A stretch of 64,000 nt of DNA, taken from contig LSRY02000014.1 of the NCBI GenBank assembly GCA_001643675.2, positions 806,001-870,000 on the forward strand, in the 5' to 3' direction. Origin of the DNA: Monocercomonoides exilis PA203 (taxonomy: Eukaryota; Protista; Preaxostyla). Position numbers and translations under genes: made by a program. Positions 1-64,000 of this stretch are shown piece by piece; positions within the stretch are counted from its first letter, which is position 1; each line of letters opens with the position of its first letter. A model generated the notes under the pieces. The model saw only the letters and a list, made by a program, of their open reading frames with translations, did not search any database and had not been told where the DNA came from.

Positions 1-685
1 TTCGGTCATATCGTCAAATGACTTAACAAACTCATCATTTCGATCATGAAGTTCAGATGGATCAAATCCTTGGGGCCACTTGCAAAACAGGTAGTCGGAC
101 CATCCCTTCATCGTTTCGATATCTTTATGCGCTAACTTTTCATGTTCGCCAAGTGTTGAATCAAACCATGAAAATAAAGGAACAATCCACAGTCCATCAA
201 TTTCTTCTGGATTTGTTTTCACTCCAATTTCTTTGCACATTTCCAATATTTTATCGAGCTTTAAAAAAAAAATCATAACAATGTTATAAAATAATGATTG
301 ATTGTTACACCTTCGTTAAAGAATCCATCTCTTCCGATGGTTTTACCCAAACGTCATGATTTCCGGGGGTATAAAACACATGTCTATTTAAAAAATTAAA
401 TATATATTCAATCATATTTTCATGCAGGTTAAAAAAATTCGCAAATTGTAGCACACTTAAACATTCCGCATAACATCACCAAACACCGCTTAATTTGTTC
501 AAAATCCTGTGAGATATCTCCTGCGACGATCTAAAGTTGACAAAAACGAAAAAGTAACTCTGTAAAGCTTGGTAAAAAAAATATCAAACGAGGATATCTT
601 TCTCGTGTTCACTCAAACGTGAAAGCCATGTCCAATTCGCTTCATAATTTATGTGAAGATCAGAAAGCAGAAACACTTTAGTCAT
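1..685 (-). CDS. Calcineurin-like metallophosphoesterase (3' end runs off the window; at least 3 introns)
   Basis: Spliced translation MTKVFLLSDLH...DIL/IVAGDIS...K/HVFYTPGNHDVW...WIVPLFSWFD carries the DxH, GD and GNHD metal-binding motifs. ATG at 685; first intron 531-589 (GTTTGA..TAG). Confidence 0.85.
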
Positions 686-943
686 ATGTGACAATGGGGC
701 AGAGCTGGAGGATGGTCCTCCAAAAAAACAAATAATGATCAGAATGATACATAATTTCATAAAAATGTGTAACTCTTTAATATTCAGAATTGAAAAATGA
801 ATTGTAATTTTAACAAAATCTAACCACTTTACAGAGATATTCGATGTGGAGTGAAATGATTTTAAAAATCGTTGCGTTATCATCTGAATAATATTTTATA
901 TCTTCTCGTATTTTTAATTTTTTGAATATTCAAATAATGATGT

Positions 944-1894
944 TTATTCTTCAACAATTTCTTTTAAAATATCGATTAAATTGTTAACTCCAAATAGATA
1001 TCCATCATCTTCGTGCTCAACAATCGATCCTTCGGTTTTTTCGAAGACGTGCTGCAAATCTATCATTTTCACAATTGGTCGTTGAGGAATTCGCAAAGGC
1101 TCATCAATTAATTCTCCTTTCTGTGAATTTGGCAATCCATCAAATGCAATAAATAAGCTGCTTGAATAAAAATTGAATCTATGAGATAATTCTCCTGAAA
1201 GAAATCCAGAAAATGAAGATAATTGCGCTATAACATCCTGTATAACATCTTTTCGAATCTTTTCATATTCTTTTCGTTGTTGCATTTCTTCCTTTGAATA
1301 TTGGGGAATAACAGTTTGTTTTAAATGCGTTGAGGAAGAAGATTCAAGCGTCTTTGAAAAGGTGGAAAAAAATGTTCGGAAAGCATCTTTAATTTTGTCT
1401 TTTGTATTCAAATTTGCGCCAAATGATTTTGGAAATGAAACAAATTGCCCTAAAATAGGATCATATTTCTGGGGGAAATTTAAATAAATAAATATAAATC
1501 ATCAAGTTCAGACTTTCATTCCAACAATTCTCAAGCCAAGTGTAGCTCCAGTTGTAGATAATGATTTTTGGCTTTGTATCCGCTTTTTTTCTTCAGAGGC
1601 ATCGGGAGCAAAGGGTTTTGTTCCCATTTTAACATCCAATGCACAAGGAAATGTGTAATTTGCAACAAGATTTTCCATTTTTAAATATAGCTTTTCTCCA
1701 TGTTTTTGAGTCCCAAAAAAATGAGGAAGGAATGGAAGATAATCCTTGCAATTGCTTTGAAAAAATTCATAATTTCCAAGTTCTTGAGATATCGGAGGAA
1801 TATACTTAAGCAAAATACGTTTGTCATCTCCAACAAACATTGAATCGGGATGCCCACCAACTTGCGATGATAATTCAGTCAATTCTGATGCCAT
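944..1894 (-). CDS. Inositol polyphosphate kinase (IPK/IPMK/IP6K family), 2 exons
   Basis: Motifs QVGGH, PCALDVKMG (PxxxDxKxG), LGLRIVGMK, YSSSL, KMIDLQH (IDF-type) and DDGYLFG. A 45-nt GT-AG intron at 1469-1513 joins the two ORFs in frame. Confidence 0.9.
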
Positions 1895-2002
1895 AAATCA
1901 AAAATATAAAAATATAAGAGCTGCTCGCCAAAAATCAAAATCGTTGTTGGAATAAATAATTTGATGATCAAACAACCCAATAACATGATAATAAAGAAAT
2001 AA

Positions 2003-5000
2003 ATGAATTCAGAACGGGGGGATACATTGGTTGAAATTCTTGCAGACTCGTTGGTTCGAGAATATCTTAGTAGAAATAGCATGAAAATGACATTAAAGTA
2101 TTTTGAAGCAGAACGGCCTCGGACAAAATCATCTATTTCGACTCGAAAAGAACTGTGCGATGAACTTTCAATTACAAGAGAAATGAAGCAGAATAAAGTC
2201 AAACGTTTATTTTTTAAATTCCCCAATTTGTTTTATATGAATTTAAAAAATTCTTCTTTATGATTATTCATTGATTTAAAATATTAATTAGCACATCCTT
2301 TTTTGACAATTCTTGAAGTGTTATTGGAGACATTTCTTGTTAAAAGTTTGCAATCCGTTGAATTTTAATGTTTTTTACCCTTTATTTTGCTTGTCATTCA
2401 ATCATTGTGCAGGAACAGAATCACAAAATAATTTCTCTGTTAAACAATCTTCAGTTGACAAGAAATATAACTCGACATCTTCTCTAAGATCATCATCTCC
2501 GTCTCCGTCTGGTTATAGCTACAATACAAGTGAATCATCTCCTGCTCTCCGCCGTACTCCAAAACGACTTTCATCAACAAAAGTTCAGTCTTTTTCTCAA
2601 TCGCTTTCAATTACACCAACGCAAGTGTACTACTCCCAATCATCAAACGAAGAAGCTGATACAGCATCCATTGGAGTTACACAAGCATTACCTCCAATTT
2701 CTTCGATACCCAGTATAATGACAACTCCAAGACTTACAGCCACTTATGCTCCTTCCACTGATTCTGTTTCATCATCATTATCATATAAAAGTATGACAAG
2801 AAGAAATGATTTTGAACAAAAACTTCCTCTGAAAAAGACTGAGAAGAAAGGAAATAAAGGGAAAAAAACGAAAGATGAGCAAGGAACAAGAGAAACCACA
2901 TGTAGGAAAGTTAGAGAAATGAAAGAAAGCAGAAACGAAGAAAGTGATGAAGAAAGCAATGAAGAAGACGAAGAAGTGAGGCGGATTAGAGCGAAGCAAG
3001 CGACGTCAGCTCGGATTGCACTGAACAGTTCAGAAGACTTTGTCCAGCCGCCTCTGATTCCGTCTTATCCATCGTTTGCCGGTAGGCCGGATGATATTGA
3101 CAGCAGCAGCGAAGAGGCAGACAGAGAAATAGCTCAAATACGCCGCAATGCATCGTCACTGGGAGGAGCCAGAGGCAATGACAATCGTCTGGAAGCACGC
3201 TCGCAATATTGTGGAGGAGAGCACATGAGCGGGACACGAGAAGAAAGAGAAGGAGGCAAAGAGAAAGAGGCGAAATACTGTTCGGGAAATAGCGAGGAGG
3301 AAGGAAGAGAGAAAGAAAGATACCCAGATTCCGGTTCAGATTCATATGATGAAATGCTTCCGCCTAGAAACGAGTTAGGGAGAGGCTCCAGCAAAGCATT
3401 GATTATCACTCAGCTGCACTGGACAGACAGAACACCCACAGCAATGGGGAAGCGTATCAGAACAGGAAAGAAGAGGAAAAACGACAGGAAAAAGAAAAAT
3501 GCACATTCAAAAACAAATAAAGAGACAGAAGAAGATGAGAACCAACAACACGTGCCTGAAGCAAGCTCAAGTGATGAGAGTTCAGATGTTTATGAAGCAG
3601 ATGACGAAGATGACACAGACAGCAGAGCAAGCGAAGAGGAATACAAAAGCAGTCAAATGAAGAGCAGCAGCAAAGGAGCGCTTTCAAGTGACGAAAGCAG
3701 CGAAGGCGATAGCGCTGTTTGCAAGTCGAGTCTTTTGGAAGGAGGCCGAAAGATATTTCACAAGCCTCCTAAGGGAGTTCCCAATGAGCATATTGAGACA
3801 GCCCAGCAGATGCAGGCGAGTGGGAGAATGAGCTCGATGAAAAGGATAAGAGTGGGAAATGAGAGAGAGCGATGCAGCAGCGGAATTGGATTCTACAACG
3901 ACAACAGAAAGAGAGAAGAAGGGAACTTTGTAGAGGTTGATATGGATGATGATGATGACTATGGAGTCAATGATGAAAGATATGCATCATCGCTCTTCCA
4001 TCAGCCCGAGCTTGGACGAACAAGAAGCCATGATCTGTCTTTCATTGACCGGCAAAGTTCAACTGGAAGGCCGCCAACCTCTGCATCTCGTCTGGGCATA
4101 CGGACGATGTCTTCTCTCGGATTCAGCACATCTCCGACAGCAACATCAGCCACATCGTCGATGCTGCTGCCGGCGCACACACTGCAGCGCATCCAGCAGC
4201 TACTCTTTGGAAGAATCCGCTCAGCGTTTCCAGCGTCGTGGATGCAGGGCTTTGTATTTGACTCGCCAGATGGCCCGTACTCGTTCTGCCTGGTGCAGGA
4301 GACAGAAGGCGCATCGGATGTGATGGCAGCTGTCCAGGCACATCTCGTCTACTTCGCATTCCACGACGAAGAAGGCATCGAAGAAAGGATGAGCAAGACG
4401 AGGAAGCAGACTGGCGGGTTTTCGGTGCCTGACAATTTGTTAATTCCTTCACCTCAAGCCACTTCTCCTTCTTCCACTTCACCAGCTGCTATGACACTAT
4501 CATCACATCAAACTTCTTCATCCTCTCTTTCTTCTTCTTCTTCTTCTTCTGATTCACTTTCATCTTTCACCCATCCACATCACCAACCGGGATCTCCTCC
4601 CTTGTTTATGGCAAGCCATCAACCACAAGCACACTTCACTGAAGAAGAGCAGACCAACATGCTTGTTGTATCTTTGGCCTCCATTCTTTGGCGCTGCGGA
4701 AGAGAAGAAAGTGCTGTCGTTGTATCACTCACTGCTCCTTGTTCGCCTTCTGCCGGGTTTCCGTCGGCTGGGACAGTCAAAGCTACGAAGGTGGAGAGCA
4801 GAGACATGCTGAGGCGGGTGCTGGCTGCGACTGTGTTTTCATACAAAGGGCCGTGGGGAGTGTGTCTGCTGATGCTGTCAATAGTGCTGTCACATGGTGT
4901 GGACGAGGTGGAGAGAGAGATGCAGATGAGAGGGAGAGCTGGGAGAGGAGGCGGAGAGGAAGAGGAAGAGAGAGGAAGAGAAGAGGTGATGGCGCTTGTG

Positions 5001-5672
5001 ACTGGAGAAGAGAGGGCATCAGATGGGCTGATGGGGCTGATGCTTGTTGGAGAGGCATCGCTGGATGAGGAAGAAGGGCGAGCAGAGATTGGGATGATGA
5101 GTGTGAGGGAAGTTGACGGGGTGCATCTGCTTCCGCCGCCTCTGAAGTTCCCTTTCAACCCCATTTGGGTGTTGCAGATGGAGACACACTCAGGAATCCT
5201 CTTCTCCTACAAGCCAATTCACCTGCTGAATGTTTTGCATGCCAAAAGAGATGTCAGCTCGTACTCGATGATGTGCTCAATATACACCCCTTCGCTAGTC
5301 TTCTACAACACTCTCGTTCCGCTGAACACTTTCACATCATTTTCAATAGGTTTGCCTCATTTTTATGTTTCTTGGTGCTTTTTTTAATTTAAATATTTTT
5401 TTTTTACATTTTATATTTTTTGATTAATTTTTGATTGATGTTACTATCGACTGAAAATGCATTGTTTATCATAACTGATTGTTCAACTAACTTTGCTTTC
5501 TGGTTTTCTTCAACGAAATAATTCTCCAAATAATAACCTTTCTCGAACAGACATTTCATATCCTCCTTCTGTTTCTTCACCAACACCAGCTTCAACACCA
5601 AAGTCATCGCTCGAACGAGTTATTCTAACCACTTTTAAAGACGCCAAATTCCACTTCAATGATAAGCTTTGA
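2003..5672 (+). CDS. MINDY4/FAM188B-like deubiquitinase homolog, probably catalytically altered
   Basis: N-terminus SLVREYLSRNSMK..ERPR matches the MINDY4 N-terminal region. The C-terminal MINDY domain reads LLFG..WMQGF, LVQETEGASDVMAAVQ, PIWVLQMETHSGILFS and a final exon LERVILTTFK. Introns 2205-2291, 2346-2412 and 5350-5550 keep the frame; TGA at 5670-5672. Confidence 0.8.
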
Positions 5673-7945
5673 TCTATCTGACCAAATGAACACTTTGAAT
5701 TTTTTGTTATTTCTGTAAATTTTTTGAATTTTTTCGTTTAACTGTTTTTATTTTAAATGACTTTTCGTTCATCTCTGTTAACATTCTCTTTGTTCAATCC
5801 TTCATTCACTTTGTTTTAATGTTGTATGATGTTTGTTTGTTCATTTAAAGTTTTGGTGTTTTGCTTTCAAATGAGATTGATGAATCTTGTAACTATAAAG
5901 CGAACTGAAATTTGGAGTTAGTTTGAAATTAAGCTTGCTAATTAACTTATCATTTTGAATGTATTTTAATAATAAGCGATTTCCAATGAGAAAGTATTTA
6001 ATTATCAAAAGGAAAAGGAGACAAACAGAACGAAAAGATATTTTTTTGAATGAAAAATATCACTGTTTGTTTTTAAAATTTATATTTATGTTCCTATTTG
6101 TGGAGAAACGAACAGAATCTCAGCTAAAAGAGAGATAACATGATGTCATTCAGCAACTGAGTGCGATATGATTAAAATACTCCAAACTGAATCACGAACA
6201 AATTGACAAATCGTAATTGACAATTATATGAACAAGAATTGAAATTTCTTTCATCACAGACAATTCGAATAAAAAGACTTTCATATTTTCCAACAGTAAA
6301 GATGAGCAATTTTTAGGAACCGAAGGATTGTTAATGGTCTGGTAACAGTTGATTTGAGCCATATCATTCAGAGGCAATGAACGAATTGATAAGAAAGAAT
6401 ATCAAAATAATCTGAGCGAAAGTGGTTTCGTTGAACAGGAACTTTAAATGAAGAATTTGAAAGGAGAAAAGGAAAAGAGAGAAAAACAATGTATTTTTTT
6501 GGAAAAGCAGGGATTATTAGAAGATTACGAATGTGATAAAAACGAATTAGAGGGATAAAGGGGAAGGTTTTTTCAGTAAAAACCAACTAAAAGTTGTATT
6601 TTGTGAAAAATAGAGGGTTTTTAGACATCGTATGTCACTTGTTGAAATCAGAGATTGAAAATGAAAGCAGCGATGTATAACAACAAAACGCAAATAAGAC
6701 GCAAGGAAAAAAGCTCGAATAATGAAAATGAATTATATACAAAGATGGAAATGCATTGTTGTTATTTGTATTGGATGATGAAAAATAAATGAAAGAGGTT
6801 TCTTTGTTGCTAATTATTGGAATAATCAAGATTATGAAGAAAAGGAGTTAAAAAGAAAAATGAAAAAAGGAAAAAAGAAGAAATGAGAAAAGAAAAGAAA
6901 AGAAAAGACAGTTGACAGTTTTTGCTTCGTTTTTTAAAATGCAGCTGCTTTTTTAACAAATTTTTAGCTTCTATTTTCATGAGGCTTCCTTGCTTATTTT
7001 TGAAGTAATCTTTATTATCGTTGGCTATCCAAGCTTACAATCATATTTTCTCTTCGATTTCACGAAGTCACTTCATTTGTCCTCTCTTTTATTCCATGTT
7101 CTACGTCTATTGTTATCATTTCATCATTGCTTTCATCATTTTAATAAATGTCAAGATGTTATTTTTTTTTTCTTCTTCTTCTTCTCTTCCTTCTTCTTCT
7201 TCTTCTTCTTCTTTGAATTCTTTGAGTTCTTCTTCAAATTCTTCCATGTATATGAATATCTTCATCTTCCTCTTTCATATCAATGCAAATATTATCTTTT
7301 TCTTCAGACATATAAGGAAAAAACATCGTTTTATCTCAAATTGCATGATAGATTTCCCCTTCAGTTTCTTGTCACGAAGTTAAACAACATTTTTAATCAA
7401 TCTCTATGGATAAAACGTGCTTGGCACTCGATTCACTAATGAAATTGATTTCCATAACAAAATTTTTTGACAATCTCAACATGGGACAAAATAATTTTCT
7501 TTATGAACTTTGTTCCATTCTTCTCAAACAAATATTTTTCTCAGTTTTTGAATTTTTCTGGAATTATTTGCATTGTTACGGTTGATTGATAATGAAATGA
7601 TTGAAGAAAAAGTTTGTAACAAATCTCAGTTTTTTTCATAATTGGAAAAAATTTTCCCCATATTTAAAAATTGAAAATAAGCAGTTTATTTATTTAACGA
7701 ATGATGCAATATTTTTGTATGTTCGCTGAAAGATTCGCTGATTCCATTCACTTTTCTTTCGAAATGAATCTTATACAAATATTGGTTTACAAATGTATTT
7801 CTGTATTTTGGATGGAGCATTTGATAAAATTTGAAGTCGCAAAAACAATGCATCAGTGTTTTTCATTTTTTAATAAAATATCAAATATCTAACCCAATAT
7901 TTACTAAAAAATTTCGGTTGAATAGGTTAGATCACAAAGCGTTTC

Positions 7946-9320
7946 ATGAGCTTAAGGCCTTCAACAAAAAAACCGGTTGCATTACACAAAGTGGAGGTGA
8001 GTGTAGGAGAAGAAGAATATAGAGCAGCAAAGGCGTTACAAGCAGAATATGTTGACAATTTCGGAGCCTTTTTACTTGAGCAGGTTATATCCGAAACACC
8101 AGGAAACATCTTCATATCTCCATTGTCGGTACATACAGCCTTAATGATGACTTGTGCAGGCTCCGTTGATTCAACATTGGAGGTCATGCAAGAAGTGCTT
8201 CAGCTGAAAGGAATGCCTGAAAAAGAGTCTGTGTGTTGATGTACTTTTTTGTTTGGTATTTGTTTCTGCGTAACTACTGTTTGTTTTGATGTGTCGTGGA
8301 TTTGCTTGTGTGTGATTACAGTTTGAGGAGATAGCAAAAGGCATTCATGGTTTTGAAAAGGTTCACAAAATGCCTTATATTATGGCCAATTCACTTTGGA
8401 TAGATGGTTCATTATCGGTGAACAAGGAATATTTAACAATGTGTAGAGAATGTTTTGGAGGAACTGCTGAAGTCGTTTCGTTTTCTTCGAAATCGTGTGT
8501 TTTAAGCAATTATTAATTTGAAGCATGTGGTGTTATTACAAATAATATTTGTTATTTATTTCGCATTTTGCACAGTTCAATTGATAGAATTAATGATTGG
8601 GTAAAGACCAAAACAAAGGGACTCATAACCAAAATATTTGAAAGATTGGATTCTAGCATGAAGATGGTACTTTTGAATACAGTTTATTTCAAGGATGATT
8701 TTGCTATCCCATTTAAAGCGAAATTAACACGCAATTCCGAATTCCAATTGCTGAGTGGTGAGAAAAGTGATTGTAAAATGATGAAAATGACAGAGAATCT
8801 GCGCTATTACGCAACAACAGATACAGCGTTTGTATCATTAGGATTTGTAAACAACAATGTTAGAATGCTATTAATGCTTCCAACGGAAGAAGGGCAGGAA
8901 GCGCTGAATGTTTGTGCCATGAAATATCTTCGTGCAAGTGAGTTTAAAGAGATTACCCACCATTTGTCCTCGCAATTAGTAGAGCTTTATCTTCCTCACT
9001 TTCAGGTCGAGTTTTCGCTTTCGCTGAAACAATCATTGATTCGGATGGGAATGGGAGTTTGTTTTGGAGGTGATGCGAAATTTGCTAAGATTAGCTCCGA
9101 TCCGCTTTTAATCAGTGATGTTGTTCATAAAACCATTTTGAAGGTGAATGAAAAAGGGGTGGAGGCTGCAGCAGTAACTGCTGTTGCGATGGGGAGAGGA
9201 TTTGCTCTTTCTCATGAGATCAAGCATCCAATTCTTTTTTTGGTAAATCGTCCATTTGTCGTTGCGCTTTATGATAGAAGCTCAACAATTATTTTTTCTG
9301 GAATTGTAAAATCTGTATAG
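7946..9320 (+). CDS. Serpin (serine protease inhibitor), 3 exons, no obvious signal peptide
   Basis: Motifs NIFISPLSV, MANSLW, INDWVKTKTKGLI, LLNTVYFK, LPHF, hinge VNEKGVEAAAVT and VNRPF..IIFSG. Introns at 8231-8321 and 8495-8575. Confidence 0.95.
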
Positions 9321-10465
9321 TTTTATATGTTTCATTGTTTCAGTATTTGTTTTTCTTAATTTTAAAATATTGACCTTTTTTTTAAAAAGGTTTTTGAGTT
9401 TTTTTGAAATGTTTGTCTTTTTATTTTTTTTTTTTATGAATAGAAAAGACAAATATGGGGAAATAGATATGCTTTTTAATTCATTTGATAAATAGAATTT
9501 ATTTGATAAAAAGTGAAATATATTTTCTCTGTGATGTTGAAATTTTCTGAACAACAAGACAGTTGTATTTTATTGACTGCAAATTTTGGAGTTATTTTCA
9601 TTCAAAGAATCACTATCATATGATGTTGATAATCACTCAAAGTGTGAAACATTAAAAAATAAATAAATTTCTAAATTAATAAATTAAACAAAATAAAATA
9701 ATAACAAAAATAAAAAGATATATTTTTTGAAATTTTTTGTTTTTGATTTCAATTTTTATGAAAATTTTTATTTTTTGTTAATTTTTCAATAGATGTTTAA
9801 CGGAAAGAAGCTCACTTTTCGAGAAGCCAATGAAATTTTGGAAATGAATTATTCTTCATCGGAATCGTTTTTTGCATGTCAATATGAAACGACCTTTCTC
9901 GGTTTGAAACTGTCTTTTCGTAATAACATAATCTTTTTGATTCATTCAAACATTATTTCGGAATCAATTTTTTCTTTCTCAAAAGAAAATGTTTTTCTCA
10001 ATGAACGGAATAAAATTTTTAACTATGGGACCAATTAATTATTTATGAATCAAAAATAATTCATAAAAAAATTACATCGTTAGTTGTTGAAATAAGAAAT
10101 AAGAAGAAAATAATAATTATTTATCGATATTTGTAATTTAAAAAAAATTGAGTCAAATCAAGGCTGAAAAAAAACCTGTAAAAGTTGAAATAATAAGGAA
10201 AACCCGAGCAAACAAAAAATAAAAATGGTGAAAGAAAATTTTGTTTTCTTCATTGCTTTTTTCATTGGTAATGATTTCGAGAGTTAAAATTTTTGGTTAT
10301 TTCGAACGTTCGTTGCGCATATTCTCTGTTAACGAGGCACTTCGTATTTAATTAATTTTTTCTTTGAAAAAAGCATTCGATTCTGACTTTTTTTTCTTTT
10401 TGCTTTTCAATCCCTAATTGATTAAAAGTGATGGATTGCTTCTCAAATAAACCATCATTTTAACA

Positions 10466-11716
10466 CTAATCATATTCCTGAATATTTAGATTTGTAAGCC
10501 AAACTGCAATTTCGATATCAAACATTGCATCATCCAAGCCGTTTCTGTACCTGTTCACACATCGCTTCCACTGCCGCTTCATTCTTCCGAAAAACCATTC
10601 AACAGGAATCTGTATCTTTGCTAATCTTTCATAATATGGGTGATTATTTTTGAAATCATAACTTTTTTCGGAGTGTTGTTTTTTCAAAGGTTGTTTGTCA
10701 TTGAATTGAGATTTTATGTTTAAATGATAAATTCCATCAAAACCATTTCAAAATACAAATGTTTAAGATGAAATTTTGATGAAGATATTTTTAAATCGTA
10801 TTTTCACTTTTTAGTGTTCTGTTCTTAATATTTGAGTAAATTTTTCGAACCAAATATTTTGCATGAAAAAATATGATTTCAAAAATAATCACCCATATGT
10901 TATTTCTTCTATCGTTGAAGCATTTTTGATTAGTGCTATGACTTCTATTCCTTCAACAGCACCTTGATATCCTCTGTCTGTCATGACTTTCCAATGTTTA
11001 ATTCCAGCGTCCAATCCATATTTATCTCTTTCGTATTCTGATATTTGTGAATATTCTTTTCACAGCTGTAAGTCTCGTTTTAACAATGAGAAATCACGTA
11101 TGTGACCCTCTGCAACTTCTGAAGCAAACTATGCTTCAAAAGGATAACAAGCAGCAACTGCAACCTGGATTTTCAATCCATAAACTTTATGATTCCCTTC
11201 CCAGAGCAACTTCTGATTTTCAAAGCTGCTTGCCGGCTTGTCCGTATTTATTGACGTTGAATCAACTAGTAGTGCGATTGTTCCAAAAGAGTCGTCTGTA
11301 TCAGTATATTTAGGTCTTCTTTTCTCCATGTTCATTTTTCTCAATTCTTTTAACTGGAGTGGACGTATTTGAATTATTTCATCAGAAATTATGTGGTAAC
11401 TTCTGTTTAACCAAATCCCAATTCTCGTTTGTGTAGTTCCAGTGAAAAGCCATTCGAGTTCATAAATCATTTTGTCTGTAAGCGATAAAGATTCTTTTGG
11501 TCCTTTTCTCGGAGTGTGGCTAGTTTCGTTTTCAAGTTCGCAAATGATGCTGAATATTTGTTTTTCGGTCAATTTATATCTATCATTTGATTTTTGTTTG
11601 CGAAAGAAATCAAACAGCTGTCCTTCAGGCTCAGGATCTGATAACTCCATAATTTCAGTGTTCATATTTTTCTTATCAATTCTGTCTTTAATTGAACCAG
11701 CTTTTCGAAGAGCCAA
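10466..11716 (-). pseudogene. DDE transposase pseudogene of PIF/Harbinger-IS5 type (DDE_Tnp_4-like with N-terminal HTH)
   Basis: GPKESLSLTDKMIYELEWL HTH-like block; catalytic segments LVDST, YGLKIQ, GHIRD, MTDRGY and PVEWFFGRMKRQW. In-frame stops TAG 11129-11131 and TGA 11060-11062, plus a MITE insertion at 10638-10894. Confidence 0.85.
10638..10894. mobile_element. MITE family A copy 1 (257 bp), inserted in the transposase pseudogene
   Basis: Perfect 23-bp TIR GGGTGATTATTTTTGAAATCATA / TATGATTTCAAAAATAATCACCC, flanked by ATAT at 10634-10637 and 10895-10898. Confidence 0.92.
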
Positions 11717-12139
11717 ATCAAATATGTCGTTTGTTTCTTTTCTGTAAACATCAGATCATTAAAAATAATAAAAATAAAATTGAATAAAAACACTCATCCA
11801 TGTAGTGAAAGATGTCCACATTAACATTTTTACCACAAAAGTGGGAAGTCCATAATTATTATGCAACAAATAATGAAATAGTTTCTGACGTGACAAAACT
11901 TCAAGCAAAGTGTGAAACAAACTTTAAGGTGAAAAAACAAATGAATTTGAGTTCATCATAATATTTTTCCAATTTATTTGACACTATTTTATAAAAAAAT
12001 GATATTGAAGATGAAGAATCTGAGATAACAGAAAAGCTTAACCGAGAAAAGAAATTTCAAATTCCATCTCAAATTCCTTCGTGCAAAATCAAACCTAATA
12101 AAAATTTCAAAAGCCAAAATATTTTGATTCAAAATGTCT

Positions 12140-12497
12140 TTCAGCATCTTGTCAGGACGTTTAGAAAACTTGGTATGAAATGATTAATGATTCGCATTCA
12201 AAACACAAATTCCGAAGGGAGAAGATCTTTAATGTGGACAAATCATCATTGAGATAATCAGATGACATCTTCTTTCAATCAGCAACATCTTTAGAGTCTC
12301 CTTCGGCCCATTTCCTTGTTCCTTCGAGAGTGCGAAATGCCACACTTGTGGCTGTTGTAACCTCAGATGGTTTTTCTCTGCCTGCAATTGTTCTATGGCC
12401 GAGTTCCAATATTCAGGAAGAGTTAACTACATTCATTTCTCCTTCTCTTGATGTGTAGAGCAATGCTAACAGTTGGATAAACTTTATTTCATTTGAC
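12140..12497 (+). pseudogene. pogo/Tc1-mariner (DDE_1-like) transposase remnant
   Basis: One frame reads KTWYEMI..KIFNVDKSSL..NATLVAVVTSDGFSLPAIVLWP..SNANSWINFISF, matching the pogo IFNxDET, T..xDG..LP and N..GW motifs. Stops at 12162, 12255 and 12456. Confidence 0.65.
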
Positions 12498-13127
12498 AAA
12501 ACGCTTGTTGCTTTTCTTCCAGAAACATTGGATAGAAAGAAATAAAAGCATTTATTGGAAGAGAGAATTTTAAAATTTATTCTCTTACACAGCTTTTGTG
12601 CAAACTCAGAAATTCTGGGAAAACAAACGGAATCTGATTCAAGTGGGATTTCTTTTGTTCCTTGAACAAAAGTCATTCACAATCTTTTGAAAAAGTCGAA
12701 TTTTCTGTTCTGAAATATGTTTTGAATTCATCTTTCGAATTCATTCACACCTCAACTTCTTCATAATGAAAGGCTTTAGCAGATGTCTTTCACCAAGCCA
12801 TTCACTCTGTATTTGCCCCATAAGTTGTGAAGAATGCCTTCGAAGCTAGCAGATATTTTAGGAAATCATCCAGACAAATTATACGAAAATGACCAAAACA
12901 TTCTTCTAATCCTTTTCCATCTCACTCAAAACAATTTGATTTTTTCAGCAAACTTTTCACAAATGAAGCTTCCTTTGAAATGTGGGAAGAAGAGATTTTC
13001 ATTCAAACAAAAGCTACAAGTGCTGAAGAGGAAGAAAAAACGGAAATCTTTGAGGAAACACATTTATCATAGTTAAAGAAGAAAACAGTTTTTCGAAGAA
13101 TATAACAAGATATTGTGCAAATTTTCC

Positions 13128-13231
13128 AAAAAAAAAAAAAAAAAGAAAAAAAAAAAAACGAGGATATTATGTTTTTATGTTTTTCTTTTTCCTGTGCCTT
13201 GATCCAAAGAAGTTTTTTTTTTTTTTTTTTT

Positions 13232-13271
<40 letters not shown>
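13128..13271. repeat. Poly(A) tract followed by a long poly(T) tract
   Basis: ~31-nt A tract at 13128-13158 and ~59-nt T tract at 13213-13271. Confidence 0.9.
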
Positions 13272-13272
<1 letters not shown>

Positions 13273-13661
13273 GCTAATAGATTTCGCATTTATATGGATA
13301 AAAAACCTTCAACATTTTTGTTCCAACAAAAAATAGAGTGAATAATAGTTAAAAATTATGATGCATCAAATGTTTCATGGATTTATTCCACAATTTATTT
13401 ATTCTGATTTGAATTTTGCTTTGTTCAGCTTTGTTTATTTGGAGGAAACAAGATTTTTTTATTAAAGCCCATTTAAAAAAAAAAAAAAATACATTCAAAG
13501 TTTCAAAACTTTAAATACTCATTGAAGACCATGTAATTTTATTTTTCAATGCATTTCGTTAAAAACCAATTGATTTCATGTGAAGTGTACTTTGTGAAAT
13601 GAAAAAATTAAAAAAATTAATTCTGACTTTTTATTAAATTTAATATTCATTCGAAGAATGC

Positions 13662-14554
13662 TCACATTTTGTCGATTAAAGCTCTCTTTAAATCTGAAGA
13701 AATGGTCGATGCAGTCGCTTCGTTGAGCTTGAATATTCTTTCAATAACAGAAAGTTCAGTTGACGTTGTATCCAATCCACAGAATGCGCACCAATCATTA
13801 GCTACCAGACCTGCACCAATAACATCAGATCCTCGATTAACAGTTCCTGCAACAAGAGGCATTTCCAAAAGATTGGATAATTCCTCAAGTTCTTTTATTG
13901 GTGCCATTGGATGTATAAGTCCTCCTTGATTAGTGAATCTGCAGCAACTTCCGACAAGTGGACTTCCTGCAATTGTTTGCCTGAATACTTCTACTCCAAG
14001 AACATCCTTCACAATTTCTTCAGTGTTCTATTTTCAAAAATTTTGTCATTAATAACACAAAACTATAACATTAACAAACCGAATCTGCTTCTGGATGAAG
14101 TAATGCAACATGATCATTACATGTTATAACATTTCCAAGAGCTGACAATTTTTCCTCTAATCTTTGAATAACGACACTATCAGGAAGTGATGCTCTAATG
14201 TGAGTCAGTTCTTGATCTGTTGTTGTATGAGGTACAAGCAACCCCTTTGTATTTCCTTATATTAAAAATATACGTTGAAAAAAATAACTTTTCGAAAAAA
14301 CAAATGAACCAAACCAACACAAAGAGTACCAGCAATTTTCGTTCCAGCAAAAGTTGCTTGTACAACTGGAATATGATCTGACAATTCTTCTTCAAAATAA
14401 GAATAAAATTGAGGGTTTCCTAAAGGAGTAATACAGTAGGCACTTGTCAACACCGCAAAAACACCCACTTCACTGCTATTTTCATATTGCACACCTGGAA
14501 AAGAAATAAATATATCAACGAACAATAAAAGATTATCGACAAACGAATTGCCAT
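13662..14554 (-). CDS. EIF6: Eukaryotic translation initiation factor 6 (60S anti-association factor), 4 exons
   Basis: Spliced [74 protein letters not shown] and [10 protein letters not shown]. First intron 14494-14544. Confidence 0.97.
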
Positions 14555-14748
14555 TTTTTAATGAACAAAAAAATAATTTCTGTGATCGTAGCCCATTGAT
14601 AATATTAAAAATTTCTATCAATAATAATTTATTTGTTTGCTGATAAAAACACTTTCAAACAGAATCAAACCATTTCTTTATAAATTCAAAAACAGAAAAT
14701 TTTGTGTGAAGATTTTTTGATCTAACCCACATTATATACAATCATCTG
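14555..14748. promoter_or_regulatory. Probable bidirectional promoter between eIF6 and NOP56
   Basis: Divergent start codons are only 194 bp apart. Confidence 0.55.
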
Positions 14749-16744
14749 ATGCCAGTTTGTTCTCTTTATTACTGTTATTTTGACAGTAAATATTGATTTT
14801 AACAAAACTTATATGCTTTATAATAGTCTCAACTTTATTTGCTTTTTGAAAGTGCACCAGGATATGCATTGTTTGAATGCTTAGCCCCTGGTGGCGTTAT
14901 ATCAGACCCAAAAGACTATACAGAGATGGCACGCTTTGCTACACACATGAAATTATCTGCATTTCTTCCTTTTGATCATCCAGAACACGCACTGGCTGGA
15001 ATTAAAAACATTTCGCTTGGTTTGATTGTCGATCATTAAAAAAAATATTCAAAGTTCTTTTTAGGGGTACTCGGACCTGATCTTCTGGAATTTTTAAGAA
15101 CAAATTTACCATCTGTTTCAGAAAAGAAATCATCTTCTGTTCAATTGGCTGTTCAAGAACCAAAGATTGGTGCTGCAATAAGCGAAACATTCAACATTAC
15201 CTGCATTACAGATTCTAGAACCGAGGATCTCTTTAGAGGAATAAGACTTCACCTCCATAAATTCCTTGATTTGGATCCTGAGGATATTGATAGAAGTCAG
15301 CTTTCTTTGGCCCATGCGTACTCAAGATCGGAGGTGAAATTCGATGTTAATAGAACTGATAACATGGTTAAACAAGCTGTATTCTTGTTTGATCAATTGG
15401 AAAAGGACATTAACATGGTGGCTATGAGGGTTAAAGAATGGTACGGAGGACATTTCCCAGAGTTGACAAAAATTGTAATTGACAACATTCAGTATTGCAA
15501 GATGATCCTTCTGTTTAAAAATAAATCTGAAATTAATGATGGAATGCAGGCTGAATTGGAAGAAATTACAGGTGATAGCGGAGTCGCTATGGAAGTCATT
15601 GAAGCTGCAAAGACCTCGATGGGTTTTGATCTGTCAGACATTGATCTTGAGAATATTCTTGTGTTTGCCACACGTGTCGTTAAGCTTTCTGAGTATCGTG
15701 AGACTCTTCGAGGATATCTTACATCCAAAATGACAAGTGTTGCACCCAATCTTACTGCTCTTCTTGGAGTTTTAGTGGCTGCACGTCTGGTCAGCCATGC
15801 AGGATCATTAACTGCTTTGTCAAAGGATGCAGCTTCAACTATCCAAATTTTAGGTGCAGAAAAAGCACTTTTCAGGTGTGAAAATATATGTTAATGATTG
15901 CGAATTTCTAATTATATTTCTTTTGAATTACGATTCAAATGTCATATAAAAAATATTTTTTTTACTTTTCCCCAATTATTTACATTTCTGATATTCATGT
16001 TTCGACGCTCAGAGCACTGAAATCACGTTCAAACACACCAAAGTACGGGCTGTTGTTTAATTCTTCATTTGTGCAGAAGGCGATGGCCAAGAACCGTGGC
16101 CGCATTTCTCGCGTGCTTGCCAACAAATGCGCATTGGCCAGTCGTATTGACTCATTTGCTGACACACCCACTTCCGTCTATGGAGAAGCTATGAAAGAGC
16201 AAATTGAAGATCGCCTTGAATTCTTGAAGAACGGAGGAAAGACATTGAAGAACAGCGATGTTATGAGGACTGCTGCAGAAAAAGTTTGATATTTCTTAGC
16301 CTTACTATTGAATCATTCATTGCATTATTTTTGAAATTATTCGTTTTTTATTTAAAAATTATTATTATTGAAATTTCACAATAATATAATTCAAAAAATT
16401 TATAACGTTCTTTTCGGCTTTCATTACATTTCATACAGGCAAAGGAGTACATCGCACGTATGGCAAGTTTAGAGAGCGAAAAGAAGGAAGAAGAAGAAGA
16501 CGAGGACGACATCAAAGTTGAAAAGAAAAAGAGAAAGAAGGAAGACGTTCAGGAAAGCGAAGAAGAGGAAGAAAAGAAAGAAAAGAAAGACAAAAAGAAG
16601 AAGGACAAAAAAGAAAAGAAAGAAAAGAAGGAGAAGGATAAGAAGGAAAAGAAAGAAAAGCACAAAGACAAGAAAGACAAGAAAGAGAAAAAAGAGAAAA
16701 AGAGATCCAAAAAAAGCGAAAGCTCAGACGAGAAAAGTGACTAA
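14749..16744 (+). CDS. NOP56: Nucleolar protein 56 (box C/D snoRNP), multi-exon, KKE/D tail
   Basis: LFESAPGY; [23 protein letters not shown] (NOP56-type, not NOP58 SLSRY); [11 protein letters not shown]; APNLTALLG; [14 protein letters not shown]; TPKYG; [21 protein letters not shown]; lysine-rich tail. ATG inferred at 14749 (MP/SQLYLLF). Confidence 0.95.
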
Positions 16745-17156
16745 ATAGAATATTTTATGCTCATCTTTTGAGCACTCCATTTCCACATTTTCTTCTTTTT
16801 CTTTATGCCATCGTATTTTCTCTCTCTTATTCAATTCACAAAATGCAGTCTTTATAATAATATTTGCAACTAAATGAAGCGAGTATACTTGTAAAACACC
16901 CAGGAAAAAAAAAAAAAAATAAATAAATAAAATAAAACAACTTCAAAACATTATCACAAACTACAAATGAACGAAAGAATAGAAAAAAAATTAGTGACAA
17001 ATAAAACATTTCTCAAATAGATTTAAAAAATACTGTTTCAAATTTATCAAAATAAATATGCAAAAATGAAAAGAAAAAACCTTAACAAATGAAATAAAAT
17101 ATTTCTCAAATAGCAATCAATCAAACATTACATTGTATGCATTTACAAAACACAAA

Positions 17157-20100
17157 TTAATTAACTTTGATCTCTGCGTATTCTTCAATCTCCTCCAATT
17201 CATGGCACACGTTATCAAGCTCATTCCTCTCAAACAGATTCATCTTTTCCATCTCGCCAAATGGAGAGCACCAGCGAAAGACACTAACTGTATCTCCTTT
17301 CCATATTAATGTGACATCTGACACAGGAACAGCACTCCTCACAGTAACAGCAGATGGAATAATTGCTCTTGTCTTTTCCTTATCTTTGTCTTTTTTGCGC
17401 GAAAACAGGCTGAAGTTGAACCGAGATGTAGGAGCATTGGCAGGTTGCACTGGAACAATTGAAGCAGCTGCAGCTGCATTCTTGTCTTTGTCTTTGTCAG
17501 CCTTCCGAACCAAGCGAATAGAGACGATTCGTTTGTGTGTGCCTTGGAAAAGCACTCCACGACTGATGCTTGGAGGATCAATGCCCAAATTCACTCTCCA
17601 CACGCTCAGCTCTCCCTCGCCTTCACCAAACACAGCAACCGTCCTGCCTTTGTTGTCAAAGCGGATAGCAGAAATTGCAGAAGAGCTGACTCCATCCACA
17701 GAACACACTCGCGATCCGCCAAATACATCGACAACGTTCAATGAATGCTTAGCCATCAGAGTCGAAGAAGACGATGAAGAAGACATTGAAGAAGAGGTGT
17801 TGGAAGAAGAAGGAGTTGCATAAGCCAAGAAAAGGGAACCAGAACACCCTTGCCCAACATTAGAAAACGGCTGTATGTAGAACGTGGCCATTGGATACAG
17901 CCAGCACAAGCACCTCACAAACGAGTACACCCACTTCTGTACAAACACACAGAAACCAGGTGTGAATTGCTGCTGCTTGGCAATCTTTGCTTTCGCCTTT
18001 GACGAACCAGACTTCTTCCCATAGCCAATCTCCGCAGCCACACAGTCTCCTACTCGCATCACAAATTCCACAATCAAATTCAGACGGCAGCTCATTGCGA
18101 CAGACGTGTGACCGCCCAGAACCCATTCGCTCACAATAGCCATCCCAACAGCCACTCTTCGCTCATCGACACTCAAACGACTGAACATGGAAAGCCCGCT
18201 TTGTGTGGTGAAGATCCGAAGAACATGCGCCGCGAGTGTAGTTGGCGTCAAAGCCATCTGAGAAGAAAGATACAACTGCGAAACAGAAGAGCTCGAAGTA
18301 GAAGACGAAGAAGGTGCAGATGATTCATTCATCTTTTCCATAACCTTGTTCAGTAGTTCCATCATCTGCTCGCTTTCTTCCTTTCCGAATGTGAAAAGCG
18401 CCTTCAATGCAGTGTCATTCAAGGGCGAATGAGACACACCCACAATTCGATTTATTGAGCGAGATTGTTTGTTACTGTTTTGCAATGATGAATGATAAGC
18501 TGAGTCTCTTTGTGTTGATAGAACCGAAGCTGGGACATCTTTGTCAGGAGCGATGACTTCATTCATCTTTCTTCTCTTTTTCAGCGAATGTGTCACTATC
18601 CTCAGCGTCAGCACGGACAGTTTCCGTTTCTTCCACTCAATCTGATCCGAGCACAGATCGTCCAACAGATGGAGCTCTTCTTTTTCATCGGAGTCACTGA
18701 TGATCGGTGTATTCTTTAAGTAGCTGTCAGACCAGTCTAAACATGCGCGCACAATTTCTTTGTCCTTCTCCAACGATGACACATCAAGCATTGTTCCATT
18801 CACACGATGCTCTTCACCAGATTCACCAGCTCCATCGTCTTCCACATCCGCTCCGCTTTCATTCCGTTCGATCGAATCCAAAAATAGAACACGGAGCAGC
18901 ATTTGCACTTCGCCTGCACTCAAATAAGGTCTGTAAATTAGAATAAGCCAGCACAACAGCCAGATTCCTCCAGTCATCGACTCCACACCACCAGAAGACA
19001 AAACATCAAGTACGCTTCCAATCACACCTTCCACTCCAACTTGCATCGATCGCGAACCTCCACGCGATATTCCGATATCTCCGGCAAGCATTGTCGCAAC
19101 AGATATGACTGAGAACAGAGAGGAAGCAGTGATTGCATTGGAAGAAGATGATAAAGATGAGCAAGACGAAAGAGGAAGCAGAGAAGAAGGCTGCAATGAC
19201 TGAATGATAATCTCTCCATCGCTATTCTTCGTATCTTCTGTAACTGCTCCTTTTTTCGCAGAAGCTGTTTGTAATTGCTGTCTAAGCACAGACTTCATTC
19301 CAACAGTAAATTTGCTCTTCAAATCTTGTGGGTGGCATATTGCATCCTTTATACCACCAGTCCACGATGAATCAGGCAGGGTTATTGCTGTTGAAGAAGA
19401 TGAATTAGCATTAGCTGCAGGCGATTCGTAATCAAACACGCTAAGCTCTGCAGCTGAAAGGCAGACGTTTATCAGCCGATGGAGATCCTTTTTCGGTATC
19501 CTCCGGATGAGCGAGTATGTCAGTCCTCGGGCAGCCTCACTCACACACAAACTGCCACTCCACGACAAAGAGATGGGAACACCCAAAGAACAGCGCTTGA
19601 GTGAGTAATGAGAGAATGTAGATTCATGAGAAGATGACAGCCCAGAAGATTGAGGACTAGTAGATGCCATGGCAGATGGTAAAGCATCAGCATTCCGAGG
19701 TTGATTGCTAAGAAGACGAGAAAAGGTCCCATTTGCTAGCGAAGCAACGATCGAAATTTCTCTCATCACAAATTCGTTCCATTCGTTGATAGCAGTCTTT
19801 GTTTTCTTCGCTCCACTGCTCGATGCTGTCACTGCCTCTTTTAATTGCTCTGTTCCAGCGATGTTGTTTGTGAGACCTGCAGCGCTGTCAGGAAGTACAT
19901 CTGGCTCCACCTCCACTTCCTTTCCACCACTTCTCCACTCGTTGGGATTAGGATGAATAAACAGTGCATTTAGAAGAGAGATAACAGTCAGTGATGTTGA
20001 CGTTGTAGCTTCAGGTGAGAGGCAAAAAGCAGATACTCCGTAAGAAGATGCAGGAAGTGCGAGTGTTATTGACTGAGGAGTCATGTTTCCCATTACAAGA

Positions 20101-23100
20101 GAAAGGCCTAATGCCGGCATCCCACAAACATCTGATAAACTTTTTTCATCTTTTCTATCTTGTTTATACAATTTTTTGCTTGTTTTTGAACTTCTCTTGC
20201 TTTTTCCAGAACTCTCTATCGAATATTCATTTGTATCGTTTGATAACGATGAATCATTTGCCTGCCCACTAACGGCATTCATAACATCCTGATCGTGGAT
20301 GTTTGAAAGTCCCCATGGCAGTAGAGAATAAAGAAGACTCAGAAGCACACGCGCAACGTTGGCAACAGCCGAAGCAGATGCAGAAGAGCAGCTGGAAAGA
20401 ATTGAAACAAGAGACGATTTTTGACGAGAGCGACGAGACTTTCGCTTGTTGATTGAATTCATTTTGTTCATCTGCTTTTCCTTTTCTGAATTCTGCTTTT
20501 TTCTTAAACCGAATTTGTCAGAGTTGTCAATGAACAGTTTGTCAAATGCGCCCTCAGCAATCAGAGGAGAGATATTAAATGAAGACCACGAGAATGAGGA
20601 AGATAAAGAAGAAGGATAATCCAGCAGAGGCGTTGGAGATTCCAATGCTCCCATCATTTGTTGGAGATCAGCGAATGGAAGAGGGATCGAATGCATACCG
20701 GGGAACATATCTTTCTTTGCATTCATTTTGCGTTTTCCTTTGTGAGACAATGAAGACGATGCACTCTTTGAATGAGGAGTAGTCGGAGAGTAATGAAATG
20801 TTGTTGAAGCCTTTGAGAAAGAGCCATCATGCTTCACCATGTTTTGTGCTTGCTGATTGGAATGAGCAGGCAATGAAGCGGCTGAAAGAGAAGAATATGA
20901 AGCAGAGTTTGCTTGTGCAGAAGAGAGAATGTTGACTCGTTCAGTTATCTTCTTCTTAGCCCAGCACGAAATGTTACGCTCAATCACTTTATCTTTCTGG
21001 CGCTTCTTCAGACTGGCCTTCTGTCCGCTCAGCAAAAGTCCCATGTATTCTCTGTCTGTGAAAAGCTTGTTCGATTTTCCAGATAATTGGTACATGTTGC
21101 TTGCATCTTCTTCTCCATCTGTGCTCAATAGCACTGCATCCAAATCCAAATCATCGATGTCTGTTTGTTCTGATTGAGGAGAGCTGCCTTCTGTTGACTC
21201 TTCTTCACTGCTTGAGCTGGATGTATCATTTGAATGGGAAGTTGTCTGATTCATTCCATCTTTACTGCAATTCTTCTCTTCTCTTTCCTTTTTGTCTGCA
21301 TTTTGTGTTCCTTGTTTCTTTTTGCCCGAACACTTTTCAGTTGCAGTTTTCTTTTCTATTTCCTTTATCAGCTTCTTCACTTGCTTTGCCAGATGATCTC
21401 GAATATTGATCAATCGTTGCATTCTCCGCTGTTCTGGCGCAATTCCTCCGTTTGCATCTGACTCTGTCCCACACAAATTGTCATCCAATTTCAGTGTGCT
21501 CATAAACGAGCTGAGTATTTCAGTTGCTGCATTGACATCCAGTGAGCACAGAGGAATGGTCACTCTCGAATACGCTGAGTGCGCAGGCAAAGCGACATGG
21601 GCAATTGTAAGGGGAGAAAGAGAAGAAGGTGGGCAGGGCGTGTTTGCAGCAGCAACAGAAGGCGCTGTTGGACGTGGAGGAGGAGATGGAGGCACGACGA
21701 ACAAGGAATACTGCTCAGAGGTGAGTGTCTGTGATGGATGAGAAGAAGAATGAATGGAAGAATTTGAAGGAAGAGCAGAAAGAGAACTCGAATTTGAAGA
21801 ATTAGTAGTTGATGATGATGCTGAATTCAATATCTCCTGCGGAATCAGTGGATCTGAGGAGAATGAAGCATTTGCAGCAACAAGAGACTGCGGAGGAAGA
21901 GACGAAGAGGCAGCCTCGTTGAGTGTGGAGAGGAGAGAAGAGGAGATCTGCTGTCCAAACGAGGAGCGGCCGAAGAACGATGGGCGGCGGTTGAACTGCG
22001 GCGTGAGGAGGTCGATTGTGTCAGCAGCAGATGTCGATTGGGTGGAAGAAGAGAACACACTCGTCAGAGAAGACAAGATGGACGAGTTCTGCTGGCGCCA
22101 GGACGGCACACGGGAGACGCCGGAAGCAAAGTGCATGTTGTTTGAAGGATGCAGCAGAGACACGACAAGCGAAGAGACAGGAAGCAAAGAGGCAAAAGAG
22201 GAATGATTGAAATAGCGAGATTTGAGTAGAAGAGAAGAAGATTTGTATGAAAGATGCTTCTTTTCTTTTGAGACATTTTTCTGTTTTATTGTTTGTGGGA
22301 TGTTCGAATGCAGAGAAGGAGGAAGAGAAAACTGCTCCGTTCGCTTGCGAGGTAAGGCAGGAGGAATAAACAGCTCAACTTCTGCTTTCTCAGGATTGGA
22401 ACTTGTTGTCAGTGTTTTACCGTCAGCATCCGTCTTTGATTGTTCATTTGAAGGCAAAGGAGGAGTTGTCTGCACAATTATCGGATCAGCAACACTTTCC
22501 ATTTCTCTTCTCATCTCTGCTATCTTTCCATTTTTCAGTGTCTGCTTAACACACTTTCTCATTGCCTTCATTTTCTCGCCCAACTCTTCCAGCGGAAATT
22601 CCAAGCCAAAATGGTCAAAGGAATTCTGTAAAAGTGATCCACCGCTCGCTGAAATCTGATGCCTCGTCTGTGCAGACGATCGCCGTGTGAGCGAAAGCCA
22701 CTCACTTTGCGAACCGAACAGGCGGCGGAGGAAGCGGTTGGCTGAAGACGACGATGTCACAGAAGATGAAGAAATTCCTGTTAAAGGCAGAGTTTCGTCT
22801 GTGAAAAATTGCTTGATCCATTTGATAGTGCGAAGATCCTTCAGCGGAGTGGGATGGTATTGCTGTGACTTTTTGACAGGCAGTGAAGAAGCTGATGGAT
22901 GTGCTGGCATCGTATTTGGAGCTGGCAAAGGAGAAATGACAGTTGAAGCAGGAGAAGATGTGTATGGAGAGAGTGAAGAAAACGAATTGGTTGATGGATA
23001 CATCTGTGATGGCATATTCATCTCCATCATTTCCTTCTGCCTCATTTTCTCTTTCCTTTTCAGCGCTTTCTCTCTCTTTCTGAACATTTTGTTTCTCAAA

Positions 23101-26100
23101 CATTCCCTCCGCACTTTTTCCAACTTGCGCATCACTTTCAGAAGAAGCACATCATCATTGTAAGTCTGCGAATTTCGCAGAACCTGCTTCCAGCCATCAA
23201 TTGCCAAAGGATCAAAACGAGAAAATGTTCCAGATTTGCTTGAATGTTGCAATTTATCGTGTCTTCCCTTTTTCCTTTCAGTTAATTCTTCAACATCGCT
23301 GTCATGCCTGGCCATCCCAAAGCATTCCAACATCAGTCTTTCCTCCTCTTCTTCATCAGCGTCTGCCTTCTCTACTTCCTCCCACTTCTCCATGTTGATC
23401 CCAGATGAATGGTCTGTCAGCTGCGTCAGGAAGTCAAACGAGCGCGGATAGAAAGGTGTATAATTCGGCAAGGCCAGCTCATGTCCTCTTGTCAGAAGGA
23501 ACAGCAGGAAAGAAGGCGTGGTGCGCAGAGAAGAAGGCAAAGATGGGAGATAATGAGTGAGTGCACTGCGAGATGCAGACTGGGCAAACGAGGAATTCAA
23601 AGAGGAGTTTGAGGAGAATGAAGGAGCAGGAGGTGGAAGCGAAGAGTGTGTTAGATCTGGAACCCAGTGCTGTGTGCGCTTCAGAGTGAACAGCTGATGC
23701 GGGAGAGAAGCGAAGATCTGCCTCATTCGAAGCTTTTCTCTCCAAAAGACAGATTCAAACACCCCGCTTGGCTCATCGCCTGCCCATCCTCCGCCTTCTC
23801 TCTGTTTGTCTGAAGTCTTTTGAGACAGCTTTTCTTTCTCTTTGGCCTTTTCCAGTTCTTTGTCTTTCTCATTTTTCCGTTTCTCCGACTCTTCTTCTGC
23901 ACAGATCAAAGAAAGAATATCGTCAGCGTCTCCTCTCTTTATCTCTGTTCCAGTGTCAAGTGACACAAGCACAGCAGACAGGACTGTCAGATGAACAGGA
24001 TGCGATGAAAGTGAAGACGAGTCATCAGAGAAATCATTCACTGAAGAACCTCTGGCAAGTTCATTGTGCAATGAAAGCGACTGAGGAATTGATGGTGGAA
24101 TAACTGAAAGAAGATCAGAAGGAGCAAGATGGGGGATGATGAGAGGCGCAGTCGGATTAGCATTTTCAGTTAAAAATGACTCATTTCTTCTGAATGGTAC
24201 AGGAGACTTGCGCATATATGAGCCAGCAGGTGAAAGAGACGCGATGTTCTGAAGAGAAGGCGGGCGGAGAGCGAACGAAGGAGACGGAGTGCGGGTGAGA
24301 GAAGGCTGATGTACAGGCGGAGGAGAGAGGAGCCCTTCGTGCAGAGAGGAAGGAGGAGTGACAGAAGGAGGAATAAACAGAGAGGGAGTGAGCGAATGAG
24401 GCACAGGAGAAGTTGGGTCCTGTGGAGAAAGCGAGGGAGAGGCGTGCAGAAGCGGAGGAGGTGATGCTGTTTGAGAGAAAGGAGAGTCATTGGCAGACAA
24501 GCGAGCACGCGGCGGGGCATCAACACGGCGAAAGAAGTCGCTTTGAAGCATCAGCGGTTGATGGACAGCAGAGACAGGGCGTGGATGATAAGAAGAAGAA
24601 GAAGAAGAAGACATGTTCACATTGACAGATGATTTTGGCTTGCTGCTCTGGTAAATCTGTGGTGAAGATGCAGAAGAGACCATGAACGACAGCACGGGTG
24701 AGTCGATAGAACCGGCATAGCGATGGAGAGAGCGGAGGTTGTGCTGCAGAGGATCAAAAGAAAGCTGCTGGGACTGGCTGTGCAGCAGAGAGGCAAATGA
24801 AGAAGATGTCTCCTGTTTGGAGAGGAGAGAGGAAAAAGTGCTTTTGAGGAGGGAAGGAGTGGAGGTGATGGAAAGGGTAGAGCGATGTCTGACAGATGAA
24901 CGTGAAGATGCACTGAAATTTGATTGCTTTGATGTTAAATAGGAGGCCGAATAAGATGAATGAAGAGAAGAAGACTTTGGCGTGAAGGGGACAACAACAG
25001 ACGCTGAGTGTGTGAGAAGCGGAGAGGAAAGAAGATGCGACGGGATGGCTTCGTATTTTGAACTGGTTCGGAGTTTTGAGAAGGACGTGGAAGGAATGTG
25101 TGAATGCTGGGCACGATGCGAGAAACGAGCAAGTGGAGGAGATGTTGCAGGTATCAGAGTGTAGCTGCGAGCGTGCTGTTTGTTAATTAATGCTCCATTT
25201 GAACTCTTCTCAAAAGAAGAAGCAGAAACAGAAGAATTGGATGATATCTCTTCTTTGCTTAGCAGTAAATCGAATGAGCTTTGTGAGTGCAGCTTGAGTG
25301 AGACAGACATCGAAGGCAATGTCGTGGGAGGCGGATCGAGTCTGTTGGAGACAACAGGCCGATGCACAATCATCTTCTCTGGCGGCTCTTCGACTGCTTT
25401 GGCTGATGAAACGGTTTCAAGAGGAGAAGGAAAATGAGAAGAAGAAGGAGTTGAAGAAGAAGAAGAAGAAAGAGCAGAGAAAGGAGAGGGTTGAAGAAGA
25501 GAAGGTGGTGATATTGCATGTGACTGGGCAGAAGATATGACTTGAGGCTGGAGTCTATTCAGAGATTGGCTAAACTCCTTCTTTGGCTGGCTCTGTGAAG
25601 CTGGCACAGATGCCTTTGTGTCGATGAGCGAAGGCGGAAGAGGCAGATTATCGAGTATTTGCTGGATGTCATCTATTGCCTCTTCTTTGCTCTCTTCCCC
25701 ACCGGAATCTTCAGACACCTCTTCTGATTCGAGTATCACTTGCACTTTCGAAGAAGAGTTCTCCACTAAACCTGCAAAACCCTCTGCTTTCTCGTTTTTG
25801 TGTTCGTCTGCCTCTCTTTTTGTGATTGTCTCTATTCCTCTCAGCACCATCTCTTCCCACCTCACCCAGCTTCTCCTCTCTTCCTCTTCTCTTCTTTCTC
25901 TCTGTCTGTCTTGTTCTCCTTCCAAGTTCTCAAATATGTCACACAGAGACCGCTGGAACTGATAGGCACGCTCGATATTCGATGTCTTGTTGCCTGCCCA
26001 GCCAGGAAACGGGCTCGGATGCGAAAGGAAGAACGGGAAATTTGTGGTTGTGGTGGTGACTGTTGGAGGAGTCTGGGGAGAAGACGAGGGTGTTTGCTTA

Positions 26101-29100
26101 GTGACGACAGCTGTTCCTGTGTGCTTTGTGAAGAACAGCAGGCCATCGTCGAAGTATCCGTGTGCAGAGACAAATCCGAGCGATGCAGATGACTGGAAGA
26201 AAAGAGAAGGCGGGAGCATCGGAAGCAGATGGGACAGAGTGGCGGTGGATGAAAAGGGGAAAGTGTATTTCTCCGAAGATGGCAAAGATAAAGATGCAGG
26301 TGATGCAGAACAGGAAGGGCAGTTGCACTTGCTTTTTCTGCTTAAGGTGGGATTGGACACGATAAAAGAGAGAGGAGAAGAGAAAAACAGAGGAGCAGCG
26401 GGGAGGAAAGGCAGAACAGGAGCAGCAGTGTGACGAGCAGCTGTGGAAGTCAGTGATGGCAAAGTGTATGCAGCAGAAGATGAAGCAGAACTGACAGGTT
26501 TTGAAGGAGAAAGCTTTGCAAACGAAAAAGGATAAGCAGAGTTTCCATCAACGTCAGATGGAGATGACAAACTTGAGCCAAACGTAAATGAAGGAAGCGA
26601 AGCATTTGACAAGGATGCCTTGTGAATGTTCTTTCTTTCCATTGCTCTGCTGTTTCTGTTCGAGTTGTAATACTTCTGCGTCTCAAGGCCAGCTGTGCTG
26701 TTTGACGGCGAGTGCAACTGCTGTGGAGAAGAAGACGAGGAAGAAGCAGGAGATAGTGTTTGTGCCATCACATTGGACGGCGGAGTGAAGAAAGAAGGAG
26801 TCAGAACAGTTGGCTGAGGCTGCTGCGACTGTGACTGAGAAGGAGACATCTTGTACTGGAAGAGTGCAGGCGTTGTGGCAACTGAAAGTTCCTGATCAGC
26901 GTCAGACAGATCCATCACAATGGGCTTCTCATGCTGCCATCGCTGGATTGCCCTCTCCTGGTCAGCCTCTGCCACTGACAGGATGCGCGTGCTGCTGAGC
27001 GAAGGGCGCGGAGAAACAGGGCTGAATGGTGAGTCAAATGGAGATGAGAAAGGTGGAGCGGCTGCTTCGTGTGCTTTGTTGCTACTGCTGCCGTTGCTTT
27101 CTTTTTCTTCTCTGATTCTTCTCTGTCTCTCTTCTTCTTCTTCTCTTTCTCTCTCTTCGAATTCCCTCTCTTTCCTTCTCTTCAACCTTTCCACATCGCT
27201 CATTTTACTTCTTCTTCTTCTCCTCATGTCACTTTCATACTCCTCTGCTGTTTTTGTTCTTTCAGTCACAATACACAGCGAATTGAGATGTGCTGACCAG
27301 TTAACACTTCGCACAATGTTCAGTGGAGACGAGGAAGGAGGAGGAACAACAAAAAGCGTCTGCAGAAGATCTAACCGAATCACAGACACAACACCCGAAA
27401 TGTCTGCAGCTGCAAACATCGAGCGCCAGCGAGTGAATGGAGAAGACAGAGAAGAATGTGGAATATCAAGTGGATTGTGCATCAGATGTCGCAATGGCAG
27501 GCCATTCTTCGCTCTGGCTGAGGCTTCAGGAAGACCAATGAGGTGATGGCAATTGGGATAGTGTGATTGGCAGATGGCTCGGAATCGTATGAGTCTTTGA
27601 AGCACAGTCAGATCAGAAAGCACAGAAGTTGGCTGCGATGGCTTGAAGTCAGAGGAAGATGAAGGTATCTTCTTTTCTTTTCTTTTCGCCTCTGACTCTT
27701 TTTTTTCTTGTTCTGTCTCCTTATCGTCGCGCCCAACATCGCAATCTTCATCTGCACTTGAATGTTGACTGCCAAAGAACTCTCTGTCTAGTTCTTCTTC
27801 CAGAGACGAGCAACTGAAACTGTCTGAATCCTCCTCCTCATCATCATCATTTATTGTGTCTAACGAAGCATCCATCTCTTTCTCACTCTCTCCATCACTG
27901 CTCAACTCTGTGTCCTGATATTCATTGTCCAGCGATCTGTCGCTGAGGCTGGAGTAATACTCCTCCTCCTCATCGTTCGCATACTCATCTCCTTCATCCA
28001 CCATCGCAAAGCCAAAATCTTCGTCTGCATCGTCGCTGTCTGAGCTCGACGACAAGTCCGAAGACGAATCTCCTTCAAAGCCAACCACCTCCACTCGCTT
28101 GCTCTCCCCCTTCTGGTTCACACTCATCCCCATCCCGACACCCGTGCCCATGTTCTTCAGCCTCCGCCTCCTTCTCCTCACTTCCCTGTCGATCTCCTTC
28201 TTCTTCTTCGCCTCCAGCCGCTGCAGCTTCTTCCGCATGCCCCGCTTCATCGCCTGCTTCTTCTCAATCATCTCGTCCTCGCCCACATTCCCCCAGCCGT
28301 TACGGAACACCCTCAGCTGCTTCAGCCCGCCCTTCTTCAGCTTGTTCTTCTCCTGTGTCTGTGGAAGAGGTCTGAGCTGCGGTGGGATGGTGTTCTGTTT
28401 GATCAGCGCGCGCAGCAGCTTCTTCTTCTGCAGCTTGTAATCAGCATCGAACAGGCGGAGAATATCCAACTCGTCGAATGTGAGTGAATGAGGCAGGCGA
28501 CGCGTCTGAAGGGGTGTCAGAACGGGCTGGAAGGGAGGCATTTGAGAAGACTGAGAAGAAGAGGAGGAAGAGGATGAAGAAGCAGATGATGAAGATTGAG
28601 GAAACTGTTGAGAAGAAGAAGAGGTAGAAGAAGAAGAGGCAGAGGAAGAAGATAAAGTAGATTGTGTATTCTGAATAGAAGAGCCAACACCTTCAAACTG
28701 AAGATGACCCAATGGTGTAGGAGAAGGAGGAGGAAGGGAAGGAGAGGCAGAAGGGATTCTTGGAGGCTCCGAAGATAGAGAAGAGAGAGAAGACACAACA
28801 GGAATGGAAGAAGGCGACAGAGGGACAGCATCAATTTGCTCAGGAAGATAAGCAGGAGGGGCAGAGATGCATAGCGAAGGGGCGCTGCTGGCTGGGGAGA
28901 TGGATAAGGTGGTTGAATTGGTGCTGGAAAGAGAGAAGACAGAAGAAGATGTTGAAGAAGAAGAAGAAGGGGAAGAAGATGATGAAGGAGGAGGAGGAGG
29001 AGGAGGTGGTGGTGGTGTTGGCTGAAGTGGAGATTTAGAATCTGAAGTGCTTAGCTGTGCAGAAGAAGGAGCTGATTGTTGTTGTGTTGGAGAAGATATG

Positions 29101-32100
29101 GAAGCAGATTGAGTGCGAGAGGGAGGCTGAGAAGAAGGAGGATGTGGTGGCTGAGGTGGATGAGGTGGCTGATTGGATGAAAGAGAAGAAGAAGAAGGAG
29201 GAGGAGGAGCATTTGATGGAGATAAAGCAGATGCAGATGAAGAAGGTGAAAGAGATGGCATTCCCATTGGAGAATGAGAGAGAGGAAGAGGAGGCGGAGG
29301 TGGTGGTGGAGGAGGATGTGTTGGTCGAATTGGAAGAGAACCAGTTTGTGTTCGTGTGTTTACGTCACTTTGCATCGTCTGAGGCATATTTTGTTGTTCT
29401 GCTCTGAATGATGATGATGATGATGAAGCAGTGGCCATTGACGACGATGATGATGTTGTTATTGAAGGTGAAATGCCGCTTTTCTGTTGTGTGTTGAGTG
29501 ATGGCTGAAAAGGTGAAGAAGCAGGAAGAGAAGGAGTAATACTTGCAGCTGGGGAAGGAGAATAGGAAGAGGAAGATGGAGAATTGCCCATAATTTTGGA
29601 AGACAGCGATGAAATGAAAGAAGACGCCGACTCAGAAAAAGTAGGGGCAGCTGCCGAGTCAACAACCGACTGCATCATTTCGATGTTCTTTGCGCTTCTT
29701 CTCTGCTTCCTCTCTTCTTTGATTCTCTCTTGTTCTCTTATTCTCTCCTTCTCTTGCTCATCTTCAGGCGGCTCAGCAATAAATGCGATGGGCGCAGAAT
29801 GAGTTGAGAAGGAGTGGAGAAGGCAGCCCAGGCGGAGGGAGAAGAGATGGAGAAGATTGGTTGGTTGAACTGAAGAAGAAGAAGAGGAAGAGGAGGAGGA
29901 GGAAGAAGAGGGGAAAGAAGAAGAAGAAGATGATGATGATAATGATGAAGTAGATGAAGTTGCAGTGCCTACCAACAGAAGATGAGGAAAGCAGCGAGGG
30001 ATGTGGATGAGTGTGACACGCTCTTTTTGTGCAGTTGAAAGAGTAATGTGAGAGGGAAATCTGTTGATCTCATCATTTTGTCCAATTTCATCTTTTTCGC
30101 TTTGTTTGCTTGAGGAAACAATTTCTTGTTTTATTTCATCTTTCTTCTCTTTCAACGTGTTGTGATCATCTTTTAACTGTTTGTTATTCCGTTCCTCTTT
30201 TTCTTTTTTAGCAGAACGCTGTTTATATGCACAAGAACGAGAAGAAGTGAAGTGAGTCTGCAGCTGTGTGTGAGTGGATGCACATGAAGTGTGGAGAAAT
30301 GCAAAGTCCAAAGGAAAACTTGAAGAATTGCGAAATGTAGTGAATTTAGCAGAAGAGCTTGCTGAATGAGAAGAAGCAGAGGAAGATGTTTTGCAGTTTG
30401 CTAAGAGCAGGCCGAAGGGAGTGTTGAGGACATTTGAGAGAGGAGAGGAGAAGTATACAGACCTCTGAAGAGGAGAAAGAGAGAGAGGAGAAAGAGAAGA
30501 GAGGGAAGAAGAAGAGGAGGAGGAAGAGAGGGAAGAGAGAAAGAGGGAAGAAGGTGCTTCTTTCAGCAGAGACGGGACAAGTGACAAGAGAAGACGAGAA
30601 AGAGAAGAATGCGATAGAGTCTGGAACAAATCAAGTGGTGTTATCATTGAATGACCCTTGTGAGTTTTTGCTTGGCTGTCTTTTGAACATTCTTTGATGG
30701 AATCTTTCTGATCGCATTCAGCTTTGTCTTTCATGTCATCTTCATGTTGAAGTTGACTGAAGTTTTCATTGTTGTTGTTGTTATGATTAATATAATGATG
30801 ATGATGAGTATGAGTCTGATAATTATGCCCTTGAAGCTTTGAAGCAGCAGCAGCTTTCATATTTCTCCGCTTCATCTGCTCTTTCAGTGCTGTCTTGAAG
30901 TAAAGTGTGAATGAATCCACATTCTTCAGAGTGGGTATCATCGAAAGCAGCCGAATGAGCAGCTTTGACCGTTTTTTGAGTCGTAAAAGTGTTCTTTGCA
31001 ATTTTTCAGATGAAGAATTTTCATCTTTCTTTGCTTTGTTTTCAATATTTTCAGTTAATTTTTCTTCTTTTTCTTCGTTTTCTTGTTCAATCATGTTGAT
31101 TGTGCGTGCAATCTGCTCCATCTCCTCTGCAATTGCCTCAAAAAGAGCACCATAAAGGACAGAACTGAATGGAATGGGCGAACACGACGAAGAAGACGTG
31201 AGGATGCGCCGGGTGTGCTGAAAGGGAATAAGTTCAGAATCAAACATGGCAGGCGAAGATGAGAGAGAAACAAGCGGAGAAGAAGAAGGAGAAGAAGGAG
31301 AAGAAGGAGAAGAAGAAGAAGATGATGACGACGATGATGATGACGATGGATAATTGTTCAATGTTCCGTTTTGCTTTTTCAATAATTGATTCGTTTCTGT
31401 TTCTCTTCTGTGAAACAGCGGGAAAGGAGAAATCTGTATTTGTCCATCATCAGTTGCACGATGAAGCAGAAGATGAGGAAGAAGCGGATTTTGAGCAAGA
31501 ACAGTTGTTGTTACAGCTGGTGAGTGCTGAAGCTGTTGAGACTGTTGAGGTAACTTTGTTTGCTTCTCTGTTTGTCCAAATCTTTTTGGGGTTGCATTCA
31601 AATCGAATGCGCGTGCGAAGAGAGCCAAAGGAAGAGGCACGACAATCAGTGAGTCGTTGACAAGGGGAGAATTCGACAGGAAAGACGAGTGTGGCACAAA
31701 TGGAGGGACAAAACGAGAGGTACACAGAATTCGATGTTTTGAGGCGATGCTTTTGAAAGAGAGGGAAGAAGACTTGCGATGAACGGGGTTTGGCTGAGTC
31801 TCATTTTGGTGCTGATGCAAAGGCTGAGGAATATCCAGACTGATGTCTTCATTTGACTCTTTGGCATACTCATCTGGTTTATTTTGGCATTCTCTTTCAA
31901 TTTTTCTCTTCTTCATCACTGCTTCTTCTCCTCTTCCTTCTTCATATTGACATTCATATCCATCATATTCATTCCATCTGCTGCTGCTGTTGCTGTTATT
32001 GTTGTGTGTCTCCACAATCTGTGCCTGGAAGATTGTGCCATCACATCCACCACACACAACATGCCCTGTCTCGCTGATGTGGATGGATGATGCATGCAGA

Positions 32101-34442
32101 AGCTCATAACGCTGCTCAGGTGAAAGAAACACAGGTGGAGCAATAGACGACGAAATAGAACTTGGTTGAAGTTGGGATGAAGCGCTTGCAAAGGGAATGG
32201 ATTGTGTTTTGTTCTGACTGGGTGAATACGAATTGAGAGTGCGCGGAGAGAAGAAGAAGACAGTCACCAGATGAAGAGATATCAGATGGGGATGAGAAAG
32301 CGGAGTTGGCTGCATATCTTCATCAGTATCGTCATCAGCATCTTCTGAGCTTTCAATCTCTTCTGCTTCTTCTGTGTCTTCTGAACCATCTTTTGCATGT
32401 CCTCTATGAGAGTGCTGTTTGGCTCTTGTCTTTCTCTGCTCGTTGTCGTCGTAGTCGCTCAGACACTCAAACAGAACTGATTCGCTGCTGCTGTCTAAAG
32501 TAGATTCAGATCTGCTTGTTTCACGAAAAGCATTTTGTGAATGATGTGTTTCTTTGTCATTTTCAAATGTCCTTTCAGAGTTTTCTTTCTTTTTCTCTTT
32601 CTCTTTCTTTTTCTTCTTCGAGTTGCATGATTTGGCCTTTGAGGAAGGCTTTTCCATGATGATGTCAAACACAAAGAAAATAGGATGTGCTGTGTAGAGA
32701 ACAAGTGTGTTCGAACCGCAAAATGCTCCGCCTTTCCAAAATGTCGATGGATTCGGAGAAGATGAAGAAGAAGAAGAAGATGATGATGATGATGAATATT
32801 CAGATGAGCGTGCAAAATTTGGGAGAACAGAAGGAAATTTGGAGTCTTCGGGAAAAGGAAAGAGAGAAACAGCTGCTTCAGATGTGTTCTTTTTATTATG
32901 TGATAAACTTTGTAAATTTTGTGTCATTGATTTATTTAGCTCACTTTTTATTTTCTCTTTTCTGCTGTTGTTTTCATTCTCCTCGCTTCTTTCTCCCATT
33001 CGAACACTCTCTTCCTTTACGGACAACGAATTAACAGCTGTCTGCTCAGCTAGAGCGATTTCGAGTGCTTTTTGCATCGAATCAGGAGTGAGTGCAGAGA
33101 CTGAGACACACGGCAGCAGCTGAGAGGCAAGAAAGAGCACAGCCACAGTTGGAGTGACAAGAAGAAGGAAGGACACACATTGAGATGAAGAAGAGTTGGA
33201 TTTGACATTACTCAGAGAAATCGGGTGTGAAGATATGATACTCCCATCGATGCTAACCATCTTGCGATACAACGGACCCTCAGAGCGTGGCTTCAGTTTG
33301 TTCGAAGGCCGCTCAGCTGAAAGCTGCAATGTTGGTGTGGTTTGTGAAGATGACTTCAATTTTGATGCAATTTGTATCAGATGAGGATATCGCAGCAAAG
33401 TGGAGTCGTCGTTGCCTCTCTTTCTGTCGCGATGTGGAGATCTTAGTACAGCCTGCTTTTTCTCATTTCTGCGCATCTGCATTATCTGGTGGAGCACTGC
33501 TCGGAGGCCTTTCTGTCTGATCTCGTCTTCAGTCATTAGAAGTCTCGCATAGTCGAGTCGAATAATCAACGGATGCGGTCTGCATGAAAAATGTCTGAGA
33601 TGTTTAAAGTTATGACCAAAATGAGAATCGTTTGAATTTCTTTCCTTTTCTCTTTGTCGTTTTTTGTCTTCAGCTCGTTTCTCGTCAACAACAATTGAAA
33701 TACTGTCGAGGCACGTTTGGATTCCCATGAGCTTCTGAACGCATTCTCCTTGCGAATTCATAATTGATGCAAACGGGAATAGCAACATCTGCGAGTCAAG
33801 GGAGTAAGATATTAATACTTAAAAGCAAAAACAAAATTCAAAAAAAAATGTATGCTGGTTAATAAGACTTACCATTAACTTCATTCTTTGTTGAAAGGCA
33901 CACGCTGCGGACCCATTTCTCATGACCAACGCACAAGCACACGACTTTAAGGAAAAATGGATCAATTATATATATTTCGTTGAAATGTCCTGTTACAGCA
34001 GCGAGACCCAACGTAAGATTAATAATTGATGTCGGTTTGCCAACAGGAAACGGAAAGGATCCAAATAAAGATCCGTTTGAAAGATCCCAAACATTTATAT
34101 CATGATTGTCATGAACTGTGAAAAGAAATAAATTACGTACATCCAAAATAGACAAAAGTTTGTTCAAAAAAAGAATGTTGAAATAATACCTGAGATTGCC
34201 AACTGCTTTTGGTGCGTATGTGTTATACAGATTGATAAAACTGGAGAGCAAGAAGAAGGAATCATGACGAATTGTGCATTGAGCGTTTGATCAGTGCGAT
34301 TAAATGGATTTGGCCCCCATTTGCAAAGCATGCCAGTAGTTGTCCCAGTAACAATTTCTCTTTCGTCTGGTGTTGCACATAAAACAGTGATGTCATGTTG
34401 AGGGACGGCTGTCCATAAAACAAATGGGAAGCGCAGAGACAT
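17157..34442 (-). CDS. Giant WDR7/WDR72 (Rabconnectin-3 beta)-like WD40 protein, ~5,718 aa, 3 exons
   Basis: N-terminus FVLWTAVPQHDITVL..EIVTGTTTGMLCKW, internal LHSFSTHSAPIAFIAEPP and VVSVIRL..VRSVNW, and C-terminal ISAIRFDNKGRTVAVF all resemble WDR7 blocks. Introns 34116-34189 and 33818-33872 give a continuous frame into a 16.66-kb last exon. Confidence 0.75.
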
Positions 34443-36820
34443 AGAAAATTATGAAGATGATGTTTAAGATTATTATTGTGGTTAGATCTTATTGCTTTCT
34501 AAATATTTATTTTTCGATTTTCAAATTGAATATTTGTTCCTCCAAAGGAAAAACGCAATATTGAATAAGTCTGTTCTACCAATTTTTGTATATAAATTAT
34601 TTATTATTTCATTAAAATTAACACGCAACTTGTATGAAAAAAATATACTTTCTACACAATTCAAAACCTATCATTCATTGAATAAGAGAAAAATATTCTC
34701 GTGGTCGTAATGGAAAAAAATACTGTTTATGCTTACAAAATATAAATCTCCCACGAACAGCAAACAATTTACGTTTGATATCTCAGAATGAACAAAAAGT
34801 GAAATGAAAATTCAAATTAGATATTCAAAAACGAACAGAAAAGAAATCAAAAATTACAATTTACGAGTGATCCCTCACTAAACAGTCGCCATAACAGTCC
34901 ATGAAATTACAGAATCTGCTCAAAAAGATTAAATTATAAACACAAGTACAAATATTATTGAGTCAAAATCAATGAATTAAAAAAAATAAACATATACGTT
35001 CAAAAGCAAAAACAAAACTATAATTGGTTAAAAAATAAATTATTGTGACGCTCAAATGAAATACAAATACAAAATTTAGTATTGCAATTCAAGTTAAAGA
35101 GATTTTGTGTGCTAATAATAAAATAATAAACGGTTATAATTAACGCACATTAACACTAAAATATGAATAAAATAATAAAAGCTAAGTAAAAAAGGTGGTA
35201 ATTGCAAATCAAAAAAAATTAATATAAAATAAATAATATATACATTCTCTATAATGGTGAAATCATCGAGCACAAAAACCAAAAACATGTTTCCATTTCA
35301 CAGAAAATTTGCTACAAGATATAAAGAAAATTCAATGAAGCATTGAATAGCAAAGGAAAAACCTTCATCAAGGTATTAAACATAAGAATTGGGGAGATCA
35401 AAAAAGATAAGCAAAAACAAAAATAAATAATAAATGAACAGTATATTTTTTATTAAAATAAAAAAAAAAGCGGAAAGAAACAATGCGACAATAATAACTC
35501 TACAGATGTTGCATGTTAAAAACAGATACAGAAAAATTAACTCTTTATTCAGCAATAAACAGAACTGTCCTTCAGAGCATGCATCCTTTACAAGAATCTA
35601 TGTCAATACAGCTTTTGCCAAAACCAAGAAATAACAGAAAATTCTCAGAAATGGGAAGAATACGAAGTTACAACGAAAGGAAAAAAAATAAAAAAAGAAA
35701 GAAAGAAAGAAAACTTTACAAAATAAACAAATGCAGAAAGCATAGCAGAACAAAGTAGCAAATTATGACGACCAATCAATTCCCGCTGGTCTTTCAATAA
35801 TCAGTCAACAACATCAAACGATGAATGAGATTTGAAGATGAGAATAGGAGGGGGAAAAAATCAAAAACTCTATCTAAAATGAAAAGAGGTGAAGTGAAAA
35901 AATAAAAAAAAAAGGATCTTAAAAACAAAAAAAGATTTTCTCATCAAAAAAACTTCTTTTGAAATTAGAAGCCAACATAAAGTATCAAAAGAATAGCAAA
36001 GAGAAATAAAAGGAAGAAAAGCAAGTTACAATATAAAGAAAGAAATCATCAAGTTTAAATGGTTGTTCAAAAAAAGTATCGCTAAAAGTCACGTTAAAGA
36101 AAGTGACAGAAAAGAAACGATAGAACATGAGTCACGTAAATAAGAAGAAAAATATGAAAATTTTAGAAATTTGAGAATAACAAGAAAAAGAATACAAAAA
36201 TAATAAAGAAAATGCAGAACCAGAAAAACTTGAAACGCAAGCATCGATCTCATAAATGAAGATTGAACTCGCCTATGAAGTGGAACTCAACAGAACTGCG
36301 GATAACTGCAATTGAGTTTTCAAAAATAAAACTTTAAAAAAAAGAGAGATAGAAATAAAAATAAATAAGAAAAAGAAAGAAAGAAAGAAAGAAAGATGAA
36401 CTCAAAGGCACCAGAAAGGACACCACACTCCTCCAGGCATCTGACTGCTAGCAAATAACAACAAATCACCTCAAAAGAAGTTGCCATTGAACATGACAAT
36501 TGCAACCATGTTCTATCCTATTTTCCTGCCATGAATATATATCTGTACACTTAACAGTAAAAAAAAAACGATGCCAAATTACTAAAAATCCAATGCCGAA
36601 GGTTTGCGGCAACGATGTTGCTGATGATTATTGCTTCTTGCAACAATTGTTCCAAATCCATTAATTGGCTGAATCTGAAACAGCTAAAATAAGAAAGCAG
36701 ATAGCACAAAACAGAAGACGAAAAGAAGTTTGATAAAGTCAGCTTCAACTTTATACAGTTGCTATTACATTTCCATTTAACATTCAAGACTCCAGCATCA
36801 GAAGCTGATTTTCAACCAAA

Positions 36821-38046
36821 TTATGCAGATTGTGGTGTTAGAGTAAGAGTTGTGTGCATTTCTCGTGTCAAATATGAAACAGAAGCAGATTCGTCGTTGT
36901 AGTAAGCTGGGGCCTCCGTTGAGGAAACCGCAGATATTTGAGAAGCTGCCGTCGTGCTGGAGGTGCTTGCAGAAGGCGATGAATTTGTTGAATACAAGTA
37001 ATATGATGCTGTTGAGGCTGATGATGCCGATAAAACTGATGAGGGAGTTGAAGAATTTGACGAATTGATTAACGTTGAAGTTGGAGTTGACAACTGGTTT
37101 GGAGTTGCTATGGCTGATGCATAACAAGGTGAAATAGATGGAGAAACAAGTTGAGGAGGAAGTTGCGAAGGAATTTGAATAATCACAGGAACTGATTGTT
37201 GCGTTAAAGTCGGATAATTGGAAGGTGTTTGAGCTCCTTTGGCAACGCTATATTGGCCATAAATCGCTGCAAGGATGTTTATTTCCTCTGCACAGAAATA
37301 GTCCATCAATTTTGACCACTCCTCATGGCTCATTGATACTGAAAAATTTAATCTTTCCAACATAACTGTTTCGGACTGGTTAACAACGTCTACTGGTATT
37401 CCGATTGATTGCGCCCACCATGAATTTTTAAAGGTAGCATCTCTATTAAGCTTCAATGCGAGCATCAATCCACAAAGAAGCAAAGTTCCAAGGTTGCATT
37501 CGCTCACAATTCTCCTTTCATCATCTTTTGGAAGTGGCTGTTCGAATTGAATGAGTTGATCGATGAGAAAAACAACGTGTAATGCTTCAGTTGTAATTAG
37601 TTGAGCTGTTCCACGGAAAAATTGAATAAAATGACTTATCTTTTGATACAAGCTTAAAAATCGTTCTTGCGAAATGTGCGTAGTGTGAGCAGCAGAATAC
37701 ATCGAACCATTGAATTGTTGAGACCTCACATAAAACAGATCAGGAAGGATCGAACCAATTCTAAAACAAAGATATGTCGAAAGTCGATCAATTAATTTAT
37801 CAGATACTGCACCATGGGAAATATAGTTTTTTGCTGTTTGAACATTGTCTGGTTGTATTTGAAATTCTAGCTTGTTTGGAAATATTTGTTCAGCAAGCAT
37901 TCCTAAATTTCCTGAAAAGAATTATCAAATATTCCACCGAAGATAAAGCAACATATCATAACAGAATTAAATAATCATATGAATAAAACAAAAAGAATGC
38001 ACGATAAAAATAATATATCCGGCAAATTACGTTCAAAAATAAGCAT
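36821..38046 (-). CDS. Pho80/Pcl/cyclin-U-type cyclin with Ser/Thr-rich tail
   Basis: Cyclin box VVFLIDQL..SECNLGTLLLCGLMLALKLNRD..NSWWAQ..VNQSETVMLERLNFSV. An intron at 37912-38030 links an upstream ATG (38046) in frame; ATG 37900 is the alternative start. Confidence 0.8.
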
Positions 38047-38330
38047 CAAACAAACTGATCAACAGACGTTGACTAATTTTTTTATTTAAATGGTAATTAT
38101 GATCTTTCTCCTAAAGGTCGTATTATGGTTGTTGAAATTTAGTTTTGTTTCGGATTATCTATTTCAAGAATCCGAAATAACAGTAACATAACTTAATCTA
38201 AAGGGATTATTATCCTGAGCTCTGAGTGATAATAAATTACCTAGAAAAGCGATTTCAAAATAACAAAATATAAAATGGAGGGAAGATCAAATTAAAAAAC
38301 CTTGCTTTTTATTTTCATTTACAAATAAAC

Positions 38331-40831
38331 ATGGAAAGCATACAGACAGGAACAAGCGCTGATATTTTGCTTTCCAATTTATCCAGCTTTAAAAATGTTC
38401 TAATTTCAAAATATACGAAAGGTAGTAGCATAAGCAAACAAGCAAAACAAACTTCAAGTTCAAAAGATTTTGATAAGATCTTGAATTACTTTTTTGAAGA
38501 TTTTATCGGTGCAATGAACAAAACATTTCGCCTACCAGAGAAACGGTTTGAACTTGTTATATATTCTGATAAAGTTTTTACTCAATTTTCTTTGTGTTAT
38601 TCTTTGGAAATTAGCTTTGTTTCGGAAAATCAACTACCAAAACACAGTCAAAAATGGAATGCTTATTCAATTTGTGTAAACAGATATATTATTTACTCAT
38701 CATGCCTTCTGAATAGTCAATCAAATGATAATGAAATCACTTCACGCGTTTTGGAAAAACTTTTAAATTTTATTCCATTTATTGTATCGACTGTATCAAA
38801 ATTACAAATAAAGTTGATACAATCAGCTGTATCTCTGTTATTTTCAGAAAATTATGAAACGAAAACCAACGCAGAAAAACTATTGGAAAGAATGTGTGCA
38901 ATGAGCCAACAGACCCATGATCTTGTTCTTCGAATTTCTTTTCCATCAATAATGGAAAAATTTGAAGACTGTATTATTGACGATTTTCTCCAAAGTTGTC
39001 TCGTTCGCCTTTTTTCTGTTAACAATATTGTGTCTTCTCGTTGTTTGCTCGTATTTCTGCGAGATGCATCGAAGATACTTAAATGTGCAACAGCATCAGA
39101 AGAAAGTTCAGTGTGTATTTTTGTCAATTGTTTGTTTTGCAAACTATTTTTGATCTTTGATCGATTATTTTCAAGGATGCAATTGAAGAGATTTCCTCAT
39201 GGAAACATTTAAATACGCTAAAGCTGATTGGACTTCTTCTTAACATTTGCTCGCCACAAACAAAATCAATAACTGCGCAACAGCACGCTTCTTTACCTTC
39301 TCAAAAATCACCTTCTTCTTCTGTTGATATATCTTCTCAATTACTGAGACAGTTATTCTTCGATATATGCTTGCGGACTGCCTCACTCTGCGGAGGATTT
39401 AATATGAGTGCATTACGACTGAAATATGTCTTGATCGCACTAGAAACTGCTGACGGAACAATTGGCTCAGGCATCTTGGAAAGCGATTTCATGAAGAAAG
39501 AGGGTGGCGAAGATGAGAAGGACGCATGCATCACCAAGCACTGGCAGTCATTCAAATTGAAGCAAGCGGATGACGGAGAGAAGCCTCCAAATCAGGAAAT
39601 CGACTTGCTTTTGCCTGCTGTGCAGATCATAACAGAGATTTTCGCTGCTCCGGAGCTCCATGTTCCGCCTCTCACTTCTCAAAAGGAGCAGATTGATCAT
39701 TCGCTTTATTCTCACTCTGCCCGAGCACAGCTGCTGAAATTTAATCGCGACCAGTCGCTTTCCCAGATCCTCCATGCAGGCAAGGCTCTGACGCGCAACA
39801 GAGAGTTCCAGCGGGCTGTTGTGAATGAAGCTGTGCTGTGTCTCTCTTATCTGCTGATTTTCAATGCTTCTTCTGTCGCATTCCCTGAGTTGGCACAGAC
39901 AGTCCTTGCGTCAATAACAAGATGCACAAAAGACATTGCGCTGACAGAGTTCAGGAAAGAAATAGGCAAAATGACCAGAGCTATCATTGCAAATGCAGAG
40001 GACATCTATCGTCTGCGGAGTGAATCAGGCATTGTCCCAGCTGAAATTGAGAGTTTGCTTTGTTTCTTATTGAATATGATTTTATAATTTTATTTAAACA
40101 ATTAAAAATGAATGTTTTGGTATTTGATAATATTATTCGAATTCTTCTTTTTTTGTTTAGAAGAGGAAATAATAAACCATTCGATTATTTCTCCGATACG
40201 AGCATCCGGAAGGAAACTACCCATTCTACGATTCTGGGAAGAGAAGAAGAAAGAGATGCTTCAGCTACAGTCAAAAGAGAAGCAACAAAAGATTTCTACA
40301 CCTCATGCATCAGATGTACAAGCAGGTGCTGCGAAGAAGGAAGGGAAAAAAGCCAAAAAGGCGACAGAACAGAAAATCATAAGCGAAAAAGTTGTAAAAG
40401 AGAAGCAGACGAAAGATGGACAAAATACTACTGATGATAAAGTTAGCGAGAAAAAATCAAAGGATGGTATGATTGATGAATTTGATATTGCTCCAAAACG
40501 CAGAAAGTTGAAAAAGGAAGAAGGGAAAATAGAAAATGATAAGAAAGAAGTTGAGAATGAAGATGGAGGATCTGTTGATGAAGAAGATGATGAAGATGAA
40601 GAGATTGAAAAGTTGCCTTTTTCGTTTGAAGACGACGAAGAAATAGGAAATGATGATGAATACATCAAACTGGAAACAACTGATGTTGAATCAAAACAAG
40701 CATCTGATGGAAGAAAGGGTCAACAGAAAAAGGATGACAAAAAGAGCAGTAAACAAGCAGGCATATCAGAACAAAGCATCTCTTCGCAACGAAAGAAATC
40801 AAAGAAAAATAAAAAGAGGGAGAAAAAATAA
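38331..40831 (+). CDS. Uncharacterised alpha-helical (ARM/HEAT-like) protein with acidic/basic C-terminal tail
   Basis: Three ORFs join in frame via GT-AG introns at 39111-39176 and 40053-40160. Leucine-rich helical core with an E/D/K-rich tail ending KKSKKNKKREKK. Confidence 0.6.
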
Positions 40832-41068
40832 AGTTTTTCATGTGTTGTATTAACTTCCTTTCAAAGCAAAAAAAAATTACACTTTGATTCTTTTTCCATT
40901 TCACCTTCCTCCATTTCACATAAAAACAAAAGCAAATTCAATTTTTTGTGAGCTTTTATTTTACTCAACTGGTTTTAAAGGAACAAAAAATTTAAGATTG
41001 TAATACAACAAAATGTGAAATGAATTAAAGAAATGGTGATAAAAAAATTACTAATTATAACAATTGTT

Positions 41069-44000
41069 TCAAGCTTTTGATTTTGTAATTGGCTTTGGAG
41101 GCAGCTTTGTTGCACGAGAAGGAACTTGAGAATGAAGTGAATTGCGTTGAGAAGACCACGATGAAATAGAAGAGACAGAAGAGCGAGCAGAAGAAGGACG
41201 AGAAGCTGGACGAGAAGGTGCAGATGACTGAGAAGCAGTTCTTGGAGAGGAAGAAGAGGGAGCAGGAGATATTGAACGTCTTGGAGCACTTAATTTATTC
41301 TGTGACAAATCAGTGGGAGGTTTTATGCGGCTTTTTCCAATGAGGGAAACTCGACCTTTTCGCCTCATCGCATCAATTCTCGCTTTGTCTTCTTCAGCTT
41401 TCTTTCTTTTCTCTTCCTCTTCCCGTTCTTTTTCGTCGCCACCCCACAAATCAGGCGGGGGCGCTACAAAGAAAGGATCAGAGGACACCTGCTCTGAGCT
41501 GAAGGGCTTTGGCATTACTGTTTGAGAAGTCAAAGACGATGAGGTGGTTGGCAAAGATGAAGCAAAAGGAGATGGGGTAAGATTACTCTGATTCACAAAA
41601 GAGTTTGGCAAAATCGAACTGAAAGACAAAGCAGGAGAAAGAGAAGGAGTAGAGAGAAGCGAACTTTGTGTTGTGAGGTGAGAAAAAAGAGGGTCAGAAA
41701 GAAGCGAAGGAAATGGTGACTGAATCTGCTGTGGTGGAAGTGAGGTGAATGATGAAGTGGGTTTTGATGAATTGGGCAATGAATTGAATGATGAAGGGAA
41801 TGATGTGAAAGGTGAGGTGCCAGAGATCAAAGATGATGTTGTGAATGGAAGAGAGGGTGATGAAGAGTTTTGCTCTGTTGCTGGTGACAAACTTGGTATA
41901 TAACTTGAGTTTGAAGGTGGTTGCGCCACTTGCTCTTTTTGATAATTTGCATTTCCTGCGACTTCAGAAGGAATATCAGAAAATTGCTTGGCTTTTTCTT
42001 TTTCTTTATCCCTGCGCAGATCAATGTATCTTCTTTTCGCGTTGTCTGCATCCTGATTCGATGCATTGACACTAAATGATGGTGATTGAGCCTGTGCTGC
42101 AATTGTTGGTTGTGCTTGTTGCTGTTGGATGTCCTTCTCAACATCTTTGTAATCATACGGTGATGATTTGGTGTCTATTGGAGTTGTTTGCTTTCCATTT
42201 CTGGATTGCTGCGTTAGTATCTCCATCTTCAATTTCTGTAGTTCTTCTGTTTTTTCATTGATGATCTTGTCTTTTATCTCAATTAATGATGAATATTTAT
42301 CTACAATAGTTTTCAATTGAATTTCACTCTGCTTTTTGGTTTCTTCTGCTTTCTGTTCAGCTGCTTTTGTCTTTGCCTTCATTTCGTCTTCCATCGCATC
42401 AGCTTTCTCTTTAATTAGCTTCAGTTGCTGTAACATCGTGCTTTTTCTCTCTTTCGCACCAAGCTCTGCCTCCAACGCTGCATTCTTCTCTTCCATTTCT
42501 CGAAGCTGTTTCTCAGCTTGTCTTGTTCTTTCTCTCAAATTTATCTCTTCTTTTTTCTCTTCTGCTCTTCTTCTGTCTCTCTCAGCATACTCTTTCACTT
42601 CTGCTTTGAGCGACTGTATTTCCGCCTCATAGGCAGTTTTCAGCATCTCTCTGCTTTCTTCCGCCCTCTTCCTCTCTGACTCCATCTGAGACTTTATTCC
42701 TTCCATTGCTCCTTCAGCACCAACACATCGGCACGACAGCGCAGATGCTTGTGTTTTAGCTTCGCGAAGCAGTTGTTCTGCTTCTTCTGCTCGCGCTTTT
42801 AAGCTTTGCGTCTCGCCACGATGCATCAAAAGCTCGCTTTGCATCATTTGCAGTTGCTTTTCTGTGTTTATTCTTCTCTTTCTCTCTTCTTCAACCATTT
42901 TTTGCATCGTTTCACGAAACGCTAATTCTCCCATTGTGTCTTTTTGTTGAAAGCCTTGTAAGCTGCTGAATGGAGAAATGCCTGGAACGTTTGAATATTC
43001 GCTCTGCATTTGGTTTGCTTGAGGCGATACAGCTTTTGGTGCTAGCTGAATTTCCAGCAATTCTGCTGATTTTGAGTCGATTTCTCTTCTCAGTCGGTCC
43101 AGTTCTGTTCTATATCTATCTTCGCGTTCTTTCCAAGCGCTAGATTTGCGTTTCAGCTCTTCTTCAAGACGCTCGTTTTCTTCTTTTTCTTGATTCAACT
43201 CGTCTTCCAACAGCTTTCTGCTTTCTTTCAGTTGTTTGATGGTGTCGTTGAGTGGAAATTCGGATTCAGAATTCAACGGCTGAGGAGGTGCGAATGAAGA
43301 AGCATCTTGAGCAGAAGACAACGCTCTTTGTGAAGAAGACGACTGAAAAGAAGGCGCAGCAGTGAAGGAGTCCTCCTTTTGCTTTGAAGATCTTCCTGCC
43401 CCCAGAACAATAGGTGCACCTTTCTTTCTTCCTTCTTTTGCCCTCTCGTTTTTCATTTCACTTAATTTTTCGACTTCAAAATTCATTTTGTTGCATTTAT
43501 CTTCAAGTTCATTGATGATACTTGACAGTCGAGCAACTTCTCTCTCTCTTTCTCTTTCTTTCTCTGCCACTTCTTTCTCAGCTTCCGTTGCAACGCGGAG
43601 CATCTCCCGCTTGCTTTGTTCTTCTCTCTCTTTCTCCCTCTCTCTCCACTCGTTTTCTCTTTCTCTTTCTCTTTCTCTCCATTCGTCTTTCTCTTTTTCC
43701 CATTCATCTTTCATTTCTCTTTCTCTTTCCTCCCATTGGCGTTTCTCTTCAAAGTGCTTTTCATTCATCATCACTGCTTTGCTTTCAGATGATGCTGCTT
43801 CAACCTCCATCTTATGCACTTTCTCCTTCAAAGTCTTCAATTCTTCTCTTTCTTTCATCATTTGCGCTTCAAATTCTTCTTCTTTCTTTCTCATTTCTCT
43901 GTTATGTGTCAATTTTTGCTCTTCCATTTTGACTTTTATTTGCTCTTTTTCATTCTCCTGCTCTTGTTCTCTTATTTTCTCTTTCTCTTTCTCTCGTTTC

Positions 44001-47000
44001 ATTAATTCTTGTATGTCTCCTTCCAGTTCATCAACCTCTTTCTGTTTTTCCTTCAGCTTCTTTTCCAGTGCTTCGTTTTCTTCACGTAGAACTCTCAACA
44101 AAACACCAGCTCTTTCTTTTCTGTCATCGCCAAGGAAGTTAACCCTCTTCTCATCTGCCCTTTTTAACGATCCTTCGTCTCCTTCGTCTGACCCAAGCTC
44201 TGATTCACTTAGACGTGTTTGAAGCATCCGTTCTTTGCTTCTTAAACTCTGGTTTTCTTCTGCAAGTTCATTAAGTTTGATTGTCAATTGCTTCTTTGTT
44301 TTGATCGCTTCTCTTTCCGCATTTTCCTTTTCTTCTCTCCTTTTTTCTTCCTCTTCCTCAATCTGTCTTCTCTTTTCTTTTTCACTTTTGATTTGTTGTT
44401 TAAGTTGCTTCACTTCTTCCTCCAGTTCCTCTTCTCTCTCTTTCCATTCTTTCTCCTCCTTTTCTCTCTTCTGCGAATCTTTCCTCTTTTCTGCTTCTCT
44501 TTGCTCTTCCAGTTCTTCTCTTCTCCTTCTTTCTTCCTCTGCCTCATTCACAACGCTTATGACTCTTTTCTCTAATTCAGCGATTCTCTCATCTTTTGTT
44601 GCTTCCTCCACACTTACTGGGCCAGTCGCTTCCTTTGTTTTTTCTTCTTCCTTCTGATTTTCTTTCTTTCTTAATTCTTTCAGTTTCTTTTCCAGCTCAT
44701 TATTTTTTTCTTCAAGCTCTATTTTCTCCTGTTCTATCTCCTCTTTGTCTTCTTGAAGCTCTTTCATTTCTTTTTTGCTTTTGTTCAGTTCTGCTTTTAT
44801 TTTTCTCATTTCATCTTTCAAGTTTTCAACATCTTTCAATGATGCTTGGTATTGTTCATCGAAATCATCTTTCTCTTCTTTTCTTTTCTTTTCTTCATTT
44901 TCTTCAATTTGCTTTTTGCCTGTTTTCTTTCCTTTTTTGTTCCTTAACTCTTTCTCTTCATCATCGTTTTCTTCTTCCGATTCTTCAGCATTCTCAAATG
45001 AATCTAATTCTTTCTTTCTCTTTTCTTTCTGAGAGCTTGGCGACCCTAAAACGGCTTTTTCTGAGAGTAGTTTTTCTATTTGCTGAGATAAAAGTTTCAC
45101 GTTTTCCATATTCGCTCTTTCTCTTTCTCTCTCCTTTTCCTTTTCCCTTTCCAGTTCTTCTTGCAGATTTCTTGATTTCTCTCTTTCTCTCCTAATCTCT
45201 TCATCTTTTTCTGTGATTCTTTCTCTTTCTCCTTGAAGTTTGCGTTCTTTTTCATCTGCTTTTTCCTTTTCTTTTCTAATATCTTTTTCCATTTCTTCTT
45301 CTTGTTCCTTCATTCTTGCCTTCAGTCTGTCGATTTCTTGTGCTTTTCTTTCCTCCACATCTCTTATTTTCTCAGACAATAGTTTAATTTCTTTCTCGTT
45401 CTCTTTCACTTCTGCATCTTCTTTTTCGAGCTCAACCTTCAAAAGTTGGATCAAACGATTAGCTTCTGCTTTTTCTCTTTCGAGTGTCTTCATTGCCGTC
45501 TGAAGTTCTTTCAATTGCTGTTCAACTTTCTTCTTCTCATCTTCTTTTTCTTCTTCCATTTTCTGCCTCTGCTGCATAATGTTCTCCATTTCTTTCACTC
45601 CTCTTCCCATTTCTTCCATCTGCTTTCTGAGCGTGTTTCCTCTTTCTTTCTCTTCATTGAGTAGCACTTGAAGATTCTCTCTCTCCTTTTTCTCTTCCTC
45701 TCTCATTTTCAGTTCTCTGGCGCTTTCTTCCTCTCTTTTCTGCCTTTCTGCATCTCTTTCTTTCTTTGCCTCTTCTCTTTCGCCTTTCCATTCAGCTTCT
45801 CTTTCATTCCATCTTGCTTTCGCCATTTCTCCATCTCTCGCCTTCTCCTCTTCCAATCTTTTGATCTTGTCCTCATATTGTTCTTTCTTTATTTTCCATT
45901 TTCCTTCTCTTTCAATCCAATCAAGCCTCTCATTGATTGTTTGCTCGTCTTTCTCTTTGCGCTTGTTCCGTTCTTCTTCCAGCATCTCTTTCAGTTTATT
46001 TATTTCCATTTGAAGTTGTCCAACTTCTTTTTGCTTTTGTTTTTCTTTCTCTCTATCAATTGCTTCTTGCTCTTCTTTTTCCTTTGCTTTTTTGATTTCT
46101 TCTTCTTCTCTCTTTCTTTGAATCTCCAGTTTCAATGCTTCCAACTGCTCCTGTCTTGCTTTTTCTTTCAATTCTTCTTGTTCTTTTTCTTCCGCCCTTC
46201 TCTTCTCTTCTCTTTCGTTCATCTCTTTCTCCCATTTTGCTTCTCTTTCTATTCTCCTCCTTTCTCGTTCCTCTTCTCTCTCTTCTTGCTCCAAATACTT
46301 CTTTTTTTCTTCTTCTTTCTCTTTTGTAGCTCGCTCCTCTTCGAGTTTTCTTGCTCTTTCTCTTTCCTCTTCTTCTCGTTTTCTTTGTCTTTCCCTTTCT
46401 TCTCTCTCAATCTCCTTCTCCTTCGACAAATGCTCCATCAGCGCATACAATGGCGCAGTCACAGAAGCCAATGCAAAGCCATCAAGAGGCGAAGCTGCTT
46501 TGTTTTGAGATGAAAATATCGGCGATTGGGAGGGCAGTGCTGGTGTGGTTGAAGTGAACATCGTGTTTTCTGGTGACAAAACAGTGGGAGAAGGGAAAGA
46601 CGTGATAGGACTTGGAGAAGGGGATGAATAAGACGAAGAATGAGGTGACTCTTTGTTTGATGAAGATGAACTAGAAGAAGCTGATTGTGCTTCAATAGGA
46701 AATTGTTTACTTCGTCTAAGTTTCGCATCACTTTGCACAACATTTTTAGAAGGTGATGAGCTTCTTTTGTTTGACTGCTCTTTTCCTCTTTCATTGCTTG
46801 TTGATCTTCTTTCAGCAGAAAGATTCTTCCGCAACGGAGCAGTCTGCATTTTTCTCCTTTCCTCGCTTTCTCTTTCATTCGCACCAGTCGGCTTGATCTT
46901 TTTCTTTGCTCTTAAAGGCGAAGTTTGTCTGCCTATTGAACCGCTCCTTCCTTTCCACAAAGGCTGCCTCAGCGGCTGAGTTCTGGCTGTTACGGTTTTT

Positions 47001-49519
47001 GCCTTTTTCTTCTTCTTCTTCGGAGTCGAATCTATTTGCACAGGAGATGAAGCAATAAAAGGATTGTCTGTTTCTTGTTGTGATGACTTTACATTTGAAC
47101 GAGTAAAACGAACTGGTGCTGTTTTCATTGCAATTGCAGCAGCTCTTTCTTCTGTCTCTCTTCTCAGTCGATCAGATGGGCTCTCTTCAATCTCCATCTT
47201 CTTTTCGTTTCTGATTCCTTCCTCTTTTATTCCATATGCATTCGGCTGAGACATTTGCTGCTGTCCTGTTCTTTTGTCTTTCTCAAGCCCCATTTCATCT
47301 ACTTCCATCACAACAGGAGTCCAAAACAAGCTGTCTCTTGGAGAAAATGCATTTTTGGTTCTGTCCTGATTTTCGCCATATTTTGAGCGAGTTGCTCTTT
47401 CGTTTGTGCTGTCGCTGCTTTCATCATCTTCTTCACTTCTTCGCATCGTTTTTCGTTTTTCATTCTTTTCTTTGTGTTTCCTTTTTTCTTGTTTTCTTTT
47501 CTTTGCTTTTTCGCTTGTTGATGAATCGCTTTCACTTGTTGTTTCTTCTTTTTCTTTAGCATCACTTTCGGTCTCGCTTTCTTTGCTTTCCTCTTCCAAA
47601 TATTTGTCCACTTCCTTCATCAGCATTGCCAATTCATTTGTTGTGTTTGTTCCCATCACCCCTTTTATCCAATCTGTTTCTTTGTGTTTTTCGTTTTCGT
47701 CTTTAATCCCTCGTTTTGTTGTGCGCATCTGTCTTTTTGATTTGCTTTCTTTGTTTTTGTGTTTTCTTGACTTTTTGTCTTTTTTATTCTTTTTTGAGTA
47801 TCTATCACTTTTTCTTGAAGAGGACGATGATGATGAAGAAGATGAGGAGAAGGAAGATGAGGAAGATGACGAGTCATTTGAACTTGAATCATCATCGTCT
47901 GAAATTGAATCATAACCATGCCTTTCTTTTGTTTTATCTTTTCGATTGTCTTTTTTCTTTTCTTCCTTTTTGTGTTTGTCAACTGTTTTATGAGTTTTTT
48001 CTTTGGGAGAAGAATCTTCGATATCATTTTTTGTTTTGGTCATGGAATAGCTTAATTGCTCTGATGAAGTTAAATCTTGATCCTCTTCTTTTGTATCTTC
48101 AATATTTCTTTCTTTGCCTCTGTTCATTAAGCTTTCTTCTTTAATCTCTGCTCTATCTTCTTTTTCATCATAAACGTCGTCGTCGTCTTGTTGAGGACTC
48201 TGTTTTATTTCTTCATGATTTTCATTTGCCTCATTCGCTGCTGTTTCTGTGGGCGTCACTTCTTCATCCACCTCAACAGGAGGTTCATCAGAATCATCTG
48301 AATCTTCCAGAAAAGCGGCAGCTGTCATTATTGGTTTATTCATCGAACCTGGAAAGGCAATAGAAGTTGGACTAGACAAATTTTCATTGTTGTCCTGTTG
48401 CTTCTTAGGAGCTTTATTGTCTGAAGTTGTTGATGATGAAGTCGTTGTTGCATCTTCTTTCTGAGGAACTTCTGAAGCTGAATCTCTTGCATATGCAAGA
48501 GATTCTATTGATGATGCGCTGTCGGAGTGTGTATCTGATGATGTGAGTGTGTTTTCGTTGTTTTTAGTTGATGTTTTTGATTCTTTTTCTTTTATAGATT
48601 CATCTGAAATTTCTTTTTGCTCTTTGCTTTCTTCATTTGTTCCTCCTAAAGAATCAGTTTTGTGATGTCTTTTTCTTTTCAGTGCAGATCCAAAAGGATT
48701 TTCATCTTCCAAATCTTCTTCACTGCTTGACCCAAAGTCATTCGAGCCATCAGTCAAATTTTCATCATCATCATTATCAAAATGATCTTCCTTCGCCTTT
48801 TCTGGAAGTTTTTGGATATCATCATGATCATTTGTTTCGGTTGATTCTTTTGATTCCAAAAGTCCATTGTCCGTTTCATTTCCTTCTTTATTCGTTCCAT
48901 AATTTCCTGTTGAATTCTCAGAAAATTGTGATTCTTTCACTTCTTTGTTTTCATTTGATTCATTTTTTAATGATGTTTCGTTTTTGTCAGTTTCTTCTTC
49001 GTCATCGTACTTCACCGTAAAATATTTTGCAATTGCATCGTCAATACTATCCGTTGATCGTTCGGTCATCCCTTCTTGAAGACCAGAACTATGAATTGTT
49101 GAGTGATCATCTTTTTCATCTTTTTGATCAGAAACATCGTCAACAGAACTAAGAAGATGACCTTCGTGTGTCCTATCACTGTCTCCCATATTTGTTTTAT
49201 TTGCATCATTTTGTTTGTGTTGATTTAATGATGAAGATGAAGTGTTTTCCAAATCAATTGAAATATCATCAATATTTGAGTAATCAGGAAGCTCTGACAT
49301 TTGTGGAGATTGAAATTGATGTATTGCATCAATTCTTGGACTTTTAGATGATTGTCGAAATGATTCTTCAATTGAAGAACCACCAAAACGATAAGTTGGA
49401 TAATATGATTGTTGGCCTGTTGCGTGCCTATATTCATCATCATCAATTGATGTGTCTTCGTAATAATCTTCTTCATCGTATGTAGATGGATTTCCTCCAT
49501 ATTTCCATGAAGTAGACAT
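41069..49519 (-). CDS. Single-exon 2,816-aa protein: disordered acidic N-terminus, long E/K/R coiled-coil/SAH core, Ser/Pro tail
   Basis: Uninterrupted 8.45-kb ORF with about 1,400 aa of E/K/R-dominated helical sequence; no recognisable catalytic domain. Confidence 0.85.
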   Translation of the reverse strand: MSTSWKYGGNPSTYDEEDYYEDTSIDDDEYRHATGQQSYYPTYRFGGSSIEESFRQSSKSPRIDAIHQFQSPQMSELPDYSNIDDISIDLENTSSSSLNQHKQNDANKTNMGDSDRTHEGHLLSSVDDVSDQKDEKDDHSTIHSSGLQEGMTERSTDSIDDAIAKYFTVKYDDEEETDKNETSLKNESNENKEVKESQFSENSTGNYGTNKEGNETDNGLLESKESTETNDHDDIQKLPEKAKEDHFDNDDDENLTDGSNDFGSSSEEDLEDENPFGSALKRKRHHKTDSLGGTNEESKEQKEISDESIKEKESKTSTKNNENTLTSSDTHSDSASSIESLAYARDSASEVPQKEDATTTSSSTTSDNKAPKKQQDNNENLSSPTSIAFPGSMNKPIMTAAAFLEDSDDSDEPPVEVDEEVTPTETAANEANENHEEIKQSPQQDDDDVYDEKEDRAEIKEESLMNRGKERNIEDTKEEDQDLTSSEQLSYSMTKTKNDIEDSSPKEKTHKTVDKHKKEEKKKDNRKDKTKERHGYDSISDDDDSSSNDSSSSSSSFSSSSSSSSSSSRKSDRYSKKNKKDKKSRKHKNKESKSKRQMRTTKRGIKDENEKHKETDWIKGVMGTNTTNELAMLMKEVDKYLEEESKESETESDAKEKEETTSESDSSTSEKAKKRKQEKRKHKEKNEKRKTMRRSEEDDESSDSTNERATRSKYGENQDRTKNAFSPRDSLFWTPVVMEVDEMGLEKDKRTGQQQMSQPNAYGIKEEGIRNEKKMEIEESPSDRLRRETEERAAAIAMKTAPVRFTRSNVKSSQQETDNPFIASSPVQIDSTPKKKKKKAKTVTARTQPLRQPLWKGRSGSIGRQTSPLRAKKKIKPTGANERESEERRKMQTAPLRKNLSAERRSTSNERGKEQSNKRSSSPSKNVVQSDAKLRRSKQFPIEAQSASSSSSSSNKESPHSSSYSSPSPSPITSFPSPTVLSPENTMFTSTTPALPSQSPIFSSQNKAASPLDGFALASVTAPLYALMEHLSKEKEIEREERERQRKREEEERERARKLEEERATKEKEEEKKKYLEQEEREEERERRRIEREAKWEKEMNEREEKRRAEEKEQEELKEKARQEQLEALKLEIQRKREEEEIKKAKEKEEQEAIDREKEKQKQKEVGQLQMEINKLKEMLEEERNKRKEKDEQTINERLDWIEREGKWKIKKEQYEDKIKRLEEEKARDGEMAKARWNEREAEWKGEREEAKKERDAERQKREEESARELKMREEEKKERENLQVLLNEEKERGNTLRKQMEEMGRGVKEMENIMQQRQKMEEEKEDEKKKVEQQLKELQTAMKTLEREKAEANRLIQLLKVELEKEDAEVKENEKEIKLLSEKIRDVEERKAQEIDRLKARMKEQEEEMEKDIRKEKEKADEKERKLQGERERITEKDEEIRREREKSRNLQEELEREKEKERERERANMENVKLLSQQIEKLLSEKAVLGSPSSQKEKRKKELDSFENAEESEEENDDEEKELRNKKGKKTGKKQIEENEEKKRKEEKDDFDEQYQASLKDVENLKDEMRKIKAELNKSKKEMKELQEDKEEIEQEKIELEEKNNELEKKLKELRKKENQKEEEKTKEATGPVSVEEATKDERIAELEKRVISVVNEAEEERRRREELEEQREAEKRKDSQKREKEEKEWKEREEELEEEVKQLKQQIKSEKEKRRQIEEEEEKRREEKENAEREAIKTKKQLTIKLNELAEENQSLRSKERMLQTRLSESELGSDEGDEGSLKRADEKRVNFLGDDRKERAGVLLRVLREENEALEKKLKEKQKEVDELEGDIQELMKREKEKEKIREQEQENEKEQIKVKMEEQKLTHNREMRKKEEEFEAQMMKEREELKTLKEKVHKMEVEAASSESKAVMMNEKHFEEKRQWEEREREMKDEWEKEKDEWRERERERENEWREREKEREEQSKREMLRVATEAEKEVAEKEREREREVARLSSIINELEDKCNKMNFEVEKLSEMKNERAKEGRKKGAPIVLGAGRSSKQKEDSFTAAPSFQSSSSQRALSSAQDASSFAPPQPLNSESEFPLNDTIKQLKESRKLLEDELNQEKEENERLEEELKRKSSAWKEREDRYRTELDRLRREIDSKSAELLEIQLAPKAVSPQANQMQSEYSNVPGISPFSSLQGFQQKDTMGELAFRETMQKMVEEERKRRINTEKQLQMMQSELLMHRGETQSLKARAEEAEQLLREAKTQASALSCRCVGAEGAMEGIKSQMESERKRAEESREMLKTAYEAEIQSLKAEVKEYAERDRRRAEEKKEEINLRERTRQAEKQLREMEEKNAALEAELGAKERKSTMLQQLKLIKEKADAMEDEMKAKTKAAEQKAEETKKQSEIQLKTIVDKYSSLIEIKDKIINEKTEELQKLKMEILTQQSRNGKQTTPIDTKSSPYDYKDVEKDIQQQQAQPTIAAQAQSPSFSVNASNQDADNAKRRYIDLRRDKEKEKAKQFSDIPSEVAGNANYQKEQVAQPPSNSSYIPSLSPATEQNSSSPSLPFTTSSLISGTSPFTSFPSSFNSLPNSSKPTSSFTSLPPQQIQSPFPSLLSDPLFSHLTTQSSLLSTPSLSPALSFSSILPNSFVNQSNLTPSPFASSLPTTSSSLTSQTVMPKPFSSEQVSSDPFFVAPPPDLWGGDEKEREEEEKRKKAEEDKARIDAMRRKGRVSLIGKSRIKPPTDLSQNKLSAPRRSISPAPSSSSPRTASQSSAPSRPASRPSSARSSVSSISSWSSQRNSLHSQVPSRATKLPPKPITKSKA

Positions 49520-49756
49520 AAAATATAGAAAATGAAATGTTTATTTAAAACAAAGTAAATATAATATGGGAGCAAATTTTTTTGTTTTCGAAAATTATTG
49601 AAATTTCAGATGAGTTCTTTAATTGTAACTTTTGAGATTAATATTTCATGAGTTTCTTGTTATTTTTATTACAATTTTTGCAACATGCATTATTATTTTT
49701 TTATTTTTGTATCAAAAACTGGATTTTTTCGATAAGAAAACAGGCATAAGCTATAT

Positions 49757-50014
49757 GGGTAATTATTTTTGAAATCATAACTTTTTTCGGGGTGTTGTTT
49801 TTTTCAAAGGTTGTTTATCATTGGGAAAACCTTTTGTTATAAAATGCAACAACAATCACAATTGTTTAAAAAAACAAATGTTTTTGCTTTTAATATGATG
49901 GAGATGTCATCAATAAGACTTTTCACTTTCGTGTGTGAAATTGTTTATATTAAAGTGAAATTTTCGAACCGAAATTTATGAAAGAAAAAAACATGATTTC
50001 AAAAATATTCACCC
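49757..50014. mobile_element. MITE family A copy 2 (258 bp)
   Basis: TIRs GGGTAATTATTTTTGAAATCAT / ATGATTTCAAAAATATTCACCC, with ATAT duplicated at 49753-49756 and 50015-50018; colinear with copy 1. Confidence 0.9.
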
Positions 50015-50625
50015 ATATGGAAAATGTTGCTTTTTTATCAGTGCATTTTCTGAACAAAAATTTCTTTTTGAAAATAAAATTGTATCATGTTAATTATTTT
50101 GTAGTTTTTTCTCATTAGTAAAACAGCATTTTTTCGAAAAATTGTCCATTATCTTAAAAAAAAAGTTTTTATTCAAAACAAAATTTACTCATTAAGCAAT
50201 CCAAACATTTGACTTCTTTTTTTATTGTTTATTATTTATGTTTGTTATTAGAATTCAAATTATAGCACTTTGGAAGAGTAATTTTTCTCTATGAAATTTG
50301 TTCTGCACAGTTCTTTAAAAGACTTTTCTCTCTTTTTTTAATTTTCTTTTTAACTTTGCATGGTAATATCAGAATAAAAAAGATTCGATTCCCATTAAAA
50401 ATTAGAACAAATCATTGATTTTTTCATCAATAAAAAAAATACTATCCTGTTTTGCTAAAAATGTCAAAAAAAATTGTGAATTGTTCCAAAAAATAATTGT
50501 GAACGGAAAATTTTAATGATAATCTAAGGCGGTTATATTTTCAATCACATATATTCACAATCAGAAATCTTCCCAAATTGTTGTTCAAAACTCACTTTCA
50601 TGATGTCCGATTTAGACAGAGAATG

Positions 50626-50986
50626 GATTGTGCAAAAAATTCCGGACAAGATCGATTTCACAACAACTGCAAGATTAAATAATTCTGTTGATTTTTCTCT
50701 TCATAGATCTTATCCACACTAACTCATTTGACATGCTTGACCACCATTTTCGCGTTGACTGAATACTGAAAAAAAAAAAAAATAAATAATTTTCGGAAAA
50801 AAAGGATTTTTTGTTTCAAAGAGATTATCATTATTAATTTTTTATGAGCACAAATGAAGTCGTTTTGAAAGTCTCGTGTTTCAAATGAGTTTGTATTAAT
50901 GAGATATATATTGAGAAAAATCAACAGAATTATTTTTTCTTGCAGTTGTTGTGAAATCAATCTTGTCCGGAATTTTTTGCACAATC
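50626..50986. mobile_element. Foldback-like element with long imperfect inverted repeats
   Basis: GATTGTGCAAAAAATTCCGGACAAGATCGATTTCACAACAACTGCAAGA... from 50626 is mirrored at 50986. The first ~75 bp are near-identical, and similarity continues to ~105 bp (50731 vs 50881). Confidence 0.75.
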
Positions 50987-51039
50987 AATATTTATTCTCC
51001 TGTCGGAAATATCAAAAAGTCAATAAAACAAAAAGACTT

Positions 51040-51297
51040 GGGTGATTATTTTTGAAATCATATTTTTTCATACAAAAATTTCGGTGCAAAAATATTTTTT
51101 GAATATCAATAAAAAAATTGTTTAAAAGTGAATAGGCTTATTGAATACGTTTTAATCTTTGATTCGGATAAACCATTTGTTTTTAAAAACAATTATCAAA
51201 CTTATTCTTTTTTTAATATAAATTTTTCTTTCAAAAACAAACAATCTTTGAAAAATTAACACCCCGAAAAAAGATATGATTTCAAAAATTATCGCCC
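51040..51297. mobile_element. MITE family A copy 3 (258 bp), opposite orientation
   Basis: TIRs GGGTGATTATTTTTGAAATCATA / TATGATTTCAAAAATTATCGCCC, with non-palindromic ACTT duplicated at 51036-51039 and 51298-51301. Confidence 0.9.
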
Positions 51298-51934
51298 ACT
51301 TGAAAAAATGGATGCAATTTACCAAATGACACGCATTCATCAATTCGTTATCAGCTTTTGATCTATTTCGTTGAGGAAATTCAAAATCATAAATTTTAAA
51401 CAATTCTTTGAGATGAAACATAAATGATAAAAAATGAAAAATTATAAATGCACATAGCAAATTAGTGATTTCAAATACAATCACAAATCTTATTAGTGAA
51501 ATATTAATTAGAGAATCATTTTTATTCGAAGTTCAGAGTTTTTATGTAATTTATTCGAATTTGTTTGTAAAAATTTTCGATTTTGAACAATTTTTAGTGT
51601 ATACAAATAAATAATCAATAAAAAAAAAATCACTGAGTTTAAAATTGTACTGGATTCTTTGAATTTGCCAAAAACTTACAATAATACTCAGTTCCAGTAA
51701 ATATAAAATTGAAGCAAAATTAAAAAAATCCATTGGAAAATTAAAACGCAAATAAAACATGGATCTCAATCTCTCGTGGGAAAAGTTATTGATTTTTGAG
51801 TTCTTAACAGAGAGGAAAGAAAACAATTAAACCATTGAAAACGAACAGAACCGCAAAATACAAAATATTTAAAAAAAACAAATAAACATGAATAAAAATT
51901 TTTTTGTTATTGATAGAATAATAAACAGCGGTTT

Positions 51935-54900
51935 TCACATAAACACTTTTGCATGTTTTGTACCATAGCTTACAATCAAAGCAGTTTCTGTGGGATGCCA
52001 TGTCATTGTTTGTATCGGATACTCTCTATCGGTGATATGATGCAGTCCTTTTGCTGCAGGCCTTAGCTCAGTTCCAACTTTTTGGTAAGAAAACAGTGTC
52101 TTTTTCGTTGAGATAAACACATACGGCTGTGTTGGATGGGGCGCAAATGCTGTTGTTTGGTCGTCGAACCCAGCCACAAGAGAAGTGGTGGTGGCATAAT
52201 ACGCTCCCAGGCGCTGAGCCAATGAGACAGACGTCACCGAGCGGTGAGGCTGCCGCACATCCATCAAGGTGATTTCTGTGTTGTTGCTGGCAATCACAAG
52301 GTCTTGCCGAGAACTCATCGAAAACGCCACAGAAAAGATGTTGCTGTTCAGTCGAAGAACGTTTGGAGAGAGGCATAGCGGATTGTCTGCAGTTGTAGAG
52401 AAGTTTAAAAAAAAAATAAAGCAAAATGTTTAATGTCAAACAAACAAATAAACACAAAATTAACAATAAAACAATACATATACATAAATATGAAAAAATG
52501 ATAACTCAAACCATCAAGACAAATATTGAAGCACGGGTTCGTCTTTTCTCTGCGATCGAACATGTGCAGCCGCTTCCCCGATGCCAGCACGACGATGTAT
52601 CCTGTGGGGTCCATTGACAAAGCAGAGACAGGCTGGTCGAACTGTGTTGGCTGGTCGAGTATGCACAACTCCTGCTCCACGTCCCAGATGCGGAACGACA
52701 GAGGCTCTCCAGCAACAGCCATCAGCCCGGTTGTCTGAGACCAGTTCAGCTTGAAGATCGGCTCTGTATGTGTGGACGAGCAGGACGAAGAGGAAAGAAC
52801 ACTCGACGAGGATGTCGGGTGGCTTCCTACGACCGTTTGCACTGAAAAAAGAGTAATATTTAAAGATGTAACATTATGGTTAATAAAATAAACACAATAT
52901 AATTATTCGGTGAAATAGATTTGGGAAACAAAAATGAAGAGATTAATCGATCAAAACAAATGAAAATTAAACTTTTCAAAAAAAAAAAAAAAAAAAAAAT
53001 AATAGCAATAAAAGATAAACAAACCAGGTGTCAGCGAGCTCCTCATATCCTCTCCCGTTACACGCAGCTGGAAGAGATAGCGCGGGAAAGCGAAGAAGGA
53101 GGCAATCAGACGGGACTCTGTTTCAGTCTCTGGGAAAGAAAGGACATTGACAGTGCTGTCGTTGAGCGAGATGATCATTCGGGTGTTGACGCCTTCGTTG
53201 ATGAAGTCCAGCGACGACAGATGGGGCCGTCCTATGGGAAGATACTGAGGCGTCTGAGAGTGGCGATGATACTTTAGAGGATGGAAGGAAGGGGGGGGGG
53301 GGGGGGTAAATGTGAAATGTAGCAGAATAATAACACAAAAGGAAAGAATGATAGAGAAATAAGAATTAAAAATTGAATAAATAAACATATTATAAAAATG
53401 CTCACACAAAAGTTTCAAAGCAAAAATGTCAAAAAGCACTTTTAAAAAAAAATAATATTTTATTTTCCCTATTGAAGCATTCAAAACAAAAAGAAAAGAA
53501 GCAATCATCCATCAACAAACCCCAGCAGGACAAAAATTGTTGAGATGGGTGACGACTTTCTCCACCTGCAGATTCGGTGGCGACGGCGGTGGAATTTGGA
53601 ATGTGCGAATGTGGCTCTGCAGCTTCATCTCTGTCCTTTTCCTGTCTCCGCGCCCTCCTGCGCCTCTTTCCTCTCTTCCATCCCGCTGGTCTCTGCCGCC
53701 TCCCCCGCCTCCGATGCTCTTCTGCTGCAGTGCTGACACATCGTATATACCCACTGTGTTCCTTCTCGCGCTGCCAATCGCCACGATGTGCTCACGTGGA
53801 TGGAAGGCGGTGTGGGTGATGCCATTGGAGTATGTAATCACACCCGCATTCGACAAAGTCAGCTCCTCTGCTGTTCGGATCGTCGGGTACGATGCCCCCA
53901 TCGTCTGCCCTGCACTGAGGATGCTCGCACCTGCACCCACCCCCACACCCACTCCAGGCACACCTGGCCCTCCAACACCAACTGTTGCAGCAGCAGGCGA
54001 AGGAGGGGGCAGGAAAGAAGGCAGCCCTGTGGAGTGGAAGAGGTTGTTGTGTGTCGCTGAGCCAACAGAAAGTGCTCTTGAAGCACGCACATTGGCTGAG
54101 CTGCTGGCGATGGAGAGTGACATGTCAGAGGTGCCTGTGCTGAAGGCGCCTGTAGCCACAGACTGGCTGCTGAGGGCGGAGAGAGCAGGCATTCGTTGCT
54201 CAGGTCCAGGCGTGGTGGCCTTCGGAGGAATGCTTCCACTCACCACATCAGTCTGCATCGCTTCCATCAGCTGCTCTGCCATCGTTGGCGCGGAGTGCAT
54301 CTTCCCTGATGCAGCATTGGGGTCACCTGCTGAAGCAGTGGTGGTTCCCATTGAAGGTGTGGACGGTGCAGAGGATGGGTCTGATGGTGTCTGATTAGAA
54401 GAAGAAGAAGAAGAAGAAGGCGCACTGGATGAAGCAGATGCTCCGCCTGCTGCTGACGATGAAGAAGAAGCAGAAGAAGAAGAAGAGGCAGAGGAAGAAG
54501 CACCAGGGGCAGGAGGTGACAGCAAAGGAGAGGAAGCAGTGGGAGATGTGTTGAGAGATCCTTCAACACCGCTTGTGGAGGCACCTGATGATGGACGTGA
54601 AGAAGAAGAAGAAGATGATGAAGAGGAGGATGAGGACGAAGAAAGATCATTCGAGGCAGAAGCAGAGGAAGAAGAGTAAGTAGCAACTGGATGAGCGGGT
54701 GATGGTTGGCCAGCAGCATTTGAAGAAGAAGAAGAGGAGGAGGAGGAAGAGGAGGAGCCTTCTCTCTTCTCTTGTGATGATGTTGTTTGTGTGAGTGGAT
54801 GCACAGTGATAGGCGCAGCGGGAAGGAAGCTGTTGACTGAATGGAAAGGAGACGATGTGAAAAATGAAGAAGAGGAAGAAGACGAGGAGGAAGAGGAAGA

Positions 54901-57900
54901 GTTGCTTGGAAGCTCCCTGCTGAATATCGAAGGTGTGGTGGCAGTAGAAGACGAAACAGAAGCAGAAGAAGAGGCAGAGGCAGAAGCAGAGTAAGATGTG
55001 CGCAGCCCCATCGACGATCCCAACGACTGTGCGGGTGAAAGCGACTGCAGACTCAGGGATGCGAACTCTGTCTGCAGGAACGGGGAACCAGGCGGCGGGT
55101 ACACAGGCTCCGTGCAGTAGAGCTGGCCGATCGGTGGATCGGTCTCAGGGCGCTGTGAGTAGCCTCCGACGACAGGCTCCTTCCAATGCTCAGCACACCA
55201 CGTGTAGATGAGCGTGTAGTGTCTGTTGGGGAAGACAGGGCGCGGCCGGCGTGTGGGGTCCTGTCTGTAGTGCATGAGCGACAGCACAGCAGAGCGGAAG
55301 CCGTTTGAGAACTCACGCGCCGTGCGGCTGAGCTCGTCGAAGTGGTCCACGCAGAACAGCGCCTGTGCCCGCCACGCAGTGATGAAGGCATCGCCGATGG
55401 TGATGGAGGACGTGATTGGGGTCAGCAGCATGTTCGCATACGCTTCGATATCCTCCTTTCGCAGTGACATCATCGGTGACCGTGAGAGCGACAGAGACAA
55501 GCCAGCACCAGATGACCCGATGTGTGAGGGAGAGCGCATCAGACTGCCTGGTGTCGATGCTGTCCCTGCTGCTTGCCCTGCTCCGTGGGGTGTCCTGCCC
55601 ATAGCGCTGTCTCCGCCTGGAATGGGCTGCGGAACAGCTGCCCCGCCTCTTCCAGTTGAGTACACGATGAAGTTGCCTGTGGTGCCAGCACCAGCTCCCA
55701 GTCTGGCTGTGCCCACGGGTGTCATCCCTTCCTCAAATGGGTTGTATTCATCAGACGTCGAGGGAGATGGAGGCTCGTTTATCACTCCTGCTGTTGATGC
55801 CACCGACGAGCCAGGGCCGAATAGCGTGCCACGCAGCACGCCTCCACTGGCAGAAGACATATCAGCACTCATTCCAGCCATTGCTGTTGCATGGTCAGCC
55901 AGCTGTGCAAAGGGTGTGAGTGAGACCGAGTCAGCAGCCTCTTTGAAGCGCGGCACAGCAGCCTGGCTGGAACTGCGCTCGAGATCGCCAGGGGAGCTGA
56001 AGGAGACAGAAGAGATGGCTGCGGAGATGCGCATCTCAGCTGGGTTTGCGTTGGGCAATGTGCCTTCAGGAGAGGGGTTGTCCTTCACCGCCAACTGCGA
56101 CGCTGCCAGCTGGTCGACAGGGTCCTGCGGAAGGCTGCCGTGCTGGGTGATGTCTGGGGATGGGGGAATGAGAGTCATCCGCCCCACAAACCTGCGGCGC
56201 AGTGAGCTTATCTGCGGCACTCCGAGCTGGCTGGATGTGCTGTATGAGGACGAGTGGGAGTGAGGAGTTCCTGCACCGCTGCCGCTGCCGGCAACAACAG
56301 GCGAGCTCTGCCGGGCAGAGGCAGATGAAGGTGCCTCCGGTTCAACGGGCGGGTTGACACCGAATGCCTGGAGAGGAGAAAGAGCAGAGCCAGACGAGGT
56401 AGCCGGCGGAGAGGATGTGGCAGTGCTGAGCTGGTTGAGTGTCTTTGTCTGGAGAGGCACGAGCGCCTGGTACGGCGACGAGTTGGACTCGAGCTGGTAC
56501 AAAAAAGCATCTCCGAAGAAGGACTCAGCGGTGGAGAGGTGGTTCAAAATGAACTGCTGCAGTGCTGACAGCACTTCTCGTCTGACAAGAATAGAGCCGT
56601 CGGTGACACACCCCATCAGCCGCTCGGGGATGATCTGGTCGATCGCCCGCGCCTTCTCGCTGGTCATCTGCATGTCCTTCGCAGACAGACTGAACGAGGA
56701 CAGGCAATACACCGCCGCTGCCCTCACTTCTGGGTGCGGGTCGTGCAGCTTCTCGAACAGCAGGTAGAAGTTGCTCAGCTGCACCGCTCTGTTCTTCGCA
56801 GCGTATGTCGACTGGAAGCAGACTCCGATGCACAGCAGCGCACACGCACGCAGCTGCTTGGAAGGCTCGTTGAGGTGGTTGAAGAAGCTCTCCCAGATGA
56901 CCATCTTGTAGTTCGGCCGCTTCGTCATCTGCAGAATGCGCGAGAGCACAAACAGCGCCATCGCCCGGATCTCGTGTGAGCTCGACTTCTGCGCCATGTG
57001 GCTGAAGCTCTCCTGGAAGTGCTCCAGCTCCTGCGCTTTCTTTGGCTCCACTGCCAAGATGCGCGCCCAGATCGACGTGAGACGCGGCTGGTGGTCGGTG
57101 TTTGGGTTCATCAGGCGGATGGCGCAGGGGAGAATGCCGACGTAGATGGCCTGCCGCACCAGAGGCACGCCTGCAGACAGGAACTGCTCCAGAAGCTGTA
57201 GCCCCCGCGAGCGGAGGATCTGGTGCTGCAGCGACTGCAGGATGATCGGGAGGAACGTGGGCGGCTCCTGCTCTTTGATGCCCAGCCCCAGCCAGATCTC
57301 GAAGGAGTTGAAATGCGACGTGAAGAACTGCAGCTCGTCGTGCACCAGGCGCATGCCAACTGTTGCGCTGGGCTTCTGGTTCTCCATCTGCTGCTGTGTG
57401 CGCTTGAGGGCGAGGTTGATGGCCATGTCGAAGGAGACCCAGAGAGGATGGCTGTGTGTGGGGGGCAAAGGAGGGTAGCACTGGGGGTTGCAGCCGTAGA
57501 GACGCATGATGCGCTGGGCGAGGAGGAAGTGGCGCATAATGGCAGAGAGGAAGAGGTCGTCGCGGAAGAGTGTGATGAAGTGCTCCTTCGGACAGGTCGT
57601 GTATGCAATGGTGTCGGTGATGGCTGTCAGGATCCAGTTCAGCTCCCACGCAATGCTGTTCTTCTGGTTGCCGCCTTCGCGGATCTTCTCAAACACAGCG
57701 GCTGGGTATGTTGAGAGATGGAATTTTTGTGTGTACCACAGGGCAGCCATGCTGATTGGAGTGGTCAGGCACGCTGTGAACAAATCAAAAGGGGCACCGT
57801 TGATTTGAGGAAGCGTCTCTCGAGCACTGCACGCGCATAGAACAACGTTCTTTTCTGTGCAAATGTTTGACTGATGAATGTTGAATAAATTAAAAGTTAA

Positions 57901-59022
57901 TTTTAAAATAATTTGGATAATATGAAGTGCATTGAATAAAATAATATGAAATTAAAAATAAGTTCATAACACAGAAAAAACCATAAAAATTTTAATTTTC
58001 TCCTAAAAATTCAATTTCCACGTAAAAAATACAAACATCTTTTGATATCATATCTCCAGCATTAGAGCAATCAAAAACAAAGACAGTTGGGGATCCTATC
58101 CATGAGTTTAAATCCTTCAATGTAACTGGGGCATAATGCATATGTTTCTAAAAAAAATATTCACAATAATTCAAAATTGATATTTAACTGAATGACAATT
58201 TTCATACTTCATCGAAGACATAAAAGTATTTTGAGTGAGGCTGAATAACTCCTCTCCCATTGTAATGAAAAAATACTCGATGAGATTCTAAATGGGTTAC
58301 AAAAATAAACCAAAAGAAATGAAATTAGAAAATGTACAAACTTGCTTCCGCTCGAGTAATTTGGCATTTTTCTTTCAATTGTTTATCAGTAGGATCAATA
58401 GGAGTTGCAAATGACACCTATGAAAATTTTGGTATCAAGAAAGAAAAAATTACTATTTACAACATACCAATTTTACACCAGGCTTTGTTGATTTAAACCA
58501 AGTTTCGTATTGCTTAAAAAGATGCTCGTACAAAATTTCGTCTTGCCTTTTATCCAATTTTGAAACATCTACCAAAAACAAAAAAAAAAAAAAATAATTA
58601 ATGGAAAACAAAGCAAATATTCGAGTCTCATACCTATCCAGCATTCCAAGTGCTTACAATTATCAGCAATAGGAAATGAATCAGGTGGAACATTTCCTCG
58701 ACCAATGCAAATTGTTAAAAGAATTTTTGTTGTGTAAATCTTGAAGACAATTGTTAAAATATCCATGAAACAGAAGAAAATCAAAAATAAAATAAAATAA
58801 GTGAAATATTTTCAAATGAAAGAAGACAAATTCACAAAAAAATAAACAGGTTAATGAAAATATTACAAAAGAAAAGCGCAAAATGCGGTCAATTTCAAAT
58901 AATCATACGACTTTCCTTGGAGCTTCCATTGGTTCGGTTGGTTGGGGGATTCCCCCATGTTCATGAAGTGTTGATGCGAAAAACTTCGGCTGAGGCTTGC
59001 TTGTTTGATCGGATTGGATCAT
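51935..59022 (-). CDS. RPTOR: Regulatory-associated protein of TOR (Raptor/Kog1), many exons
   Basis: RNC motifs ICIGRGNVPPD, LECWI, FHYNGRGV, SWIGSPTVFVFDCSNAG, DLFTACLTTPI, ELNWILTAITDTIA, LFRDDL..RHFLLAQRIM and PPLPPTHSHPLW; HEAT region DPHPEVRAAAVY and DGSILVRRE; WD40 exons (FHPRE, SSLDFINE, RIWDVEQE, WHP). Start inferred at ATG 59022. Confidence 0.95.
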
Positions 59023-59245
59023 TTGATCCCTTCATTTTTTAGATGGGATAAAACATTTTTTTCTTCCAATTTTGTAAATATTTCTTTTTTGATATGGCAG
59101 AAAAAAAAAAGCAAAAAAAGGAAGAATATTTTTGTAAGTTCGCTATTTATTTGGTTTTTCCATCAATTATTGTTGTGATGAATAAAAGAATAAGATGTGG
59201 TTGGACCAAAAAAGATGTTTAAAATAAAATGTTAAATTTAAACAA

Positions 59246-59776
59246 TTACTCAAGTGGATTAAGTATTGTGCGGATATATTCTTCGCTTCCATCTTTCTTT
59301 GAGATCTCTGTGCACATATTAACATCAAGAAGAGGATGACTTTCATCTTTTCCAGAAAAAAAGCTTGCACTTAGAAGGCCCATATTCAATATTGTTGTTT
59401 CTTTGACTTTACTGAAAAGTTGGAAAAGTTTAAAAAAAGATCTAAATTTACTGATGTATTCATAAATTTTCAACAACCTTATATCTAAATGATCAACGTG
59501 GAATTTTTCAATATGCTTTCCAATTCCATATGTCTTTGGTTCAGTTCTTGCCATCTCTTAATAAGATATTGGAGCTCATTGTTCCATTCAAAGAAAATGA
59601 AAGAGCATACCAACAACTTGTTTTTTCATTGAAAAATCAAAGACAAAGCGCAAAATCCAAAATGCTTCGGGAATGGCCGATTTTATATCAAATCCTATTG
59701 TAACTGTTAGTTCTTTTGTCAATTCGCACTCATTTGGTTCAACTTTAACATCTGTCACTTCGACCGCTTCCTCCAT
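59246..59776 (-). CDS. Divergent ASF1-like (Ig-fold) protein, 3 exons
   Basis: VEVTDVKVEPN..LTVTIGF..W.L.FV..GKHIEKF..TILNMGLL has the ASF1 beta-strand pattern. Introns at 59557-59610 and 59412-59477; ends RTILNPLE. Confidence 0.6.
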
Positions 59777-60020
59777 CTTCGAATAAAAAAATAACAAAAA
59801 TAGATAAAAAAAATACAGAAATTTAAAATTTTGTCCATCAACAACGAAAGAATTTTGAAAACTTTTATTAAAAAAAACAAGAATCACTTAATATGTAATA
59901 AATTATACACCTGATCAAACAATTTTTTCCATTTCTGAATCAAGAACAAATTAAAATAAAAGCAATAAAATTTTCTATGATGAAATTAACGTATAAAAGA
60001 TAAGTTGCTTCAGAGGCTGA

Positions 60021-63000
60021 TTAAGTCAGCTCCTCTTTTTTATCATCCGATATATTTTGAAAATGAGGTGAAGCAATGCCTATTGCAGAACTTATAAGCA
60101 TTAAGCAATGTTCAAACTTGCTTTGGAGCTTAGGTCCACAAAGTGTCGATTTTTCAACATCAATCATCAATTTTGCAGCAGACATGATTTCTTTTAACAG
60201 TGTAAATATTTGAGTCAAAATTTGAACAAGATCACATTCCAATATAGAGTTTTTCTCGATTATCTTGCTAATAGAGTATTTCTGTGCAAGCATCGAAACA
60301 GCATTCACAACCCTTTTGTCCGGCGGTAACAATAAATCTTCCCATTCTTTTTCTGTTTGCTTTGAATATGGATTAACTTGAGATGAAATTGATGTTAAAA
60401 GGGATGGGTTGAAAGATAATTCAGTTGAAGAAGAAGAAGAAGAAGAAGAAGAAGAACGCAATGATGCAGAAGCAGAAGAAGATGATGGATTTGTTGAAGC
60501 GCTAATCAACGGTTGCTGACCATACAGTGGAAACGATGATGATGCAGGAGAGACAGACGAAGTAACAGGAATCCTATCACTGATTTGAGGATCTGTGAAT
60601 GCATTCTTCGTTTCTTCACACACAGCCACGATGCCATCAATCACTGTCTTCAGCTTCTGAAGAGGAGCAACCATCTCTTCATTCACTTCGACAGTCTCTG
60701 TCACTTCTGTTTTTGCTTTCACGTCTGATGATTGAGAGTGGAGCGTTGGATGCACAATCGCCCCGAGCATTCCCAAAAGCTGAACTTCGCTCAGACAGTC
60801 AAAAACACCGCTGGAAAGAAGCTCTGCCACAAGAATGCAGTTGGCTGAGTGAATGAAACAGGCACACTTTCCTTTCAGCGAAAGAGCGTGATCCTCTTCA
60901 ACAAGCCCCATCTTCTGCAGGATCAGCATTTTCCTCTTTATTTTTGCGACTTCAGAGCGGATCGGTGTGTTAGTCGATTCATGTGTCAACCTGGCCATTT
61001 CACACTCCAGCCACATTTTGTGCTGATACTTCATGATCCTCTCCTTCATCCCTTCCTGATGAATGCACGTCCTCAGACTCAGCTGTTTCTCCAGTGAAAT
61101 AATATGCTGCGTCAGCTTGTGGAATGCTGGGTCGCGTATCTTCATGTCCTCCACAGGGTCCAATAGAGGAATCCCTTCTGGAAAATTCTGCAGTGTTGCA
61201 GCAAGCACATTGCTTAATGTAGAGAGAGAATTTGCACTGCTGATGTCCATTGGAACAGAAAGGCGCAGTGAAGAAAGAGCAGAAAGTGATGTCAATGCGA
61301 CATCAGCCAGCTCAAAGTTTACGCCTTCCGCTTCTTCGTCAGCAGAATTAGTGCAACTTGCATTGCTTTGTGCAGATGAACTCGATATGCTGTCTGCTGT
61401 GTGTGCCTCTTCTTCAGGCTTTTCTCTAACGTTTTGTTTGTCTTCTGACTGAAGAAGCACATTCACCATGTAAACGACATCATCAACATCTTCTTCTTCC
61501 TTCTCCTCCTCCAATTCCTCTGATCCTATTGATCCTATTGATCCTTCTGTAACTTCTTTCTCCTTCAAACACTGAGGCAGCATGCACTCAAACTCCATCA
61601 GCACCAGATCAGCATTTCTGATGCGTGCTCTCTCTCTCAGCTGCTCACCAGCTAGACGCGGAAGCTTCTTCTTTCCCAGCGACAGCACAACCCCCCAGCC
61701 AAAGTCGTGTCTGCCTTCTTTGACGCGGACAAGCCTGCCTGGCTGCAGAAATGGAAGAGAGTAAGAAGGGTGCATCATCACCCCCAAGAACGCCTCTCGC
61801 AGCCGAAGGAGCAGAGAAAAGCATTCACAGCACTCCTTTGCCTCGTCTTCATTCTCAATCGTAATTGAATCGTGCTCAGATTGCAGGGACGATAAATCTT
61901 ATGTTTTGTTTAATTATTTTATTATTTTTCAGAATGAAAGTTAGAAATTCATTTGTAATGAACAGCAATATGCAAACATTCAAATAGAATCAAAAAAGAA
62001 AAGTTAAAGAAAAGTGTTTTGTTAGCTCACAAATATAAGGAAGGAATATAAAAACCTTTTTGCAATTGAGAAACTTGATTTTCTATTTGATGGTTCAGAA
62101 ACGTGTCCTTGATAAACTCCTCCGGCTCAACATTTTGTGTTGCATAAAGATTAAGAAGTTCATCAAACTTCATTGAAAATTGTGAATGATATTCTATTTG
62201 TTGATTCTAACCAGTCATTGTTTGTGTGATTGTTATTTTGATTGAGTGTTTCCGGTGCAAATAAACACGAAATTAAAAATAATCAAATTTTATTACTACA
62301 AAATAATTACTTCAAATGCAAACATTTATAATGTTGAAGATTCTTTCATCGCTAATGGAGCTATTAATTACAGAAACAACAACTCCGCTTTTGTCGATGT
62401 TGTGTCTTCCTGCACAGCTGCATAAACACGAATATGCAGCATGTGTCATCTTAAAATGTAGGGAAAAAAAAGAAAATTTTGAAAAAAAAAAAAGAAGTAA
62501 ATTAAATTTTTTCAAAAATCAATAATTACCAACTAAAATATGTTTTAAAAACAAAAAAGCAATTTCAAAAAATAATTAAATAAATAAATAAAACATTTAC
62601 ATATGCTTGTTTGCAACTGCTTCCTTTTCTCTTTCTCTCTTTATTCAAACCCATTGCTCTTTTCCTGCCTCTTCTGATTTTAGCGAAGAGATCAGAATCG
62701 ATCTTGCTGCCGTTCCCAGTTCTTCTGCCACTTCCTCTGTTGCCACAAGAACTTTCAGTAAGCCTTGTTGAAAGAGACGATAAACAACTTCCTTCAAAAC
62801 AGGCAGCATCCCGTTGTAATACACTCCTACTCCACTCAGCAGAGTCTGCAGCATTTCGCGTACTTGGGGCATTTGCTTGTCTTGTTCGTTCATTTGACCA
62901 ATTGCATTGTCAAATGCAGTTTGAATGATATTTCGTTGCTTTTCAACTGAACAAAAAAATAATGTTTGTTGAATTTTGATGGAAAAAGTTAATCTATCAA

Positions 63001-64000
63001 TAATGAAAAAAAACGATATCTCACTTTTGCACACCATTATCTGGATCGCATGTTCCGAAGAAATTTTCATTTTTTAGCATGCAAGCAATATTTCCTGCTG
63101 CAGCACAATTTGAACAGAAAACAATACATGGATCTAAGTTGCGCTTGATGATATATTTGACTGGCTTGCTCAAGTTTGCACACATCAACGTTGATTTACC
63201 GCAAAGTTCAGTTTTGCCATCAGAAACCTGAATGTCGTCTTCCAATTGATTCAAAAAGCTGACAGCAGTCTTGCATGATTCAGCATGAAATTTATCTTCT
63301 CCGTCAAGTGCTAAATAAAATCCGTTTGCACCTATGATAAATCGAGGAGCAAGCAAATAAATAGCAAAATTATTCGTGCCATTAATAAAGATCTGTTAAA
63401 TTTCTTGTTTCTAATGAAGGGCACACCCACTGGGAATAAAAAATGTTCGAGAGGAGCCGATCTATAATTTGAATATATGATGTTGCATGGCTGTGACTTT
63501 AGTAAAACAATCCATTCAGCAATTTCTCGTGTATTGCTTATTGGATGTATTAATAATAATAATTTTATTGTGGAAGGTAGTAGCATTGTTATAAACTCCC
63601 AGCAATAATTGTTTTGCTCGTTATTATAAAAATTTGTTTCATCGAAAATAACTCTATCAATTTCGTTCAAAATACATGATTGATGGAAAAGAAGGTCCAA
63701 AAAATGCTTGCTTGTTGTAACAAGACATTTTGATTCAGGAGAAATAGATGTGGATTCTGTTATTAAGCCTGAAGATGTTGAATTTTCATTCAGTTCATAA
63801 AAAGTCCGTATTGCAAGCTCGTTCAATGCAGAAACAAATATGACTTTCTTATCTTCTTTAATGCTCAAAGATATGGCATGCTTGTATATCATGCTTTTTG
63901 CAGAATATGTGGGAAATGAAATTATTACAGATTCATCTAAAATTTTACAATATTTTTTAAAGACACGTATAAATATTAGAATAAAAGTTGTAAATAGCCT
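60021..64000 (-). CDS. Mtr4/Ski2-family helicase-like protein with degenerate catalytic motifs (5' end outside the window)
   Basis: Mtr4-type KOW/arch PFLQPGRLVRVK..FGWGVV and PEGIPLLDPVEDMKI, plus W..L..QPCNIIYSNYRSAPLEHFLFP, GMLPVLKEVV..LFQQGLLKVLVATE and LKGKCACFI..ILVAELL. Confidence 0.85.

Follow-up and report, generated by a model that had tools for sequence, protein, structure and literature searches.

The window analysed here, a stretch of 64,000 nucleotides from Monocercomonoides exilis PA203 (contig LSRY02000014.1, positions 806,001 to 870,000 of the forward strand), contains three short repeats of 257, 258 and 258 bp which are true copies of a miniature transposon (MITE) family of M. 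exilis (Table 1). As described in the initial annotation, whose coordinates for the three copies were exact, they share terminal inverted repeats (TIRs), have intact 4-bp target site duplications (TSDs: ATAT, ATAT and ACTT) and retain colinear interior blocks which are visible when the window copies are aligned. The TIR is 22 bp long (GGGTGATTATTTTTGAAATCAT) and matches all six window termini with 0–2 mismatches, compared to 0 matches in 100 shuffles. Copy 3 lies in the opposite orientation to copies 1 and 2, and the presence of several subfamilies was borne out, with copy 1 belonging to subfamily 1 and copy 3 to subfamily 2. Copy 2 is located 238 bp upstream of the ATG of an ORF of 2816 amino acids (41069–49519, minus strand).

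Table 1 Features of the MITE family in the window, and TSD-matched TIR pairs of candidate giant elements elsewhere in the genome (known from coordinates).
Feature	Sequence	Position	Strand	Detail
TSD ATAT, left, MITE copy 1	Window	10634..10637	.	Flank comparison
MITE copy 1, 257 bp, subfamily 1	Window	10638..10894	+	90% identity to 256-bp consensus
TIRs of copy 1	Window	10638-10659 and 10873-10894		Both 22/22
TSD ATAT, right, MITE copy 1	Window	10895..10898	.	Flank comparison
Possible decayed family fragment, 37 bp	Window	16324..16360	-	84% identity to consensus 216-251; weak, E 4.6e-4
TSD ATAT, left, MITE copy 2	Window	49753..49756	.	Flank comparison
MITE copy 2, 258 bp	Window	49757..50014	+	~78% identity to consensus
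TIRs of copy 2	Window	49757-49778 and 49993-50014		1 mismatch each
TSD ATAT, right, MITE copy 2	Window	50015..50018	.	Flank comparison
TSD ACTT, left, MITE copy 3	Window	51036..51039	.	Flank comparison
MITE copy 3, 258 bp, subfamily 2	Window	51040..51297	-	~78% identity to consensus
TIRs of copy 3	Window	51040-51061 and 51276-51297		0 and 2 mismatches
TSD ACTT, right, MITE copy 3	Window	51298..51301	.	Flank comparison
Giant element	C1	1192419-1212177		TSD ATTT
Giant element	C1	1577371-1596864		TSD ATAT
Giant element	C8	597790-620003		TSD ATAT
Giant element	C9	353451-375398		TSD ATAT
Giant element	C12	173492-190451		TSD ATAT
Giant element	C18	671235-695989		TSD AGAT

Across the genome, a first pass with BLAST gave 1173 candidates, and the TIR pattern (≤ 2 mismatches) was matched 1255 + 1253 times while a control pattern was matched 0 times; these ~2,500 matches correspond to roughly 1,000 MITE copies. 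The family has the properties expected of a MITE: it is short (< ~800 bp) and without coding capacity (consensus 256 bp, copies 252–269 bp), it has TIRs, it is present at high copy number with a homogeneous length, and it is inserted precisely with a TSD, which was intact in 28 of 36 sampled copies. Precise insertion was demonstrated with a MITE at L011:1501–1756 which interrupts an ORF. When this MITE and one ATAT are removed the ORF reads through, and the empty site predicted in this way was found in 10 paralogues of the interrupted gene.

Conservation was higher in the TIRs (0.93–0.95) than in the interior (0.77–0.87). All sampled copies diverged from the consensus by 8–23%, and so gave no sign of current activity. 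The substitutions were mostly A<->T and GC>AT, with an ordinary spectrum (ts/tv 0.64) and no RIP-like or deaminase-like hypermutation, which rules out hypermutation as the cause of the many substitutions and few indels. Unclassified repeats make up 35% of the assembly according to the M. exilis genome paper, which does not mention a MITE or Sola family (PMC8767320); amid these, a repeat of ~1,000 copies now gains a named superfamily and a plausible source of enzyme.

The 28 intact TSDs were all of the form ANNT, with ATAT accounting for 18 (64%) and the remaining 10 having CT, GT, CA, AA, TT, TG, AC or GA as the central dinucleotide. In the flanks of the 36 sampled copies, position −4 was A in 34 and position −1 was T in all 36. 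The ends of the MITE, GGG..CCC, agree with the rule for Sola2 termini (5'-GRG ... CYC-3') which Bao et al. reportedly gave in 2009. GAG...CTC ends are seen in a machine-read supplement on Sola2 families, and the AT-rich 4-bp TSDs published for Sola2 (AWWT/ATAT/AAAT/ATTT) are in line with the ANNT duplications of our family (PMC3627910).

Longer elements were found which carry the MITE TIR at 20–21 of 22 bases. Their TSD spectrum is similar to that of the MITE, with ATAT at 54, AAAT/ATTT at 21, ACAT/ATGT at 11 and AATT at 7 of 100 long-element ends. Some are non-coding and about 4–7 kb long, including four of 4.3–5.7 kb (L034, L035, L037 and L040) which share these ends and have matched TSDs; no ORF > 284 aa and no Pfam match was found in these four, indicating that the 4–6 kb elements are non-autonomous. 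Others are much larger: six TSD-matched pairs of TIRs, 17–25 kb apart, enclose matches to a transposase and to USP, as known from coordinates, with the TIRs and TSDs taken from these coordinates and from printed pattern matches. The exact 22/22 TIR of the MITE was on none of the giant ends seen, where the variants have A9 or A17 but never both. The interior of the MITE showed no detectable similarity to 9.5 kb of giant-element arm (L038, L039), the TIR alone being common to the two, and so the MITE is not a simple deletion derivative. Derivation by deletion from the giant or 5-kb elements was rejected as only the TIR matches.

The gene enclosed by the giant elements encodes a fusion of a DDD transposase and a USP deubiquitinase. 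These transposases are homologous to the L011 protein (E ~1e-60, 39–41% identity), the C-terminal region of which matched the Heterostelium album protein PPL_04538 (P0065) in a phmmer search of 1.84 billion proteins (2.5e-19). The sequence of P0065 reads as that published for Sola2_PPa-1, and BLASTP of the M. exilis transposase with P0065 (2e-28) aligned the three acidic motifs DFKEN, CD..HF and HGKSECD. Pfam gave no match to the transposase C-terminal region at E values up to 10 and no families in ten relatives; no Pfam model exists for Sola (PMC5751038). The protein atlas contained only unnamed or DUF7869 clusters for the transposase. The likeness to Sola2 pointed out in the initial annotation was thus upheld, both by the TSD spectrum and by the presence of the same TIR on elements encoding a Sola2-homologous DDD transposase (six pairs, from coordinates), and these sequence features support the placement of the window family in Sola2.

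The initial annotation had also proposed that the family depends on an autonomous element elsewhere in the genome. Since TSD-matched giants with MITE-like ends enclose a Sola2-homologous transposase, an autonomous partner is indeed present, and is probably the family of 17–25 kb Sola2 elements. We have good confidence that the MITE is a non-autonomous Sola2 element for which these giants are the most likely source of transposase. The MITE is a cut-and-paste element of ~256 bp, non-coding and without an enzyme of its own, with a 22-bp TIR which begins with GGG and finishes with CCC, and integrates at ANNT, mostly ATAT, with duplication of 4 bp. The transposase would be supplied in trans by the giant elements, which have the same TSDs, termini differing from the MITE TIR at 1–2 of 22 positions and the deubiquitinase-fused DDD transposase. 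We infer that the MITE was mobilised by this enzyme and not by that of a different Sola2 lineage in M. exilis.

It is possible, but in our opinion unlikely, that the true partner is a different and smaller Sola2 lineage of the genome with a 22/22 TIR, and that the giants have no more in common with the MITE than a related TIR. At C7:1597226 (+) and C8:106406 (+), TIRs which match that of the MITE exactly are located 4,185 and 4,191 bp from two copies of a Sola2 transposase subfamily (C7:1601411–1602463 and C8:110597–111655, both on the minus strand; ORF ≤ 1018 aa, 47% identity to the L011 protein), and neither TIR is followed by the MITE 3' end at 245–273 bp. However, there are only two such cases, at loci known from coordinates, and a MITE nested before the element amplified would yield equally constant spacing. 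It should also be noted that a perfect TCACCC partner is missing for ~40–50% of exact TIRs in any case, which makes the absence of a 3' end at these two loci weak evidence.

The MITE itself is of an ordinary kind; what is unusual is the large size of its likely partner, the 17–25 kb Sola2 transposons which have the same ends and target site. The DFa and PPa Sola2 families of dictyostelids are alike in having 4-bp AT-rich TSDs (AWWT; ATAT, AAAT, ATTT), short TIRs of 12–22 bp with termini G.G ... C.C, the motifs DFKEN, D..HF and HGKS.CD in their DDD transposase, and large autonomous elements of 10–15 kb with cargo (PMC3627910). In contrast, our host is an oxymonad, the family consists of ~1,000 copies of a non-coding derivative of 256 bp, and the candidate partners are larger (17–25 kb) with a USP deubiquitinase domain on the transposase. 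Sola2-type MITEs of insects (iMITEdb, PMC5199201) are also short non-autonomous elements assigned by TIR and TSD; they were assigned by these rules alone, whereas the M. exilis TIR is also located, according to coordinates, on elements of the same genome whose transposase is demonstrably of the Sola2 type.

The same 22-bp terminal sequence is present on elements as short as 256 bp and as long as ~25 kb, which differ 80- to 100-fold in size, and this makes the MITE a handy small substrate for the unusual deubiquitinase-fused Sola2 transposase. In rice, Stowaway/Osmar and mPing/Ping-Pong are pairs of MITEs and autonomous elements which share only TIRs. These pairs resemble ours in high copy number, uniform length, a TIR and TSD common to a much longer autonomous element, and the use of the ends to infer cross-mobilisation, but they belong to different superfamilies, and the size ratio across which mobilisation would have occurred in M. 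exilis is far larger (~1:80).

The initial annotation had described the length as fixed to within 1 bp and suggested a constraint on length or spacing. The 1-bp limit is correct for the three window copies but too strong genome-wide, where TSDs are consistently ANNT and lengths are narrow but not uniform: they range over 252–269 bp with a main mode at 254–258 bp (64 of 78 listed copies, 82%), and sub-lineages of 260–263 and 268–269 bp occur. The 139 copies in which the 16-bp ends were exact all measured 245–275 bp, with 0 at 214–244 bp and 0 at 276–306 bp. One reading, which we regard as doubtful, is that a real constraint exists because the transposase mobilises miniature substrates only near ~256 bp, for example if two bound ends are joined across a short stiff loop, and that indels are purged in transposing lineages. 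Even the deeply diverged subfamily L044, in which identity falls to 48% over the central 100 bp, keeps its register at a length of 257 bp (z = 4 compared to shuffles). Gap openings per mismatch (0.052–0.069) were lower by a factor of ~1.5–2 than in two internal comparators, namely long relatives (0.091) and a second MITE family (0.10). Length is tighter than either comparator predicts, and the SD of pairwise net length was 1.8–2.0 bp compared to 7.3 bp in 250-column chunks of the long relatives. However, the long relatives are mosaics, in which indels may be more frequent than under neutrality, and the second MITE family, which is unrelated, has an equally small net length spread.

In subfamily 1, 79% of substitution cells are shared, indicating that most of its variation has passed through transposition. 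The ratio of indels to substitutions was 0.015–0.032 for shared variants and 0.06–0.076 for singletons, but this private-versus-shared contrast was not significant (p 0.06–0.09), and as the assembly is nanopore-based (PMC8767320), residual homopolymer errors would inflate the number of singleton 1-bp indels. The deficit of indels and their rarity among shared variants are therefore suggestive, rather than proof, of a length constraint. The transmission of the longer sub-lineages indicates that length is not fixed, and the movement of 4–25 kb elements by the same TIR indicates an enzyme without a general size limit. Homogeneous length is, moreover, standard for MITE families derived from few source copies. 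The narrow length is mainly an inheritance from related source copies, and indels may also be mildly selected against in lineages which transpose.

Somewhat less probable again is the idea that a protist Sola2 transposase tolerates 0.26 to ~25 kb and yet sets an optimum of length or helical phase on miniature substrates. If this were true, indels would be depleted among variants which have passed through transposition in comparison to private variants arising after insertion, and a physical constraint on a transposase complex over a short DNA loop would be readable from genome sequence alone. Owing to its size and internal structure, the family could lend itself to a clean test of length selection during transposition.

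The TSDs also bear on whether the family could belong to another superfamily. The initial annotation took ACTT to fix the TSD length at 4, which is correct by the usual convention; ACTT, AGTT and AACT set it at 4, or at 2 if the T/A is counted within the ends, and since all TSDs are ANNT, GGG..CCC with a 4-bp TSD is inseparable from the formally equivalent TGGG..CCCA with a 2-bp TSD, both of which predict an identical empty site. The 3-bp TSD of PIF/Harbinger (TWA) fits none of the three window copies, and TA is not obligate as it would be for pogo, so the stated incompatibility with both groups stands. A different superfamily, whether Tc1/mariner- or pogo-like (TGGG..CCCA with a 2-bp TSD) or piggyBac, Kolobok or another group with a 4-bp TSD, is highly improbable and largely refuted: although the two readings are formally equal and TA is the central dinucleotide at 64% of sites, Tc1/mariner and pogo duplicate an obligate TA and are excluded by the variable central dinucleotide, piggyBac and Kolobok duplicate TTAA and are excluded by its occurrence in 0 of 28 MITE TSDs and 0 of 100 long-element ends, and the ends are shared by elements coding for a Sola2-type transposase.

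A further group of sequences on contig C42, 'Family C' (0.46 and 1.2 kb, with G at TIR position 9), was left out of the insertion counts. At all three C42 loci the flanks are identical and mutually inverted, indicating that they arose by copying of a larger inverted structure and not as independent insertions.

The three copies of the GGG..CCC MITE family in the window share a terminal inverted repeat (TIR), with all six ends matching GGGTGATTATTTTTGAAATCAT at 0-2 mismatches and no match found in 100 dinucleotide shuffles. Re-reading found their coordinates, lengths and duplications in the initial annotation to be exact. All three copies are intergenic, with host genes on both sides: copy 1 is flanked by the serpin and Nop genes, and copies 2 and 3 are found in an AT-rich spacer upstream of the 2816-aa ORF.

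Features of the window (window positions) and longer elements sharing the MITE-like TIR (L, locus; C, contig)
Feature	Position	Length	TSD	Remark
MITE copy 1	10638-10894	257 bp	ATAT	
MITE copy 2	49757-50014	258 bp	ATAT	
MITE copy 3	51040-51297	258 bp	ACTT	inverted relative to copies 1 and 2 (alignment A1)
MINDY-type deubiquitinase gene	2313-5387			
Serpin gene	8568-9320			
Nop gene	15145-15894			
ORF	17157-33788 (-)	5543 aa		uninterrupted
Noc2 gene	39371-40087			
ORF	41069-49519 (-)	2816 aa		uninterrupted
HEAT/PDS5-like gene	53512-57783			
Mtr4 gene	60021-61787			
Mid-sized element	L034:501-4774		ACAT	matched
Mid-sized element	L035:501-6172		ACAT	matched
Mid-sized element	L037:501-5832		ACAT	matched
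Mid-sized element	L040:501-5895		ATTT	matched
Giant	C1:1192419-1212177	19.8 kb	ATTT	
Giant	C1:1577371-1596864	19.5 kb	ATAT	
Giant	C8:597790-620003	22.2 kb	ATAT	
Giant	C9:353451-375398	21.9 kb	ATAT	
Giant	C12:173492-190451	17.0 kb	ATAT	
Giant	C18:671235-695989	24.8 kb	AGAT	

The nanopore assembly of M. exilis PA203 comprises 101 contigs and about 82.3 Mbp, with repeats accounting for 46% and unclassified repeats for 35% of the assembly, and the genome paper does not mention MITEs or Sola elements (PMC8767320). We searched 82,301,135 bases in 101 contigs, with the window at C8:806001-870000, and found 1255 + 1253 TIR matches at ≤ 2 mismatches (reversed control: 0), of which about 380 were assigned to longer elements, leaving approximately 1,000 MITE copies; a first look by BLAST had given 1173 candidates. 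A 256-bp consensus was built from 36 copies recovered with their flanks. Intact 4-bp TSDs were found in 28 of these, all of the form ANNT: ATAT (n = 18), ACTT (n = 2), AAAT (n = 2) and AGAT, AGTT, ACAT, ATTT, ATGT and AACT (n = 1 each). In the unfiltered flanks A occupied position -4 in 34/36 copies and T position -1 in 36/36; due to this invariance, the empty site expected for GGG..CCC with 4 bp is identical to that expected for TGGG..CCCA with 2 bp, and we adopted the 4-bp reading, which is the published Sola2 convention. Conservation per position was higher in the TIR (0.93-0.95) than in the interior (0.77-0.87). Every sampled copy diverged from the consensus by 8-23%, so the family looks old, without evidence of current movement. 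Two pairs of near-identical MITE copies in inverted orientation, C2:1566131-1566387 / C2:1594722-1594978 and C12:713346-713600 / C12:723013-723268, with 10-28 kb between their members, are probably not recent transpositions; each member probably lies in one arm of a larger inverted duplication or long-TIR element.

At locus L011 an ORF is interrupted by a MITE copy (1501-1756, TSD ATAT), and its frame becomes continuous again once the MITE and one ATAT are deleted in silico. The predicted 45-nt empty site was found in ten paralogous copies of the gene with 0-3 mismatches. These empty sites and the restored frame prove that the MITE was inserted. The interrupted gene (L011:18-3127; C13:33146-36255), which encodes a USP domain followed by a DDD core, is disrupted by one TAA as well as by the MITE; its paralogues are 92-96% identical with open frames of 1003-1008 aa, and this Sola2 gene is young. 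The MITE had landed in a transposase gene that belongs to the same superfamily as the MITE.

After its USP domain the L011 protein contains RRTDLCNLC, DFKEN, CDTGPHF and HGKSECD, and the Sola2_DFa-2 and Sola2_PPa-1 proteins contain NRTD.CP.C, DFKEN, SDGAKHF/CDNARHF and HGKSDVD/HGKSECD (PMC3627910, additional file 3). Among 1.84 billion proteins phmmer identified 766 relatives, including P0065 (PPL_04538, Heterostelium album PN500; E = 2.5e-19), the sequence of which reads as Sola2_PPa-1. A BLASTP alignment of P0065 with the L011 protein (2e-28) covers 278 residues, and all three acidic motifs line up in it. Pfam contains no model for Sola. The TSDs reported for Sola2 by Bao & Jurka are AWWT, ATAT, AAAT and ATTT (PMC3627910). 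What had initially been a resemblance to Sola2 is now an assignment based on three features that were tested: the TSD, the termini and the homology of the transposase to Sola2_PPa-1.

It had also been proposed that the family depends on an autonomous element elsewhere in the genome. Searching for the TIR without adjoining MITE sequence gave elements of 4.3-5.7 kb with TIRs GGGTGATTTTTTTTGAAATCAT / ..GATATCAT. The four mid-sized elements in the table are ~75% alike, belong to a large family and contain no ORF > 284 aa and no Pfam match. We then listed both ends of many elements genome-wide using ANNT plus the long-element TIR; pairing ends per contig gave TSD-matched elements of 4.5-6.9 kb and six large TSD-matched pairs (17.0-24.8 kb) enclosing matches to the transposase and to the USP domain (PF00443), so that longer TIR-sharing elements around a transposase gene do exist. 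These giants are known from coordinates and printed pattern matches. A single open frame of 1050-1230 aa spans the USP and catalytic matches (1077 aa on contig C1; 1226 aa on C47), and the transposases inside the giants are homologues of that at L011, with 39-41% identity at E about 1e-60. Of the 22 TIR positions, one or two are different between giants and MITE, and some giants have the MITE's A at position 9. The TSDs at 100 long-element ends (ATAT 54, AAAT/ATTT 21, ACAT/ATGT 11, AATT 7, AGAT/ATCT 5, ACTT/AAGT 2) resemble the MITE spectrum. Loci L038 and L039 each represent a 9.5-kb arm of a different giant. Colinearity between the L038 arm and the 5.4-kb element L040 suggests that the mid-sized elements were derived from giants by internal deletion. 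The only sequence common to the MITE and the giant or mid-sized elements is the TIR.

The giants are the leading candidate source of the enzyme. A Sola2 DDD transposase from an autonomous element would bind the 22-bp TIRs, cut the element out at its GGG/CCC ends and reinsert it at ANNT with a 4-bp stagger, the MITE contributing only its ends. A smaller Sola2 lineage of the same genome is the next candidate: exact 22/22 MITE-type TIRs at C7:1597226 and C8:106406 lie 4,185 and 4,191 bp from transposase copies of another Sola2 subfamily, and could be the ends of an autonomous family with identical termini or an inherited nested MITE.

Three further observations concern these loci. Inside the C9 giant, a 366-aa ORF (L039:1391-2491) matches the USP domain weakly (PF00443, E = 4.6e-4). 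It runs opposite to this giant's catalytic match at C9:362536-363375, ~4 kb away, and the giant may thereby carry a second gene of deubiquitinase type. The 420-aa ORF at L036:6727-7989 has HTH domains and a DDE_3 domain of Tc1/mariner type (PF13358, 1.2e-19) and probably marks a mariner-like element, nested or adjacent. Paired TIR-like ends, 0.46 and 1.2 kb apart and of a variant that has G, or C at position 12, occur at L031-L033 (C42:145126-146342, 498049-498507 and 558497-559697); we rejected these as independent insertions since the flanks at all three are identical and mutually inverted, which suggests that a single larger inverted structure has been copied.

MITEs are, by textbook definition, homogeneous in length. 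With exact 16-bp ends we found 139 elements of 245-275 bp genome-wide and none at 276-306 bp or 214-244 bp. The 78 elements listed ranged from 252 to 269 bp, with 64 (82%) at 254-258 bp. The homogeneity first noted is real, but a fixed length of 257-258 bp is too strong a description because length variants were transmitted: 8 copies, most of them from subfamily 2, form a minor group at 260-263 bp, and 2 copies of one interior variant form another at 268-269 bp. Comparison of copies bore out the existence of several subfamilies; in that of L044 the central 100 bp is 48% identical to the consensus, yet remains in register (z = 4 against shuffles) at 257 bp. Gap openings per mismatch were 0.052 for all focal pairs and 0.069 for 13 incidentally found copies, against 0.091 for long relatives and 0.10 for a second MITE family (~243 bp) that is unrelated to the focal one. 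The pairwise net length SD was 1.8-2.0 bp in both MITE families and 7.3 bp in 250-column chunks of long relatives, and length homogeneity is not special to the focal family. Of the substitution cells in subfamily 1, 79% were common to ≥ 2 copies, indicating that most variation originated in lineages that were transposing. The ratio of distinct indels to distinct substitutions was 0.059 for singletons and 0.015 for shared changes in this subfamily (Fisher P = 0.09), and 0.076 and 0.032 across all copies (P = 0.06); the substitution spectrum was ordinary. Both the lower gap rate and the direction of the private-versus-shared contrast are suggestive of the proposed length constraint. Length is somewhat tighter than internal comparators predict; the effect is modest, falls short of significance in the cleanest test and is confounded by the comparators being mosaics and by homopolymer errors that the nanopore assembly may contain.

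Sola2-assigned MITEs have already been catalogued (PMC5199201), and our literature search found no paper pairing Monocercomonoides with Sola or MITE. New here are the quantitative family description, the empty-site proof, the link by TIR and TSD with giants whose own TSDs match, a separate test of transposase homology and a first test of the length claim.

Two other short repeats were noticed. The second MITE family (about 240-246 bp; L038:9505-9745, L034:6086-6325, L044:~9725-9968 and L037:7231-7469) has ends GTC[T/A]AAATTTTTTTTGAAAAGTTCC...GGAACTTTTCAAAAAAA..GAC and 4-bp TSDs ATAT, ACAT or ACCT, and its L038 copy sits directly on the ATAT duplication at the end of a giant. The third, a dispersed repeat of ~270 bp (L041:3989-4259), has copies in L014, L028, L047, L012, L019, L008 and L022 which are 77-83% alike.
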